A stretch of DNA of 64,000 nucleotides, from positions 1,054,001 through 1,118,000 of the forward strand of contig CBFDEM010000053.1 in the NCBI GenBank assembly GCA_965603825.1. Reading direction: 5' to 3'. Made by a program: the position numbers and the translations under genes. The DNA comes from Blepharisma stoltei ATCC 30299 (taxonomy: Eukaryota > Protista > Ciliophora). Positions 1 to 64,000 of the stretch are shown in pieces (the first letter of the stretch is position 1; every line of letters begins with the position of its first letter). The notes beneath the pieces were generated by a model. The model worked only from the letters and a program-made list of their open reading frames with translations. It made no database searches and was not told the origin of the DNA.

Positions 1-2814
1 ATACTAAAGAAAAGAAAAATAGCAGAAATCTTAAGGAAGCAAAGAGGAAATGATGTTGATTATAATTTTACAGTTCTTGCAGATTTACTCATTTTTATTA
101 TTTTTTGATCCTTATTCATTACTCTTGTAGTAACCAGACTTGAAATTTCTTATGTTTATACTATTTCTACTCAAACAAAAGACTCAATAATTGTTCCAAA
201 ATTCTATAGCAATTGGCACAATATAACTTTCCAAGAAATCACCACAAGTAAAGATGCGTACAGCTTTATGAACGAAATTTTCAAAAACTATATGCAAAAG
301 GTAACTGTTAATACCCAAAATAATTGAATAAGCCAAATTAAAGCAAGAATTACATTTACAAGATATCGGATGAGCAAAAATAAAAGCTCATTTTCTAATG
401 AAGTCATTCAATATGTTATTCCAGATACAGAAACCCAAAATACAACTGATTTCCATGGAGTAGCAACTTTTAAGAAATATATTTATAGCCCATCAGGATC
501 ATTGAAAACTTACAAGAGTAAAGGAGGATATGTAATAGAGCTAAATAACAAACAAAACATATCCGATATAATCCAGCAAATTGAGCTTGATGATATTTTC
601 AGTCGCAATCTTAAAGATTTTTATATAGAATGAGTCCTTTACAATCCCAATGTAAATATGTTTTCTTACAGTGTCATACATTTCAACAAGCTCGTTTCAG
701 GCAATATTGACCCTTCAATTTATTCTGGAGTTATAGATCTTGATATATATAGTTCAGGCTCTCCAATGATTGTTATAAGTATCTTGTTCTTTATGTTCAC
801 TATTTTATATTTAATCAAATTTTGCTATTCATGATATTTGGTTTGGAAAAAAGTCTATAAACAAAGGAAGGAGAAAACCCTTATTTGAAAAATTGCAAGA
901 CATGTAATTGATAAAATTGAAGAGAATGAGATCAGCGCAAGAGATCATTGCTTTAGATTTACTAAAAAAGCCTTAACCTGATACTGCTACACCATAATAG
1001 ATCTATTATATTCAGCATGATTATTAATTAAAGGGGACATTTTTCAATTGTTCAGCATCGTTTCAACAATCATGTCGCTAATGATGATTTATTATGAAAT
1101 AATGCTTGTTCAGAGTAATTTTTATCAAAACTTTAAATTAGATTCTCCTTTTGTGGCTTGAAAGAACTGCATAGGTGAATTTTCGGAAATAAATGATCTT
1201 TTGTATATATCCGGGACATTAGCTATGTTTACGTGCCTAATTTTATTTTTGAGACTTATTCAATATTTTGAATTCAGTGACTATTTATCAAATCTTACAG
1301 ATGTTATTAAATCTGCATCATTTGACTTAGCATTCTTTACAATTGTTTTTATTATTATTTTAGCTGCCTATGCAATTTCTAATTATCTAGTTTTAGGACA
1401 TCATGATATAAGTTTCAAATTCATGGAAAGCTCTTTCTTGTCAACTTATTCAATGCTATTGTGCTATTATGACATCGGCTCAATTTTGCAAGCCGATAAT
1501 TTGTTAGGGGCAATACTTTTTATAAGCTACATGGTGATCTTCAATTTTATGATGCTGAACTTATTTATAGCTATCATTTTTGCTCATTACACAGCACTTA
1601 AATCAACCCGTCCTAAGAAAAGACTTGGATTTTTTGAAAAATTTTGAAAAGTCATTAAATATAAATTTCAAAACAGAAAATTAATTATCGACCCAAATAA
1701 AATCAAAAAAATCGAAGACATCGCTGATGAAAATTTGTTTGTAAATTATAGCCCAACAGTCCTTGAAGATGCATTCATAATTGATGATAAAGCCCATATA
1801 AATTCCTCCTCAAATAAATGGCTCAAGTCTTTAGAAGATGGAGTTTCCGACCATTCAGGGAATGAAATAACTTTTGCTAAATTAAAGGCAGATTTTAGTA
1901 AATATTGTGGCATGATAAACACTGATTTAATTCAGCCAATTCAATTAAATGAAATTTGCTTTATGAATCCAGAAATATGAAAAGACGAGAATGTTGAGCA
2001 AAAAATAAAGATTTGAAAAACATTAACAAATTTATATGCACAAGAGTATAGGCTGGAAATAGAAAAATCTGTAAGTGAAGGAAAAGACATAAAAGAGCAT
2101 GGATTATCTCCTTTGCAGAAGCAGCTATGGGAAGCTACGCCTATGAACGAAAAACTTGAAATGTGGAGTGGAAAATTGCATTTTTCTGAGGAAGAAAGAA
2201 TCAAAATATGAAACTCAACCAACTATAGCAAAGAGTTTATGGAAAAAGATGCAAATATAGAAGAGCAGAAGAATTATTGACTTTCATTGACTATTGCGCA
2301 AAAAAATGATTTGGTTTCGAAAATTTTAGGCCCTTTTAAAGGAATCAAGAAAAAAATGAAAATCGAGGAATCTTTCCTTGATTTTTATATCAAAAATGAA
2401 GCACTGTTTACTAATGATACCAAGATGCTCTTATGAGCCAGCTTATATGAACATGAAATTAGTAAATTCTTGCTTTTTATGAATCAAAATGATAAAGTTG
2501 AGGCCGAAATTATTGCTTATATGATTATGGATGACAAAAAACACAACCTATTTGCTATGGATCATGCTGATCTTAACATGGAAGCAATTTTAGATGCCAA
2601 AATATTTGATAAATATACAGAAATGGCTACTTTTCAAGCAGAAAATGATGGTAAAATATCATGTGAAGAGAGAATCTTTGAAACAAACAATGAGCACCGA
2701 AATTTGATAAATTATAAGCACAACCTTCAAGAGGAACAAAAAACATTCATTAAAAAGAATAAGAAGCTACAAAAGCGAGTTAAAGAACTTAGGTCCAAAC
2801 TTGAAAATAGATAG
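1..2814 (+). CDS. Polycystin-2/PKD2-like (TRPP) cation channel, 5'-truncated by window edge
   Basis: Frame 1 is open from base 1 to TAG 2812-2814 if 14 in-frame TGA are read as Trp, joining ORFs 370, 1201, 1735 and 2470 (all the same frame). Has a TOP-domain-like segment (GGYVIEL...FYIEWVLYNPNVNMFS) and an S4-S6 region (LFLRLIQYF...DLAFF...FMMLNLFIAII), then a C-terminal coiled coil. Confidence 0.85.
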
Positions 2815-3090
2815 GTATTTTCAGTCTATTATAAAACTAAACAATAATTAGCGAAAATATTTATAATTTTATTAAAATCAGCCATATCTCTAAGCTTAAA
2901 ACTGAGGAATTATTAAAAAAATTTGAAAATCATAAAAGTGTTATCTTGAGAGGGAAAAAAAAATTAATTGAATATTTTACTTATCATGACTTAATATGCT
3001 CAGAAGGCAGAGAATAAGTTTAATAAGATATCTATAAACTTAAGAAATTGTGTAATACTATTCATATTTTAATGATTCTTATTAATCAAT

Positions 3091-3801
3091 ATGTGTTTGC
3101 TATTTTCTAATAGTTCGCCCTGCCCGCATCCAGAATGCTACCTTTACAATACTTGGCAGTCTCTAAATTACACCTCATCTATCGATTTGCAACTTTCAGA
3201 GGCCATCTTAAATCAGAGTAATGCCTTCCTCACCCAATTGCTTTGAAATTACCAAAAGGTCCAGAAGGACATTGACTCAGTTTCTGCGCTGGCGAAGACA
3301 ATTTCAACCAACGATAAGAACCAATACCTCTCAGACGACGATAAGAGCTTAGTTTTCGAGTCCTTGAACAGGACCTGGAAAGCTGAGCCTTTTCCATTCA
3401 GCTTGCAAATGGAAAAGCCCTTCCCAGCGCGAGTTTACAAAGAGAGAGGGTTTCAGCTGAAGTTTTCTATCAAAACCATTGAAGGCTGCACAGCCAAACT
3501 GGAAGGAAATCAAGTTTTTAGAATCATTTTGACCAGCACTGACGATACACCAAACATATTATACTCAAACATTTCAGGCAAAAAGATCATCAGAGGCACA
3601 ACAGAATCAAGGCAAAATGAAGAAGGGATCATAGAGTTTAACAACGTGGTGATCAATGAGGTTTCCTCGCATTACACGAATGGCTGCTTTTCATTGATCG
3701 TAATGTGTTTAGAAAATTTAGACATCAAGCCATTTGTGAGGGATAAAATATATGTAAGAGCTAGAAAAGCTTTAAAGCACCGGAAAGTGATATCTAAATA
3801 A
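3091..3801 (+). CDS. Hypothetical protein with a putative Ig-like beta-sandwich DNA-binding domain (CudA/CBP60-like pattern)
   Basis: ATG 3091 is in frame with ORF 3364 through one TGA (3244-3246). The C-terminal pattern IIRG...GIIEFNNVVINEVSSHY..GCFSL...IKPF...IYVRARK is recalled from memory as resembling beta-sandwich transcription factor domains. Confidence 0.6.
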
Positions 3802-4357
3802 TTTTATGATTTTATATGAAGTATCGGGATGACTAAAAAAAAAACATTAAAAATTTTATATTTTTTATTTATAAAAAGCTTAATTTAATAAGTTGGGATA
3901 TCATTGGGTTAATATGGAAGTGCTTTAAGACAGAGATAATAAAAAAGCAATAAATAAATGAAATTGTAATAAAATCAAGACTTATTTATTGGGATAAACT
4001 AACTGAAAGCCAAGTTGTATTCTCCTTGATTTTATTTTGTTTTATTTTTTAATCTATAAAAATAATCAATAATTTTAAATAAATATCTTTAAGGGAACAA
4101 TTTCAGCATTTTTAAATGTAAATAACTACATCTCGTTTCACAAAATAACTAATTTAAAAGTAAAATTTCATCCTTACATTTGAATCTTAAATTCAATAAT
4201 TTTAAAATAAATTATTTACTTTAATTTTCAAAATGAAATTTTATTTTATAAAGTTTATTAGATCGTCAAAATAAATATTTTTATCAAGAATTAATTTAAT
4301 TCTTATGTATTGATATTAATACATTTTTATAATTAGATAAACATTGTTGACAATAAA

Positions 4358-5191
4358 ATGGAGGCCACCAAGGTTCGTGCAGTTCTCTTAAAAAATGAGC
4401 AGCATCCAAGTGATGGAAAGCAAATTCTCATCAGTCCTCACATATCTAAAGAAGAACTATTATCATTAGCTTCTCAAGAGCTTGGGATCTCTGCAAAGAA
4501 AATATTTTCAGATACAGGCCTACTTTTAAACAATTTATCAACAATTGCAGATGGTGTGACATTCTATGTTTCACAGGGGGAAAATTTCCAAGTAAAATCA
4601 AGTGGCGCTCCACAAAAAACCAGCAAAAAATACGTAATTGCTGTGCTTGGAGCTGCTGCCGTAGGAAAATCTGCAATAACTTTAAGATATGTCAATAACA
4701 AATTTATTAGAGACTATGATCCAACTATTGAAGATTATTATACAAAAAACGCGATTATTGATGGTGAGCCTACAGTTTTATCAATTTTAGACACAGCTGG
4801 AATGGAGGACTACTTCCCATTAATTGATGATTGGATTGACAATAAAGATGGGTTCATTTTAGTCTTCTCAGTGGAGCTCCCTGATTCTTTACAAAGATTG
4901 AGATACTTCCAAGACAAAATATTGCATAGATACAGTCAGCAAGGGAATAAAGGGCCAGTAACGATTATGGCTGCTAATAAAGTCGATTTACCTAATAGAA
5001 ATGTATCAAGTGAAGAAGGGAGGAAGGCGGCTGAAAGTATGGGTTTAAAGTATATGGAAGTCTCAGCTGCTACAGCTTCTGGAGTTGATGATCTCTTTGC
5101 TGAAATTATTAGAGTTCTAAGATCTAGAAGGGCAACAAATAAACCTGCAAGCAAGGAGCCATGGTACAAAAAAATGTGCTCTCTTCTATAA
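4358..5191 (+). CDS. Ras-family small GTPase with N-terminal KHA/DCX-like ubiquitin-fold domain and C-terminal CaaL prenylation motif
   Basis: G1 GAAAVGKS, effector loop YDPTIED, G3 DTAG, G4 NKVD, G5 EVSA, and C-terminal CSLL. The N-terminal ~75 aa (EELLSLASQELGISAKKIFSDTG...FYVSQGENF) match the KHA/DCX pattern. Confidence 0.92.
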   Translation: MEATKVRAVLLKNEQHPSDGKQILISPHISKEELLSLASQELGISAKKIFSDTGLLLNNLSTIADGVTFYVSQGENFQVKSSGAPQKTSKKYVIAVLGAAAVGKSAITLRYVNNKFIRDYDPTIEDYYTKNAIIDGEPTVLSILDTAGMEDYFPLIDDWIDNKDGFILVFSVELPDSLQRLRYFQDKILHRYSQQGNKGPVTIMAANKVDLPNRNVSSEEGRKAAESMGLKYMEVSAATASGVDDLFAEIIRVLRSRRATNKPASKEPWYKKMCSLL

Positions 5192-6552
5192 ACTGATTTA
5201 GATATAAATGGTGCAAGCTTTTCTTTTAATATCATTGCATATTCTTATTTTTATATGAATAGCAGAGTTATATCAGCTATATTGTTAAAATTTGTTGATA
5301 TTTTACCTTAATGTATATAGGGATTTCCTAGCAAATCTTCTTTTAAGAGATTTATTTAGATTATGTTTAATTTTAGATAATTAATTAATAAATCAAGAAA
5401 GTAAATTATTAAGGTGCAATTGAATGCCAATAATTATTATGATTGTCACCAGATATTAAGCTAATTGCTTGAGATTAGAAATTTATTTTTGTGAGGATAT
5501 TCATTATTTTAATTGCTATTAGATAGAAAATAGCTATATGATTGCCACTATTAAAGAATTTTATCTAAACTGAAGACTTTCAAGTAATAAAAGTTTTTTA
5601 TTAGAAACCCTTTTGGTAATCTCAATGCTTTAAAATTATAATTAAAAAGAGGAGAAAAGCCAATTCAATTATGATATCGAACACTTATTAAAAATAAATT
5701 AGTCTTTGGACGCTTTATGTCTCACTTACTTAATTATATGAGAAAAGTCTTTTTTTAAAAGCTTAAAAACTAGGAATAAAAATTGTTAATTATTTTGCTC
5801 TATGATGCTTCATATTATACATATAATGTTTTTATTCTTTTTGTATGATAATTTTAGTTGGAGAGCTTTAGCTCACTATCAGCAGAGATTTTGGTTTCAA
5901 GATTTTCTATTGTTTTATTTATTATAGCACATATTCTGCTGTTTATGCTTCATTTATGAATATTCAATTGCTACTTGGTGTTTGAAAATACTTAACAAAT
6001 GTTCATTAATTCCTTTAAAAAAGCATAATGACGTAATCATCCATTTTCATCGTTTTGTCTAATTTTGTCAATAAAATGGTCGAATAAAATAAAATGGCCT
6101 TCTTTTCTAATTTTAGCCTAGAAATCGACGTTACAGTTTTACCATATAAATTTCCAAAATCATTAACCTTTAAGCAAATCCTTCAAAACAAAATTATAAT
6201 GTTGGGCCCACATTAAATTCTAAAAAATCTCAAACAAAAAAATACTTTAGAAGATTATATAAAAATCACACCAAATCAGCTTTTTGAAGAAAATAAACTC
6301 AAATCTGTCCTGAATTCTCATAAAAAATCTATTAGTTGTAAATAGATTTTATTCTTTATTCTACTTTAAGCTGACTTTTATCATTATTAGAAACTAGTAA
6401 GCCTAAATGACTTCTTTTAACTCTAAGATATTAGCTTTTGCTCCTTTTCTCTTATCAAGCACTTTATAGCGATAAAAGCCTCGTAACTTCTGAAATCACT
6501 ATATGTTTAGCTTATGGTTAAGTTTTAATATGGCATAATAGTTAGTGACATC

Positions 6553-8640
6553 ATGTCAAATTTACGTCGATTAGACCTCTTAAAAACTCATCTTCTGTCC
6601 AAATTTCCAACTTCTTCTTTAGACCGCTCTCTTGACGAATACAGAGGGCGTGGAGAAAAGATCAATAGTTCACTTTTATCTCAGCTCTATTTCGAGGATG
6701 GTTACGATACTTTGATGAAAATGCGCAAAGCCATGACTAAAAATCCACTTTTTAATCATTATGAAGAAGCAGAAATGCCCCGTGAGAAATTACGGGAAAG
6801 AGTTGTCCAGCAAATTGCTTCACTTTATTTTTCTTTCAATCTAAGTTATGAAGTCGACAAAAAATGGCCGCTTGGGAAGTGCCATTTTTGCTTTGGGCTA
6901 GCTGAGCATGATTTAGGACTTACCACAAGGTTTTGCGTACATATCATTTTGTATATCGATACTTTGCAAAATATAGGAACAAAAAAACATTTAGAGTTAA
7001 TTAATAGGGCTTATCAGCTACTTGATTATGGATCTTTTGGAATGACTGAACTTGGCCATGGATCAAATGTTGCAAAAGTTGAAACCACAGCTACTTATGA
7101 CCATAATGCAAGGGAATTTATTATTAATTCCCCTACTCCGACATCAGCAAAATGGTGGATTGGTGCTGCAGGAAAAACAGCGAATATGTCTGTAGTTTTT
7201 GCCCAACTGATTGTGGATGGGGTTGGAAGAGGAGTCCATGCTTTTGTAGTTCCAGTGCGAGATTATGCAACCCATGAAACTTTGCCTGGTGTAATTTTAG
7301 GTGATTGCGGAAAAAAACTTAGTAATGATGGGATTGATAATGGCTTTATGCTCTTTAAAAACTACAGGGTGCCCTATGATGCTTTACTAGATAAGTATAG
7401 TTGGATTTCCCCAGATGGAAAATTTAAAACAAGCTTCAAAAACCAAGATAAACGACTTGCTGTCATGCTTGGAGGATTAATTAGAGGAAGAACAGCTGTA
7501 GTTATTGGAAGCGAACAAAATATGAGGCATGCTTTAACTATTGCTTTAAGATTTTCAGCAATACGAAAACAATTTGGACTTCAAAATGGACCTGAAGTAC
7601 CTATACTTGACTACCAAACACAGAGATATCGCTTAATCCCTCACCTAGCAAGGGCATTTGCAATCAGAACAGGAGGTCTCTTTTTATGCAGCAATTATAT
7701 AAGGATCAGACCAAAAATAGATAACGAGCCTGAAAGCGATGATATCAATGAGCATCATGCATTTTTAAGCGCCTTTAAAGTTGTTGCAAGCTCCTATGGA
7801 GTTGCATGCACTCAGGACTGCAGAGAAGCAGTTGGAGGTTTAGGATATTCATCATATTCAGCGCTAGGAAGATTGCGAGCAAACCAAGACACTCATCTAA
7901 CTTGGGAAGGCGACAACACTGTCTTAATACAACAAGCAGGGAAATTCATTTTCAAACAAATCCAAAGGACTTTCAAAGGCTACAAAATCAATGCACCCAC
8001 ACTGTCTATCCTAAAAACTGACTATGAGGAGTGCAAAGCTTTAAAGCAGAGCTTTGAAAATTCTCAACAATTAGAAAATGAGAAAATGCTAATGGAATTA
8101 ATTGAATTCAAGTTCAACCATTTACTGCATAAAGCTTTATTAAAAGTACAGGAAAATGCTCAGGTGTCAACGGATATGCTAGAGGTCTGGAATAACTCCC
8201 AAGTTTTTCATATTCAAGATTTAGGCAAAGTTTATGGAGAATATGTCATGGCGAGAGAATTTTTGAAATTTGTTCATGATATTGAAGCAAAATGTGAAGT
8301 CACTGGAAGGGTCATAAGAAAGCTCTTTTATTTGTATGTGGTGGATACTGTTGATAGGAGTATAGGACTATTCTTAGAAAATGCATTGAATAGTCAGCAG
8401 GCCAAAATTGTAAAAGATAGTGTGATTAGGTTATGTAATGAAATTGCGCCTTCAAGTGTTAGCATTGTTGACGCTCTTGCTGCGCCTGATAATGTGCTTG
8501 GATCAGCTATTGGGAATTCTGATGGCCAAATGTATACTCATATGATAGAAAGTGTAGAAAATGGGCCGAATGTTTATGAAAAACCGGAGTGGCTTCCTCT
8601 TATCCATCAAATCAGAGAAGCAAGCAAGTCGAAGCAGTAA
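6553..8640 (+). CDS. Peroxisomal acyl-CoA oxidase (ACOX3-like) with N-terminal PTS2
   Basis: Intact 695-aa ORF with FGMTELGHGSNV, KWWIG, GDCG.K...DGIDNG, ILDYQTQ and TWEGDNTVL motifs. RLDLLKTHL fits the PTS2 consensus RLx5HL. Confidence 0.95.
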   Translation: MSNLRRLDLLKTHLLSKFPTSSLDRSLDEYRGRGEKINSSLLSQLYFEDGYDTLMKMRKAMTKNPLFNHYEEAEMPREKLRERVVQQIASLYFSFNLSYEVDKKWPLGKCHFCFGLAEHDLGLTTRFCVHIILYIDTLQNIGTKKHLELINRAYQLLDYGSFGMTELGHGSNVAKVETTATYDHNAREFIINSPTPTSAKWWIGAAGKTANMSVVFAQLIVDGVGRGVHAFVVPVRDYATHETLPGVILGDCGKKLSNDGIDNGFMLFKNYRVPYDALLDKYSWISPDGKFKTSFKNQDKRLAVMLGGLIRGRTAVVIGSEQNMRHALTIALRFSAIRKQFGLQNGPEVPILDYQTQRYRLIPHLARAFAIRTGGLFLCSNYIRIRPKIDNEPESDDINEHHAFLSAFKVVASSYGVACTQDCREAVGGLGYSSYSALGRLRANQDTHLTWEGDNTVLIQQAGKFIFKQIQRTFKGYKINAPTLSILKTDYEECKALKQSFENSQQLENEKMLMELIEFKFNHLLHKALLKVQENAQVSTDMLEVWNNSQVFHIQDLGKVYGEYVMAREFLKFVHDIEAKCEVTGRVIRKLFYLYVVDTVDRSIGLFLENALNSQQAKIVKDSVIRLCNEIAPSSVSIVDALAAPDNVLGSAIGNSDGQMYTHMIESVENGPNVYEKPEWLPLIHQIREASKSKQ

Positions 8641-8667
8641 AACCAACATAATTATAGTTAGTTTAGT

Positions 8668-9189
8668 TTATTTTTTTAGCCTTGCTAATGCACGAAGTGC
8701 ATTAGATGTGGTCTTGAATGTTTTTCTAGCATAAATACAAAATTTGTGGCTTTCAAATTTGATTTCATGAGCTTTTTCATAGCAATCTTTGCAATATCTC
8801 AAATTTTGGCATCCAATGCAAAACCCTTGAGATGACTGATTACACATTGAACACTGAAATTGTTCTAAAATTTGGTTGGCATTTTCAATACTGCGTGTAG
8901 ATTCAGATGTGCTTTCTCCAATAAGCTTATAATTGCTTTCAGGAGATTCAATCACCAACTCATTTTCAGGATTTAACTGTTGAGTAATTCTTATAAGGCT
9001 ATCTTCAGGACCGTCAAAATATTTTGATTGTCGGTAAAAGAGGTTACCAATAATTTTTTCGCTGCTTTCACTTTCAATGTCTAGTTTACTAATTTCATAG
9101 CAATCCCTTGAATTTATAGTATAATTTTCTTTTTTTGCATCCCTTCTAGTGCAACAAGAAGGTAATATAACATTAAGGAATGCACTCAT
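8668..9189 (-). CDS. Hypothetical protein with C-terminal B-box-type zinc finger
   Basis: Likely start at ATG 9189 (MSAFL...PSCC). Zinc-finger pattern CxxC-x7-CxxC-x5-CxxC-x4-H-x6-H. Confidence 0.7.
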   Translation of the reverse strand: MSAFLNVILPSCCTRRDAKKENYTINSRDCYEISKLDIESESSEKIIGNLFYRQSKYFDGPEDSLIRITQQLNPENELVIESPESNYKLIGESTSESTRSIENANQILEQFQCSMCNQSSQGFCIGCQNLRYCKDCYEKAHEIKFESHKFCIYARKTFKTTSNALRALARLKK

Positions 9190-9244
9190 TTTTATAAAAT
9201 TAATAAATTCAAAATTAGATATAATTAAAAAACATATATAACGA

Positions 9245-10000
9245 ATGAGCAAAAAAATCTTCACAATTCTAGATCCAGAGATGGAAATTGTAAACAAAAT
9301 ATAGGGTTTTCGAGAAAATCGGTTTAGGAAAAAGATGTATCCAGAAAGAAATGTGCATTATATAACTTCTTTGAGTCCCAGCACAAATTTTAGCCCCAAT
9401 AAATCAAAGCATGATTATCTTTATGATGAAGTGCATCTATTTCCACAATATCCAGGGAAAGAAAAAGGAAATCAAACACCTAACTCATATCTGAAAAGTA
9501 AAGGAGAATACGATAAATTAGAAAATCAACTGAAAGATGTCCAGCAGAACATTGACTCAATAAAGACCAAATTAAAGCCTATTAATCAAATTAGAATAAT
9601 CAAAAGCCACCAAAATATGCCAACGATAAATAATAAAAAATTATCAAGAGATAATCATAGTTCAAGTCCTAGAGTAATTGCCAATAATCACTTATTGACT
9701 GAAAAAAGTTACCAAGATATAATTGTTAAAGAGGAGATTAAAACACATACTAGTGAATTTGAGATGAAAAGAGCTGAAGGTTTGTCTTTGAGCCCTTCTC
9801 GTCTCAGATATGTTGCTCCAAAGCAGCTTGTAAAAAGTCCAGAAATTCATGCATATGGCATTAATTTGCCAAATCCTAAGTTTTCAGATTTTGATCCTAT
9901 CACTGGCTTAAATAAGCGAGATAAATCGCCTTTCCAGAGTGCAGCAAAGAATCTTATTTCAAAAGAGGCGTCAAGATTAAGATTAAGACCCAGTTTTTAA
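9245..10000 (+). CDS. Hypothetical protein (two exons: 9245-9289, 9305-10000)
   Basis: ATG 9245 joins ORF 9335 in frame after removal of a 15-nt intron at 9290-9304. Confidence 0.7.
9290..9304 (+). other. 15-nt spliceosomal intron GTAAACAAAATATAG
   Basis: GT..AG, A at position 10, ends in an in-frame TAG. Removal extends the ORF to ATG 9245. Confidence 0.7.
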
Positions 10001-10128
10001 CAATTTTCCAATCAATGATTCTGAAATATATACAATAAAATCTAAATGAATAAATTTAGGCAATTAAACTTGATTTTGGGTAAAGCACTCTTCTAAAAGA
10101 TGTTCTTAAAATTACAAATTCAAATAAG

Positions 10129-11565
10129 ATGTACGATTATGACTACAATATTTCCACTCAAAAAATTCGGTCTAGTAATGACTATCCAACAGATTCATAT
10201 AGGCAATTCAACGTAAAAGATCTTTCAACTAAAGAGTTGGAAGACATTGTTAGAGGTCAATTACCTTCTAAAGACTCGCCCCGGTTTTCTTCTCATCGAT
10301 CGATAAGTCCGCTCTCTAGACTCAATAAGTCCCCTCCACGAGATGCTTCTTCAAAATCCTTAGCTGGCGCTATGAGAGCTTTACAAGACAAAATTCATCT
10401 GTTAGAAACTGAAAATTCTGATTTAAAAGAAAGACTAATTGCGGCAGAAAGCAAAGGACAAAAAGACAGAGAACAATGGCAAGCCAGATGCATGGAAGAA
10501 TTAAAGCAAGCCAGTACGAAAGACAAAAGCATGCAAAGCAGAATCCTTGAACTAGAAGAAGAGCTTAGAAAGCATCTGCAAAGGGTTTTGATTTTAGAAG
10601 AACAATTGAAAATAAAAGAGACACAAATCAGGCATTGTGAAAACGAAATTAAAAGAAATATTGATCAATATGTGATTGATAAAGAAAATACTTCACTTCA
10701 GCTGGAACATCTTCAAAAGCAGCTTGTGGCGAAGTCAAAAGAAGAAAAAAATCTGAAATTAGCAGCTGAAAAATCTGAAAGAGAAAAAAACCTAGCCAAT
10801 GAAGAACTAGCTCAGGAAAAACGCATTTCCAGCGGCTTAAAAGCTGAAGTGCAATATCTTCGGGAGAACGCCAGCTCTCAAAGATCAAGTCTGCAAAAGG
10901 TGAATATTAATTAGAATTTTGAAATTATTGAAGCTGAATTAACCAAGCAAAACCAAGATTTTTCACAAAAAATAAGAGAGCTTGAGATTAAGTTAAGAAG
11001 CTTAAAAGAGCTTAATAATAATCAGTCTCAGCAAATCGATTTCTTAAAAAAGGAAAATCAGCAATTGCAAACAGCAAATAAAGTTTCTGAAGATTCCAGA
11101 GTAGAAGTATTAAGAAATAAAACCAACGATGACTCTATGCTTTCTCAAAAAAAAGTTCCCAGAAAGCCATCTAGAAGTGGAAAATTATCTGTGACTATAA
11201 AATCAAAATCTCCAACTCCTCATTCAAGCACGAAATCACTATTATCTGAGCCAAATAGAACAGCAAGGCATCCTTATGGAACTCAAAAGAAGTCGCTGGG
11301 CGAGAGAAGCTTATCACAGTTAATGCCAAATAAAGCTGAAAGAGATGAGGATTGCCAAACAGACATAGAAAAAGTTGAGCAAGAAATCAGCAGTCTAAAT
11401 ATAAAATATAAACGATTATTGCAGCATTCTCAAGAAGCAACAGGAGATCTTGGGGGTCTCAGGAGAGAATTAAGCTCACTTGCTGCTGATATGGAAAAGA
11501 AAAATGAAGAGCTGTATGAGCTAAAAAGAAGACAGCAAAGTATTCTTAAGCAGCGCTTATTTTAA
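10129..11565 (+). CDS. Cep57/translokin-like coiled-coil protein (exons 10129-10899, 10915-11565)
   Basis: ORFs 10129 and 11065 are in the same frame, separated by the TAG of a 15-nt intron. SKSLAGAMRALQDKIHLLETE resembles the Cep57 centrosome-localisation domain, and there is a C-terminal coiled coil. Confidence 0.75.
10900..10914 (+). other. 15-nt spliceosomal intron GTGAATATTAATTAG
   Basis: GT..AG with A at position 10. Removal restores a continuous coiled-coil ORF (LQK|NFEIIEAEL). Confidence 0.9.
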
Positions 11566-11941
11566 ATATAAAATTATAGATGATTTTTTATTTTTATATT
11601 AATACACATAAAAGAAATTTCCTTAAAATCATGTATTAATGAAAGACTATAAGATTAGACTTTTCTCTATAACTTTAGATTTCAAATGTTTTTATCAACA
11701 TCAGGTTTTTATTTTAAGTCTTGTAAAGATTAGGTGTGCTAAAAGCCAAGAATTATGTAGCTTCTTAAAAGATATGACAAATTTTTTAGTTAAAGCATTA
11801 ATGATGCAAATAATAAAAGACGAAGCAACAAGAGATGAATTATATAAAATTTCATTTCTAAATAATTTTAATGCAGCAATAATAATATTTTACAAAAACT
11901 TTATTAATTAAGAATTTTAATTTATAAATTATTAGCTTTTA

Positions 11942-13051
11942 TTAATCAAGAAGCAGCAACCCTCCATAATTAGTTCCAATAAAAATTTGGTTCGTGCTTT
12001 CATTTATTCCAATAGCAGAGACTTTAATAGAGCGGGGAACATCAATGCAAGCGAGTATTTTTACTGGCGATTTGCTTATCACGAAAATTTTGCTAGTTTC
12101 ACTCGAAAAAGCAACAACCAACTCTTTTGTATCACTCAATACTGGATACTTCTCTTTGAAGTTCAAAACCGCTCCATAGTTAGTAAGGAAAATCATGGTT
12201 TCGCCAGTGTTTAAAATGATACCGTCATTTGAGTCCGGAACATATATTTGAGAAATCGAGTGTATTTGAACTTCAAATACATTTCCGTTCCTCAAATCAA
12301 TAAAAATTGTTTTATTAAGTCCTGCAATAAAAATTGAATTGTCTATTCTCCAAATGAAATTGATTTTGCTTATATCTCTTACAAAAAAATGGTGCTCAGT
12401 ATTAGGATTAAAAATGTTAATATGCAAATCTACGCCATTTTGGTTTGTCTTCCAATGCAAAATGCTAGAATTTGAGTATTGAAATTCATAATCACTAGGG
12501 ACTTCAATTTGGAACTGCAGTGCTTCTGTTAAGATGCTTCATATAGAAACTGTCTTGTTCTTTTTGAGAACAACAAAAAATTTATCAATGTCGAATTGAT
12601 CCAAATGGCTTATATTAATGTTTGAGCTTTGCATAATTTCTCTTCTGCAGTCACTTCCTTGAACAAGATTTATATAGTTATAACTATAAAACCTTAATAA
12701 GCTGCCTTGTGCTCTCTTTAATACAACAATGAGGCACTCTGATGTAAAAAAAGCTTTATACGCAATCTCATTCCTTTTGGTTAAAATTATCCACGATGAC
12801 GACAGCAAAATTGTACCGAAAATTGCTTTTCCTCTTTTGTCGATAGAGACAATGAAATTGTCTCTGCTTCTAATTCAAATCGATCCTGAGCCTATTTTTT
12901 CAGCATTGATTGTTGAATTTTTTGGATAAAAACACTATATAATTTTTACTGTTAGGGATGCATTATTTCAAACTAAGGCTTGCTCTAAATAACTAGCTGA
13001 AGAACTTTGACCGATCTCTCTTTTAAAGATGAACTCTTCGATTGAATCCAT
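11942..13051 (-). CDS. WD40-like beta-propeller protein, tandem copy 1 (369 aa)
   Basis: ATG 13051 to TAA 11942 gives 370 codons with TGA=Trp. Beta-strand-rich, ending VSAIGINESTNQIFIGTNYGGLLLLD. Same length as the paralog at 14770-15879. Confidence 0.8.
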
Positions 13052-14769
13052 TATATATAATCGCTTTATTATAATATTAATAGCTGCTTTATATATTTAA
13101 TATTAAAATAGAAAAACTAAAAGAAACTGAATTATTAAGTGATGAAATTAGCAAATGATCTCTAGGTCAATAAATTAAAGCCATTTTACAGAATAATTGC
13201 AATTTTATATATGTATAAAAATGCCATTCAAATCACAGATTATTTATTGATAATTTTTTTGTAAGATTTTCATCGAAATTAAGGGATTAAACGTCCAGAA
13301 AATGATTTTGAATCAAACTTTATCCTTTGAAATGTATTATCTTCTCTGTGTAATTCTGAAGGCTAAAACCTATAAAAGAGGAGAAGTGAAGAAATCTTTC
13401 TGTAATCGACACGGAAAGCTAACTACTCAAAAAAGGTGATAAAAGCGTTTATATGCAATTACTAATTAAATTGGTGCATTAGTGGCTATATGGAGGCAGA
13501 ATGAAGTTTTCAAAGGTTATAAAAATAATAATAGCAAAATTAACATTCTTGTGGAATCAAGCTTTTATATAAACAGAATGATCAAAAAATATTGATTAGC
13601 ATGACTTAAAGTTTAATTTAGTTGAGCTAGAATGTTATTTGTGGAATAATTATTCAATAGATATTTTAGAATTATAAACGTAAATATGCTTTAAAATTAT
13701 TTATTAGTTTCTCCAGGATAATTCAAAAAGATTGAATTAATGGCTTAACTCTTCATCAACGACAGATTTAGGCTATTTTAAGAATTAATCTTTTTATTCT
13801 CCTGAGCTGTGAAAGAGACGATGGCAAAGTTTATTTTATTGAAATTAATGCTTTAGCATAAAAGCGGATTCATAGCCTTATTGAAGTATGTAAAATTGTG
13901 TTGCAAGTCAATACAATATTAAATTCGAAAATTTTAAAATTTTCTATAAGCGCTTTTAAGTTATTTTATGACTCCTCTTGGTACTTACTAACTCAACATA
14001 AAATAGAGCAAATAAATAAAAGAGCATATTAATTAATTCTAATAGAATTTGTAAATAAGCCCTCATCATCGAATTTAGTGCAAATAGCATGAAAATCATA
14101 ATATATTTTGAATATAACTAATCAAACTGGCAGCTAATTATCAAAATTTCAAAAAGATAAGTATGAGAGAATACTCACTCACCTGATTTGAAATAGAAAT
14201 TGAGCTATCAAGATGGGAATCAGAACAAAGTATGAGCAGATTATGTTTTAATGGCTAATACAAAAAAGTAAAACGATGATTATAGTAATAATTCATAATA
14301 AAAATTATTAGAAAATAATGGAATCAAATGTCAAAAATGCTTAAAAATAGTATCTTTTATTATTATAAGTAGATTATAATTTAAATTATTAATTCTTTGA
14401 TCTTATGGAATTTAGTGTGTACTCTATTTGCAGATTTCTAATAAATTTGATTGTTTAGCAACTTTGCAAGAAACTTCATAGCATTGAGAAATATCGATAT
14501 ATGATTTTGTCAAGCATTTTGGAAAATGAAGGTGAGATTGATTTAGTGGGAATACAGCACATATTAGCAAGCGTCTTCATTATAATAATTGATAAATTTA
14601 TTTAAGCAAAGATCTAAAAGGGTTCCACAAAGAAATTTGATAGTGCATATTTTTAGCTAATTTTATGTTCGAAATATCAAGAATGAAAAGACTTTGAGCA
14701 CCCTTAGCTAAGCAAAGCTCTCATAAATTTATTAATTAAAATTTTTTGGATTTAAAAAGATTAGCTCTA

Positions 14770-15879
14770 TTAATCAAGAAGCAGCAGCTCTCCAAAATTA
14801 GTTCCAATAAAAATTTGGTTCGTACTTTCATTTATTCCAATTGCAGAGACTTTAATAGAGCGGGGAATATCAACGCAGGCAAGTATTTTTACTGGTGATT
14901 TACTTATGACGAAAATTTTGCTAGTTTCACTCGAAAAAGCAACAACCAACTCTTTTGTATCACTTATTAATGGATATTTCTCTTTGAAACTCAAAACCGT
15001 TCCATAGTCAGTAAGGAATATCATGGTTTCGCCAGTGTTTAAAATGATACCGTCATTTGAGTCCGGAGCATATATTTGAGAAATCGAGTATATTTGAATT
15101 TCAAAGACACTTCCGTTCCTCAAATCAATAAAAATTATTTTATTGAGTCCGGCAATAAAAATTGAATTTTTAATTCTTGAAATAAAATTGACTTTATTGA
15201 TGTTTCTCACAAAAAAATGGTGTTCAGTAATCGCGTTAAAAATTTTAATACGCAAATCTAAGCCATTTTGGTTTGCTTTTCAACACAAAATGCTAGAATT
15301 TGAGTACTGAGCTTCATAATCATTTGGGACTTCCATTTGGAATTGCAGTGCTTCTGTTAAGATGTTTCATATAGAAACTATTTTGTTCTTTTTTAGAACA
15401 ACAAAAAAATTTTCAATGTCGAACTGATCCAAATGGCTTATATTAATGCTTGAGTTTTGCATTATTTCTCTTCTGCAGTCGCTTCCTTGAACAAGATTTA
15501 TATAGGCATGGCTATAAAATCTTAATAAGCTGTCTTGTGCTCTCTTTAAAACAACAATGAGGCACTCTGATGTAAAAAAAGCTTTATATGCAATCTCATT
15601 CCTTTTGCTTAAAATTATTCACGATGACGACGGCAAAATTGTACCTAAAATTGCTTTTCCTTTTTTGTCGATAGAGACAATGAAATTGTCTCTGCTTCTA
15701 ATTCAAATCGATTCTGAGCCTATTTTTTCGACACCAATTCTTGATCCCTCTGGATAAAAACTCTGCATAATAATTACAGTTAGAAATAAATTATTTCAAA
15801 CTAAGGCTTGCTCTAGATAATCGCTTGATGAGCTTTGACCTAATTCTCTCTTATAAATGAATTCTTCAATTGAACCCAT
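14770..15879 (-). CDS. WD40-like beta-propeller protein, tandem copy 2 (369 aa)
   Basis: ATG 15879 to TAA 14770 gives 370 codons with TGA=Trp. Colinear with copy 1 at an offset of 2828 nt. Confidence 0.8.
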
Positions 15880-17711
15880 TATAGCGAATCGTTATAATTT
15901 GGAATTAATGGATATTTTTTTACTTTAATTTAATTACAGAATATGTAGAGGTAAAGTAAACTTAATTATTAAGCCATAAAGTCAAGTAGCTCTAAGTGAT
16001 TTAATATAAAAATTGTTTTGCAGGAAATTTTAATATGCAAATGCTATAAAAATGTCATTTTAAGTCATAAAATTTTAATAAGATTTCAATAAGAATAGGC
16101 TAATCAGAGCATTTTCAACCAAGTGATTTATCATTCAAAAACCTCTATTTATCCTCCCGAAAAAATAGAGCTTGAAATCCTTTAAAATAAGGGTAAGTGA
16201 AGAAACTATTTTTACAAATTCAAATAAACTCTTGCTGCTCTAAGGAGGCTTTTAAGGCTATTATTATTATTATTAATTTTTTGTGTTTGCAACTCTATCA
16301 AGGTTGTCTAAATTTTTCAACAATCACATTACAACAAAGTTGATTGCAATGATATTGTATATAGCTTTAAGCAAGAAAATTATCAAAAAAATTACCATCA
16401 AATGCCGTATTTCTTTAGATTGAGCTAGAGACATAACGCGAAAGAATTATTTAATCGATGTGTTGAAGAAATTTATAAATATGCAACCCTTAGAAATTTT
16501 TATAGATTTTTATGGTCACTAATATAAGGGAGTAATTCAATGATTTCCTGCCCTTTAGAACCAGAGTTAGGGATATTTAAGAAAATTAGTTCTAATTGTT
16601 AATTAAATTATTTGGACATGGTTATTGAAAGATAATTATCAAAAGATAGCAAAATCGTTTTCAATTGAAATTTATTTATTCAGAATAAAAATTTAGTCTC
16701 ATAGCAATCCGGTTTCATTCAAACATTGCCATAAATCAATATAAAATGAAAATTGAAGCAAATAAAAAATAACTTTTTAAGCCTTAAAATTATTTTCATA
16801 AGGTCATTGAATAATAACTAAACCATAATGAAGTGTTTAATCTATGCGCAGGCTATATTTTTGTCTTAGGAAATTTCCAGCAAAATTCCTGAGGCACAGT
16901 GAGTTTTAAGATGAACAGAACGAGAACTTGATAATCAATTTTGAATATATTTTAAAGAATTAATATACATTTCTAGAACCAGGAGGACTATAAGTATTAG
17001 AGAATCTCATACAATGATTTCAAGCTGGATTTTGCAAATCAAAATGAAAATTAAAAGAGACATGATCCCAGATAAATATCTAAGTGGGCCTGAACAAATA
17101 AGAAAATAATGATTATGATACCAATATGTAATGGGAGAGCTTGCTATTGAGGAGTCATTCATTCATTAATTAAGCGCTGATTGTATAATAAATGCTCAAA
17201 GCAATTATAATTGTCAAACACGGGAATAAACGAAAATTTATCATATAAAATAAAAAAGACTTCATTATAGTAGAAGTAGGATCATTTTTAATTAAATTGA
17301 TTTCTAATTAATGAGTTTTCTTTTTCTGAATCCCTCTGAGCTATCTACAGTCTGCTTCTGAAATAAGGGATTTTTATGTCAGTGAGCTTTATACCATTCA
17401 AGAAATAAATTGCTGCTCCAAATGGCAAATGTTTGTGCTGCTTCCCATAAATAATTGCCTCAAAACTTTAGAAAATGAACAAGACCAGATGGAAGAGTAT
17501 TATCAATGAAAAACACTATTTCATACTAATTCTGTATAAATTATTACTATTAAAAATTCGGAAAAATTCCAGATATCAATCATTCTAATATAAGTAAAAT
17601 ATAACTTTTTATACTTAAATATCTACTTATTCCTCTAAATTTATTAAGAATCTACAAATCTTCATCAACATTATTCTTATTCTATAAATTTAAATAAATT
17701 TCCATCTAATA

Positions 17712-19058
17712 ATGAACTTAGGAACAAGAATCAATATAGAAGAAACAAAATTTGACGATTTCAATAGTAAATTCCTACAAGTCAGAACCATTCCAAGAAG
17801 TATAGAAGTCTATGGAATAATCCTTGCCTATATGGAATTTTGCGCACTCTATTTACAGATTCCTAATAAGTTTGGTTTATTTGACAATTTTGTAAAAGAC
17901 TCTCTATCCCTTGATCAAGATCAATATGAGTATTTATTATGGTTCTATCGCAACTTTTTTGGAAAAGAAGGTGGTATGGATTTTATTGACAATGCTGCAC
18001 AAACAAATGATTTCATAATTTTTGTCCATAAAGTTATAGAAGCAATGACATTAAAAGGCTGTACAAACCAAATCCTCAGTGCTTATAGCTTTTTGACTAA
18101 AAACTTGAAGTTTTCAATAACAAGAGCTGAAAATGAGAAGACTTTGAGCGCTATAAGCCAAGAACAGTCTCTCTTTACTATCAATTTACTTTATAGAGGT
18201 GACACATGCAACATATTTTACCCTAGAATTGGGTTAGAAAATGAAAAGATTAGATATGAAATACGAGTAGAAAGAAATAAAACACTTTTACACTGTGGGT
18301 GCTTAGTTGATAATCGCGAAATAAGAGATGCACAGCTTTGCCAATGTGGAACTAAATTATATTCAGTTGAAGCTCAAATATTGCAAGCTGAAGTTAATAA
18401 TAGTAAATCTCAAAATCATTCCTTGCCTAAGAGTGATGAACCTATAGTTCCACTACAAGTGCCAATAATAAATCCCCAGCCTCTCCATCCTCTTCAGCCT
18501 CTTCAACCTCTTCAGCCTCTTCAGCCTCTTCAGCCTCTTCAGCCTCTTCAGCCTCTTCAGCCTCTTCAGCCTCTTCAGCCTCTTCAGCCTCTCCAACCTT
18601 ATTCAGCTATTCCTCCTTGGTTCACTTATTTACTCTCAATATTAATTATCGCTTTTGTGATTTGTGCGACTCTCTATAGTTTTGGCCTGCCTAACTTTTT
18701 CAGCACAACAAACCCACTAGAATATAAGTTTAATAAAGAACGATTATACAGACAAAAGCCCAGCACGCCTTTAGATAATTTTATGATTAAAGAATTCATA
18801 ATTTTACAGGATCATATATTTGCTACAAATGATAAAAAATATAAAATGAAAACAGATAAAATCGCTTCTCGAAGCTTTGATTTGATTCAAGATTATTCAT
18901 TCAAAATTGCTACTCGGCACTATCTCCTAGAAGAAAACAAATTCGAGAAAAATAAATTAGAATGCAAAGAGTTCAGCGATTTAGAACATGAGAACTTCTT
19001 CAAAGATAATTACGATTATTACTCCAAAAAAGTAAAATCATGGTTTGGATATCCCTAA
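17712..19058 (+). CDS. Single-pass membrane protein: degenerate otubain(OTU)-like N-terminus, Cys cluster, (QPL)n linker, TM helix
   Basis: Intact 448-aa ORF. FTINLLYRGDTCNIFYP resembles the otubain His box LLYRPGHYDILY. HCGC...CQCG cluster and TM segment WFTYLLSILIIAFVICATLYSFGL follow. Confidence 0.7.
   Translation: MNLGTRINIEETKFDDFNSKFLQVRTIPRSIEVYGIILAYMEFCALYLQIPNKFGLFDNFVKDSLSLDQDQYEYLLWFYRNFFGKEGGMDFIDNAAQTNDFIIFVHKVIEAMTLKGCTNQILSAYSFLTKNLKFSITRAENEKTLSAISQEQSLFTINLLYRGDTCNIFYPRIGLENEKIRYEIRVERNKTLLHCGCLVDNREIRDAQLCQCGTKLYSVEAQILQAEVNNSKSQNHSLPKSDEPIVPLQVPIINPQPLHPLQPLQPLQPLQPLQPLQPLQPLQPLQPLQPLQPLQPYSAIPPWFTYLLSILIIAFVICATLYSFGLPNFFSTTNPLEYKFNKERLYRQKPSTPLDNFMIKEFIILQDHIFATNDKKYKMKTDKIASRSFDLIQDYSFKIATRHYLLEENKFEKNKLECKEFSDLEHENFFKDNYDYYSKKVKSWFGYP
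18477..18599 (+). repeat. 9-bp coding tandem repeat (CAGCCTCTT)n, ~13.7 copies, encoding (QPL)n
   Basis: Directly visible, near-perfect in the core with variant units at the ends. Confidence 0.97.
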
Positions 19059-19420
19059 CAGCTACTAATATAATAAATAAAGCAAGCTAATTTGATATAA
19101 ATCTTGTACTGGCAGTCATACATATAGACTTCTTCTATCAGGATTGCGTTCACTTAGCGAACACATGAGAAATCATTTTTCTGAATCTTGATAAAATAAA
19201 TTATTCTGCTCTTTATTAGTAGGATTAGTAGCCACAACATTTTTTGAGAGTTTCTATCATACTCCCATCATAGCCAGTTCCGTTGAGCTATATTCTTGCC
19301 TGCGTTTAGAACAGGTCGCCAGTTTTCGAAACATTGGCCACCCTGCAGTTTGAGTAGATATTAATTCCTGTGTCAATAATGGTTATGCATTTACGGAAGA
19401 ATTATATAAATATTTAAAAA

Positions 19421-20692
19421 CTAAGCCTTAAAGCCAGCTTTAAATGCTGGAACTCCAGTAGCAGCTCTTCCAGCAACCAATACATTCACGTCATAAGTTC
19501 CCTCATAAGTATATGCAACTTCCATGTCAACTAAGGCTTTCATTGCGAAATTATCAATAAGTATACCATTCCCACCCATAATCTCACGGCCAAGCCTAGT
19601 TGCTTCTCTACCCATATATGATGACCAACCTTTAACTAATGATGCCTGAGCGATATTTCCTTGCCCTTTTACTAATAAGGTTGTTGCTCTCCAAGCTAAA
19701 AGAAAAACAGCTTGATATATTGCAAGAATTCTTACTAACTTTTCTTGATTAAGCTGAAAAGCAGCTAAAGGAGCTCTAAATTGGGTTCTTTCCCTCAAAT
19801 ACTTAACAGAGTGCTCATAAGTCCCTCCTACAAGCCCAGCAACTAGCCAGGCCAAAGTCATCCTGGAGTGATCCAAAACAACATTTGCCCCAGTCGCAAA
19901 AGTGTGGCCTTTTTCTAGTCTTTCATTTTCTGGGACAAATACATCTTTCATAAATACATTGCCATTTTGGACAATCCTTAATGCGAGTTTTCTATTGATA
20001 TTCGTGACGGAAACTCCTTGAGCTCTGCTATCCATTATAAAGCCTTCAACATTTTTGGTGATTGTATTTCTGGCAAAGATGACCATGATATCTGATATGA
20101 TTGCGTTTCCAAGCCATCTCTTGACTCCATTAAGAATATACCCACCTTTTACTGGAGTTGCAGTAGTTTCAAGAGATGAAGCATCTGAGCCATAATCTGG
20201 CTCTGTTAAACCCCAGCTTGCGATAATGTCAAGGTTGCAGAGTTTTGGCAAATATTTAGCTTTTTGCTCTTCACTACCAAGCTTTTCGATTGTAAATACT
20301 ACTAGGCTTAAAGTCAGCCCATAGAATGTTGCAAGTGAAGCGTCAATTCTTGCAAGCTCATAAATTATGAGTGATTTTTCAAGAGGACATACTTTTCTGC
20401 ATCCATACTTTTCTTCAGAAATACCGAAAATTTTGAGAGGCCTAAGCTTTTCAGCAATGTCTAATGGGAACTGAGCCTTGTCATACCACTCAGCTACATA
20501 TGGGGCTAAATTTGCTTCTAAGGCTTCTCTTAACTGCTTTCTCTTGTTGTTAAGGTCAGGAGGTAGCAAATCATCAAGGTAAAGAAAATCGATTGGATCT
20601 TGTATGTAAGGGGTTTTTAAATTGGATTTAGAGAAATGCTCAGTAAGGTTTTGCCCGAGGTGGTTTGAGATAAGATTCAATCTTTTCGACAT
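19421..20692 (-). CDS. Acyl-CoA dehydrogenase-family enzyme (plant ACX4/glutaryl-CoA dehydrogenase-like) with N-terminal PTS2
   Basis: Motifs WGLTEPDYGSDAS, NGVKRWLGN, RTQFRAPLAAFQLNQEKL, GREIMGGNGI and YTYEGTYDVN. RLNLISNHL fits PTS2. Confidence 0.93.
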   Translation of the reverse strand: MSKRLNLISNHLGQNLTEHFSKSNLKTPYIQDPIDFLYLDDLLPPDLNNKRKQLREALEANLAPYVAEWYDKAQFPLDIAEKLRPLKIFGISEEKYGCRKVCPLEKSLIIYELARIDASLATFYGLTLSLVVFTIEKLGSEEQKAKYLPKLCNLDIIASWGLTEPDYGSDASSLETTATPVKGGYILNGVKRWLGNAIISDIMVIFARNTITKNVEGFIMDSRAQGVSVTNINRKLALRIVQNGNVFMKDVFVPENERLEKGHTFATGANVVLDHSRMTLAWLVAGLVGGTYEHSVKYLRERTQFRAPLAAFQLNQEKLVRILAIYQAVFLLAWRATTLLVKGQGNIAQASLVKGWSSYMGREATRLGREIMGGNGILIDNFAMKALVDMEVAYTYEGTYDVNVLVAGRAATGVPAFKAGFKA

Positions 20693-21068
20693 TTATTTAT
20701 ATGGCTCTAAAGAGTCACAATCTGAAGCTCAGCCCAAATTGTTATTGAGAATCTATTTATTTAATTTTATAGATATGAAAGAAAATTGATAATCCGCCTG
20801 TCCAAGGAATAAAATACTAAATTAATTGCCTTTTCAACTATATAGTAGCAATTGAAGCTACTGCCCCATTCAAGATATTTTAACCACATAACGAAATGAT
20901 GTCATCAATTTGTACGTCATCTTAAAATTTGAACTCAAGCTTAGATAATTTTTTTAAACTTTTTTATATAAATCAAAAGCTAAATCGCACAGCATTAGCA
21001 TTATTGATTTCTTATGACACTTAAATTTATAGATTTCGTACTAATTTACATTATTTAAATATTAAATT

Positions 21069-21761
21069 TTATGGGACTCTAAAAAATATCCCATCGTTTA
21101 ATCTGAATAACTCATCAGAGGCTTTATATCTTCCAACCGATGTGCTTCTTTCACTTTTCGTGGAATATTTTTCAGTCATTTTTAAATATTTCCCAATCAC
21201 TTTATCATAATATGAATTTGTAGTTTTAGGGATTGGAGTTTTACTTGGAGATCTTGAGGTATATTCGTAAGGCTTAAAATTTACGTCTCTTATTGGCTTT
21301 CTTTCAGTTCTTACACGATATTTCCTTTTAAATTTTCTCGAAGTGCCTGGCTCTTCTTCAATTAAATCTAGTTGATATGAGAGTTTTGATTTGTTGTCTT
21401 TTCATGTAGAAATAGAAGGCTCACTTGATTTTGGAGAAGGGAGACTGTAAGAATACTCAGATCTGTCTAATGAATATGAAGAATCTGTTGAACTGCTTCG
21501 TGATAAAGGATGAGAAGAAGCACAGTAATTAATTAGGTCACTGCAGCAAGTAGAAAACTTTGGGGGAAGATGCTTGTTTGCTTCGAGTTTAGCCATCCTT
21601 TGGTATGTTTTGATCAAATTTCTTGAGAGGATTTCTTCGTCTATTTTTTCACCTTTGAGCATATAGAGAACACAATTTGATAAAGTGGTGATCAGCATTT
21701 CGCACAGCCTCCCATATGAAGTTTCTTGTAATCTTGTGCTGAAACCACTATAAACAGACAT
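21069..21761 (-). CDS. Hypothetical protein (230 aa)
   Basis: ORF 21402-21761 continues through its TGA to TAA at 21069-21071. Confidence 0.75.
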
Positions 21762-22089
21762 TTAAAATTTATAAAATAATTTTTTGAGAGTGAGCAGAAT
21801 GAGGCATCTCTAATTTAGAAATATGTTTGAATATAATATTTGATAAATGATTTAATAGATATATAAGCAATATAGTGCTTAAATCTCTCAAAATGAATTA
21901 TAAATGCCAATAAATTTACAGTGTTTTCTAAAATATCTATAAAAGAATATATAGTATAGCCAATTATTAAAAAACACACTCAGAATAATGTTATGCTTGG
22001 ATAGATAGATCCTTTATCTAATTTACTTGGCTTAGCAAAAAATTCTAAATTGCTGAATGTTATAATAAATTAAGTAAGCAATATTATTT

Positions 22090-23614
22090 ATGATAATCGA
22101 TGAAAAATTGCAGTCCTATTCAGCATCTTCAATGGTTTCAAATAGCGATAATTCACTTGCTAGCATCAGATTGCTTCTTAACACACCTCCTTATCAAAGA
22201 ACACACAAACAAATTGAAACGCTGCTTACGTTAACACAGAATATCAAATTTTTTAAAGAGCAAGTCAAGGAGAATGGTGAAGAAATTCATTATCAAGCCT
22301 GCCAATTCATGAGCTATGAGCTCATTCAAGCAGATCAGGTATCAAATTATTTAGTATGTTTTCAAATTTGGGGAGTTTGGCGACAAATTCTACATAATCC
22401 TTCAAGGAAGGGCCAAAATTTTTGTGCCTTTTGTATCTGATGTTGACAAGAAAGAGAAAAAAACTGAAATGGTCGAAGTAGGTGAGTATGGACCTGGATC
22501 AGCATTTGGAGAGTTATCATTAATTAAAGACATGCCCAGGTCCGCTTCAATCTTGTGTATTGCTGACACAGAATTTGCTGTTTTATATAAGGATGATTAT
22601 TTGAGAATTCTTGGAAAATCAGAGACAATAAGATTAGATGAAATGATTGGATTTTTTCAGACGATGCCTATGTTTAAAAATTGAGGGAAAAAAGCTATTG
22701 GAAGATTAACTTATTTTTTCAAGGATAAAAGTCTTGTAAGGAATGATATACTTTATAAACAAGGAGATGAGTCGGAATATGTATATATTGTAAAGCAAGG
22801 AACCCTTGAGCTAATAAAAGAAATCAGCTTAATTCATCAAGAAAAATCTCCTTCTTACCATGAATCTGGACATTTGAGAATTGAGCCTAGTTTTTCTCCA
22901 AGGAGACATAGAGCGAGAGTTGCTCTATTAGAAGTTGGTGAAATGATAGGTGATGAAGAAGCTTTAACTGACTCTGCAATGCACTTTACTTGCAAATGCT
23001 TTTCTTCAGTCGCTGAAATACTTTGCATCCCGAAAAAAGAATTCATCGCTAGGATCCGACATGAAGACACTTTGAATTTTTTATATGAAAAACACAGAAT
23101 GAAAGAAGATTTCAGAAATTTCACCCTCGAAACTGTCACCTCAATAAATAGCTCTAAAATGACTCCTCCTCCTATTCAATGTGAAAGCTTCAGCAAAACT
23201 CCTCCACCCTCAGTAAAGTATTTAAGTACCCCAACGCTCATTAAATTCACACCTAAAACAACGAAAACAAAACTTTGCACAAGTCCATTAAAATGCAGAC
23301 TAGCACCTATCAGCCCAAAAAAATTCAGAGCCATTAAAAAGGCAGCAATTGGAGATTGTGATGAAACAAAAAATACCCAAGAATCTTCGCTTGAATCACC
23401 AAAAACTAATTATCATACACTAGGACTGTTTAAGGGATCTAAAGTCAAGCATTCTCTTAAAGTATTAACTAGTTCGAAAATATTTGATGTATCAAAAGCA
23501 GATTTAAATTTGTCATTAGGACCATTGAAAAGAAAAAGTGCAGTTAGTCTTAAAAAAATCGTTGCACCTGTTCCAATTAGTTTGATTAGATTCAATAACA
23601 GCAATTTTAATTAA
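22090..23614 (+). CDS. Tandem cyclic-nucleotide-binding domain protein (exons 22090-22338, 22355-23614)
   Basis: Removing a 16-nt intron creates YVFKFGEFGDKFYIILQG...FGELSLIKDMPRSASI. TGA 22682 reads as Trp (MFKNWGKK). A second cNMP-like domain follows (LYKQGDESEYVYIVKQG...MIGDEE). Confidence 0.9.
22339..22354 (+). other. 16-nt spliceosomal intron GTATCAAATTATTTAG
   Basis: Removal corrects a frameshift inside the cNMP domain. A at position -6. Confidence 0.92.
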
Positions 23615-23874
23615 TAAATTATATTATGAGAGATTGATAGCAATTAAATAAAATCTTTTCACTGTGGGAGTACAGCAACTATTATAGAGTAAGAATAAGC
23701 AAAGATTAGGAATAATAATTATATGATCATCAAATAATTAAATTACGATTTGCAGATAAAAATATATCTAAACTTTCTTTAAAATAAATTCTTTACATCA
23801 AAAACAAATGCAATTATTATAGATAAGTCATATCAAGGTTATTTTACCATATTATTATTAAAAAATTTGTAGAG

Positions 23875-25540
23875 ATGAGTTTATCACGAACATCTATGGA
23901 AAGGCTGAATTCAATATTTTTATTTTTGGTAAGCAGCCCAATATCGGATAATTTCATTTCAATAACCGAAAATCCAAGAAAAAACAAGTTCCCTTTGAAT
24001 ATTTTTGTTGATCAGTTGAATGGGTATAAGAATTCTGGACAATACTCTGTATCAACTTTATATAAAGCATTGGCTAAGATATGCAAAGAGAAGGACATCT
24101 TTTATACTTTAATGAACATTCTGCATGATCATAGCGCTAAGCCCCTTGAAAAAAGCCATGAAAATTGCTTCCCTTGCCTCTCCTTCAAAATTAAAGGAAG
24201 TAAAATAATTTCATGCTTATGTAAAGAACCAGTAGCAGAAGAATTTCTAGAGAATTTTGGAATAAAAATCAATATTTTGGAAGTGTATCAGCCTATTGAA
24301 GAAGATTTATGATATAAAAGGTTAATAGAAATATATATAGGGCAGTCATCTAACTTAATAAAGAGCTTAAAGCAGAGGTGCAAGGGTGAAAATTGCGCAA
24401 GAAAAGCAATTATTTCATACAATTTTGCTGAAAACCCAAATTATTTATTTTTCCATTTAAAATGAAGCCATTCCCCGAACATTTCAGAAATTATAAAAGT
24501 TTTATGTTCATTTTCAGTAAATTTCGATATCTCATTATTTACTGGCTCTAAGGACCAAAATAATTATGGTCTTGCTGGAATTTTACTAGAAAACAGCAGG
24601 ATATCTGGATGTCTTGTATATAATCGAACACCAAATAACTGAAGCCTTTACATGGCAGACTTTAAAAAGGAAAACATATCTCTCTTCTATGCATTTCAAT
24701 ATATTATTCACAATATCTTAATACCAACATCCTACTGCTACTATAAAGAGCCAAATAATTCTAGATTTTTAAGCATATCAGCATGACTTACTTTTGAGAG
24801 TAAATATATTTTAAAAGAAAATCGTAATTTCCAAACTAGGATTGCCAGATTCTAGTGATCTGGAAAAGATTGCGGATGGAGCAGAAGAGCATGACTTAGA
24901 AAAACAGGAAGAAAGCAAATCAATCATTCTCGATAATAAAATTGATGAAGTAAATATTGGCCCAATGATAAGCCAAGATCATGAATCGTTCAGTAATTCT
25001 GAGGAAGAAGAAGAAGAAGAAGAAACAGAAGAAATAGAAGAAACTGAAGAAGTAGAAGAAATAGAAGAAGATAAGATGGAAGATAAGCTGCAGAGACAAG
25101 TAAAATATACCGAAAACCAAGAATATTTTGCATATAATAATGAAAAACCTATAGGATGAGCATGCAAAAGCTGTTTCGTTTATAATTACGGGCAAGAGAA
25201 ATGCTTAAGATGCGAATGGAGTATGGAAGTTGAAGGAGCTGGATGACTTTGCAGATGCGGAGGCGAAAACTTTGATATTGCTTGCGCAAATTGCAATGAG
25301 GAAATCCCTAAGTGCTCAAACTGTGGGATATGCTATTCGAATTTCCCAGTTGCTTGCCCAAAGTGTAGCAAATCAATGATCATTGGAAGAAAATGTAACT
25401 GCGGTTTTAAATATCTATCAGCTGCATGCCGTCTGTGCTTACAGTGCTTTAATGAAGTTTCATGGATCTGTAGGGCTTGTGAAATAAGAAACCCATTTTG
25501 TAATACTACATGCTTCAGATGTTTGAATCCAAGAATTTAG
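23875..25540 (+). CDS. Inactive USP/UCH-like domain, acidic linker and RanBP2-type zinc fingers (exons 23875-24823, 24840-25540)
   Basis: Continuous with TGA=Trp and one 16-nt intron. C-terminal W-x-C-x2-C-x3-N-x5/6-C-x2-C fingers (W[TGA]ACKSCSFIN; WICRACEIRN). CKGENC...NPNYLFFHLKW resembles USP53/54-type folds. Confidence 0.75.
24824..24839 (+). other. 16-nt spliceosomal intron GTAATTTCCAAACTAG
   Basis: Removal links the upstream frame to ORF 24842 (EN R LPDS). A at position -6. Confidence 0.85.
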
Positions 25541-25982
25541 CTTAATTAATTTGGAGGTTTATCTTTAATATCATATAGCTAGCTATTTTTATTAATGGCT
25601 TGTTAATAATATCCTATATTGTGGATTTCTATTTAATAATCATGGATTTTATTCATCAAGATTTCTTAAATTTACACTCTAATCTCTTTGACCAAAACGA
25701 GATTTGGGGTTTGAGACCAAAAATAAAGGATTAGGCCTTACAATATTTGCTGCATCTATCCCTTAATTATTTGCAGCACATATATCAAATGATTATAATA
25801 TTTTGCTGACTCAATACCCTCTTCAGCATGTGAGGCTTAGTATGGCCTAATGGAATTTGGCACAATTCGCATGCGGAAAATGGAATAATAAAATATAATT
25901 ATTAGTTTTATATGCTATTTAAATTATTAATCACATTAAAGACTGAAATTTATTTGATTATCAATAGTTGAATAATTATAAG

Positions 25983-26303
25983 ATGGATTATCAAGAACCT
26001 TTTTGTGGCTGCTTTTCAGATCTTTATAGCTGTCTAATTCAAGATGCAGTGCCTTGCGGAGGTTGCATTGTAAATGCTATGGCAACTGTGAATGCTACAG
26101 GGGAGAAATTTTGGGGACTTTGTGCTATCAATGCTTTAACTTGCTGCATCGGCATGGCAAATAATAGACAAAAGATAAGAAATAAGTTTGGAATGAACGA
26201 AGATTGGACAACTGACTGCGTTTCATATCTTTTCTGCAATTTATGCACAGTGACTCAAGATTATAGAGAAGTTGAAAATCGAAATCTGATGAGTCCTAAC
26301 TAA
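25983..26303 (+). CDS. PLAC8/cornifelin-family Cys-rich protein
   Basis: FCGCFSD...PCG...NRQKIRNKFGM...DCVSYLFCNLCTVTQDYREV. First ATG is at 25983. Confidence 0.9.
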   Translation: MDYQEPFCGCFSDLYSCLIQDAVPCGGCIVNAMATVNATGEKFWGLCAINALTCCIGMANNRQKIRNKFGMNEDWTTDCVSYLFCNLCTVTQDYREVENRNLMSPN

Positions 26304-26676
26304 TCTGTTTACTTCGGTATTATTAAAGATAATCTTCTTTATATTTTAAGAACAAATATAGCATCATATCAAGCTATGAAATAGTAATCAAAAAATTAAA
26401 TATTTTAGTTCTAAGATAATGATATATATCTATAAAGAATTCAAAATAGCTTTTAATTAAATTAATTAATGATTGTTTAGGCAGGATCGTAGGCCTTTAT
26501 CTTTATGGTACAGAGCATTTTCTCCAGATCATGTGAAATTAAAATTCAAGGATAATATGATTTATGTATAACTTCTAAAGGAAACATAATTAGACTAAAT
26601 TTATTCCGAGGAGTAAAGGATTTTATTAGTTTACATCACAACAGAGATGAAAATATAAATTTTTTCATTTTATAAA

Positions 26677-27036
26677 ATGAAAGATATTCCCAAAGAAGAC
26701 CCTGAAGAAGTTGAGCGCAAGAAAAAACGACAAGAACGATTTGGAGTTCAGTCAGAAAAAGAAAAAAAGGTTGAAAGAGCTCAAAGGTTTGGATTGCAAA
26801 ATTCAGAGCTAGACAAGATCAAAAAATCTGAGCGCAAAAAAAGATTTGGAGGCATCACTGGGAATACTGAAGAAGAATCGAAGAAAATTGAGGAAAGAGC
26901 AGCAAGATTTGGGCTATATAACGAGAATCAAGAACATCAGAAGCAAAAAGAAAGAAAAGAAAGATTTGGAGTTGTTGATCCAGAAACAGAAAAAGAAAAG
27001 AAGATGGCAAGACAAGATAGATTTGGTGCCAAATAA
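26677..27036 (+). CDS. Tho1/MOS11/SARNP C-terminal-like protein (repeated RxxRFG motifs)
   Basis: Six RxxRFG motifs (RQERFG, RAQRFG, RKKRFG, RAARFG, RKERFG, RQDRFG). Confidence 0.8.
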   Translation: MKDIPKEDPEEVERKKKRQERFGVQSEKEKKVERAQRFGLQNSELDKIKKSERKKRFGGITGNTEEESKKIEERAARFGLYNENQEHQKQKERKERFGVVDPETEKEKKMARQDRFGAK

Positions 27037-27377
27037 ATAATATTAATCCACTCTAAACACTCATTTACACACATCAAATAAATTTGTGCTTTTGCAAAGA
27101 CAACCTTCGAACTGAACATGAGTTGGCAGGTCAGATCATTCATAATTTGAGAGAGAAATTAAATCAAATAAATAGATTATTGTATTGGCCAGATATAATG
27201 AAATTAATTATAATTATCCAAAAATAATAAAATTTACTAGTTTTCCTTAGATAATCACTTAATTTTAATTAATAAAAGCATTGAAAATTATGAGATGTTT
27301 ACTGATGCTCAATCATTTTGCAATAAATTTATTATTAATAGCCTCACAATATTCTTAAATTTTAATTAATTAATTAA

Positions 27378-28661
27378 TTAATCCCCAAACAACACCTGAA
27401 ACTCTGCTGAGACATCTCCTGGCTTTTTCCATACATGAGTTGCATAAGAAAACTCAATTCTTCCAAAGGCTCCTACCCATCCAAGCCCAATTCCAACTGA
27501 CCCTCTAGCCTTTTCCCTAAAATACGTCTTTAAATTTGTTACTTTATGTGGTTCTTCACATATCATATTTGCATACAAATAAGGAACGAGCCCAACACCA
27601 CTTATCACTGGCGTATTATAGAAATGAAGCTTAGTTTCCAAATTGAGAACAGAGAGTTTCCCTAAATCATCCCCTTCAACCGCAAACTTTCCTCTCATAG
27701 TTGGATCTGCTGGCTGTTCACGAGTTCCTATAGCTTGAAATCCCTTAATATATCTTGACCTATATCTATCATTAATCTTTGTTGTCGTATTCTTCCAAGG
27801 AATAAATGCTCCTAAGCCAAATGTAGATTGAAATACAACATTTGATAAAATAGGGAAATAGTGGTTAAATTTCAAATCTACTTTATGGAAATTCACGTCT
27901 CCTCCTAGTGCGAATTCATTGGTGATTGATGTGAGAGATCCAGTCCTGGGCTCGGATGTGTCATCTCTTAAATCACGAGTGTAAGTATGAGATATATAAT
28001 TTTTCACAGAAACAGGCAACTCTTCTTTTAATAGCTTTAATGAAGCATATTCGACTGCAACGTCATTAGTCCTTATAAATCTTCCAGCTTCTAGTTTATG
28101 CTTTCCATTTGCAGACTTAATAGCGAAGCTTCCTCCGTAAGCATTTTCTTTTACATTTTGATCAAGCTCATCGCTGTACTTTTTGACTGAATACATCATT
28201 TCCCACTTCCCTGGCATATAAAGTTTATCATGATGAAAGACTTCATATCCCCAAGTCCCTGTATTGAGTTTATACTCCAGATTAATATTCGTTAAATCTG
28301 CCTTCCCCCTTAGATTTCTCAAATGAGCTGAAAGTACGCTTTTTCCACCCTCACTATCTGCATTTGCTCCAAAGCTAAGATTCCACCATCTCTTATCTTT
28401 CAGCACAAACTGAACCAAAGCTGCATCAATCGTTTTCCCTGGCAATACAATAGCATCGCAGCTTCGATACATATCCAGAGCATTAAGCTTATAAACTGTT
28501 TCCTTGATCTTTGCATGAAGCTCTTCTACAGATCTTGATTTTGTCAGAGGCCTGACATATCTTTTTAAAAGCTCAGGGTTTGTAGAAGTGTTTCTGAAAT
28601 CAAGCTCTACGCTGACGATTGGATTCTTTGCGTGGTCTCGGAGTTCTTTGAGTTCCTCCAT
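27378..28661 (-). CDS. SAM50: Mitochondrial outer-membrane beta-barrel assembly protein Sam50 (Omp85 family)
   Basis: POTRA-like N-terminus (GFRNT-like DFRNTST), beta-barrel strands, IKGF and RGSVGIGLGW..FGRIEFSY motifs. Likely start ATG 28661 (MEELKELR). Confidence 0.88.
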   Translation of the reverse strand: MEELKELRDHAKNPIVSVELDFRNTSTNPELLKRYVRPLTKSRSVEELHAKIKETVYKLNALDMYRSCDAIVLPGKTIDAALVQFVLKDKRWWNLSFGANADSEGGKSVLSAHLRNLRGKADLTNINLEYKLNTGTWGYEVFHHDKLYMPGKWEMMYSVKKYSDELDQNVKENAYGGSFAIKSANGKHKLEAGRFIRTNDVAVEYASLKLLKEELPVSVKNYISHTYTRDLRDDTSEPRTGSLTSITNEFALGGDVNFHKVDLKFNHYFPILSNVVFQSTFGLGAFIPWKNTTTKINDRYRSRYIKGFQAIGTREQPADPTMRGKFAVEGDDLGKLSVLNLETKLHFYNTPVISGVGLVPYLYANMICEEPHKVTNLKTYFREKARGSVGIGLGWVGAFGRIEFSYATHVWKKPGDVSAEFQVLFGD

Positions 28662-28686
28662 ATTATTTGCTAGTGATAACAAATTT

Positions 28687-29679
28687 ATGTCAAGTGAGCC
28701 AGGGAAAAAGAATGCAAGGAGCAAAGCAAAAAGGACAGAAAATAAAGAAAAAAAAGAAAGTTCCATACAAGAAAATATTCATTGATCACTAGGATTTCCA
28801 AACGCTAAAGATGCGCAGGAAATTATGCAAGAAAAAGCAAAGCATCAGGCTAAGCTTTTAGAATTACATGAAGAGGTAAGGAATAGTTTTTTTAATGACG
28901 GAGTATCGCATCAGAGCCAAGTGATATTAAGAAGGATCGTCCAAAATCCTGCTGTTCCACAGAAATATGAGTTTTTCAATCTGCTTGATGCTTTAAATAC
29001 AGCCCATCAAGAAATGCTTATGAATGAGCTAGAACTTGCTGTATGAGAAATTTATCTTGAAAAATTTGTATGAAAAGACAAAGAAACTCCTTTGCTCCTA
29101 CTATTAATGCTCTCTGCATTTGCGGTAAAAAGCTATTTTAATGAAGATGTCAGCACTTATCAGGCCTATTTATCCGTAAAGTATCCTGGATTTTTGGAGG
29201 CTTATGAAAAGTGGTATAATGTATATAAAAATGATATGAATATTAGCCCGATCGAATTGAATGATAAATTTAGAGATTTAAATAAATTTGTAACTACTCC
29301 AGGAGATACAAAAGTTGTAGACTATAATTACTACGTTGATGAAATTTTGCAGAATTCGGCGAGCTATACGGTGAAAAGTAAAGATTCCTTGCAGAGACTA
29401 ACTAATGATCAGGAAATCATGGATATATATTCAGCTTATATAAAAAGAGAACCAATTATCATTAATAATCAGCAGATTTTGGACACTGAAATGCTTGCAC
29501 CAACTTTGTCTAAACTGGATTCAGTGCTAAGCGGAATTGAAACAGAAGGGCTGAATAATTTCGAAAGTAATAAAGCTTCAGGAGTTCCGATCATAGCAAG
29601 CAATATGGTGCTTGAAAGAATAGATTCAATTTGTACTGAAATTTTACTATCGCAAGAAAATAGCCATAACAAATCATAA
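28687..29679 (+). CDS. Hypothetical protein (330 aa)
   Basis: ATG 28687 runs to TAA 29679 through three in-frame TGA, joining ORFs 28825 and 29092. Confidence 0.75.
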
Positions 29680-29750
29680 ATTATTTATTCAAAGCAGAAT
29701 AATAATCCTAATGCTTAATATTTTTTCAAATTCCTTTTATATTATTGGAA

Positions 29751-30926
29751 TTATTCTTTCTTTTTACTTTTTTCTTTGAGCCACTCCGTCCTGTTTCCAT
29801 TTTTCCAAATCCCTCTTCGAGTTTCAAATGTTTTTGTCTTTTTATTTTCAAAGGTTTGAGTCCCTTCTCCATCTTGCTTTCCTTCTTTAAATTCTCCATC
29901 ATAAACTTGGCCATTTGGCCAAGTAAGAACGCCATGCCCATGCATTAAACTATCTTTCCACTCGCCTTCATATTTTTTCCCTTCTGCCCATGTAAAAACT
30001 CCATAGCCTTCTATAATGTCATTTTTGAACTCCCCTTCAAAAACATTTCCATTTTCCCATCTAATTATCCCCGTTCCATTTTTTTGCCCATTTTTAAACT
30101 CTCCTTCAAAAATAGATCCGTCCTCAAGCTTTTCTTTACCTTTACCATATGGAGTTCCATTTCTAAAGCTCCCTTCATATCTTGATCCATCTGGTTTTTG
30201 AAGAACTCCATTCCCAGAAGGTTGCCCTCTTTTGAATTCTCCTTCATAAAGTTCTCCATCTGCACTAATAAATCTTCCATTGCCGGCCTTTTTGTTATTT
30301 TTAAAGTACCCTACATATTTCGAGCCGTCTTGACCGATTTCAACGCCAAGCCCATGCTTTTCTCCGAGCTCGTTCCATTCCCCCTCATAAATAGACCCAT
30401 CTTCAAGTTCAACAGCTGCAAAATGAGCTACATTTTCGTGGTCATCTTCTGGAGCTTGAGGTTTGTATTTACCTAATTCTTTTTCCAGCTTTCTAACAGT
30501 TTTAGCTATTTTTGAAGATAAAGAATCAGTGAAAGGAGTGTATATTTTTGTTGGATCAAGTCTTTTAACATTTTTGGAAGCAGCAATTTCTTTTCTTACT
30601 AAATAGCCTCTTGCTGCGCTTTGTATGCAGACGTCATCTCTGCTTACTTTTTGCTTGGCATCTGGCTGTTGTTGCAGCTCATCATTTGATACTTCTAAGT
30701 TCTCTTCTTTTGCATTTATTTGAGGATGAACCTTGATTATGCTATCTTCTTCTTCTTCTTCCTTAACGTCTTCCTTCAAATTTCTATTGTTGTCTTGAAT
30801 GATGATTGCTGCTTTTTCATCATAATTTCCGGTTTCCTGCTTCAATGGAGCTTTAGTCCTTCTGCTCATGTCCATTTCTTCATTTGAAAGGCCACCTTCC
30901 TTTAAGCAAGAACAATCAACACCCAT
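29751..30926 (-). CDS. IQ-motif and MORN-repeat protein with N-terminal acylation motif (MGVDCSC)
   Basis: IQSAARGYLVRK IQ motif and about 9 YEGEW/F..G..HG.G repeats. Start ATG 30926. Confidence 0.92.
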   Translation of the reverse strand: MGVDCSCLKEGGLSNEEMDMSRRTKAPLKQETGNYDEKAAIIIQDNNRNLKEDVKEEEEEDSIIKVHPQINAKEENLEVSNDELQQQPDAKQKVSRDDVCIQSAARGYLVRKEIAASKNVKRLDPTKIYTPFTDSLSSKIAKTVRKLEKELGKYKPQAPEDDHENVAHFAAVELEDGSIYEGEWNELGEKHGLGVEIGQDGSKYVGYFKNNKKAGNGRFISADGELYEGEFKRGQPSGNGVLQKPDGSRYEGSFRNGTPYGKGKEKLEDGSIFEGEFKNGQKNGTGIIRWENGNVFEGEFKNDIIEGYGVFTWAEGKKYEGEWKDSLMHGHGVLTWPNGQVYDGEFKEGKQDGEGTQTFENKKTKTFETRRGIWKNGNRTEWLKEKSKKKE

Positions 30927-31400
30927 TTTATTTATTCTATAATACCATAAATAAGATAAGGAAATTAAAAACGTTTTCATATTATATATTTTTAATATAG
31001 TTTAATCAATAACAAAAAAGACATTAAAAATTAAAATATATTAAGAAATAAAACAACCTTTTATCTTGTAAATATCTTCGTATAATTAATAAATTCTATG
31101 CTTAATGATGAATAAGTCTTAATTTTGTCTATTTCTAAAGATTAATAATAGCTATTTACTATAGGTAGCTATGCCTCAGATAATGAAAGTTTAATTGTTA
31201 TTTATTCGTTAAAGTCCTTCAGACTATTATGGAAAAAGATTTAATTATAAATATTTTTTGATATTTGTACTTACGAAAAATAATTCAAGAATACTCATTT
31301 CATTAGTCAGTTTTTATAAAACTTAATATTTAGCAGAGTAATCCAGTATCTGCTAATAAGATATCTTAAGCATAATTAAAATAAACTGTTTGATTGTTTA

Positions 31401-32357
31401 ATGGGCTGCAGTTCTTGCTCCTCCTGCTTTGGGAAGAACCAAGATTCAAAATCAGATCAAGACGTCGAAGTTATTGAAATCGAAGAGAGCCAGCAGAAAA
31501 ATAAAAAACTTTTGCTCACTTCCCCTGAAAACCCTCTTAAAAACGCTTTGCCAGATCATCAAAATTATCCAAGTGTCTTATCGCCATCTGAGCACGTTCG
31601 TATCGCAGAAGGCCGCCTTCCTCATTTTCAATTTGACCGCGATGATGGTTATCCAGAGCTATTTGACCCTCCTGAGCACCCTGTTATTGGCTGCACTTAC
31701 ATTGGGCAAAAAAATCAATTCAATCAAAAACACGGGCGAGGTATGATTATATGGGAAGATGGATCTAAATATATCGGATATTGGAAAAACGATAAAGCAA
31801 ACGGCCGAGGCCGTTTAATTCATTCTGATGGAGACGTCTATGAAGGATATTGATATGAGGATAAAGCTCATGGAAAAGGAAAATACACACATTTCAACGG
31901 ATCAACTTATGAAGGCGATTGAAATGAAGACCAACAAGAAGGACTAGGATTAGAAAGATGAACCGATGGCGCATACTACAGAGGGCACTACAAAGCAGGC
32001 AAAAAGAATGGGTATGGAGAATTCCACTGAGCCGATAGCTCTGTATATAAAGGTCAGTTCATTGATAACCGAATTGAAGGGTTTGGAGTCTACACATGAA
32101 AAGATGGCCGAAAATATGAAGGATGATGAAAAGATAATCAAATGCATGGAAAAGGAGTTTTCAATTGACCTGATGGCAGGCTGTATCAAGGTGACTATAT
32201 AAGTGATCAAAAGCAAGGCTACGGAGAATTTTTTTGGCCAAGCCGAAAAGTCTATAAAGGCTTTTGGCTTGATGGGAAGCAGCATGGGCGAGGATCTTTA
32301 ATTAATCCTCAAGGCATAAAAACTGGGGAATGGGAAAATGGGAGGTTTGTAAATTAG
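31401..32357 (+). CDS. MORN-repeat protein with N-terminal dual-acylation motif (MGCSSCSSC)
   Basis: Eight in-frame TGA (31851, 31920, 31959, 32028, 32097, 32124, 32127, 32166), almost all at MORN Trp positions. Stop TAG at 32355-32357. Confidence 0.93.
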
Positions 32358-32369
32358 TTTTTATTTAAT

Positions 32370-32795
32370 CTATAATGGGAATATTGTGATGCTGTCTCCA
32401 GAGGTCCATGGAAGAATATTCGGAGTCTGTGCGATTTTGTTTCTTCGAATGCTTTCACGATTTTTTAGAAATGTGATGTCAGGAGATTCCATATCAACAA
32501 GTCCATACGATTCAGCAAGTTTTAAGCCATGCTCTAAGTTTCCGCTTCTAATTGAATTTATTGACTCTGAAAAGGTACTTGTCATGTGCTGAAGATCATC
32601 TAATTTTACTGAAAATTCTGGGGTATTTAATAAACCTTCTTGGAGCGTTGTTGGCTCTGGGTCTTCAGGTTTAGGATCGCTAAAGATCAAGCCAAGCCTG
32701 TAGTTGTTTTCTGCATAGTTGTCTAGAGCAAGCTTTTTGGAGTCTTCTTTTAAATCGGATTGCGAAAATTTAACTTCAACTGTAGTATATTCCAT
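32370..32795 (-). CDS. Hypothetical protein (141 aa)
   Basis: ATG 32795 (MEYTTVEVKF) follows an AT-rich spacer. The upstream part of the track ORF overlaps the previous gene. Confidence 0.65.
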   Translation of the reverse strand: MEYTTVEVKFSQSDLKEDSKKLALDNYAENNYRLGLIFSDPKPEDPEPTTLQEGLLNTPEFSVKLDDLQHMTSTFSESINSIRSGNLEHGLKLAESYGLVDMESPDITFLKNRESIRRNKIAQTPNILPWTSGDSITIFPL

Positions 32796-32823
32796 AATTT
32801 TTATTATATACTTAATTCTTATA

Positions 32824-34716
32824 CTAGTCACTTGTGCTTTCTCGGGAATCTGACTGCGATTTTTGGTAATTTTCGATCCACTCTTGAAATTCATCCTCAT
32901 CCCAGCTGCCGATTTTTTTATATCCTCCAGGGTGAATGAAGATAACTTTTTCATCAACCACTGCAATCCCGCCCTTTACAGCAGTTTTATCTGGATATAG
33001 CATCGTTCCAATTCCAGTTAGACCGTCAAAAATCCCTTCAAATGTGCATCCGTCGTCAAAAGTCCATTTCCCTTCTCCCTTAAGCTTGTTGTCTTCAAAG
33101 TAGCCTTCATATATTCATTTCAAATGGGGCCATGTGAACACTCCTTTTCCATGCTTTTTTCAATTTTGAAATTCCCCCTTATAGATGCATTTATTAGGAT
33201 ATGCAGCAAGTCCCCAGATAATTGTGTTGTTTTTGAAGGTTCCTTCATAAACGTGGCCATCAGATGTACTAAGCATGCCTTCTCCATTATATTTATCATT
33301 TTCCCACATTCCTTCATATCAGCTGCCTTCAAAGTTTATAAATCGTCCTTTACCCATTCTTTCTCCAAACTGTCAATAGCCTTCGTATAAAGAGCCATCT
33401 GAGTAGTACATGATTCCGACTCCATGAGGCTTATTATCAGCCCATTGACCTCTATACATATTTGAGTTCTCCATAATTCTCAGCTGCTCTTCTTGAACCT
33501 TAATATCATCATTAGGCTCATAATCATACTTAAACGATGGCAATTCGCCAAGCAATTTTGCAACTATAGGTGACTCAGCATTAATCATTTTGAAAAGAAT
33601 TAGTCCTTGCTTGCTTTTAATTTGGGAGTTTTCCAGATCTGCTTCACTCTTTAAAGAAAATTCATTTTTAAATGGGTCAGAGTCAATTCTAAGTAAAACA
33701 ATATCTGATGAAGGAATTTCTTTAGCTCTCTTTAGCGCATGCTCATATTTGCTCATACTTACTATATCACTGATATTTGCTTTAAAAAGATTTTCTTGAG
33801 AAGCTATTTGTGAAATCGCCAACCATTTTCTCACATTTGTGATTTTGTTATAATACCGCCTTATATCTAGACCACAGATTTGTTTACCTTTGAATATGAA
33901 TTGGTCAGCTTGGATATCTCCTAGTGGCTTCAAAGAAAAATTAGAGAGCAAATACAAGATTCCTCTATTTTCTAATTCAAAAAGCAGCATTTTAGCAATT
34001 TCTCCTCCAAAAATATCAAAGGCACAAGTTGGCTTCGTATCTCTTGCAGCATTTCTTAACTTTTCTCCAAAACTATTTTTATCGGTTCTTAAAATATAAT
34101 TCACTCGAAGTTTTTTTAATTCTGATTTCTCATTTTTATTATTGACAACACAAATAATAGATAATCCTGCTTGAAAACAATATTTTACCATAATTTTCCC
34201 TATTGCTGAAGCAGCTCCGGTTAAAATAATAGAATAATGTTTTCCAATGGTAATTTGCTCGATTAACATAAAAGAAAAAATTGGATTATACATCAATAAA
34301 GTGCCTTGGAAAAAGTCGAAATTTTTTGTGACTGGCACCACGCTTCGAGCATCGCAGACAACATATTCAGCCCAAGAGCCTGAAAGATTTGGATTGAGTT
34401 GCATAAAGCTTACTTTTTTACCAATCAAATATCAGCCTTTAAGAGTTTTGTTACTTGAAACAACAGTTCCGCTTCCTTCAATTCCTGGTATTGAATTTAT
34501 AGAGCAGGCTTGTGGACTTTGCTCAGAAGAGAATTTGGCATCGCATGGATGAATTGGGGCAAAGTCAACTTTTATTAAAACTTGGCCATTCTTTGGCGTT
34601 GGGATGGGCACTTTTTTTAGACTCAAAGATGCAGAATCGCCTGATCTATCAACTGTAATTGCAAGCATTTGGTTTTTATTTTGGTTTTCATCCCATAATA
34701 ATCTGTTTGGATCCAT
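32824..34716 (-). CDS. Fusion of an MDR-superfamily NADPH oxidoreductase (enoyl-thioester/quinone reductase-like) with C-terminal MORN repeats (630 aa)
   Basis: One frame from ATG 34716 to TAG 32824 with TGA=Trp (34432, 33373, 33319 and others). MDR motifs VPIPTPKNGQVLIKV.FAPIHPCD, PGIEGSGTVV, GSWAEY and LTGAASAIG precede YRGQW...HGVG MORN repeats. Confidence 0.88.
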
Positions 34717-34949
34717 TTATTTGCTTATCAGAATAAAAAGAACAATTGGCTATATATATAGGTATCAAATTGATGATGTCATTGATCATTTTCATTAAAA
34801 AGTCTTTGACAATTAAATTTTGTAGGTTTTAAAAAATCAATGCTTTCTTATAATATTTAAAAATTTATTTATAGCTGACCAAATTCCTCATGCGCCAAAT
34901 TTAAAAAAATTCGAAAAATAATATATTAGGTTGCATTTTACTTTTAAAC

Positions 34950-35972
34950 TTATTCAATAAAGCTAAACTCAACTTTCAAGGGTAAATGATCTGATGGAAA
35001 CTCTCTATTAGGGATCGCTATTTCTCTTGCTATTTCCTCTTCACTTGGCAACATTAAAATTCTTTTAGGTTTAATCTCATAAGTATGAAATACAAAATCT
35101 ATACACCCTTTAAAATTATCAGTAAAATTTGTGAATTTTGGATGCTCTTTTCCTTCATATCTCTCATATGCAGACCTAAATTGAATTTGCGGTTTTATTC
35201 CTAATGATTCCAACTCTTGGTCTATTTCTTGATTCCCAGTAGCTTTCCACAGCTTTCCGTAAAATAGATTTACAACATTGGAGGAAGGCGTTGAATTGCA
35301 ATCCCCACAAACTACTGCAGGACAATCATATTGGTGTTTTAATTTAATAAGTTCATCAATTAGGATCCCAGCTTGAGCATATTGCACATATTCAAACTCC
35401 GGATCCCAATAAAAATGTGTGCATGCAATTGCTAAGTGTCTTTTGCTTAATTTTTCTTTAAAAACTGCAATAAACCCAATCCCATCTCTTTTATAGCTAC
35501 GATTTGTTTGACATTTTCAATGATTATTATAGTCAATCCTCTTGGATTCTATTTGAAGATACTTATTTGCTTTTCATGCAAGAACTAAACCATCTCTAAA
35601 CTTTGCTGAGCCTCTTTCAATAAAAACGCTCCTATATCCAATTGAGGAAAAATAAGATTTGAATTCTGGATACTTATCTACCTCTTGAAGAGCAAAAAAG
35701 TCTGAGTTTAGTTCATTAAAAATACTTTTGAAAAGAGATAATCTATAAGAAAAATCTCGATATTTAGGTTTTGCATAACTATGAAATTGAGTATACATAT
35801 CAGCCAAGGTATTATAAGTTGTAATAGAAAAATTTACAGGCTCTTCAATATTATCAAAAGATTTATACGAAAAGTTTTGGATCTTGTAGACTCGCTGTGC
35901 TAGAATCCTTTTAGAAAATATTCAATAGAGTAGTGCAACTGTTAAAAGTCCTATTATGACATAAAGCCACAT
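34950..35972 (-). CDS. CCR4/nocturnin/Angel-family EEP phosphoesterase with N-terminal hydrophobic anchor
   Basis: Motifs TYNTLAD, ALQEVD, THFYWDP, CGDCNS, FTNFT..FKGCIDFVF and FPSDHLPL. Single frame with TGA=Trp. N-terminus MWLYVIIGLLTVALLYWIF. Confidence 0.9.
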
Positions 35973-36035
35973 TTTCTTAAACTATAAAAAGAAGTAAACT
36001 ATTATTCGAATCCATATCAGTTCAAATCTGATAAA

Positions 36036-36704
36036 ATGGAAATGAAATTTTGTTCTAATTGGTAAGCTTTATTTAGCCAAAAGCAAATCCCAGAGTCATC
36101 ATTTTTGCTCCACCAAATTCACTGTGAAAAAAATATATCCCGATGTGTATGTGGAATCTCGATTCCGAAATCTGAAAAATATTCTCATGATATTCAGTAT
36201 CATACATTAGTGGAGTGCCAATATTGCTCAGTATCAATGGAATCTTTCATCTCCTCGTTTCACCAATGTGAGAAACAGCCCAAAGTTTGCAAATTTTGCG
36301 AAGGGCATTTTCCAATCGATATATATTCTGATCACATCTTTCAATGTGGAAGTCGAACTGAATTATGCAAAGTATGCTATAAATATATTCCCCTCCGTGA
36401 TTATAACTATCATACACAAGAAATTGATTGTAGGCAATATCAGATGATACAAAATAAAATATGTCATTTAGAAAGAGAAGACCAAGACAAAGAGCTGGCT
36501 TTTGCGCTAGCTCAAATCAAAGAAGCAGAAGAAGCTGAAACAAACTACAAGCTTCGCAGTGCAGCGCTAAAACAGACGAATTCAGCAAGAACTTCACAGG
36601 CTAAAGGTGGCGACTATGCAGAATTCCTTAAAAAAATAAGAGAAGAGCCAAGAACTATGAACGAAGAGTCAAAAGAAAATATAAACTCTGATGATATTTT
36701 ATAG
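36036..36704 (+). CDS. XAF1/TRAFD1-like TRAF-type zinc-finger protein (exons 36036-36061, 36077-36704)
   Basis: Splicing creates MEMKFCSNCQKQIPESSFLLHQIHC, followed by further C/H fingers and the CGSRTELC motif. Confidence 0.85.
36062..36076 (+). other. 15-nt spliceosomal intron GTAAGCTTTATTTAG
   Basis: Removal restores the CxxC (CSNC). A at position 10, with an in-frame TAA if retained. Confidence 0.92.
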
Positions 36705-36807
36705 CAATAATTTTAAATGCAAATGTAATAATAAACTTTCCTTTCTCTCAATTAAAGCTACATTAATTAATAGTTCTATATCTAATTCAAAATATAAAAA
36801 GTAATCC

Positions 36808-37803
36808 ATGAGAACTATTTACCAAGATAAGCAGCCTTGCCTCACTATAAACAATTTTGAATTTCCTAATTTGCCTACTGATTTATGTTCCAAGCCACTT
36901 TGAGAGCTATGGCCTGGCAAAAATCGATTTTTTTGCAAAGGCAAAATCATGATAGGTCCTTCGAAGGATAATTTTCACCTGATATTTTCGGCATTAATCT
37001 TGATAGTGATACCTATAAGTTTTTTCCTATTCATAGCAGATTACCTTTGGTGCAATGTAACTATCGCATTACCCCTCCTGTCAGCTATATTTTATATTGC
37101 CAGCATAGTTTTCTATCTATTGACCTCACTATCAGACCCTGGGATTATTCCAAGAAAAAAAGTCTTTCAAGCTTTAGGAGATGTTCCAAAGGAATTTACA
37201 GCAGAAGTATTTTTTACTGAATTTGGCCATTTACATAAATTCTGCACAACTTGCGAAATATATCGCCCGCCAAGAGCCCATCATTGTGCAAGATGCGATA
37301 ACTGTGTGGAGGATTTTGACCATCATTGCCCTTATGTAAATAATTGCATTGGTTTGCGAAATTATGTCTATTTTGTGTTATTTGTGCTGAACTTACTTTT
37401 CTTAGGATTGATCGATATGTCAGGATTCATGATATTTTTGTTTTATAAAGCTGGAGATAATGATTATAATAAAAGATCATGTAAGAATTAAACAGTTATC
37501 GAGCAGAAAGAAGTCATTGCAGCCATCATAGCCATCTTGACAGTCGCTTCGCTAGTATTCACAATTTTGGTCACAATTTTATGCTTGTTTCATTTTTCTC
37601 TTTGCATTTCAGGAGAAACCACAGTTGAGAGACTTAAGGGCAGAGTCTCTCAAAAAAGATGTGCCTTTTGTAAGTATCATAAAAGCTGATTTGATAGAAG
37701 AGCCAAGCTGAAATATGAACAAATTAAGATTCTCACCACAAATTCAGCTCAGTTTGAGATTGAGTTGAATGATAGTGGCCATACACCTGGAGAAATAAAT
37801 TAA
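36808..37803 (+). CDS. DHHC palmitoyl-acyltransferase (ERF2/ZDHHC9-14-18 type; exons 36808-37480, 37496-37803)
   Basis: Motifs [23 protein letters not shown], [15 protein letters not shown]..CDNCV..FDHHCP and TTVE after the intron. Confidence 0.93.
37481..37495 (+). other. 15-nt spliceosomal intron GTAAGAATTAAACAG
   Basis: Removal restores TM4 and the TTxE motif. A at position 10, with an in-frame TAA if retained. Confidence 0.92.
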
Positions 37804-37837
37804 TTTAAATCTGTAGCGATAAAGAAAATTATTCAAA

Positions 37838-39346
37838 ATGGATTTGGAAGTGGATTTTCATGAAGAGCTGCGAAATACCTATGAGAAGACGCTTCAGCTA
37901 GCTGTTAACATTTCAAATAACAAAGTAGAAATTTTCAATGCAAATTTGAGGGGAACAGACATCAAGTTTATCAAATCAATCGCTAAAGAATATAACGATT
38001 TCAAAGATATCCACGACAAGTATATGAAGCTTCGTCCAAAAACGATCGAAAGAAGCCGCTTTTCTCGTCCGAAAACACCTGAAATTGCATCAGAAACTGA
38101 TTCTGGGTCTCTTCTGCCAAGGCATGCAGGAAAATCAAGGCTGAATGTTTCTCTTGATGAAGCCCAAGCTATGGTAAACCAAACGAAGGCTGGGAAGCCA
38201 ATTTCTTTAAATGGCAGCTCAGATGATACAAAACCTTCGCTCATGCTCAAAAAGTTCCAGCAAAGTAACTCAGTCAGCTTTGATACTGCAGATGAAGAAA
38301 CCAAAAAACTGCCATATGTCTCTATTTTAAGTGGAAAAGTGGAGCCTCCTCTTGAACTGCCTTCTTATAAGGACTATATCAAATCCCACCAAGGCTACTC
38401 TAAAAAAGAGCCTATGAAAGAAACATCCATTCAACGAATTGATAGATGCCAGCAAGTATTAGCGGATCTCAGCAAAGAAATGGCTGGGCTGGAAATGTTT
38501 TGCAAATCAAATCCTGGAGTTCCGTGAAATAATGACAAAAAGATATTATTGAAGCTAAGCACAAATCCTTCAAAAAGGCTGGCAATAATCAGAGCTTATA
38601 ATGAGAGATTTCAGTCTTCAGCAGTTTCTAAGGACCTAAAATCATCAGGTGGAAGAGGCCGCAGAAACTCGAAGCCTTTAAGAGCACCTTCATTTACTCC
38701 TGGAAGAGTATATACACAAGAAAGTGCTTATGAATCGCCTTCAAATAAGCGAGTGCTATCTCAAACACCTGTTTTTATTAGTGAAATGCCAATAATTGAA
38801 GAACTGAGACCAAAAAGCTCTATGAGGGAGCAACCTCTAGGAGAAGACCCTGAAGTTCTTGTGCAAAGATGCTCATCAAGATTTAAAAAGACCCAGGACT
38901 CTGAAAATAAGAAGCTTATACAGATTATTGAAAAACTTAAAAATGATCGCCCTGGAATCAGAAAACAAAAGGCAGCAATAATTATTAAGGAAAATGAGAA
39001 ATATAAAGATAAAATGCATTCTTTGAATATTTTTGATGGAATTAAAAGGAAAATTGAGTCAGAAAGATCGTCTATAATGAAAAAAAATCGATCACAGGTA
39101 TCTGTGTATGGCGCAATGCTTACTTATTTAAAGAAAAGAGAGACAAATCCTACACCACTGGAGCTTTCGTTCATGGAAGCCATTAAAGAATATTTAGAGA
39201 ACGGAGCAGTCATAACACTAAATACTTTAAAAGACTTGCTTCAAAGCTTAGAATCAGATGAGAAAAATGAATTACTGCCTATTTTGATGATTGCAAAACC
39301 ACATTTAGAGTTTTCGGACTCGGAGTTTAGATCTATTTTCGCTTAA
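37838..39346 (+). CDS. Hypothetical protein (502 aa)
   Basis: ORFs 37838 and 38549 are in the same frame, joined through TGA 38525-38527. Confidence 0.78.
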
Positions 39347-39492
39347 TAAATAATTTTGTGTATAACTTATTAATGATAGTATAATACTTAGCTTGAAAAA
39401 AGTAAATTATTTAAAATTGTTAAATAAAACCTTATTCAATTGCTTTTGCTTTTAGTTAAGGTAAAAATTTTTGACGAGAAAAATAAAATTAG

Positions 39493-41280
39493 TTATATCG
39501 TTGCTATAAATTGCAATGAATAATCTTCTTGGGTGGGCTTTCATAATTTATTTGCAACTTCTAAGAAAACCTTGGCATCGTTAAGAGAGCTCATGATAAA
39601 GCAAAAATTGGTGTTGTCAGCTAAAAAAAACTTGACAAGACTCTTTATTTTTTTTGAAATTTTTATCTTTATGACTTTTTCAAAAGAAATTTCTTTGGTT
39701 ATTTTTGGGGTATCAAATAAATCATCATACTCGTTAGTTTCAAACACAAAGGTGTTTTCATTTATAGATAAATTACTTTTATTTTCAAACAAGCTAAAAT
39801 CTTCAGAATCAAAAAGTGTGCACTGGAAGCTTCTAACTTCACCATTATTATTTGAATCCAACAAGAAATCTTTCATCGAGAATACTTGCTTAACTTTATC
39901 CATCACTTTTCTTCTTATTATTCTTAATGGGCTGCTATCATTTCGACAAATTTTGCATGAACCTGCATCATGACTTTCAATTTCAAGGCCTTTTTCTATA
40001 GCTAGATTATGGCATTTCAAGAATCCGCCATCCACTAAGCTTATATATGAAAATCCTTTCATTAAAAACGCTTGTAGTAAATTTTCTGTCATGTTTTGAA
40101 CGATATCTTGCTCTTCATCTAAATTTGCTTCTTGTAGGTCAAAACTTGAAGCTTTAAATTCTTTACTTCCTAATAAGCAAATATGAACAAGCCCTCTCAT
40201 CTCAATGAACTGATCAGGAAAATCCATCATTACTTCGGTATTTTCATAAGCTTCAGGATCTAAAAGCATCGAATTAGGGAAAACTCCTTGATTATGCTCT
40301 TTTTCGGTTCTGATATCAATTACAATCAGCGTTAATGGAGCTCTTTTTCGGCATCAATCACAAACTTTTCCTTCACATTCACAAAACTTTGCTTCAGGAT
40401 ATGCTCGGATTAGGATTTCTTCAGGCATTACAGATAAACAAAATTGCTTGTTCAGGAGTTCGATATTAGATTCCACAATGTCTAAGTCAAATATATGGTA
40501 ATTTTGCAATTTCTTGTTTATTGAAAATGGAGTATTTGATTTTATTGATTTAGCAAGGGCAATAATATCAGTTATGTCATTAATATTGTCTAAAGAAATC
40601 TGAGAAATTGTTTGAGGAACCATTGAATTTTGCTTAGACAGCAAAAGACTTTTAAAATGTTCTAAAAATCCCAATCCAATATAAACTAAATGTAAGGGGT
40701 CATCTGCTTCTAGCAATTCTTCCCATAATAAAAAAAGAGCCTTCAAGCTTATTATTTTACTTGAAAACGCCGTCAAAAATCAAGAAGTTGCAAAGAGTTC
40801 TGGTGAAAATCCGTTTGTTTGAAAAAATACACTAAGCCGTGGCTCATGGTACCTCAACAATAATCTGAAAATCGCAAAAAGATTTTGAAGAGGCCTAAAA
40901 GTCTATATTAACTTTACTGGGTCATGGAAAACATTCGGTAAAATTTTTCGCATAAATCCTTTGAAAAAGTTATAGACGATAGTCAAAGACATCCCTTGCC
41001 TCGTCATCATGATAAAAGGAGCCAGCACTTCATTCATTCCTTGCTTGTAATGTATGCTTTCTTCGTTGCAATAATACGTCAATAATAGCTCAAGTTTCTC
41101 TTTTTCTTCTCCTGTCAGCTCTGAGGAACGAGTTCTATCAACATCGTTTTTCAGAACCCTTTGGTTTGAGATTTCTACTTTTGTAAAATCATATTTGTGA
41201 GTATTTTGCAGACTAAGAAGTTTCTATATGTTGCTTACTTCCCAAGCTTCGATCTTGAAATCCATTTGGCATCCCGACAT
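39493..41280 (-). CDS. TBC (Rab-GAP) plus rhodanese domain protein, TBC1D23-like; start uncertain
   Basis: After removing two 15-nt introns: DVDRT, YKQGMNE, FRLLLRYHEPRL, FATSW[TGA]FLT, then rhodanese VIDIRTEKEHNQG...LVDGGF. Stop TAA at 39493-39495. Confidence 0.85.
40903..40917 (-). other. 15-nt spliceosomal intron GTAAAGTTAATATAG
   Basis: In-frame TAG inside the TBC domain. Removal gives FHDP|TFRPLQ. Confidence 0.9.
41224..41238 (-). other. 15-nt spliceosomal intron GTAAGCAACATATAG
   Basis: Removal gives the TBC N-terminal motif EAWE|KLL. A at position 10. Confidence 0.88.
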
Positions 41281-41818
41281 CAATTTAATACAGAAATGGA
41301 TGGAAAAAAGACTTTAGGCAATAAAAACTGAAAATATCAATGTTTCTTTGTTGGAAATTGCTGATAGGATTTTTAATTTATATATCGCCATCAATACAAA
41401 TAATTAGTTAATAGAAAATATGATATTAAAATAAACTCTTATTAAATTCAAACCTTAGCTTACTTCACTTAAGATTTAAGCGCTTTGCATCTACTAAAGG
41501 CTAGGTTATCAGAGCTTTCACCATTTTGCAGTACCAACTGATTTGCTTCTCTAGGCACACTTGGAAAATAATGCTACAAACTTCTAAGATCATGATGAGC
41601 TCTTTCTGCTTTCTTGGCAGTATGTGATAAATCAAGCGGATTCCGTCTAATGAAGTAATAGGCAGGCGAAGCCCTCCAATTAGCTTATAAGTATCTGTTT
41701 GAACCGAATTCCTATGTAAAATAAATCCTAATAAAAAAAACCTGCAAAACAATTTTGACGATCTGCAGATCCATAGCTTAAAGAGATGATTCTTATCAAA
41801 TTCAACCAATTAAATAGC

Positions 41819-44362
41819 TTATTCTGCTTGCTCTTCCATCTCTTCTTCATCTTCGTCTCCTGCAATTCCATCCTTTCCAGCTCTCCCAGCAGGATATACT
41901 GCTTTTTCCAGCTTCTTTTTCTGTTCTTCTTTTGTCATCAGCGGCCTCTCCGGATACTTCAGCCTCAGCACATCTACAACCCCAGCTGCATTTCCTGACA
42001 CTAGAACTGGGAATTCTTTGCAAAATCTCACCATAGTCCTTGGTGAGTCCCTGTTCTCTGGTTTTCTTGTAACAATAGGCTTTGTATTACTGTCAGATAG
42101 ATCCCACAGTTCAATTCTTCCATCATCAGCAACAGAGCTAAAAATAGTTGAATCATGAGGCGACCACTCAATATCGTTAACTGCATCCCTTAAATCTTGT
42201 GCTTGGCAAGTCATGATTGAGTTTTCTTCTCTTCTCCAGTCCCATATTTGAACTGTCCAGTCAGCTGAACAGGTAAGCATAATATTTGACCAAAACGGAT
42301 TGCAGCGGACTTTGTAAACTGGTCCTGCATGGCCCCAATAAGTATCAAGCTCATCATTGTAGCTTAGACTGCATTTGTGGATGGTCCCTTCTTCAGTAGA
42401 TGCTAAATATAGCAAGTTTTGATCTCTTGGGAAGTCTAATGAAAATCCAACCGCATTTCTGAACACTGCAGCTTCTTTGTCATCTTTTTGGTTTGGGTTT
42501 GTAGGCTTTTTAAGGTTGAGGAGATCTCGGCATTCTAAGCCTTTTTTGATGCTCCATTCAGTGATTCTTCCATCTGAAGAAATGGAGATCAGATTTTCAC
42601 CTTTTTCGCTGCCTTGATCATGCCACCTAACTTCCCAGACAGTGTCAATGTGCTTTTCAAGCATTTGGCTTGATTCTGCGACTGGTTTGTTGTCTTTTTT
42701 CCTTACATCATAGATCGCTACAACACCATCATAGCTTCCAGTAGCTATCAAGCTAGGGTTATTTTTAGAAAAATGGCAAGAAATCAGTCCTGTGGGTGCT
42801 TCAATAATTCTTTCAGGGAATTTCGGACTTTTTAGTGTCCAAAATAGCAATTTCCCAGGTTTTCTTGAATAAGGATCATGCTCTCCATATGAAACTGCGA
42901 GAAGATCAGGATTCAAAGTATTTCAATCAGCGCAGCTAACAAGCCTATTTTCCACTTCGCTGCATTGGAACTTAAAGAGGTCAATCATCTTGGTAGCTCC
43001 TTCATCCTCATCCTCCTTTTCTTCTTCTTTTTTCTCTTCTTTCTTTTCCACCATATCTTTCAGCCTTCTTATTTTCGATTTCCCTTTATCATCTTGTTTT
43101 TCTTCTTCAACAACTTTAGTAAACTCCACCTTGGGGTAATTTCTATATAAAATTTGTTGCTCTAGGTATCTATTTTGGGTTAAAATTCTTTCTACAATGT
43201 TAAATTTGGCGAGAAGACTGTCTGGAAGTATGATGTCTTCTGGAGGTCGGAATGGAGTAGGCTCATTTTCATGGGCTGCTGATGTTTGAGAACGCTTGGA
43301 CTGCTCTACAGAGGAGCTGGATAGGACACTTCTGCTTGACTGATCCACTCTTCTAGACTCTCTTGCAGCTTTACTGGTTGTGCCTGTATCTTTTAGCTGG
43401 TTGCTTGGCTGGGTTTGTGAAATACTTAAGCTGTAAGTTTCTGTAAGTGAGCTTTCTGGGTCTAATAAAGTCCCACGATGCTTGAGCTGATCATTTAGGC
43501 TTGAATTCACTTCAATTGAAAACACCTTTGCCACCTGCTCATGTGCAGGCTGGATTTCTTCCAAAAAGGCGTCATGAAGCATCCATTCAGTCACTTCACA
43601 GTCGAATTCGTGCCTCTTTATAGTTTCAGTGACGACTTCTTTTACTTTTGGCATCAAATTTGTCGTCTGCGCTGGCCTCATCTGGAAATTATCACTCGCA
43701 ATTTTTTCCTTCAGCAGCAATTTATACTTTTCATTATCAGCATCTGAAAGTTCTTTAGTTTCTGATTTAGCGCTCACAGCAATGCTTGGCAAATAAAAAA
43801 GAGTGAAGGTTTCAGTCTCATTCAAATTGATGTCCACAAGTTTGTCTAAATCTTCTTCTTTCAAGCCTTTATCTTCAGTTTTAGTTTCTTCAGCAGCTTT
43901 TACATCTCTGCCAGTTTCATCAGAGACTTCAGAGAAAACTTCACTTTGGTCAGCTGATCGTAATAAGGAGCTTCCTCCTATTTCTGAGTATTTTATTTCG
44001 CTTCGAGACTGAGATGCTGAAGCTTCTGATTCTTTGCGCTCTGATGAAGATGCTTTTAATGATCCAGTTTGTTCTCCGTCTTTCTTCTCACCTTTTTCTT
44101 CTTCAGCTAGGATGATAAGGGGCATAGGTGTGACGTCGACTTCAATGCCTTTGATTGTTATGATTTCGCGCTCGTCAGTTAAGTTTGTTGTGGTTGTGCT
44201 GAATTTGCCCTTGGTTCGGTTTATTTTGCCGTGGTGGGATGAAACTTTGCCAGTGACTCCTAAGTTGCGAATAGTGGGCCCAGCTTTCGGAAGCTTGCGG
44301 ACACTTTCTCTGGGAAGGTTTTTGGTGCTGCTATCAATTTTGGCTCGCGACTCTGATTGCAT
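41819..44362 (-). CDS. DNAI4: Axonemal dynein intermediate chain (WDR78/DNAI4/IC138-like)
   Basis: The two ORFs join through TGA 42923 (VSCADW[TGA]NTLNPDLLAVSYG). WD40 repeats plus FWTLKSPKFPER, ISISSDGRITEW and the N-terminal INLNETET motif. Confidence 0.85.
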
Positions 44363-44925
44363 TTTATAAAATAATTAAATGATAGGTAAAAGTTCAAAAT
44401 AAGTAATAAAGAAATCAAAAAATTATTGCTTATACAGTTTCAATGAAAATAATACTATAACGCTTGTGGAGGTAGAAAGAAGCTTATTGAGTAGTTATTA
44501 TGAAGTAATCAAGGGCTGCAGCTTTTAAAAGGCCTTATAGAAGGAAAACATTTATTAAAGTATTTTCGAGCTAGCCGCGCAGTGCTTTATATATAATTAT
44601 ATATTTGAAAGATATTTAAATCTCAGATAAGGAGCATAATGGATATTCTTACTTTAATTAATTTCAATTAATTCAGTGCAGTCGTCTAATATCCCTAGGA
44701 ATTATTGCATATTTCTTTGAAATGATTTTTTATTTAAGATAAACTCTTTCTTAATTTTTATCATTCGTTTATAACCTAAAAAATAAATATATTCTTTCAC
44801 AATGCCCATTTTGATTCCAAGGAGAATTTTTAATAATTTTATCATAAAAATGATTTATCCATTTTATTAGTAAATATTCCATATCTAAAAGGCCAAGAAT
44901 TCTTTTAATTATATTTTTAATAAAG

Positions 44926-45801
44926 ATGCTTCTGGATTATTTAGTTCCTGTTTTAGTGTCTATGCTTTTTTATTGCGGCGTGAACATTGTCCTTCACTAT
45001 GTGGTAATTCCGCCAGCAAAGCTCTCAGAAAGAGAAAAGAAAGACTATTTCGGAGAGCATATATCTCTTATTCACTCTGTTTTTGCTGCAACCTTAGCCT
45101 TCACTGTTTATTATAAAGAAGGCGGTATAAATTATGATACACCAATCACAATGGCTCATATATTTGTAATTGGACACTCAATGGGATACTTCACATATGA
45201 TGCTATATATGCTGAACTCTTTGGTCTTCATGATTGGGCCATGAGGTTTCACCATATATTTGTAATTTTAGGTGGATTTCCTGTATATTTTTCAAGCAAC
45301 GGCGGCAGCCTTGGGATAAGTAATTTAAAATTAGCTTGCTGTTTTTTGACTGAAATTTCAAATCCCGCCATGCAATTAAGACTCATTCTTAAAAGCCAAG
45401 GCAAAACGGACACTTTACTATTTAAGGTATCTCAATTTTTATTTGCATCAATATTTTTATTCAATAGGTAATATTAACATAGAGGAGTATTTGGTACATT
45501 TATAAATTACAACAGCTGACAATACGATTTAAATTTTATGATTTCTATAAGTATTTCCATGCTCTATGGGCTCAGTTGCTTTTGGAATTATGTGATTATC
45601 TTAATGCTGCTTAAAGAACTCAAAGGAAAAGGTGTAACATTAAAGGAAAAATTTATAATCAAATTTATCCATTTTTTGAAAAAATATCAAAAGGCGATAA
45701 TCGCAGCTATCTTTATTTGGGCAACTTTTATGCCCCATGTCTTTAAGTATATGGGATGCACCAAACATCATATAAAGATTAGAAATTTCACAATAATTTA
45801 A
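44926..45801 (+). CDS. TLC (TRAM/LAG1/CLN8) domain membrane protein
   Basis: Motifs SLIHS, SMGYFTYD, FHH and TEISNP. Introns at 45320-45334 (probable) and 45468-45482, and one TGA=Trp. Confidence 0.85.
45320..45334 (+). other. Probable 15-nt intron GTAATTTAAAATTAG (stopless, frame-preserving)
   Basis: Matches the consensus of the other introns exactly and interrupts a TM helix with the polar insert SNLKL. Not forced by the reading frame. Confidence 0.7.
45468..45482 (+). other. 15-nt spliceosomal intron GTAATATTAACATAG
   Basis: In-frame TAA if retained. Removal gives FLFNR|GVF and joins ORF 45538. Confidence 0.9.
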
Positions 45802-45810
45802 TATTTTACA

Positions 45811-46617
45811 TTAAAATTTTACAATTCCTTGATCCCCAGCAAGTAGGTATTTAACTTGCTTCGAAAGCCCATTTCTCGAGAGGTCAAGCTCAGTCAAATT
45901 TATATTTGACTTTACTGATCTCAGAAGGACTTTTATACTTTTAAAATCAAGCGAGTTCTCAGCTAAGCTGAGTCTTTTAAGAGTCTTAATATTGCATATT
46001 GTTTGGGATAAAACGGTTAGACCTTTTATGGATATATTATTTCCACTTAGTCTTAAGTCTTCTAGGCACCTTAAATATGATAATCCTTTGCATAGCGCAA
46101 CAACTGCGTCATCTCCAAAATGGTTGTTGCTCAAATTAAGAACTTTTAAAGATTTCATCACTGTAAAAAGTTTATTCATATACTTAATCCCCTCAGTACA
46201 AATTGAATTGCCTTGGAGTTCCAAAACCTGCATCATCGGCATTGATTCTAAAGATGAGTAAAGCCGTTTGACATCTCTTGATGCAATTTGGGTGTTATTT
46301 AGTTTAATTTCACGCAAATTCAGAAAATTTTGCAAGACAAGCTGCAAATGATAAATATCTCTGATACCTAGACTCTGAAAGCTGAGGTCGACCGAAGTGA
46401 CTTCCAACTCTTCTTTAGCAAAAACAGCCTCAAAAAGGACTTTTAGCCTCCCATTCATCGAAGTCTCATTTGCATAGTAAGCAAGAAGAAGTTTCCGGTT
46501 TGGAATGAAGGCTGATGTCTCAATTGATCGTTCTTGCGTAACACAAAGCGTCTCCAGTTTGGCTGGAGACTCAAATTTAGATAAAAAGGGTGGAGATCTT
46601 GTTGGAAAACAACCCAT
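45811..46617 (-). CDS. Ribonuclease-inhibitor-type leucine-rich repeat protein, N-acylation motif MGCF
   Basis: Repeated 28-residue LxxLxLxxNxI units. Confidence 0.9.
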   Translation of the reverse strand: MGCFPTRSPPFLSKFESPAKLETLCVTQERSIETSAFIPNRKLLLAYYANETSMNGRLKVLFEAVFAKEELEVTSVDLSFQSLGIRDIYHLQLVLQNFLNLREIKLNNTQIASRDVKRLYSSLESMPMMQVLELQGNSICTEGIKYMNKLFTVMKSLKVLNLSNNHFGDDAVVALCKGLSYLRCLEDLRLSGNNISIKGLTVLSQTICNIKTLKRLSLAENSLDFKSIKVLLRSVKSNINLTELDLSRNGLSKQVKYLLAGDQGIVKF

Positions 46618-46947
46618 TGCGATGTTTAGTTAATATTACTGTATCAGAATTACGATGGATTCAATATGAAAGTCATAATATTTAGGCAGTAAAATATAAA
46701 TATCACTGGCAAGGGTTTATAATTAGGCCAGAAATTTAAATTTTTGAGATAATAGACATATTTAATAATTAAAAAATTAAAAATATTTTTAAAACATTTG
46801 AAACTGATTTATTATTTTCATTCCTTGCATGAAGACAATTATTTAAATTCTATGTTATTCCTTTGATGGATGCTATAAATATTTAATCAAAATTAGATTA
46901 AAAAATTAACAGATAACTTGGATCAGTAACTATAACAATTATTTATG

Positions 46948-48489
46948 TTACTTTTTCTTTGTTTTCTTTCCTCTTCTAAGTAATTCCATTGGATCATTGA
47001 ACTCTCTTTTAAGATCTGTATTAAAATGTTCAGATAAGTTCAATGATCTCTCTGGTGCTATTTCTTCAGGTTTTTTCCTAGCAAAGCTCTGCAATTTTTC
47101 ATTATTTGTTTTCTTTTCCTTTATATGGACCATTCTTTTTATTTGATCAAAGTCAATTTCTTTATGCTCGACAATCCTTTGTGCTGGCTGATGAGGTCTT
47201 TTTGCTGGAACTTGCACATCCACAAATTCGTTTTCTTCTTCTTCTTCTTTCTGAATTTCTTTTAATCCTCACGAAATCAAGCACCTATCAGCAATATCTT
47301 TTTTGTTTATTTCTAAAGGCTTTTTGCTTTCAGTTGGGTTCAAGAAATCTAAAATTCTGGTTAATGACAAAATTTGGTACCTTGCAATGTTATCATTTTC
47401 CTTTTTAATATAAGTTTGGAATTCAGCATTCTTCATGACAGAATCAAAGTCCGCAATATTTTCTAAATCTTTCCCTTGCTTAAGTAGAGTTTCAAGTGTA
47501 ATGCAAAGCTCCTGAATTTTAGGAAGATCCCCATTACCTTTATACCCAAGTGCAACAATAGTTCTGGTATTTCCATGAGGAACTGTTGAAAATGGCTTAA
47601 TCACTGAAATTTTTTCAAACAAAGTTGCCAAATATAAAACAAGCTCAATAGAACCGCGATGGAAAATGCTTGATGTTTGAATAACTAAATTCCCTCCTCT
47701 TGCCATAAGCTTTAATGTAGCAAGAATGTTATAGGCAATATAACTCTTCATATATTTTTCGTTTAATTCAAGGTCCCTCACCTTGCATTTTATATTGCTC
47801 ACAATAAGCATTGCAGAAGGCTCACCCATCTGGCTAAGCAGCTCGTCTGAAAACTCAAGGATATTTTTCGCATCAATTTCATTACTTCTAAAGCTTTTTG
47901 AATCAACGTCTTCTATCAAAAAACTGGCTTTAGGAAACAACGCATAGCCTTTAATCTCCCCAAAGCAGGATTGTTGAAAATTATGTCTAATGTACTCAGC
48001 ATATCCTCCTGGATCTCCTAATGTCACAAAGTAATATGTAGGGATCAAATAGTTTTGCTGAATTAAATCTGGGTAAAGACTTGAAATATTGCTCATCCAC
48101 ACAGCTCCATAGTTTCTGAACTTCACATCACCCTTGACTAAACTGTAAGGGTTTGCATTAAGTTTTGCCTTTTTTACATCAGATTCTTCGAATTGAGCTA
48201 ACTGTACATTTCGGGTGGAAATTGTTTCTCTTAAGTGCTTGGCAGAGAAAAAGTCCATAAATTTAGCACTTTGAGGAGCATCAATTGAAACTTCAGCACT
48301 GCTGAAGTTATATAGTAATTGCAAACTTTCTGAAGTGACTGTAAATAGAGTTGCTTGCTGGGAGCTTGGAAATGTGTATTTTACAGCTCTTGGCTTTGCG
48401 CCGCCTTCTTCTTTGAGGTCTGGGCAAGGAATATCACTTGCCACCGGAGTGCATTCAAAATCTTCTGTGTCAAAAAGATCGGGCTCCAT
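46948..48489 (-). CDS. CMTR1-like (FtsJ/RrmJ-fold) cap 2'-O-methyltransferase homolog, probably catalytically inactive
   Basis: ANPYS, PGGYAEY, GYAL, GGNLV, FEKISVIKP and CLISW[TGA]GL follow the order of CMTR1 motifs. ORFs 47269 and 46948 are in the same frame. Confidence 0.8.
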
Positions 48490-48633
48490 ATCTAATTTAT
48501 AGCCTATTAAAGTTGGAAGATTGAATTGATATTTTATAATTATAAATTCATTTGACTCTTTCTAGCTCATTGATGAAAACTAATGAGTTGATATTAAATC
48601 GCATTATTTTAAAGATTGGTTTAAGATTATATT

Positions 48634-48931
48634 TTAATATTTTAATGGCTTGATTATTAGAGAAAGTCTTCCATCTGCATTTTGATCGTATTCCTTTATT
48701 AATAGCTGGTATTCTTGCCCTGCGCAGTAAAGTCTGTATCGTTCTAAAAAATTTAAAATATCAATTAGTGATAATGTGCACAGGCCTAGTCTATCTAAAA
48801 ATTTAAATGCACTATATGATTCGAATTCTCGGTTTGGCAAAAATTTTGCCTTGCGATTTCAACGTGTTTTTCTCCTTGAGATAGAATATATAATAATTGA
48901 TGAGTTTCTTTTCTGTCTCTAGACTCAACAT
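48634..48931 (-). pseudogene. Truncated, frameshifted EF-hand protein pseudogene
   Basis: Three successive frames give MLSLETEKKL / QLLYILSQGEKHVEIARQ / REFESYSAFKFLDRL...EYDQNADGRLS, then a stop. Two single-base shifts are needed and no intron motif explains them. Confidence 0.65.
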
Positions 48932-49736
48932 TACAAAAAATTATAGGTATAAAATGGAATATTTAATTAGAGTTGGAGGATAAATGTGCTTTCATTTTTG
49001 AAAGGATTAAGACTTATTAGATGGCTTTAGTAAGAATAATCTAATGCAAACATTTCCTAAAGCATCTAAAATTAAATTTAAATTGATAAAATATATAATT
49101 TTTTAGTTATCGGTGTTTTATTTGTTTATTTATAAGTATACATTTATTAAAAAAAGCTTATTTAATTAAAGCTATTTGAGGAAAAAAATAAATAGTATAT
49201 CATTTTTATATATATACAAAATTTATTTATTATGAATATGCTATAAAATTTTACTTAAAGTTAATTAAAAAACCTCTAAAATGCCTAGCTTCTACCTTTG
49301 GAAGTCTATATAATCAAGATATAATTTATTTTGCTCATTTCTGGTCTCAGGAAATAAAAAAGGCGAAATTTTAATAATATTTCTGATCACTTAAATTTTG
49401 ATTTTTTCTCTTCTTATTTCAAATTGCTGTAGGGATGTGCCTTTCTCCTGTCTCAAATATAACTGATATCTTTTCTTTAATAAAATGCTTAATTTGATGG
49501 CAAAAACTTTTCATAATTTTAATGTCAAAAAATAAACAAGTTTTTTTTTAGATATAGTTCTGTTAAATAAACTAGGATTCTCTTCAATTGAAGAAAAGAA
49601 TTTTAAAAGATAGTCTTGCCTTATTGAGTGCTTATATAAAACCTCTTATTTATTCTCCAACAATCTGACTAAATGCAAAAAATTTAAATTTATATATTAC
49701 CATAAGGAAAATTGCATTTCATAATTTGTATTCCTA

Positions 49737-50951
49737 ATGGATAATGCAATTGGATGCCGATTTATTAAAGAATCTACTATTGGAGAAGGCAATTTCGGTT
49801 CAGTATACCGAGTTATTGATACAACGAATAAAAAGCGTGTCGCGTTAAAAATAGAAAAGCCAAATCTTGAGGTTTCTCAAATAGAAAATGAGATAAAAGT
49901 TATCTCAGCAATGAAAGGCCATCGAGGATTTCCTCGACTAATTGACTCAGGGACTGAAAACGGTTCCATGTACATTGCAATGCAACTCCTAGGTTCTAGC
50001 CTTGAAGATAAATTTCAAGAATCCAAACAAAATTTTGGACTTATGGCTATTTTAAATATTGCAGAACAAATTCTTATGAGAATTCAAGCTTTGCATGATA
50101 AATTCTTCATCCATAGAGACATCAAGCCTCGTCAGTTCCTGTTCAGTCCAACCCCAGGTTCTTCGACAATTTATATGATAGATTTTGGGTTATCTAAATG
50201 CTATCAGAATGGAAAAACAGGAGTCCATATCCAGTATATGGAAAGTAGGCCGTTTATAGGGACAGCTAATTATGCGTCAATTAACACTCATATAGGTATT
50301 CAGCAGAGCCGCAGGGACGATTTGGAGTCCTACATGTATATGATTTCATATTTTTTAAATGGAACTTTACCATGAATTTCGAAAGACCATACAGTCTCAG
50401 AAAGGGAAATAAGGCTAGCTAAAAATCGAGTCTCAGTCAATGAGCTGTTTCATAATGGACCGGCAGAATTTGTTCTTATGATGGCTTATATTAAAAGTAT
50501 TTCTTTTGAAGACAAACCAGACTATGAGTACTTGGAAGGGCTGATAAAAAGAATGAAATCAAACACAGCTGTCGAAAAAAGAGGTGTCAGCTGATTTGAG
50601 TTTAATTCTGATGATAAAAATCCGAAAACTTTGAAAAGAAAAATAAGAAAAGCTATTACTGACCCTTTTAACGAGCAGCCAAATCTGTTTAAGGCACTTG
50701 ACCAGTGCACTGAAATTGCAAACAGAAATAATACAGCGACGCTAAATTTAGAAAAAGAAGAAGAGGAGCAGGAAGGAAACGATGGAGAAGAATTAAACGA
50801 TGAGCCTATGTCTGCCTGCATCACTGAAGAAAAGGAAAGTTATCCAGAGATCAAAGACAGAAATATTTTGAAAAACCGAGAGGAATTCCGAAAAAGCAAA
50901 AGTCTTGACTCTGAACTTCCAATGGAAGCGCAAAAGTGCTGTGTAATGTAA
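49737..50951 (+). CDS. Casein kinase 1 family protein kinase
   Basis: Motifs IGEGNFG, VALKIE, HRDIKP, IDFGLSK, GTANYASIN.H.G.QQSRRDDLES and GTLPW[TGA 50373]. A second TGA is at 50592, and the protein ends in a CCVM CaaX-like motif. Confidence 0.95.
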
Positions 50952-50968
50952 GAATTAATATATTAAAT

Positions 50969-53959
50969 TTACATTTTACCTGCAATTTTTCGGAAATTTT
51001 GTAATTTTTCATCAGCTGTCAGAACTTTTTTCTTGTTTTTTCTGCGTTGCTGTTGAACCCATTTCTTTTGCAGATGTTCTCTTGTTTCCACCTTGGTGAA
51101 GCCCCATTCGTCAAGCTTTTCTTCAAAATTTCTCTTGTTGGTTGTCCCGAGAGGTGGCAAAGATCCTTGGCTGCTAATAGTATTTTCGCTTGTTTTAGAT
51201 CTTCCCAATGGTGAAGGAGGCCTTCTCTGTGCTGGCGCTGCTTTGAGAGGAGGGAGTCTTGGGGTTTTATTTTCTTCTTTAGCTGGCTGTAAAAACTTTG
51301 AAAGATCAAGGCCCTTGGGAATAATTAAATCATCCCCAAAATTAATATTTGTATTAATATCATCAATGTTGACTTCTTGAAATTCGTCCAAATCAATGTC
51401 ATTTATTTTTGCATTGCTAAGAGCAATTTTTATTTTTTTACGAAGGTTATATCCTCGGTATGCTGCTTGAATTTTCGTTATTTTTTTAAGGTCATACCTT
51501 GAATTTCCAGGGTTTTTCCTTACCAAGTGTCCTCTATAGCATGACTGAATTTTTATAATTTGAGAGATATGGTTTTGATGCTTCATTAGCATCATTTTCC
51601 GCTTAAGAAATCTTGTTTTCCATCATGTTTGAATAACTAAACAAGCCAAGCTATCTTTATGAAGCAGCACTCTAGCATTATACCAATAATATTCAATATC
51701 TCTACCACAAAATTCCAGTTTAGGCTCACACCCCATGTAATTATAAAGCCTTGCAGGGAGTTGAAACAACCACATTTTCATTTCTTCACTTATGTACTTT
51801 GCAATAGGAGCCTCTCTTTTCTCTTTTTGTACTAATAATTCGCATTGTTTTAGCTCAAAAGCTTGCCTTGCCAAAATTCCTGATAGTCTGTTTACAACTT
51901 TTGAGTTCGAAGTCCTTGGGGTGTTATTTAAATCCTGCAAATTTGGTAGAGCCTTGACCAATAATTCATTATAAAGTGGCACAACTTCAGGCCGTGAGTT
52001 CATAAAAGGGTTATCATTATAAGAAAGATGAGTCAAATTGGGTGCTCCTTTTATACAAATTAGCAGCTGATGGAATCTCGGCAAGTTATTGAATGACAAA
52101 TTACAGAATTTCAGCATTTTGCAATTGAATTCAGAAATTGATGCTATTGCATTGTCTTCAAGCCTTAAAACTTCCAATAGTGGGACATGTGAGAGAAAAT
52201 CAAGGGATTTCAAGGAATTTCCATTTAATCATAGCTCTTGAAGCAACGGAAGCTGAAGAGGCTGAATATCACTTATTTTATTCTGATACAAAATCATTGA
52301 TGTCAACAGCTTCAAAGGATTCAAAAAGTTGACATCTCTAAGCTTATTGCGTCCTAAATCTAGATATTTTAAATATAAATTGGTATTAAAAGCATGATCA
52401 GGGATGCTTTTAATAAAATTTCTATACATCAACAATCTTTCCAACAACAAATTTTTTTCCAATCCTTCAAGCTTTACAATCTTATTGTTATTTATAGACA
52501 AGCACCGCAAATTTGTACAATTTTTTAGCCCAGATAAAACTGATATTTGGTTTAAGTCTAAGTTCAAAGATTCGAGCAATGGAAGATTCAGATCGGGGAT
52601 ATTTTGTATCAGGTTTTGCGATAAATCAAGTTGGACTAAAGAAGGTGGCAGGTTTTGGATTTTTGAAATCTTATTGAGACTTAGAGCAAGGGTTTGGAGA
52701 TTTGTAAACGATTCTAGGCCAGATATTGATTTAATTCCTTCGTATTTCAATTCAAAGGAAGGAGACTTGGAATTTAAGGGATAAGGAAGGAAGCTTGCTA
52801 ATGTTGGCTCTTCTAGCTTTGAAGTTTCAGGCTTGAATGGAGGGAGTTTTGTAAGGAGTGTAGGCCTTGGTAAAGGAATGGGGTCAACAATATAAGCCTT
52901 TTCTGTAATTGTTTTTGATGGGATTGGCTTAGGAAGCTCAACAGTGGTAGCTTTTGCAAATGGTTTGAATTGTATTTTGGGTAATTCCAAATATTCATCA
53001 ATTATTTTTCTCTTCTGCAAAACGCCAGGTAGTTTTCTGAAGAGTCTTCCAAAATCGTCTTCATATTTCATGCTTCGGTTTTCTCTTAATAAGTTATCAT
53101 TTTCTTCTTTCTTTTTTAAAAAACTTCTTAACATTCCTGAGAACTCATCTTCTGCTTTCATAGCTGAAGCCTCTCATTTTTGCTGTCTTGCTTCTTCTCG
53201 TTTTCGTGATTCTTCGATTTTTTTTTCTTTTTCAATTCTTTTTTGTTCTTCTTCTATTCTTTTTTCCTCCTTTATTTTTTCTTGTCTTTCTTTTTCTTCT
53301 CTATTCTTCTTTATTTGTTCATATTCTTGCTTTTTTTGCTCCCTAACTTTTATTTCTTCTTTTTTCTTTTCTGCTTCAACTTTTTTCTTTATTTCTTCTT
53401 GCTTTTTAATTTCCTTTTCTTTTTTAATCCAATTTTCAATCATTTTCGCTAGCATATCCTCTTCTATCATTTGTTCAATTTCAGCTTCTCTTTTTAAATT
53501 TTCTTCTGCTTTTAATTTCTCTATTAAAATGCTTTCATTTTCGCTTTCAAAGTCTTTTTCTAACTGGTTTAAAATTTCTTTTTCATTTGATTCTTCTCAA
53601 ATAGCAAGATTCTGCACTTTTTCGATTTTCTCTTCTTCAATAACTTCTTCAATCTTTTCAGCAACCTGGATTGAAGCTGTTAAATCTACATTTTTTGTGG
53701 CTTCTCTGAGCCCATATAGTGCTTTAGCAGCTTTTTTTTGGATTTTTTCCTGCTCCTCTTCGACTTTTCTCTGGCTTTGCAGAAATAATTTCCAATTTTC
53801 CGAATCAATAATCGACTCTTTGACTTGAAAACTTTCAACCACTTTAAAAGACTCTTCAGGCTCACTTTCTGTCTCTGAAACATCAAAATCTTTCAAGCTT
53901 TCATCTAATTTTGCAGCTATTTCTGCATACTCTTCTTCAGTCATTTTCCCATATTCCAT
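50969..53959 (-). CDS. LRR plus IQ-motif protein (LRRIQ1-like, 996 aa)
   Basis: Five same-frame ORFs joined through TGA 53597, 53174, 52229 (LQELWLNGN) and 51623 (IQTWWK). SDS22-like LRRs, with IQSCYRGHLVRK and IQAAYRGYNLRK motifs. Confidence 0.85.
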
Positions 53960-54008
53960 TTTGAATTAAAATTATTAAGGACAGCTTAAAGACGAAGGAA
54001 TTATGTGT

Positions 54009-54680
54009 TTAAAGTGTCTCAGCGGCCTTAGGCTCAATGATTTCAATGTGGTCAGGAAGTGGCCTCTTAGGTCCAGTAACTCCTTCAGGATCTTGTGAGA
54101 GCATAATTTGCACCTTAACTCCAAGGGCTCCTTGCTTAAGCAAGACGTGTCTGACTGCTTCATCAACAAAAATCTTTCTTGGCTCTCCAGTGCTGATCAT
54201 GTACCCATCTCTGAACTTCATGGTCTTGGCTCTTTGGGCTCTTAATTTACCAGAGACTGCAATTTCAATACCCTTGGCTCCGCTCTTCATAGCGAACCTG
54301 ATAACTCCATTGGCTGCCATTCTGACTGGGAAACCAGCAAGGAGCTTGTATTTCATGCTTTCAGCCTGGACAGAAGCGCTAAGACCTCTGTTAGGGACTT
54401 TTCTAGCGTAGAGTTCTAAGCTGTCCTTAGGGTAGTTGAACCTCTTTCTGATCAAGGAGCTCAGTTCTCTGATTCTGGTGCTGTTTTCACCTACGACTTC
54501 ATCAGTCTTGGTGGCATAGATGCTGACTGAAGTCTGGGTGTTGGTGGCCATAACGTCGATGCCAGCGAACCCTTCTTGAGCAAGAGTCCTTGCAAGGAAG
54601 CCGTAAAGCTCAGCTTTGACAAGGCCATCGTGGACGAACTTCTTTTTCTTGTTCATGTTCCTTGCTCTATCACCTTCCAT
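54009..54680 (-). CDS. RPS3: 40S ribosomal protein S3 (uS3)
   Basis: KKKFV.DG..KAEL, RIREL, RGLSA..QAES, SGKLRAQRAK.MKF.DGYMI and PLPD motifs. Confidence 0.98.
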   Translation of the reverse strand: MEGDRARNMNKKKKFVHDGLVKAELYGFLARTLAQEGFAGIDVMATNTQTSVSIYATKTDEVVGENSTRIRELSSLIRKRFNYPKDSLELYARKVPNRGLSASVQAESMKYKLLAGFPVRMAANGVIRFAMKSGAKGIEIAVSGKLRAQRAKTMKFRDGYMISTGEPRKIFVDEAVRHVLLKQGALGVKVQIMLSQDPEGVTGPKRPLPDHIEIIEPKAAETL

Positions 54681-54729
54681 TTTTAGCCGATTATTACAAA
54701 GAAATGCAATAGGGAATATAAATTTCTAT

Positions 54730-55113
54730 ATGGCAGCAGACACTAAACAGTGGGTCAGCATATATTTGCCCTATATTGATTCTGCAAGGACAGTTGCTCA
54801 AGGAAGAAGAGTTAGCAAAGCGATTGCTGTTGAAAATCCAGCATTGCCTGAAATATCAGAAGTTCTGCAGTTCTTGAAGCTTCATCACTCAATTGAAAAC
54901 AAAGCATATCCGAGAGACATCCTTTCAAGAGGAAGAATAAAAGTGCAGCTGAAACTTGATGGAAACCTTATGAATCCTGAAATTTCGACCAAAAAACAAT
55001 TATTAGTGAAATTGTGCGAATTTATTCCTAGACTGAAATCAAGGCTTAATAAAGAAGAAGCGAAAGAAACATCTACGAGCAATAAAAAGAATAAAAAGAA
55101 GAAAAAGAAATAA
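54730..55113 (+). CDS. SRP19: Signal recognition particle 19 kDa subunit
   Basis: IYLPYIDS.RTVAQGRRVSK..AVENP, KAYPRD and RGRIKVQL. Start ATG 54730. Confidence 0.95.
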   Translation: MAADTKQWVSIYLPYIDSARTVAQGRRVSKAIAVENPALPEISEVLQFLKLHHSIENKAYPRDILSRGRIKVQLKLDGNLMNPEISTKKQLLVKLCEFIPRLKSRLNKEEAKETSTSNKKNKKKKKK

Positions 55114-55131
55114 ATAATAGATATATTAAAA

Positions 55132-56067
55132 TTATTTTCTCCTGACTGATAGGTCAATAAGGTCGTCAGCAATGAAGGAATCGATTTCATCTCTTGAGAA
55201 CTCATAAGGGTTGTTGCAAAATGAGCAATTTATAAGCTGATAAGGGTCCTGCTTTAGTTTGATGAGGGAATCTTTGTCCATTGACTCCAGGAATTTTTGA
55301 ACTAGCTCTTTGGTGCAGTCGCATTTAAAAGTGAATTCCTTTGTGCTATATGTGATATCATCATTTACATCTTCAAATAGTTTTTTTATGGATTTTTCAT
55401 CTATATCTGTGTTGTGAATTTCTTTAAAAAATGATTTTTGAGAAATTTTTTCGTAAATTTCGTCAATATATTCTTTTTCAGTCCCTGGAAGAATCTGGAT
55501 CAAGAGTCCTAGAGTCGAGTAATTTCCTGATTTATCTTCGAAATTTTTGCCAGAAATATACACTTTAGAAGGAATTTGTTCGCTTGAGTCGCAATATTGC
55601 TGGACATCCTCATCAAAGAGTCCTTTATTGAAATCCCCTAGCTCTCTTGCAGAAACAAATGGTTCACCTGATCCAAAAATTCTTCTTTCAACGCAAAAAT
55701 TGCCTTGCTCGTTAGTAGAATCTACTTCTGTTTTTCTCGCAAATCCTCTTATGAAATGATCCCCTCATGACTCAGCTAAGACATCAACATTAAAAGCTTG
55801 ACCAAATGTGACACTATCGTGCCCAGAATACACTTTGATTCTTTCTCCGCTATTTAAAAATGATGCTAATAGTATAGACGAGGAATATGCACAGTGTATT
55901 TCTCGGATTAAATTCAAATCTTCGATCTCATTTCGTTCTTTTACTTCTTGAGTAATTTTTTTGGCTTGTGTGAAGCTTGCACGAAATTTAGGAGAAAATA
56001 AGTGGACTAATAGATCAGTTGGGTTTTTGGTGAAGGGCTGAAAATTTCTTTTGATAAATTTAATCAT
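55132..56067 (-). CDS. Hsp33 (HslO)-family redox-regulated chaperone with putative mitochondrial presequence
   Basis: Joined through TGA 55765. Y..SSEQIPS, GLLIQILPG and the zinc-switch CDC...CSFC..PYEF. N-terminus MIKFIKRNFQPFTK is basic and free of acidic residues. Confidence 0.85.
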
Positions 56068-56592
56068 AATATTGATATTTTTAAAGATGGTCTAGAAAAT
56101 ACTATAATGATAATTTTAAATTTTATTGATAAAGATAGGAAATTGATGAGAATATCGAAGGTGTTGATGATTAAAAAGTTGAAGGGTTGATACCTCTGAG
56201 TCCAATGTTAACACTTTGAAGAGGTGCATTGCTTATTTAATTATATCTAATCTCCTGATGCAATTTTTTATTTCTGTAGCTTCAAAATCCGAATTTAATT
56301 TTTATTTTACCTAAATTTCTACTCAATCATTTTTGCACCCCTGTCCTCATAATTATCATAAATTACTATAAGTTCTTACTCATATATTAATTACTATTTT
56401 ATATATGCTTTAATGCTTCAATATACGATTTATTTCATAACTTAATTAAATTCTCCTCATCCCCTTCCCTTTCTGCATTTTTTGAAAGATCATAAGAAAC
56501 TATTTATTGGTTTGCCAAGCTAATTGATAAGATATTATTTATTTTAAAAAGTCCAGTGACATGCTTTATTGAAAAAATTCTGATTCCAATCA

Positions 56593-57513
56593 ATGTCTTT
56601 AAGCACGTGCGTACAAAGTGATAGATGGCTTTCCAATAGCATCAATGAAAGTTACGAAAGCATGCCAATTAAAGAATATGAGCAAACTGATCCTGAACTA
56701 GCTGAGCTAGAAAATTTATCACGAAATTTGGCTAGCAAGCTAGAAAGAATAAATGACGACATAAATGTGCTGAAGAAAAGAAAAGATAAGTGCCAAGACA
56801 AAACTGAGAAGTAAAATTAATATAGACTTGAAGAAGAGAATTGCTTATTAGAAAAAGAAAATGAAGAGCTAGAAGAAGAAATAAAGCAATTAGAAAGGAC
56901 GCTGTATTTGTGACAGCACCAAGAGCAAATGAAGTCTCCAAAGCATAAACCTAAGCAAAGTTCTGCAATTAACAGAGTCCCTGCGCTTGTATCAACTTCT
57001 TTTTTAAATAAATCTTTATCAATGAAAAGTGAAGAAGATCCAGAAGACGATCTTGGCATTGTAGAAGCCATACATAAGCAAATTATTGAAATGAGAAATA
57101 CTTTTCAAGACCAAGCTATTGTCTTGTACCAGTTACAAGATTTTGTGAATGAAACTTATAACGATCGCATTGAATTTCAGAAAATAGTGATGGAAGTAGA
57201 AAATGATAAGAAAAAAGCTTCAAAGTTAATTGAAGATTATTATGTTAAGAAAGCGACAACTTTTGAGTCTATGAAACAAGAAAGATCTTCGCTTTTCGGC
57301 GGAAGCATAGTTAAAAGTGAAGAAGACATGACTTTTGGCATGCATGAAAATTCTAAGGATTTTTGTAAATATATTATCAAAATTAGTCCAAAAGAACGAA
57401 AAGTTAAGAAAAATTTGTTTTGCCAGTATATTAATTCGAAGAAGAAAAAAGCGTTAATGAAAAACTCTGCACTTTATAGAACACATATTCTGATGCTGCA
57501 TATGGACTGCTAA
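56593..57513 (+). CDS. Coiled-coil hypothetical protein (exons 56593-56810, 56826-57513); 3' end uncertain
   Basis: A 15-nt intron and one TGA join ORFs 56593 and 56929. Confidence 0.7.
56811..56825 (+). other. 15-nt spliceosomal intron GTAAAATTAATATAG
   Basis: In-frame TAA if retained. Removal gives KTEK|LEEEN. Confidence 0.9.
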
Positions 57514-57557
57514 ATTCAAGTAATTTATGTATTCACGTATTTAAATAATCATTTAAT

Positions 57558-57824
57558 ATGGAAACTGGGTGTTTTTCTTTTCACCATAGTCTGACGAAGA
57601 TTAATGAGATCGCAATTATCAATAACCCTGCAGTTTATTTCATTATAGGCTTATTTGTGCTATATATAATATGCCTTATATTAGGAAATAAAGCTGATAA
57701 CAAAAAGCCTCTCTCTAATGTAAAAAGGCCTGCATCAACCTCAAGAAGTGACTTTTATGTGGCTCCATCTGAATTTAAAAATTTTGAAGAGGAATCAAGC
57801 GAGATTAGCAGAGTAGAGAACTAA
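57558..57824 (+). other. Short ORF with one TM helix; possible small membrane protein or gene fragment
   Basis: NNPAVYFIIGLFVLYIICLILGNKAD hydrophobic segment. No supporting upstream or downstream exon was found. Confidence 0.35.
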
Positions 57825-58311
57825 TTATTTAATTTGAGGGAAAATAATGGAAAAATTGACGTAAAATAAAAATCAACTAATGAATTTCACTTGATATGAG
57901 ATATAATCTGCGATTTTTATAAGAGAAAAAATTTAAGCATAAATTTAACCTTAACTACTAAGATGCCATTGATTCGAGTTATGATTACTGATGACATAGT
58001 CAGTGCTATTGATACCATTAATATAATCACTAGCTAGTCTATCATTTGATTATTGAATTATATTTATTAATTTTTATAAAAGCAAAGATTTGCCTTTGTG
58101 AATTTATTTACAAATTTTATTTCAATTGCCTCATGAGGACTATAAATATCATGATATGTTTCATCAGATAAAATATAAATTTTGATTAGATAAAATTCAG
58201 CTAAAAGGTTCTTTTTATCGACTTATCACAAACTCCTATCTCAAAAAGTTAGCCGGAAAAATTGTTAAAGTATCAAATTTATTATTTCAAAATTTTATAT
58301 AGACCTTTCTA

Positions 58312-59697
58312 ATGGAAAACTCAAACTTGAAAAAGGTGAACAAATTCAATCCTATTTACTACACACACAATATCAGAGACTGATGAAATTATATGACTTC
58401 AACATTTGGGTTTAACTCACTTTTTATTCTGGCCATGGTCTATTGATCCCAAGGATTACGCCAATTCGGGGTTTTAGCTTCAACCTTATATTACATGGAC
58501 GACTTAAAGCTTGACCCCGCAACTGCACAAATCATAAGAACTTTTACTTTTACAGCTTGGTACATTAAGCCAGTATATGGGATGTTCAGTGATAATATAC
58601 CAATTTTTGGGTACCGAAGGATAGCTTATATGATTTTGGCAAGCCTTTTAGGGATTTCAGCATATTTGAGCATTTTATTTACTGCCAACCTTTATTGGGT
58701 TGTTTTTGCACTGATTTTAGGAGAGTTTGGGCAAGCTATTTCTGATGTAATCGCAGATGCCATTATGGTGGAAGAGTCAAGAAAAGACCCAGTCGGAGGC
58801 TCCGGGTCTTTACAATCATTTTGCTGGATTACTCTTTCATTTGGAGGTTTTTTAGGATCTATATTAGGAGGACTATGCCTCAGCTATTTAAACCCGAAAT
58901 ATGTAATTGCTTCACAAGCGATTTGTCCATTTTTATGCTTGCTAGTATCAGTGAGGCTAGATGAGGAACCTGTTTCAGACCCAATTTCTTTCCAAGCGAT
59001 TTCTTCAAGAATGTGTATACTATGAGATGCTTGCAGAAAGCCTTCAATTTATAAACCTCTTATTTTTATATTTTTATCAAACGCGCTTTCTCCATCATTC
59101 TATGAGCTGATGCTGTATTTTATGAAAAATGAGTTAGGTTTTAGCCCTATGCTACTATCTACACTAAATATTGTAGGGTATATAACCTTAGGATTTGGCG
59201 GATTTGCATACAACAGATTTTTCAAATTATGAAGTTTTCCGAAAATTTTGGGTACTGGACAAGTGCTCAGCTGTATTTGTGGGATTTTTGATATTTTATT
59301 TGTGCTGAAAGCTTATGAATATATACACTTTTCAGCTGTAGCTTTTGCTGTCAGTGGAGATACTCTTAGTGGGATTATAAGCTTTACCTTTAAATCAATG
59401 CCTTTAATGGTTTTAAGTGGAAAGCTATGCCCAGAAGGTGTTGAAGCCACTCTCTTCGCACTTTTTGCATCAATCAGCAATTTTAGCTATGCAGTGTCAA
59501 TATTTTTTGGAGGAATGCTTACACAATGGTTTAGGATTAGTGCAACAAATTTTGATTTAATTTGGATTCTTATGGCCATTCGAGCCCTTACCAAACTGCT
59601 TCCGTTGCCTTTCTTAGGGCTGCTACCTCAGGAAGAAACAAAAAATGAGGATGAAATTATAGAGTTAGAAGTATTAGATGAGCCATTTACTGTGTAA
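58312..59697 (+). CDS. BT1 folate/biopterin transporter (MFS)
   Basis: ATG 58312 with a single frame under TGA=Trp. Motifs VYWSQG, WYIKPVYGMFSDNIPIFGYRR, DVIADAIMVE, LQSFCW and LCPEGVEATLFALF.SISN. Confidence 0.93.
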
Positions 59698-59813
59698 TTA
59701 AATTATCAACTCTAAATGGAATTTTTTGTCTAGAAGTTAATTATTAAGTAAAAATTTCTATATCAGAATTTTCAGTAATTTGGGTTTAAATTCAACCCTC
59801 GTCTCTATAAAAA

Positions 59814-62800
59814 ATGTCTATTCTGACAAGACCAGTCGTTGAGCTTGCAAGCTATATTTTGACTAAGCTCCATGGTGGTTTTCTATTAGACCAATTTGAT
59901 CACAAGCAATTAAAAACAAATCTTGTCGATGGCGTTTACATGTTAAAAGATTTGCGGTTAAATCCAGAACAAATAAACAAAAATTTAAAAGATAGCCCTC
60001 TGCATATATCAAAAGGATCAATAAGCCAATGCACTCTTAAATTCCCTTCATTACTAAGACTTGCGAGTGACCCGACTTCTATAAATATTCAAGGTGCAAT
60101 CATCGAATTTTGCAGCGCTAAGGAATCTGGGTTTCCTGTTTTGAGAGGCCAGCTTTTTGCTTCTCTGAATGAAAGTGAAGAAGATTTACAAGGTGTAACC
60201 CTCCTTACCAAAGCAATAGGAAATTTTCTATCCAGCACAAGCCTGAGAATCAATGTTTTGATAATCAGGATCCGAAATAAGCCAGCGGATAAGGAATTTA
60301 TTCAGATCTCAATTCCTTCATTGCAACTAATAGATTTAGATTCTGAAGAAACAGACGGAAAACACAAATTAATGACGATTCAAGGTCTCTGTGCCAGCAT
60401 TCTGCATGAAGAAGTAGAAGTGCCAGTGTCTTCTGATTATTCAAATATTTGCTCGTTTGAAAATGATATAAGTTTTCGCATAAAAATTTCAAGGGAATTG
60501 CTGAAAATTGACAGTGAGATTGATAATTTGAATTTTATCGTAGGGTTTGATCAGATGATGGCAATGCTAAGGATAGCTTTATCTATGCAGAAAAGCGATA
60601 TTTTGATTGATGAAGCAGAAGTGATTGCTAATGACAACTCTGAGGACTCTGATGAAGAAATAAAGCAAGCTATTGAGAACCCTGAAAATTATATAGATAT
60701 AAGGAAAAAAGAAATCAAACTGAGTTTATCAAATTTTAATTTAGCAGTTCTTGTTAACGAGCACGCAGAGTTTGTAAAAGTTTGGAATGCGAGTTTTGAT
60801 AATTTGGCATCAATACCTGGGTCTTATATTCATGTAAATTTAGCAGGCTTATCTGTTTTCAGCTCTCATTCAACTAGGATAAGACTAGGAAGTTTTCAAA
60901 TAGCTCACCATCACTTAGTGAACCAACCAGACCTTGATTCTTCAGAATTGTTCAAGTCTGCCAGGGAATCTTTTAACTCAGATTTTTTCAGATCTCGTGA
61001 CTCCTTAAACTGGTCCATTGATACTAACTCCCAGCATTTTTGTATAAATTCTGTAGTAGCTATAAAGCCAATATTTAATTTTCAAGAAAAATATAGTGTG
61101 AATATAGAATTTAAGGATACCGAATCAAGATATGAAATTGGTGAAATTGATATAAATATTGACAATGTTTTATTAGAATGCCTCCAAGCTTTTTCTATTT
61201 ATTCTAATAAGGCTCCCAGTGAAGAAAGTAGTGGAGAAGTTACACTAATTCTTGATATTCCAATGATTAAATTGGAATATAGGCACTATCATATAGAAAG
61301 CCATGCACCAAGATGCTGCTGTGAACAAAGTCAGCTGTGATCGTTAGGAGGGGAGATTCAGGAATTATTATGGCACAATTCATTGAAGTCGTCATCGCTG
61401 AAGATCAACACGGTGAGTTTCAGAAGTAAAGAAAATAATACTGAACGCGATATTTTAAAGGGTAATAAATTATTATATGAAATTGGGAAGGTTGGATTAT
61501 TGGAGCCTTATCAAGAAGGGAAAAAACCACTAGAATTTTTGGATTATTATGCTGAAGGACAAGGAAATATACGAATATTCATAGGAAACAAAGCGATTGA
61601 GCCTTATTCTTCTCTTGAGGGCGAGTCGCCTAATATAAAGTACCATGAAATCGATAAAAAAAATGAATACTTAGCTATTAGCAAATGTTTTACATATAAC
61701 AAGCTCCTGCTGCATTCACTAGAAATATGGCTTGATCCAAGCACACTAAAAAAGGTGATATCTCTAATCCCGCAATCTTCATCCAAATCTGAAGTAAATC
61801 TAAATACTGATTATTACTCCTACACAATTGAAAACGCAAATATCCATTTATATGAAAATATAAGCAACCAAAAAGCCACTGCATCTGCCTCATTTTCAAT
61901 TTTTGAATATCTATCATTCACCAACTGCTTTCCGAACAAAATAAATTATAATAGATGTACATTTAACTCCTTTGATATTCAATACAAAGACAATATAATT
62001 GCCCACAACATCGGGCCAGCGCCATTCCTATACGTCCAAGAAGACGACGATATAAAACTTGGCTTTAAAGAAATCATTCTTTACGCTGAACAAATTCCAG
62101 ATTTCGTCGGGTTTTTTGACAATTTCTCCTTTTCAGATAATTCCAAGCCTCCATCCAATGACTCTGAAAATGCCACGAAAATAAATTTTGCTTTTGAAAA
62201 TATCTACTTCGACTATTTAATTGGAGAAAGTAGATTTTTCCTATGCATACAAAATTGTAACCTTTGAAGCATTCTTTCAAGTCCAAATTCATCCAATTTT
62301 CATTTTGCCCTTGATTCTGCTCAATTATTTATAAAATATCCAGTTAATTCTCGCGAGCAAGTGATTTCTATTTCTTCTTTAACATATGTGAAAACGCTAC
62401 AATCTCTTCATTTTGCTTTAATTTCTACGATTACAGACCTAGAAATCTTTTATACATCGATTAAAAAGGAAAAAAATATTGATGAAGCTGATGAAATCAA
62501 TGAAGCTTCGCCACCTTTTATTGAGTGCATGTTAGGATCAGCTGAGTGTAAGCCAATTTTATCAAATTTGTATGTAAGCCAAGAAGTCAGATGTCAGATC
62601 CTAAAAGAAGAATATTTAGAAATTCATGCAAACGTTGGCTGCTGGATTATTCATATGTGCAAAGATACTGTTGATGCAATATCTAGTGTTTTAGGGTCCT
62701 TCAGCAAAGGTCCCAGTCAAAAAGAACCTCAAGTCCCTCAGAGAAAAAAAGAATTCATATCGAACTCGACAAATCAGCATGAAGATATTAACTTGCAAAG

Positions 62801-63971
62801 CTACCTGGCAGAAAACGATAAACCACTCCTACCGCCTCCACTTATGAAAAGATCTTCCTCAGTAAAATCCTCACAAATTTATCATACTCATTTAAATTCT
62901 TCACAACTTCGGCAAACCAATACAATTGACTCTCAATTCCACCAACTTCAGCCCCAGCATGGGTTTCCCAAAGTAAAAATTTCTCTGAGTTTGTTCCATT
63001 TAAGAATAAACCTTTACTCAGGTAAAGATTTTAATGCTTCTCGAGCAATCACCCCTGGGCTTTCATTTATTTGTGAAAATTTAGGACTGAGCTACTCCAA
63101 ATTCCCACAAACTATGAATTATTCTTGGAGACTGGCACTGTCGATTGAAGATTTTGAAGCACTCGATAGGGTAAAGCTAAGCACAGTTAAGCAGCTTATA
63201 AGCTTTGATAAGAAAACTATTAGGAATTTAGGTTCCCAAATGCTTCAATTTGAAATTTCTGGGATCTGGCTATCTCCAGCAATTTCAGATGAAATCGAGC
63301 TGATCGTCAACACAAAAATTTTGCCTCTAAAAATAAGCATCGATCAGCATTTAGTTGATTTTTGCATTGATTTTATTGACAATAATGCAAAATCTTCTCC
63401 AGAGGATCCATCATTCTCTGATATTGAAACAAAAAAGACGACTTTTATTCAGCGGCTTTCTTTTGATGATATTTTTATAAGCCTTGATTATATTCCTCAT
63501 AAGATCAATAGAAATCTTTCTGGCGCAAACTTGCTGAATATTTTCCATATAGAGGATTTTAAAATTCACCTGCCGAGAATAAGCATTACAAGTGCAAGAG
63601 ATTTTCAGCAAGCAATTGGCAAAGCATGGGCGTTTTGACTTAAGCACCTCAAAGAGAGAGAGTTTTTAAAATTTATAAGCGGGATTGGTCCGCTCACTAC
63701 AATAAAAAATCTAGGCAGTGCTTTATATGAAATAGCAAAGTTGCCTTATAGTTCTAATTCTCAGTCAGATGGCGCAAAACAAGCTTTACTGGGGTTAGTT
63801 AAAGCTGTATTTATAGAGACGTTAAGACTTACGGAAACGGTGCTAGGAGGAGCTTACACCGTTTTGCAAACTATGGGAGTTGTGGCTGGCATTGATATGC
63901 CATCACGGCAAATCTTGATAGGGCCTTTGATAAAAGCCCAACATGCGGTGGAGAACCAGAAGTGAAGATAA
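59814..63971 (+). CDS. ATG2: Autophagy-related lipid transfer protein ATG2 (Chorein-N, bridge-like; 1385 aa)
   Basis: Four same-frame ORFs joined through TGA 61338, 62265 and 63636, then TGA 63963 and TAA 63969-63971. Chorein-N start (YILTKLHGGFL...LKDLRLN), PLKISIDQHLVDF, FIQR..ISLDYIP and SGIGPLTTIKNLGS. Confidence 0.85.
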
Positions 63972-64000
63972 TAATACTGTTCTTAATAAATTATATGCAC

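Follow-up and report, generated by a model that had tools for sequence, protein, structure and literature searches.

In-frame UGA as a tryptophan codon in a macronuclear region of Blepharisma stoltei agrees with the published nuclear code

The macronuclear genome of Blepharisma stoltei ATCC 30299 has been published as an assembly of 41 Mb in 64 contigs with 66% AT, introns of 15–16 bp, and translation by table 4 (Singh et al., bioRxiv 10.1101/2021.12.14.471607 / PMC9942806). In the same species, TGA makes up 36% of Trp codons, TAG accounts for 18% of stops, and UGA is depleted before stops (Swart et al., bioRxiv 10.1101/2023.10.09.561518). We analyzed one stretch of macronuclear DNA from this strain, 64,000 nucleotides long (the window; contig CBFDEM010000053.1, positions 1,054,001–1,118,000), in a genome of 41,464,486 bases in 64 contigs. 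The window is gene-dense across positions 1..63971, with UGA read as Trp and UAA and UAG as stops. A sequence-only reading had proposed this code, assigned the DNA to the Blepharisma lineage, suspected that the code was already known, and held that it changes the whole annotation. The Blepharisma origin is supported by ribosomal protein S3 (54009..54680, minus strand), a TGA-free taxonomic marker that is present in NCBI/UniRef and identical to a B. japonicum protein at 222 of 223 residues, and by the 15–16 nt introns. The suspicion was correct, UGA = Trp being published for ATCC 30299 itself; the annotation, however, is unchanged because the public one already uses UGA = Trp. The code is real, was rightly interpreted, and is already published for the same genome. 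Without UGA = Trp and introns of 15–16 nt, over half of this genome's genes look broken.

Seven TGA codons had been singled out in the sequence-only reading, and a check of the letters found every one in frame at its exact coordinate and within a long frame free of TAA and TAG. Four lie on the plus strand (50373 in casein kinase 1, 31851 and 31920 in a MORN-repeat gene, and 25157 in a zinc finger), and three appear as TCA, the minus-strand TGA (40780 in a TBC-domain gene, 42923 in a dynein intermediate chain-like WD40 gene, and 52229 in an LRR gene). A simple gene caller that permits 15–16 nt introns returned 42 models in the window, 24 of them containing TGA, with hand-summed totals of 73 TGA and 106 TGG. 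The coding share was 75% with UGA = Trp vs. 61% with the standard code, a comparison that is indicative since the scorer of the caller was trained on code-4 frames; the standard-code run broke the window into 70 fragments. No in-frame TAA or TAG occurs in the window genes except at one predicted 15-nt intron (10900..10914, plus strand), one of about nine predicted introns of 15–16 nt, whose acceptor TAG is in frame, so that the apparent TAG end at 10912–10914 is probably the acceptor of that intron.

The amino acid at TGA was tallied from homolog and paralog alignments with X placed at each TGA. The casein kinase 1 gene (Pkinase; 49737..50951, plus strand) has TGA at 50373 and 50592, and the first falls in the GTLP-W motif that had been called invariant: as claimed, all 116 full-length homologs have Trp there, and four further homologs end at that very codon, cut by standard-code gene callers. 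The MORN-repeat gene (31401..32357, plus strand, ending in TAG) has eight in-frame TGA codons (31851, 31920, 31959, 32028, 32097, 32124, 32127, and 32166), including an adjacent TGA-TGA pair. Its sites had also been described as invariant Trp; they are in frame, but the column is aromatic (W, F, or Y), with 75 W and 79 F at 31851. Pfam profiles span TGA with matches on both sides in the BT1-family transporter (58312..59697, plus strand), where BT1 is matched before and after five TGA codons that include a TGA-TGA pair, and in the LRR/IQ protein (50969..53959, minus strand), where four TGA codons include 52229, flanked by LRR on both sides. In the TBC-domain gene (39493..41037, minus strand; TGA at 40780, 40354, and 39541; 15-nt intron at 40903–40917; 5′ end provisional), the PF00566 match is weak and reaches up to TGA 40780. 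Trp is assigned by motif only at 42923 in the WD40 protein (41819..44362, minus strand), whose profile is WD40 only and whose dynein name comes from resemblance, and in the Cys-rich frame at 24815..25540 (plus strand), where TGA at 25157 and 25244 falls in RanBP2-like W-x-C-x2-C motifs recognized by eye. A polycystin (PKD) channel gene (1..2814, plus strand), which begins before the window, has 14 in-frame TGA codons.

Paralogs drawn from ~330 kb of the same genome place TGA opposite Trp 22 times, opposite TGA 37 times, and opposite Cys 0 times, while TGY stands opposite Cys 175 times in the same alignments. In the paralog pair 11942–13051 and 14770–15879 (minus strand, within 11942..15879), TGG and TGA are swapped at aligned Trp sites. 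At a syntenic locus of another ciliate (47–68% protein identity), the TGA codons of the window face TGG three times and TGA twice, and in the reverse direction TGG of the window faces TGA three times. Two of the eRF1 paralogs (L033 and L034) carry TGA at the residue that is Trp15 in the third (L032) and in human eRF1. In-frame TGA acts as a synonym of TGG, and we are virtually certain that UGA means Trp; the code proposed from sequence is borne out by the casein kinase 1 column and by the paralog counts of 22 Trp against 0 Cys. A tRNA-Sec(UCA) gene does exist, as selenocysteine at the window sites would demand, and Euplotes reads UGA as Cys, but either reading is highly improbable here: Cys never faces TGA in the paralogs, homologs show Trp or another aromatic residue, and TGA occurs in over half of the models, far above any selenoproteome. 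Selenocysteine is likely at a few other sites. Explaining the TGA codons by misassembly, or by pseudogenes with premature stops, is scarcely credible, given that the codons are restricted to Trp columns (aromatic in MORN), are common to or swapped for TGG in the syntenic ortholog, lie in genes matched by RNA-like contigs, and come without a comparable load of in-frame TAA or TAG.

The same contigs bear on mRNA editing. A-to-I correction of stop codons is known in some fungi, and under a standard code such editing would turn TGA into UGG in the mRNA of the window genes. The contigs of one sequencing run, which we take by guess to be RNA, are gene-shaped with zero depth between genes, and they differ from the DNA at 0 positions over 31396–32327, 32834–34749, and 34942–35797, covering 15 TGA codons, although assembled contigs conceal rare variants. 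These intervals take in the MORN gene, across all eight of whose TGA codons the contig is identical, and overlap an ADH_zinc_N + MORN gene (32824..34716, minus strand, five in-frame TGA, TAG end) and an Exo_endo_phos family gene (34950..35972, minus strand, three in-frame TGA). With unaltered TGA in these contigs and a short-stem tRNA-Trp present in the genome, we give editing hardly any weight, and reading of UGA as Trp is the preferred account. At 36061, 15 nt are missing from a relative's contig, as would fit the removal of a tiny intron by splicing.

We then took a sample of 172 models (60,673 codons) from the genome. It contains 264 TGA and 434 TGG (38% TGA), and introns of the two lengths to which the caller was restricted (18 introns of 15 nt, 6 introns of 16 nt). 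The models end in TAA 137 times and in TAG 35 times (20% TAG), which is partly by construction. The earlier statement that every gene ends in TAA or TAG is likewise circular if the frames are drawn with the same code; independent C-terminal signals nevertheless support it, since CaaX-like ends lie directly 5′ of TAA in a Ras-like gene (CSLL) and in casein kinase 1 (CCVM), and an Omp85 domain ends just before TAA. Within the final 30 codons of the models, TGA and TGG stand at 14:52, against 250:382 in the remainder (Fisher P = 0.003), a difference that comes from a small sample and partly reflects more TGG near gene ends.

This depletion is what one might expect if UGA were ambiguous in the manner of Condylostoma and the karyorelicts, i.e., read as Trp internally but ending some genes near the poly(A) tail. 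The published weak UGA recognition of B. japonicum eRF1 in vitro also favors such ambiguity, as do three of the 172 models in which a TGA lies no more than three codons from the stop. Among them is the ATG2-like gene (59814..63971, plus strand), whose last TGA (63963) is two codons upstream of TAA; three models are too few to show terminal UGA. Common termination at UGA would, however, give an excess of TGA before TAA or TAG, and no overall excess near gene ends or ahead of these stops was present in the 172 models; moreover, Swart et al. observed UGA in B. stoltei solely as Trp. We consider the ambiguous reading unlikely. Taken as a whole, the best explanation is that UGA has full sense-codon status, encoding Trp (~38% of Trp codons), and that UAA and UAG are the sole regular stops, and we hold it with very high confidence.

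Neither a tRNA nor an Rfam gene was found within the window by tRNA and Rfam searches. A pattern search of the genome recovered six identical genes for tRNA-Trp(CCA) with a 4-bp anticodon stem in which A27:C43 is unpaired; the Rfam tRNA search had scored 63 genes, with tRNA-Trp not among them. By comparison, the 27:43 pair is kept in 120 of 120 look-alike tRNAs among the matches listed for metagenome contigs with >36% GC. The only UCA tRNA found in the genome is tRNA-Sec, the searches giving lower bounds: a UCA pattern search gave 13 matches vs. 14 in a reversed control, and tRNA-Sec was the single real one. Two other UCA-pattern matches were tRNA-Leu(CAG)-like, and candidates for tRNA-Pyl(cta) and Cys(aca) reported by Aragorn at a relaxed threshold were A+T-rich junk. 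The genome encodes three eRF1 paralogs and one Pelota. At the position of human Ser70 (yeast Ser67), two of the paralogs (L032 and L033) have Ala and L034 has Ser, the most conserved eRF1 having Ala. The S70A change in human eRF1 lowers UGA termination 2.4-fold, or 1.3-fold with eRF3 (PMC3025575).

Swart et al. (bioRxiv 10.1101/2023.10.09.561518) described the same short-stem tRNA, the same three eRF1 paralogs (two with Ala67 and one with Ser67), and the tRNA-Sec, and they found anticodon editing absent in 172,929 reads. Our results on the tRNA-Trp stem, tRNA-Sec, the eRF1 Ala, and the depletion of TGA at gene ends reproduce theirs. The Ala change is neither necessary nor sufficient, and Ala67 is also present in the eRF1 of standard-code Stentor (Swart et al., bioRxiv 10.1101/2023.10.09.561518). 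Following the published work, we infer that the short-stem tRNA quite probably decodes UGA in competition with a weakened eRF1. The tRNA-Trp(CCA) would recognize UGA by way of a C:A mismatch in the wobble pair and may outcompete an eRF1 that is weak in UGA recognition; as proposed, UGA would be scarcer near gene ends because competition with eRF1 remains.

A separate observation came from outside the window, in ENA metagenome contigs labeled GROS21-1, which fall into three types (L091; L093/L099; and L095–L097). Two of the truncated casein kinase 1 homologs come from GROS21-1 contigs (L091 and L093), and the third type is present on 17 contigs. Ciliate contigs that bear on this observation are in ENA assemblies ERZ19036562, ERZ19036617, ERZ19565752, ERZ19026250, and ERZ19034253. 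The locus carries casein kinase 1 and aminopeptidase N, joined in two types by an aspartic protease and GBP, in the same order as in Stentor coeruleus. The aspartic protease is 77% identical to that of S. coeruleus vs. ≤60% to any B. stoltei copy. Two of the types group with S. coeruleus in the casein kinase 1 tree (99/99), and all three are within the S. coeruleus clade, away from Blepharisma, in the aminopeptidase tree (SH-aLRT 99–100); a constraint joining the types with Blepharisma was rejected (AU test on one gene, P = 1.9e-67). Of 22 in-frame TGA codons in these types, 18 stand opposite Trp in Stentor-clade references, and most of the genes stop at TAA or TAG within a few residues of the ends of their orthologs.

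In-frame TGA was absent from the other members of the clade (L092 of S. coeruleus, and L094, L098, and L100). One of them, L094, a JGI contig, has 0 TGA among 28 Trp codons and is placed among the TGA-using types, and monophyly of the TGA users was rejected (P = 0.005). No tRNA was found on the Stentor-like loci, and when metagenome contigs were searched with the tRNA-Trp motif, the matches listed were all 5-bp-stem tRNAs on contigs with >36% GC. The standard code has been published for both S. coeruleus and S. pyriformis. A literature search that did not extend to subscription journals turned up no account of UGA = Trp in Stentor, and this does not establish novelty. The observations come from one locus and from single-gene trees, the types may be duplicates from one genome, and L091 and L099 are from the same sample. 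We see the balance as even on whether the GROS21-1 types represent a real, Stentor-related, unreported, and independent reassignment of UGA to Trp. If they do, the "Blepharisma code" would extend beyond Blepharisma to lineages beside close relatives without in-frame TGA, and would offer a close natural comparison for asking whether the 4-bp stem of tRNA-Trp alone switches the code. The Stentor-clade contigs also bear on how often reassignment arose.

Compared with the Blepharisma nuclear code as described (Singh et al.; Swart et al.), the window and its genome show the same code, tRNA, eRF1 set, and UGA depletion, and no difference was found. The published values for B. stoltei and ours are close to each other, with TGA at 36% vs. 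38% of Trp codons and TAG at 18% vs. 20% of stops. In NCBI translation table 4, used by Mycoplasma and many mitochondria, UGA and UAR have the meanings they have here. Table 4 systems typically have a cognate tRNA-Trp(UCA) and have lost RF2, whereas here a nuclear tRNA-Trp(UCA) was not found in searches that give lower bounds, and eRF1 is kept. The Euplotes code shares UAR stops, a sense UGA, and the S70A change in eRF1, but its UGA is Cys, and here it is Trp, with 0 Cys opposite TGA in paralogs. Condylostoma magnum, the karyorelicts, and Blastocrithidia nonstop, which have ambiguous codes, share with B. stoltei a UGA that means Trp, a 4-bp-stem tRNA-Trp(CCA) as its decoder (the probable one in B. 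stoltei), and the depletion of UGA near gene ends; in those organisms, however, UAA and UAG have sense meanings and termination is context-dependent, whereas in B. stoltei UAA and UAG are ordinary stops.

Two divergent eRF1 paralogs are encoded in the Blepharisma stoltei macronuclear genome on the plus strand (L033:1435-2760 and L034:1450-2751), and their own synthesis requires UGA read-through near codon 15. The NIKS motif is replaced by TSIKS in both, with Ala67 in the former and Ser67 in the latter (yeast numbering). A TGA lies no more than three codons from the terminal stop at window 63963-63971 and in two minus-strand genes of the same genome (L087:1157-2057 and L066:7931-8563); these near-terminal TGAs are candidate sites for residual UGA termination.

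Elsewhere in this genome, the aspartic protease family has at least 57 pepsin-like copies; a single in-frame TAG occurs in many of the matches, where it most probably marks the acceptor of a 15-nt intron. The 18S rRNA gene, too, is present in at least 12 near-identical copies, spread across 11 contigs, with one copy on the contig of the window.

Several other window genes deserve mention. At 32824-34716 (minus strand), a zinc-binding dehydrogenase (ADH_zinc_N) domain is fused to C-terminal MORN repeats; the gene adjoins two further MORN genes and is spanned by a single RNA-like contig. The Hsp33 family of redox chaperones (PF01430) is mainly bacterial, and a member is found here in a ciliate nucleus (55132-56067, minus strand). 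Tandem LQP repeats within a predicted membrane protein (18470-18600, plus strand) yield a misleading series of TGA-containing triplets in antisense. At 27378-29679, a minus-strand Omp85/SAM50-like gene stands head to head with a plus-strand frame whose start is provisional (28495-29679), and their long open frames overlap.

Contigs L089 and L090 (Logan SRR24908292) come from another ciliate, probably a distant Blepharisma, whose genes have introns of 15 nt and carry TGA in frame at Trp positions. L089 shares synteny with window 44.8-54 kb, and the proteins of the two loci are 47-68% identical. The Stentor-clade contigs labeled GROS21-1, from ENA metagenomes (L091:9995-15523, L093:3987-9780, L095:5854-21500, and L099:8469-21774), read TGA as Trp at 18 of 22 sites and use TAA and TAG as stops. 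They share synteny with S. coeruleus, published as a standard-code species, and group apart from Blepharisma, and may represent an independent, unreported UGA reassignment.
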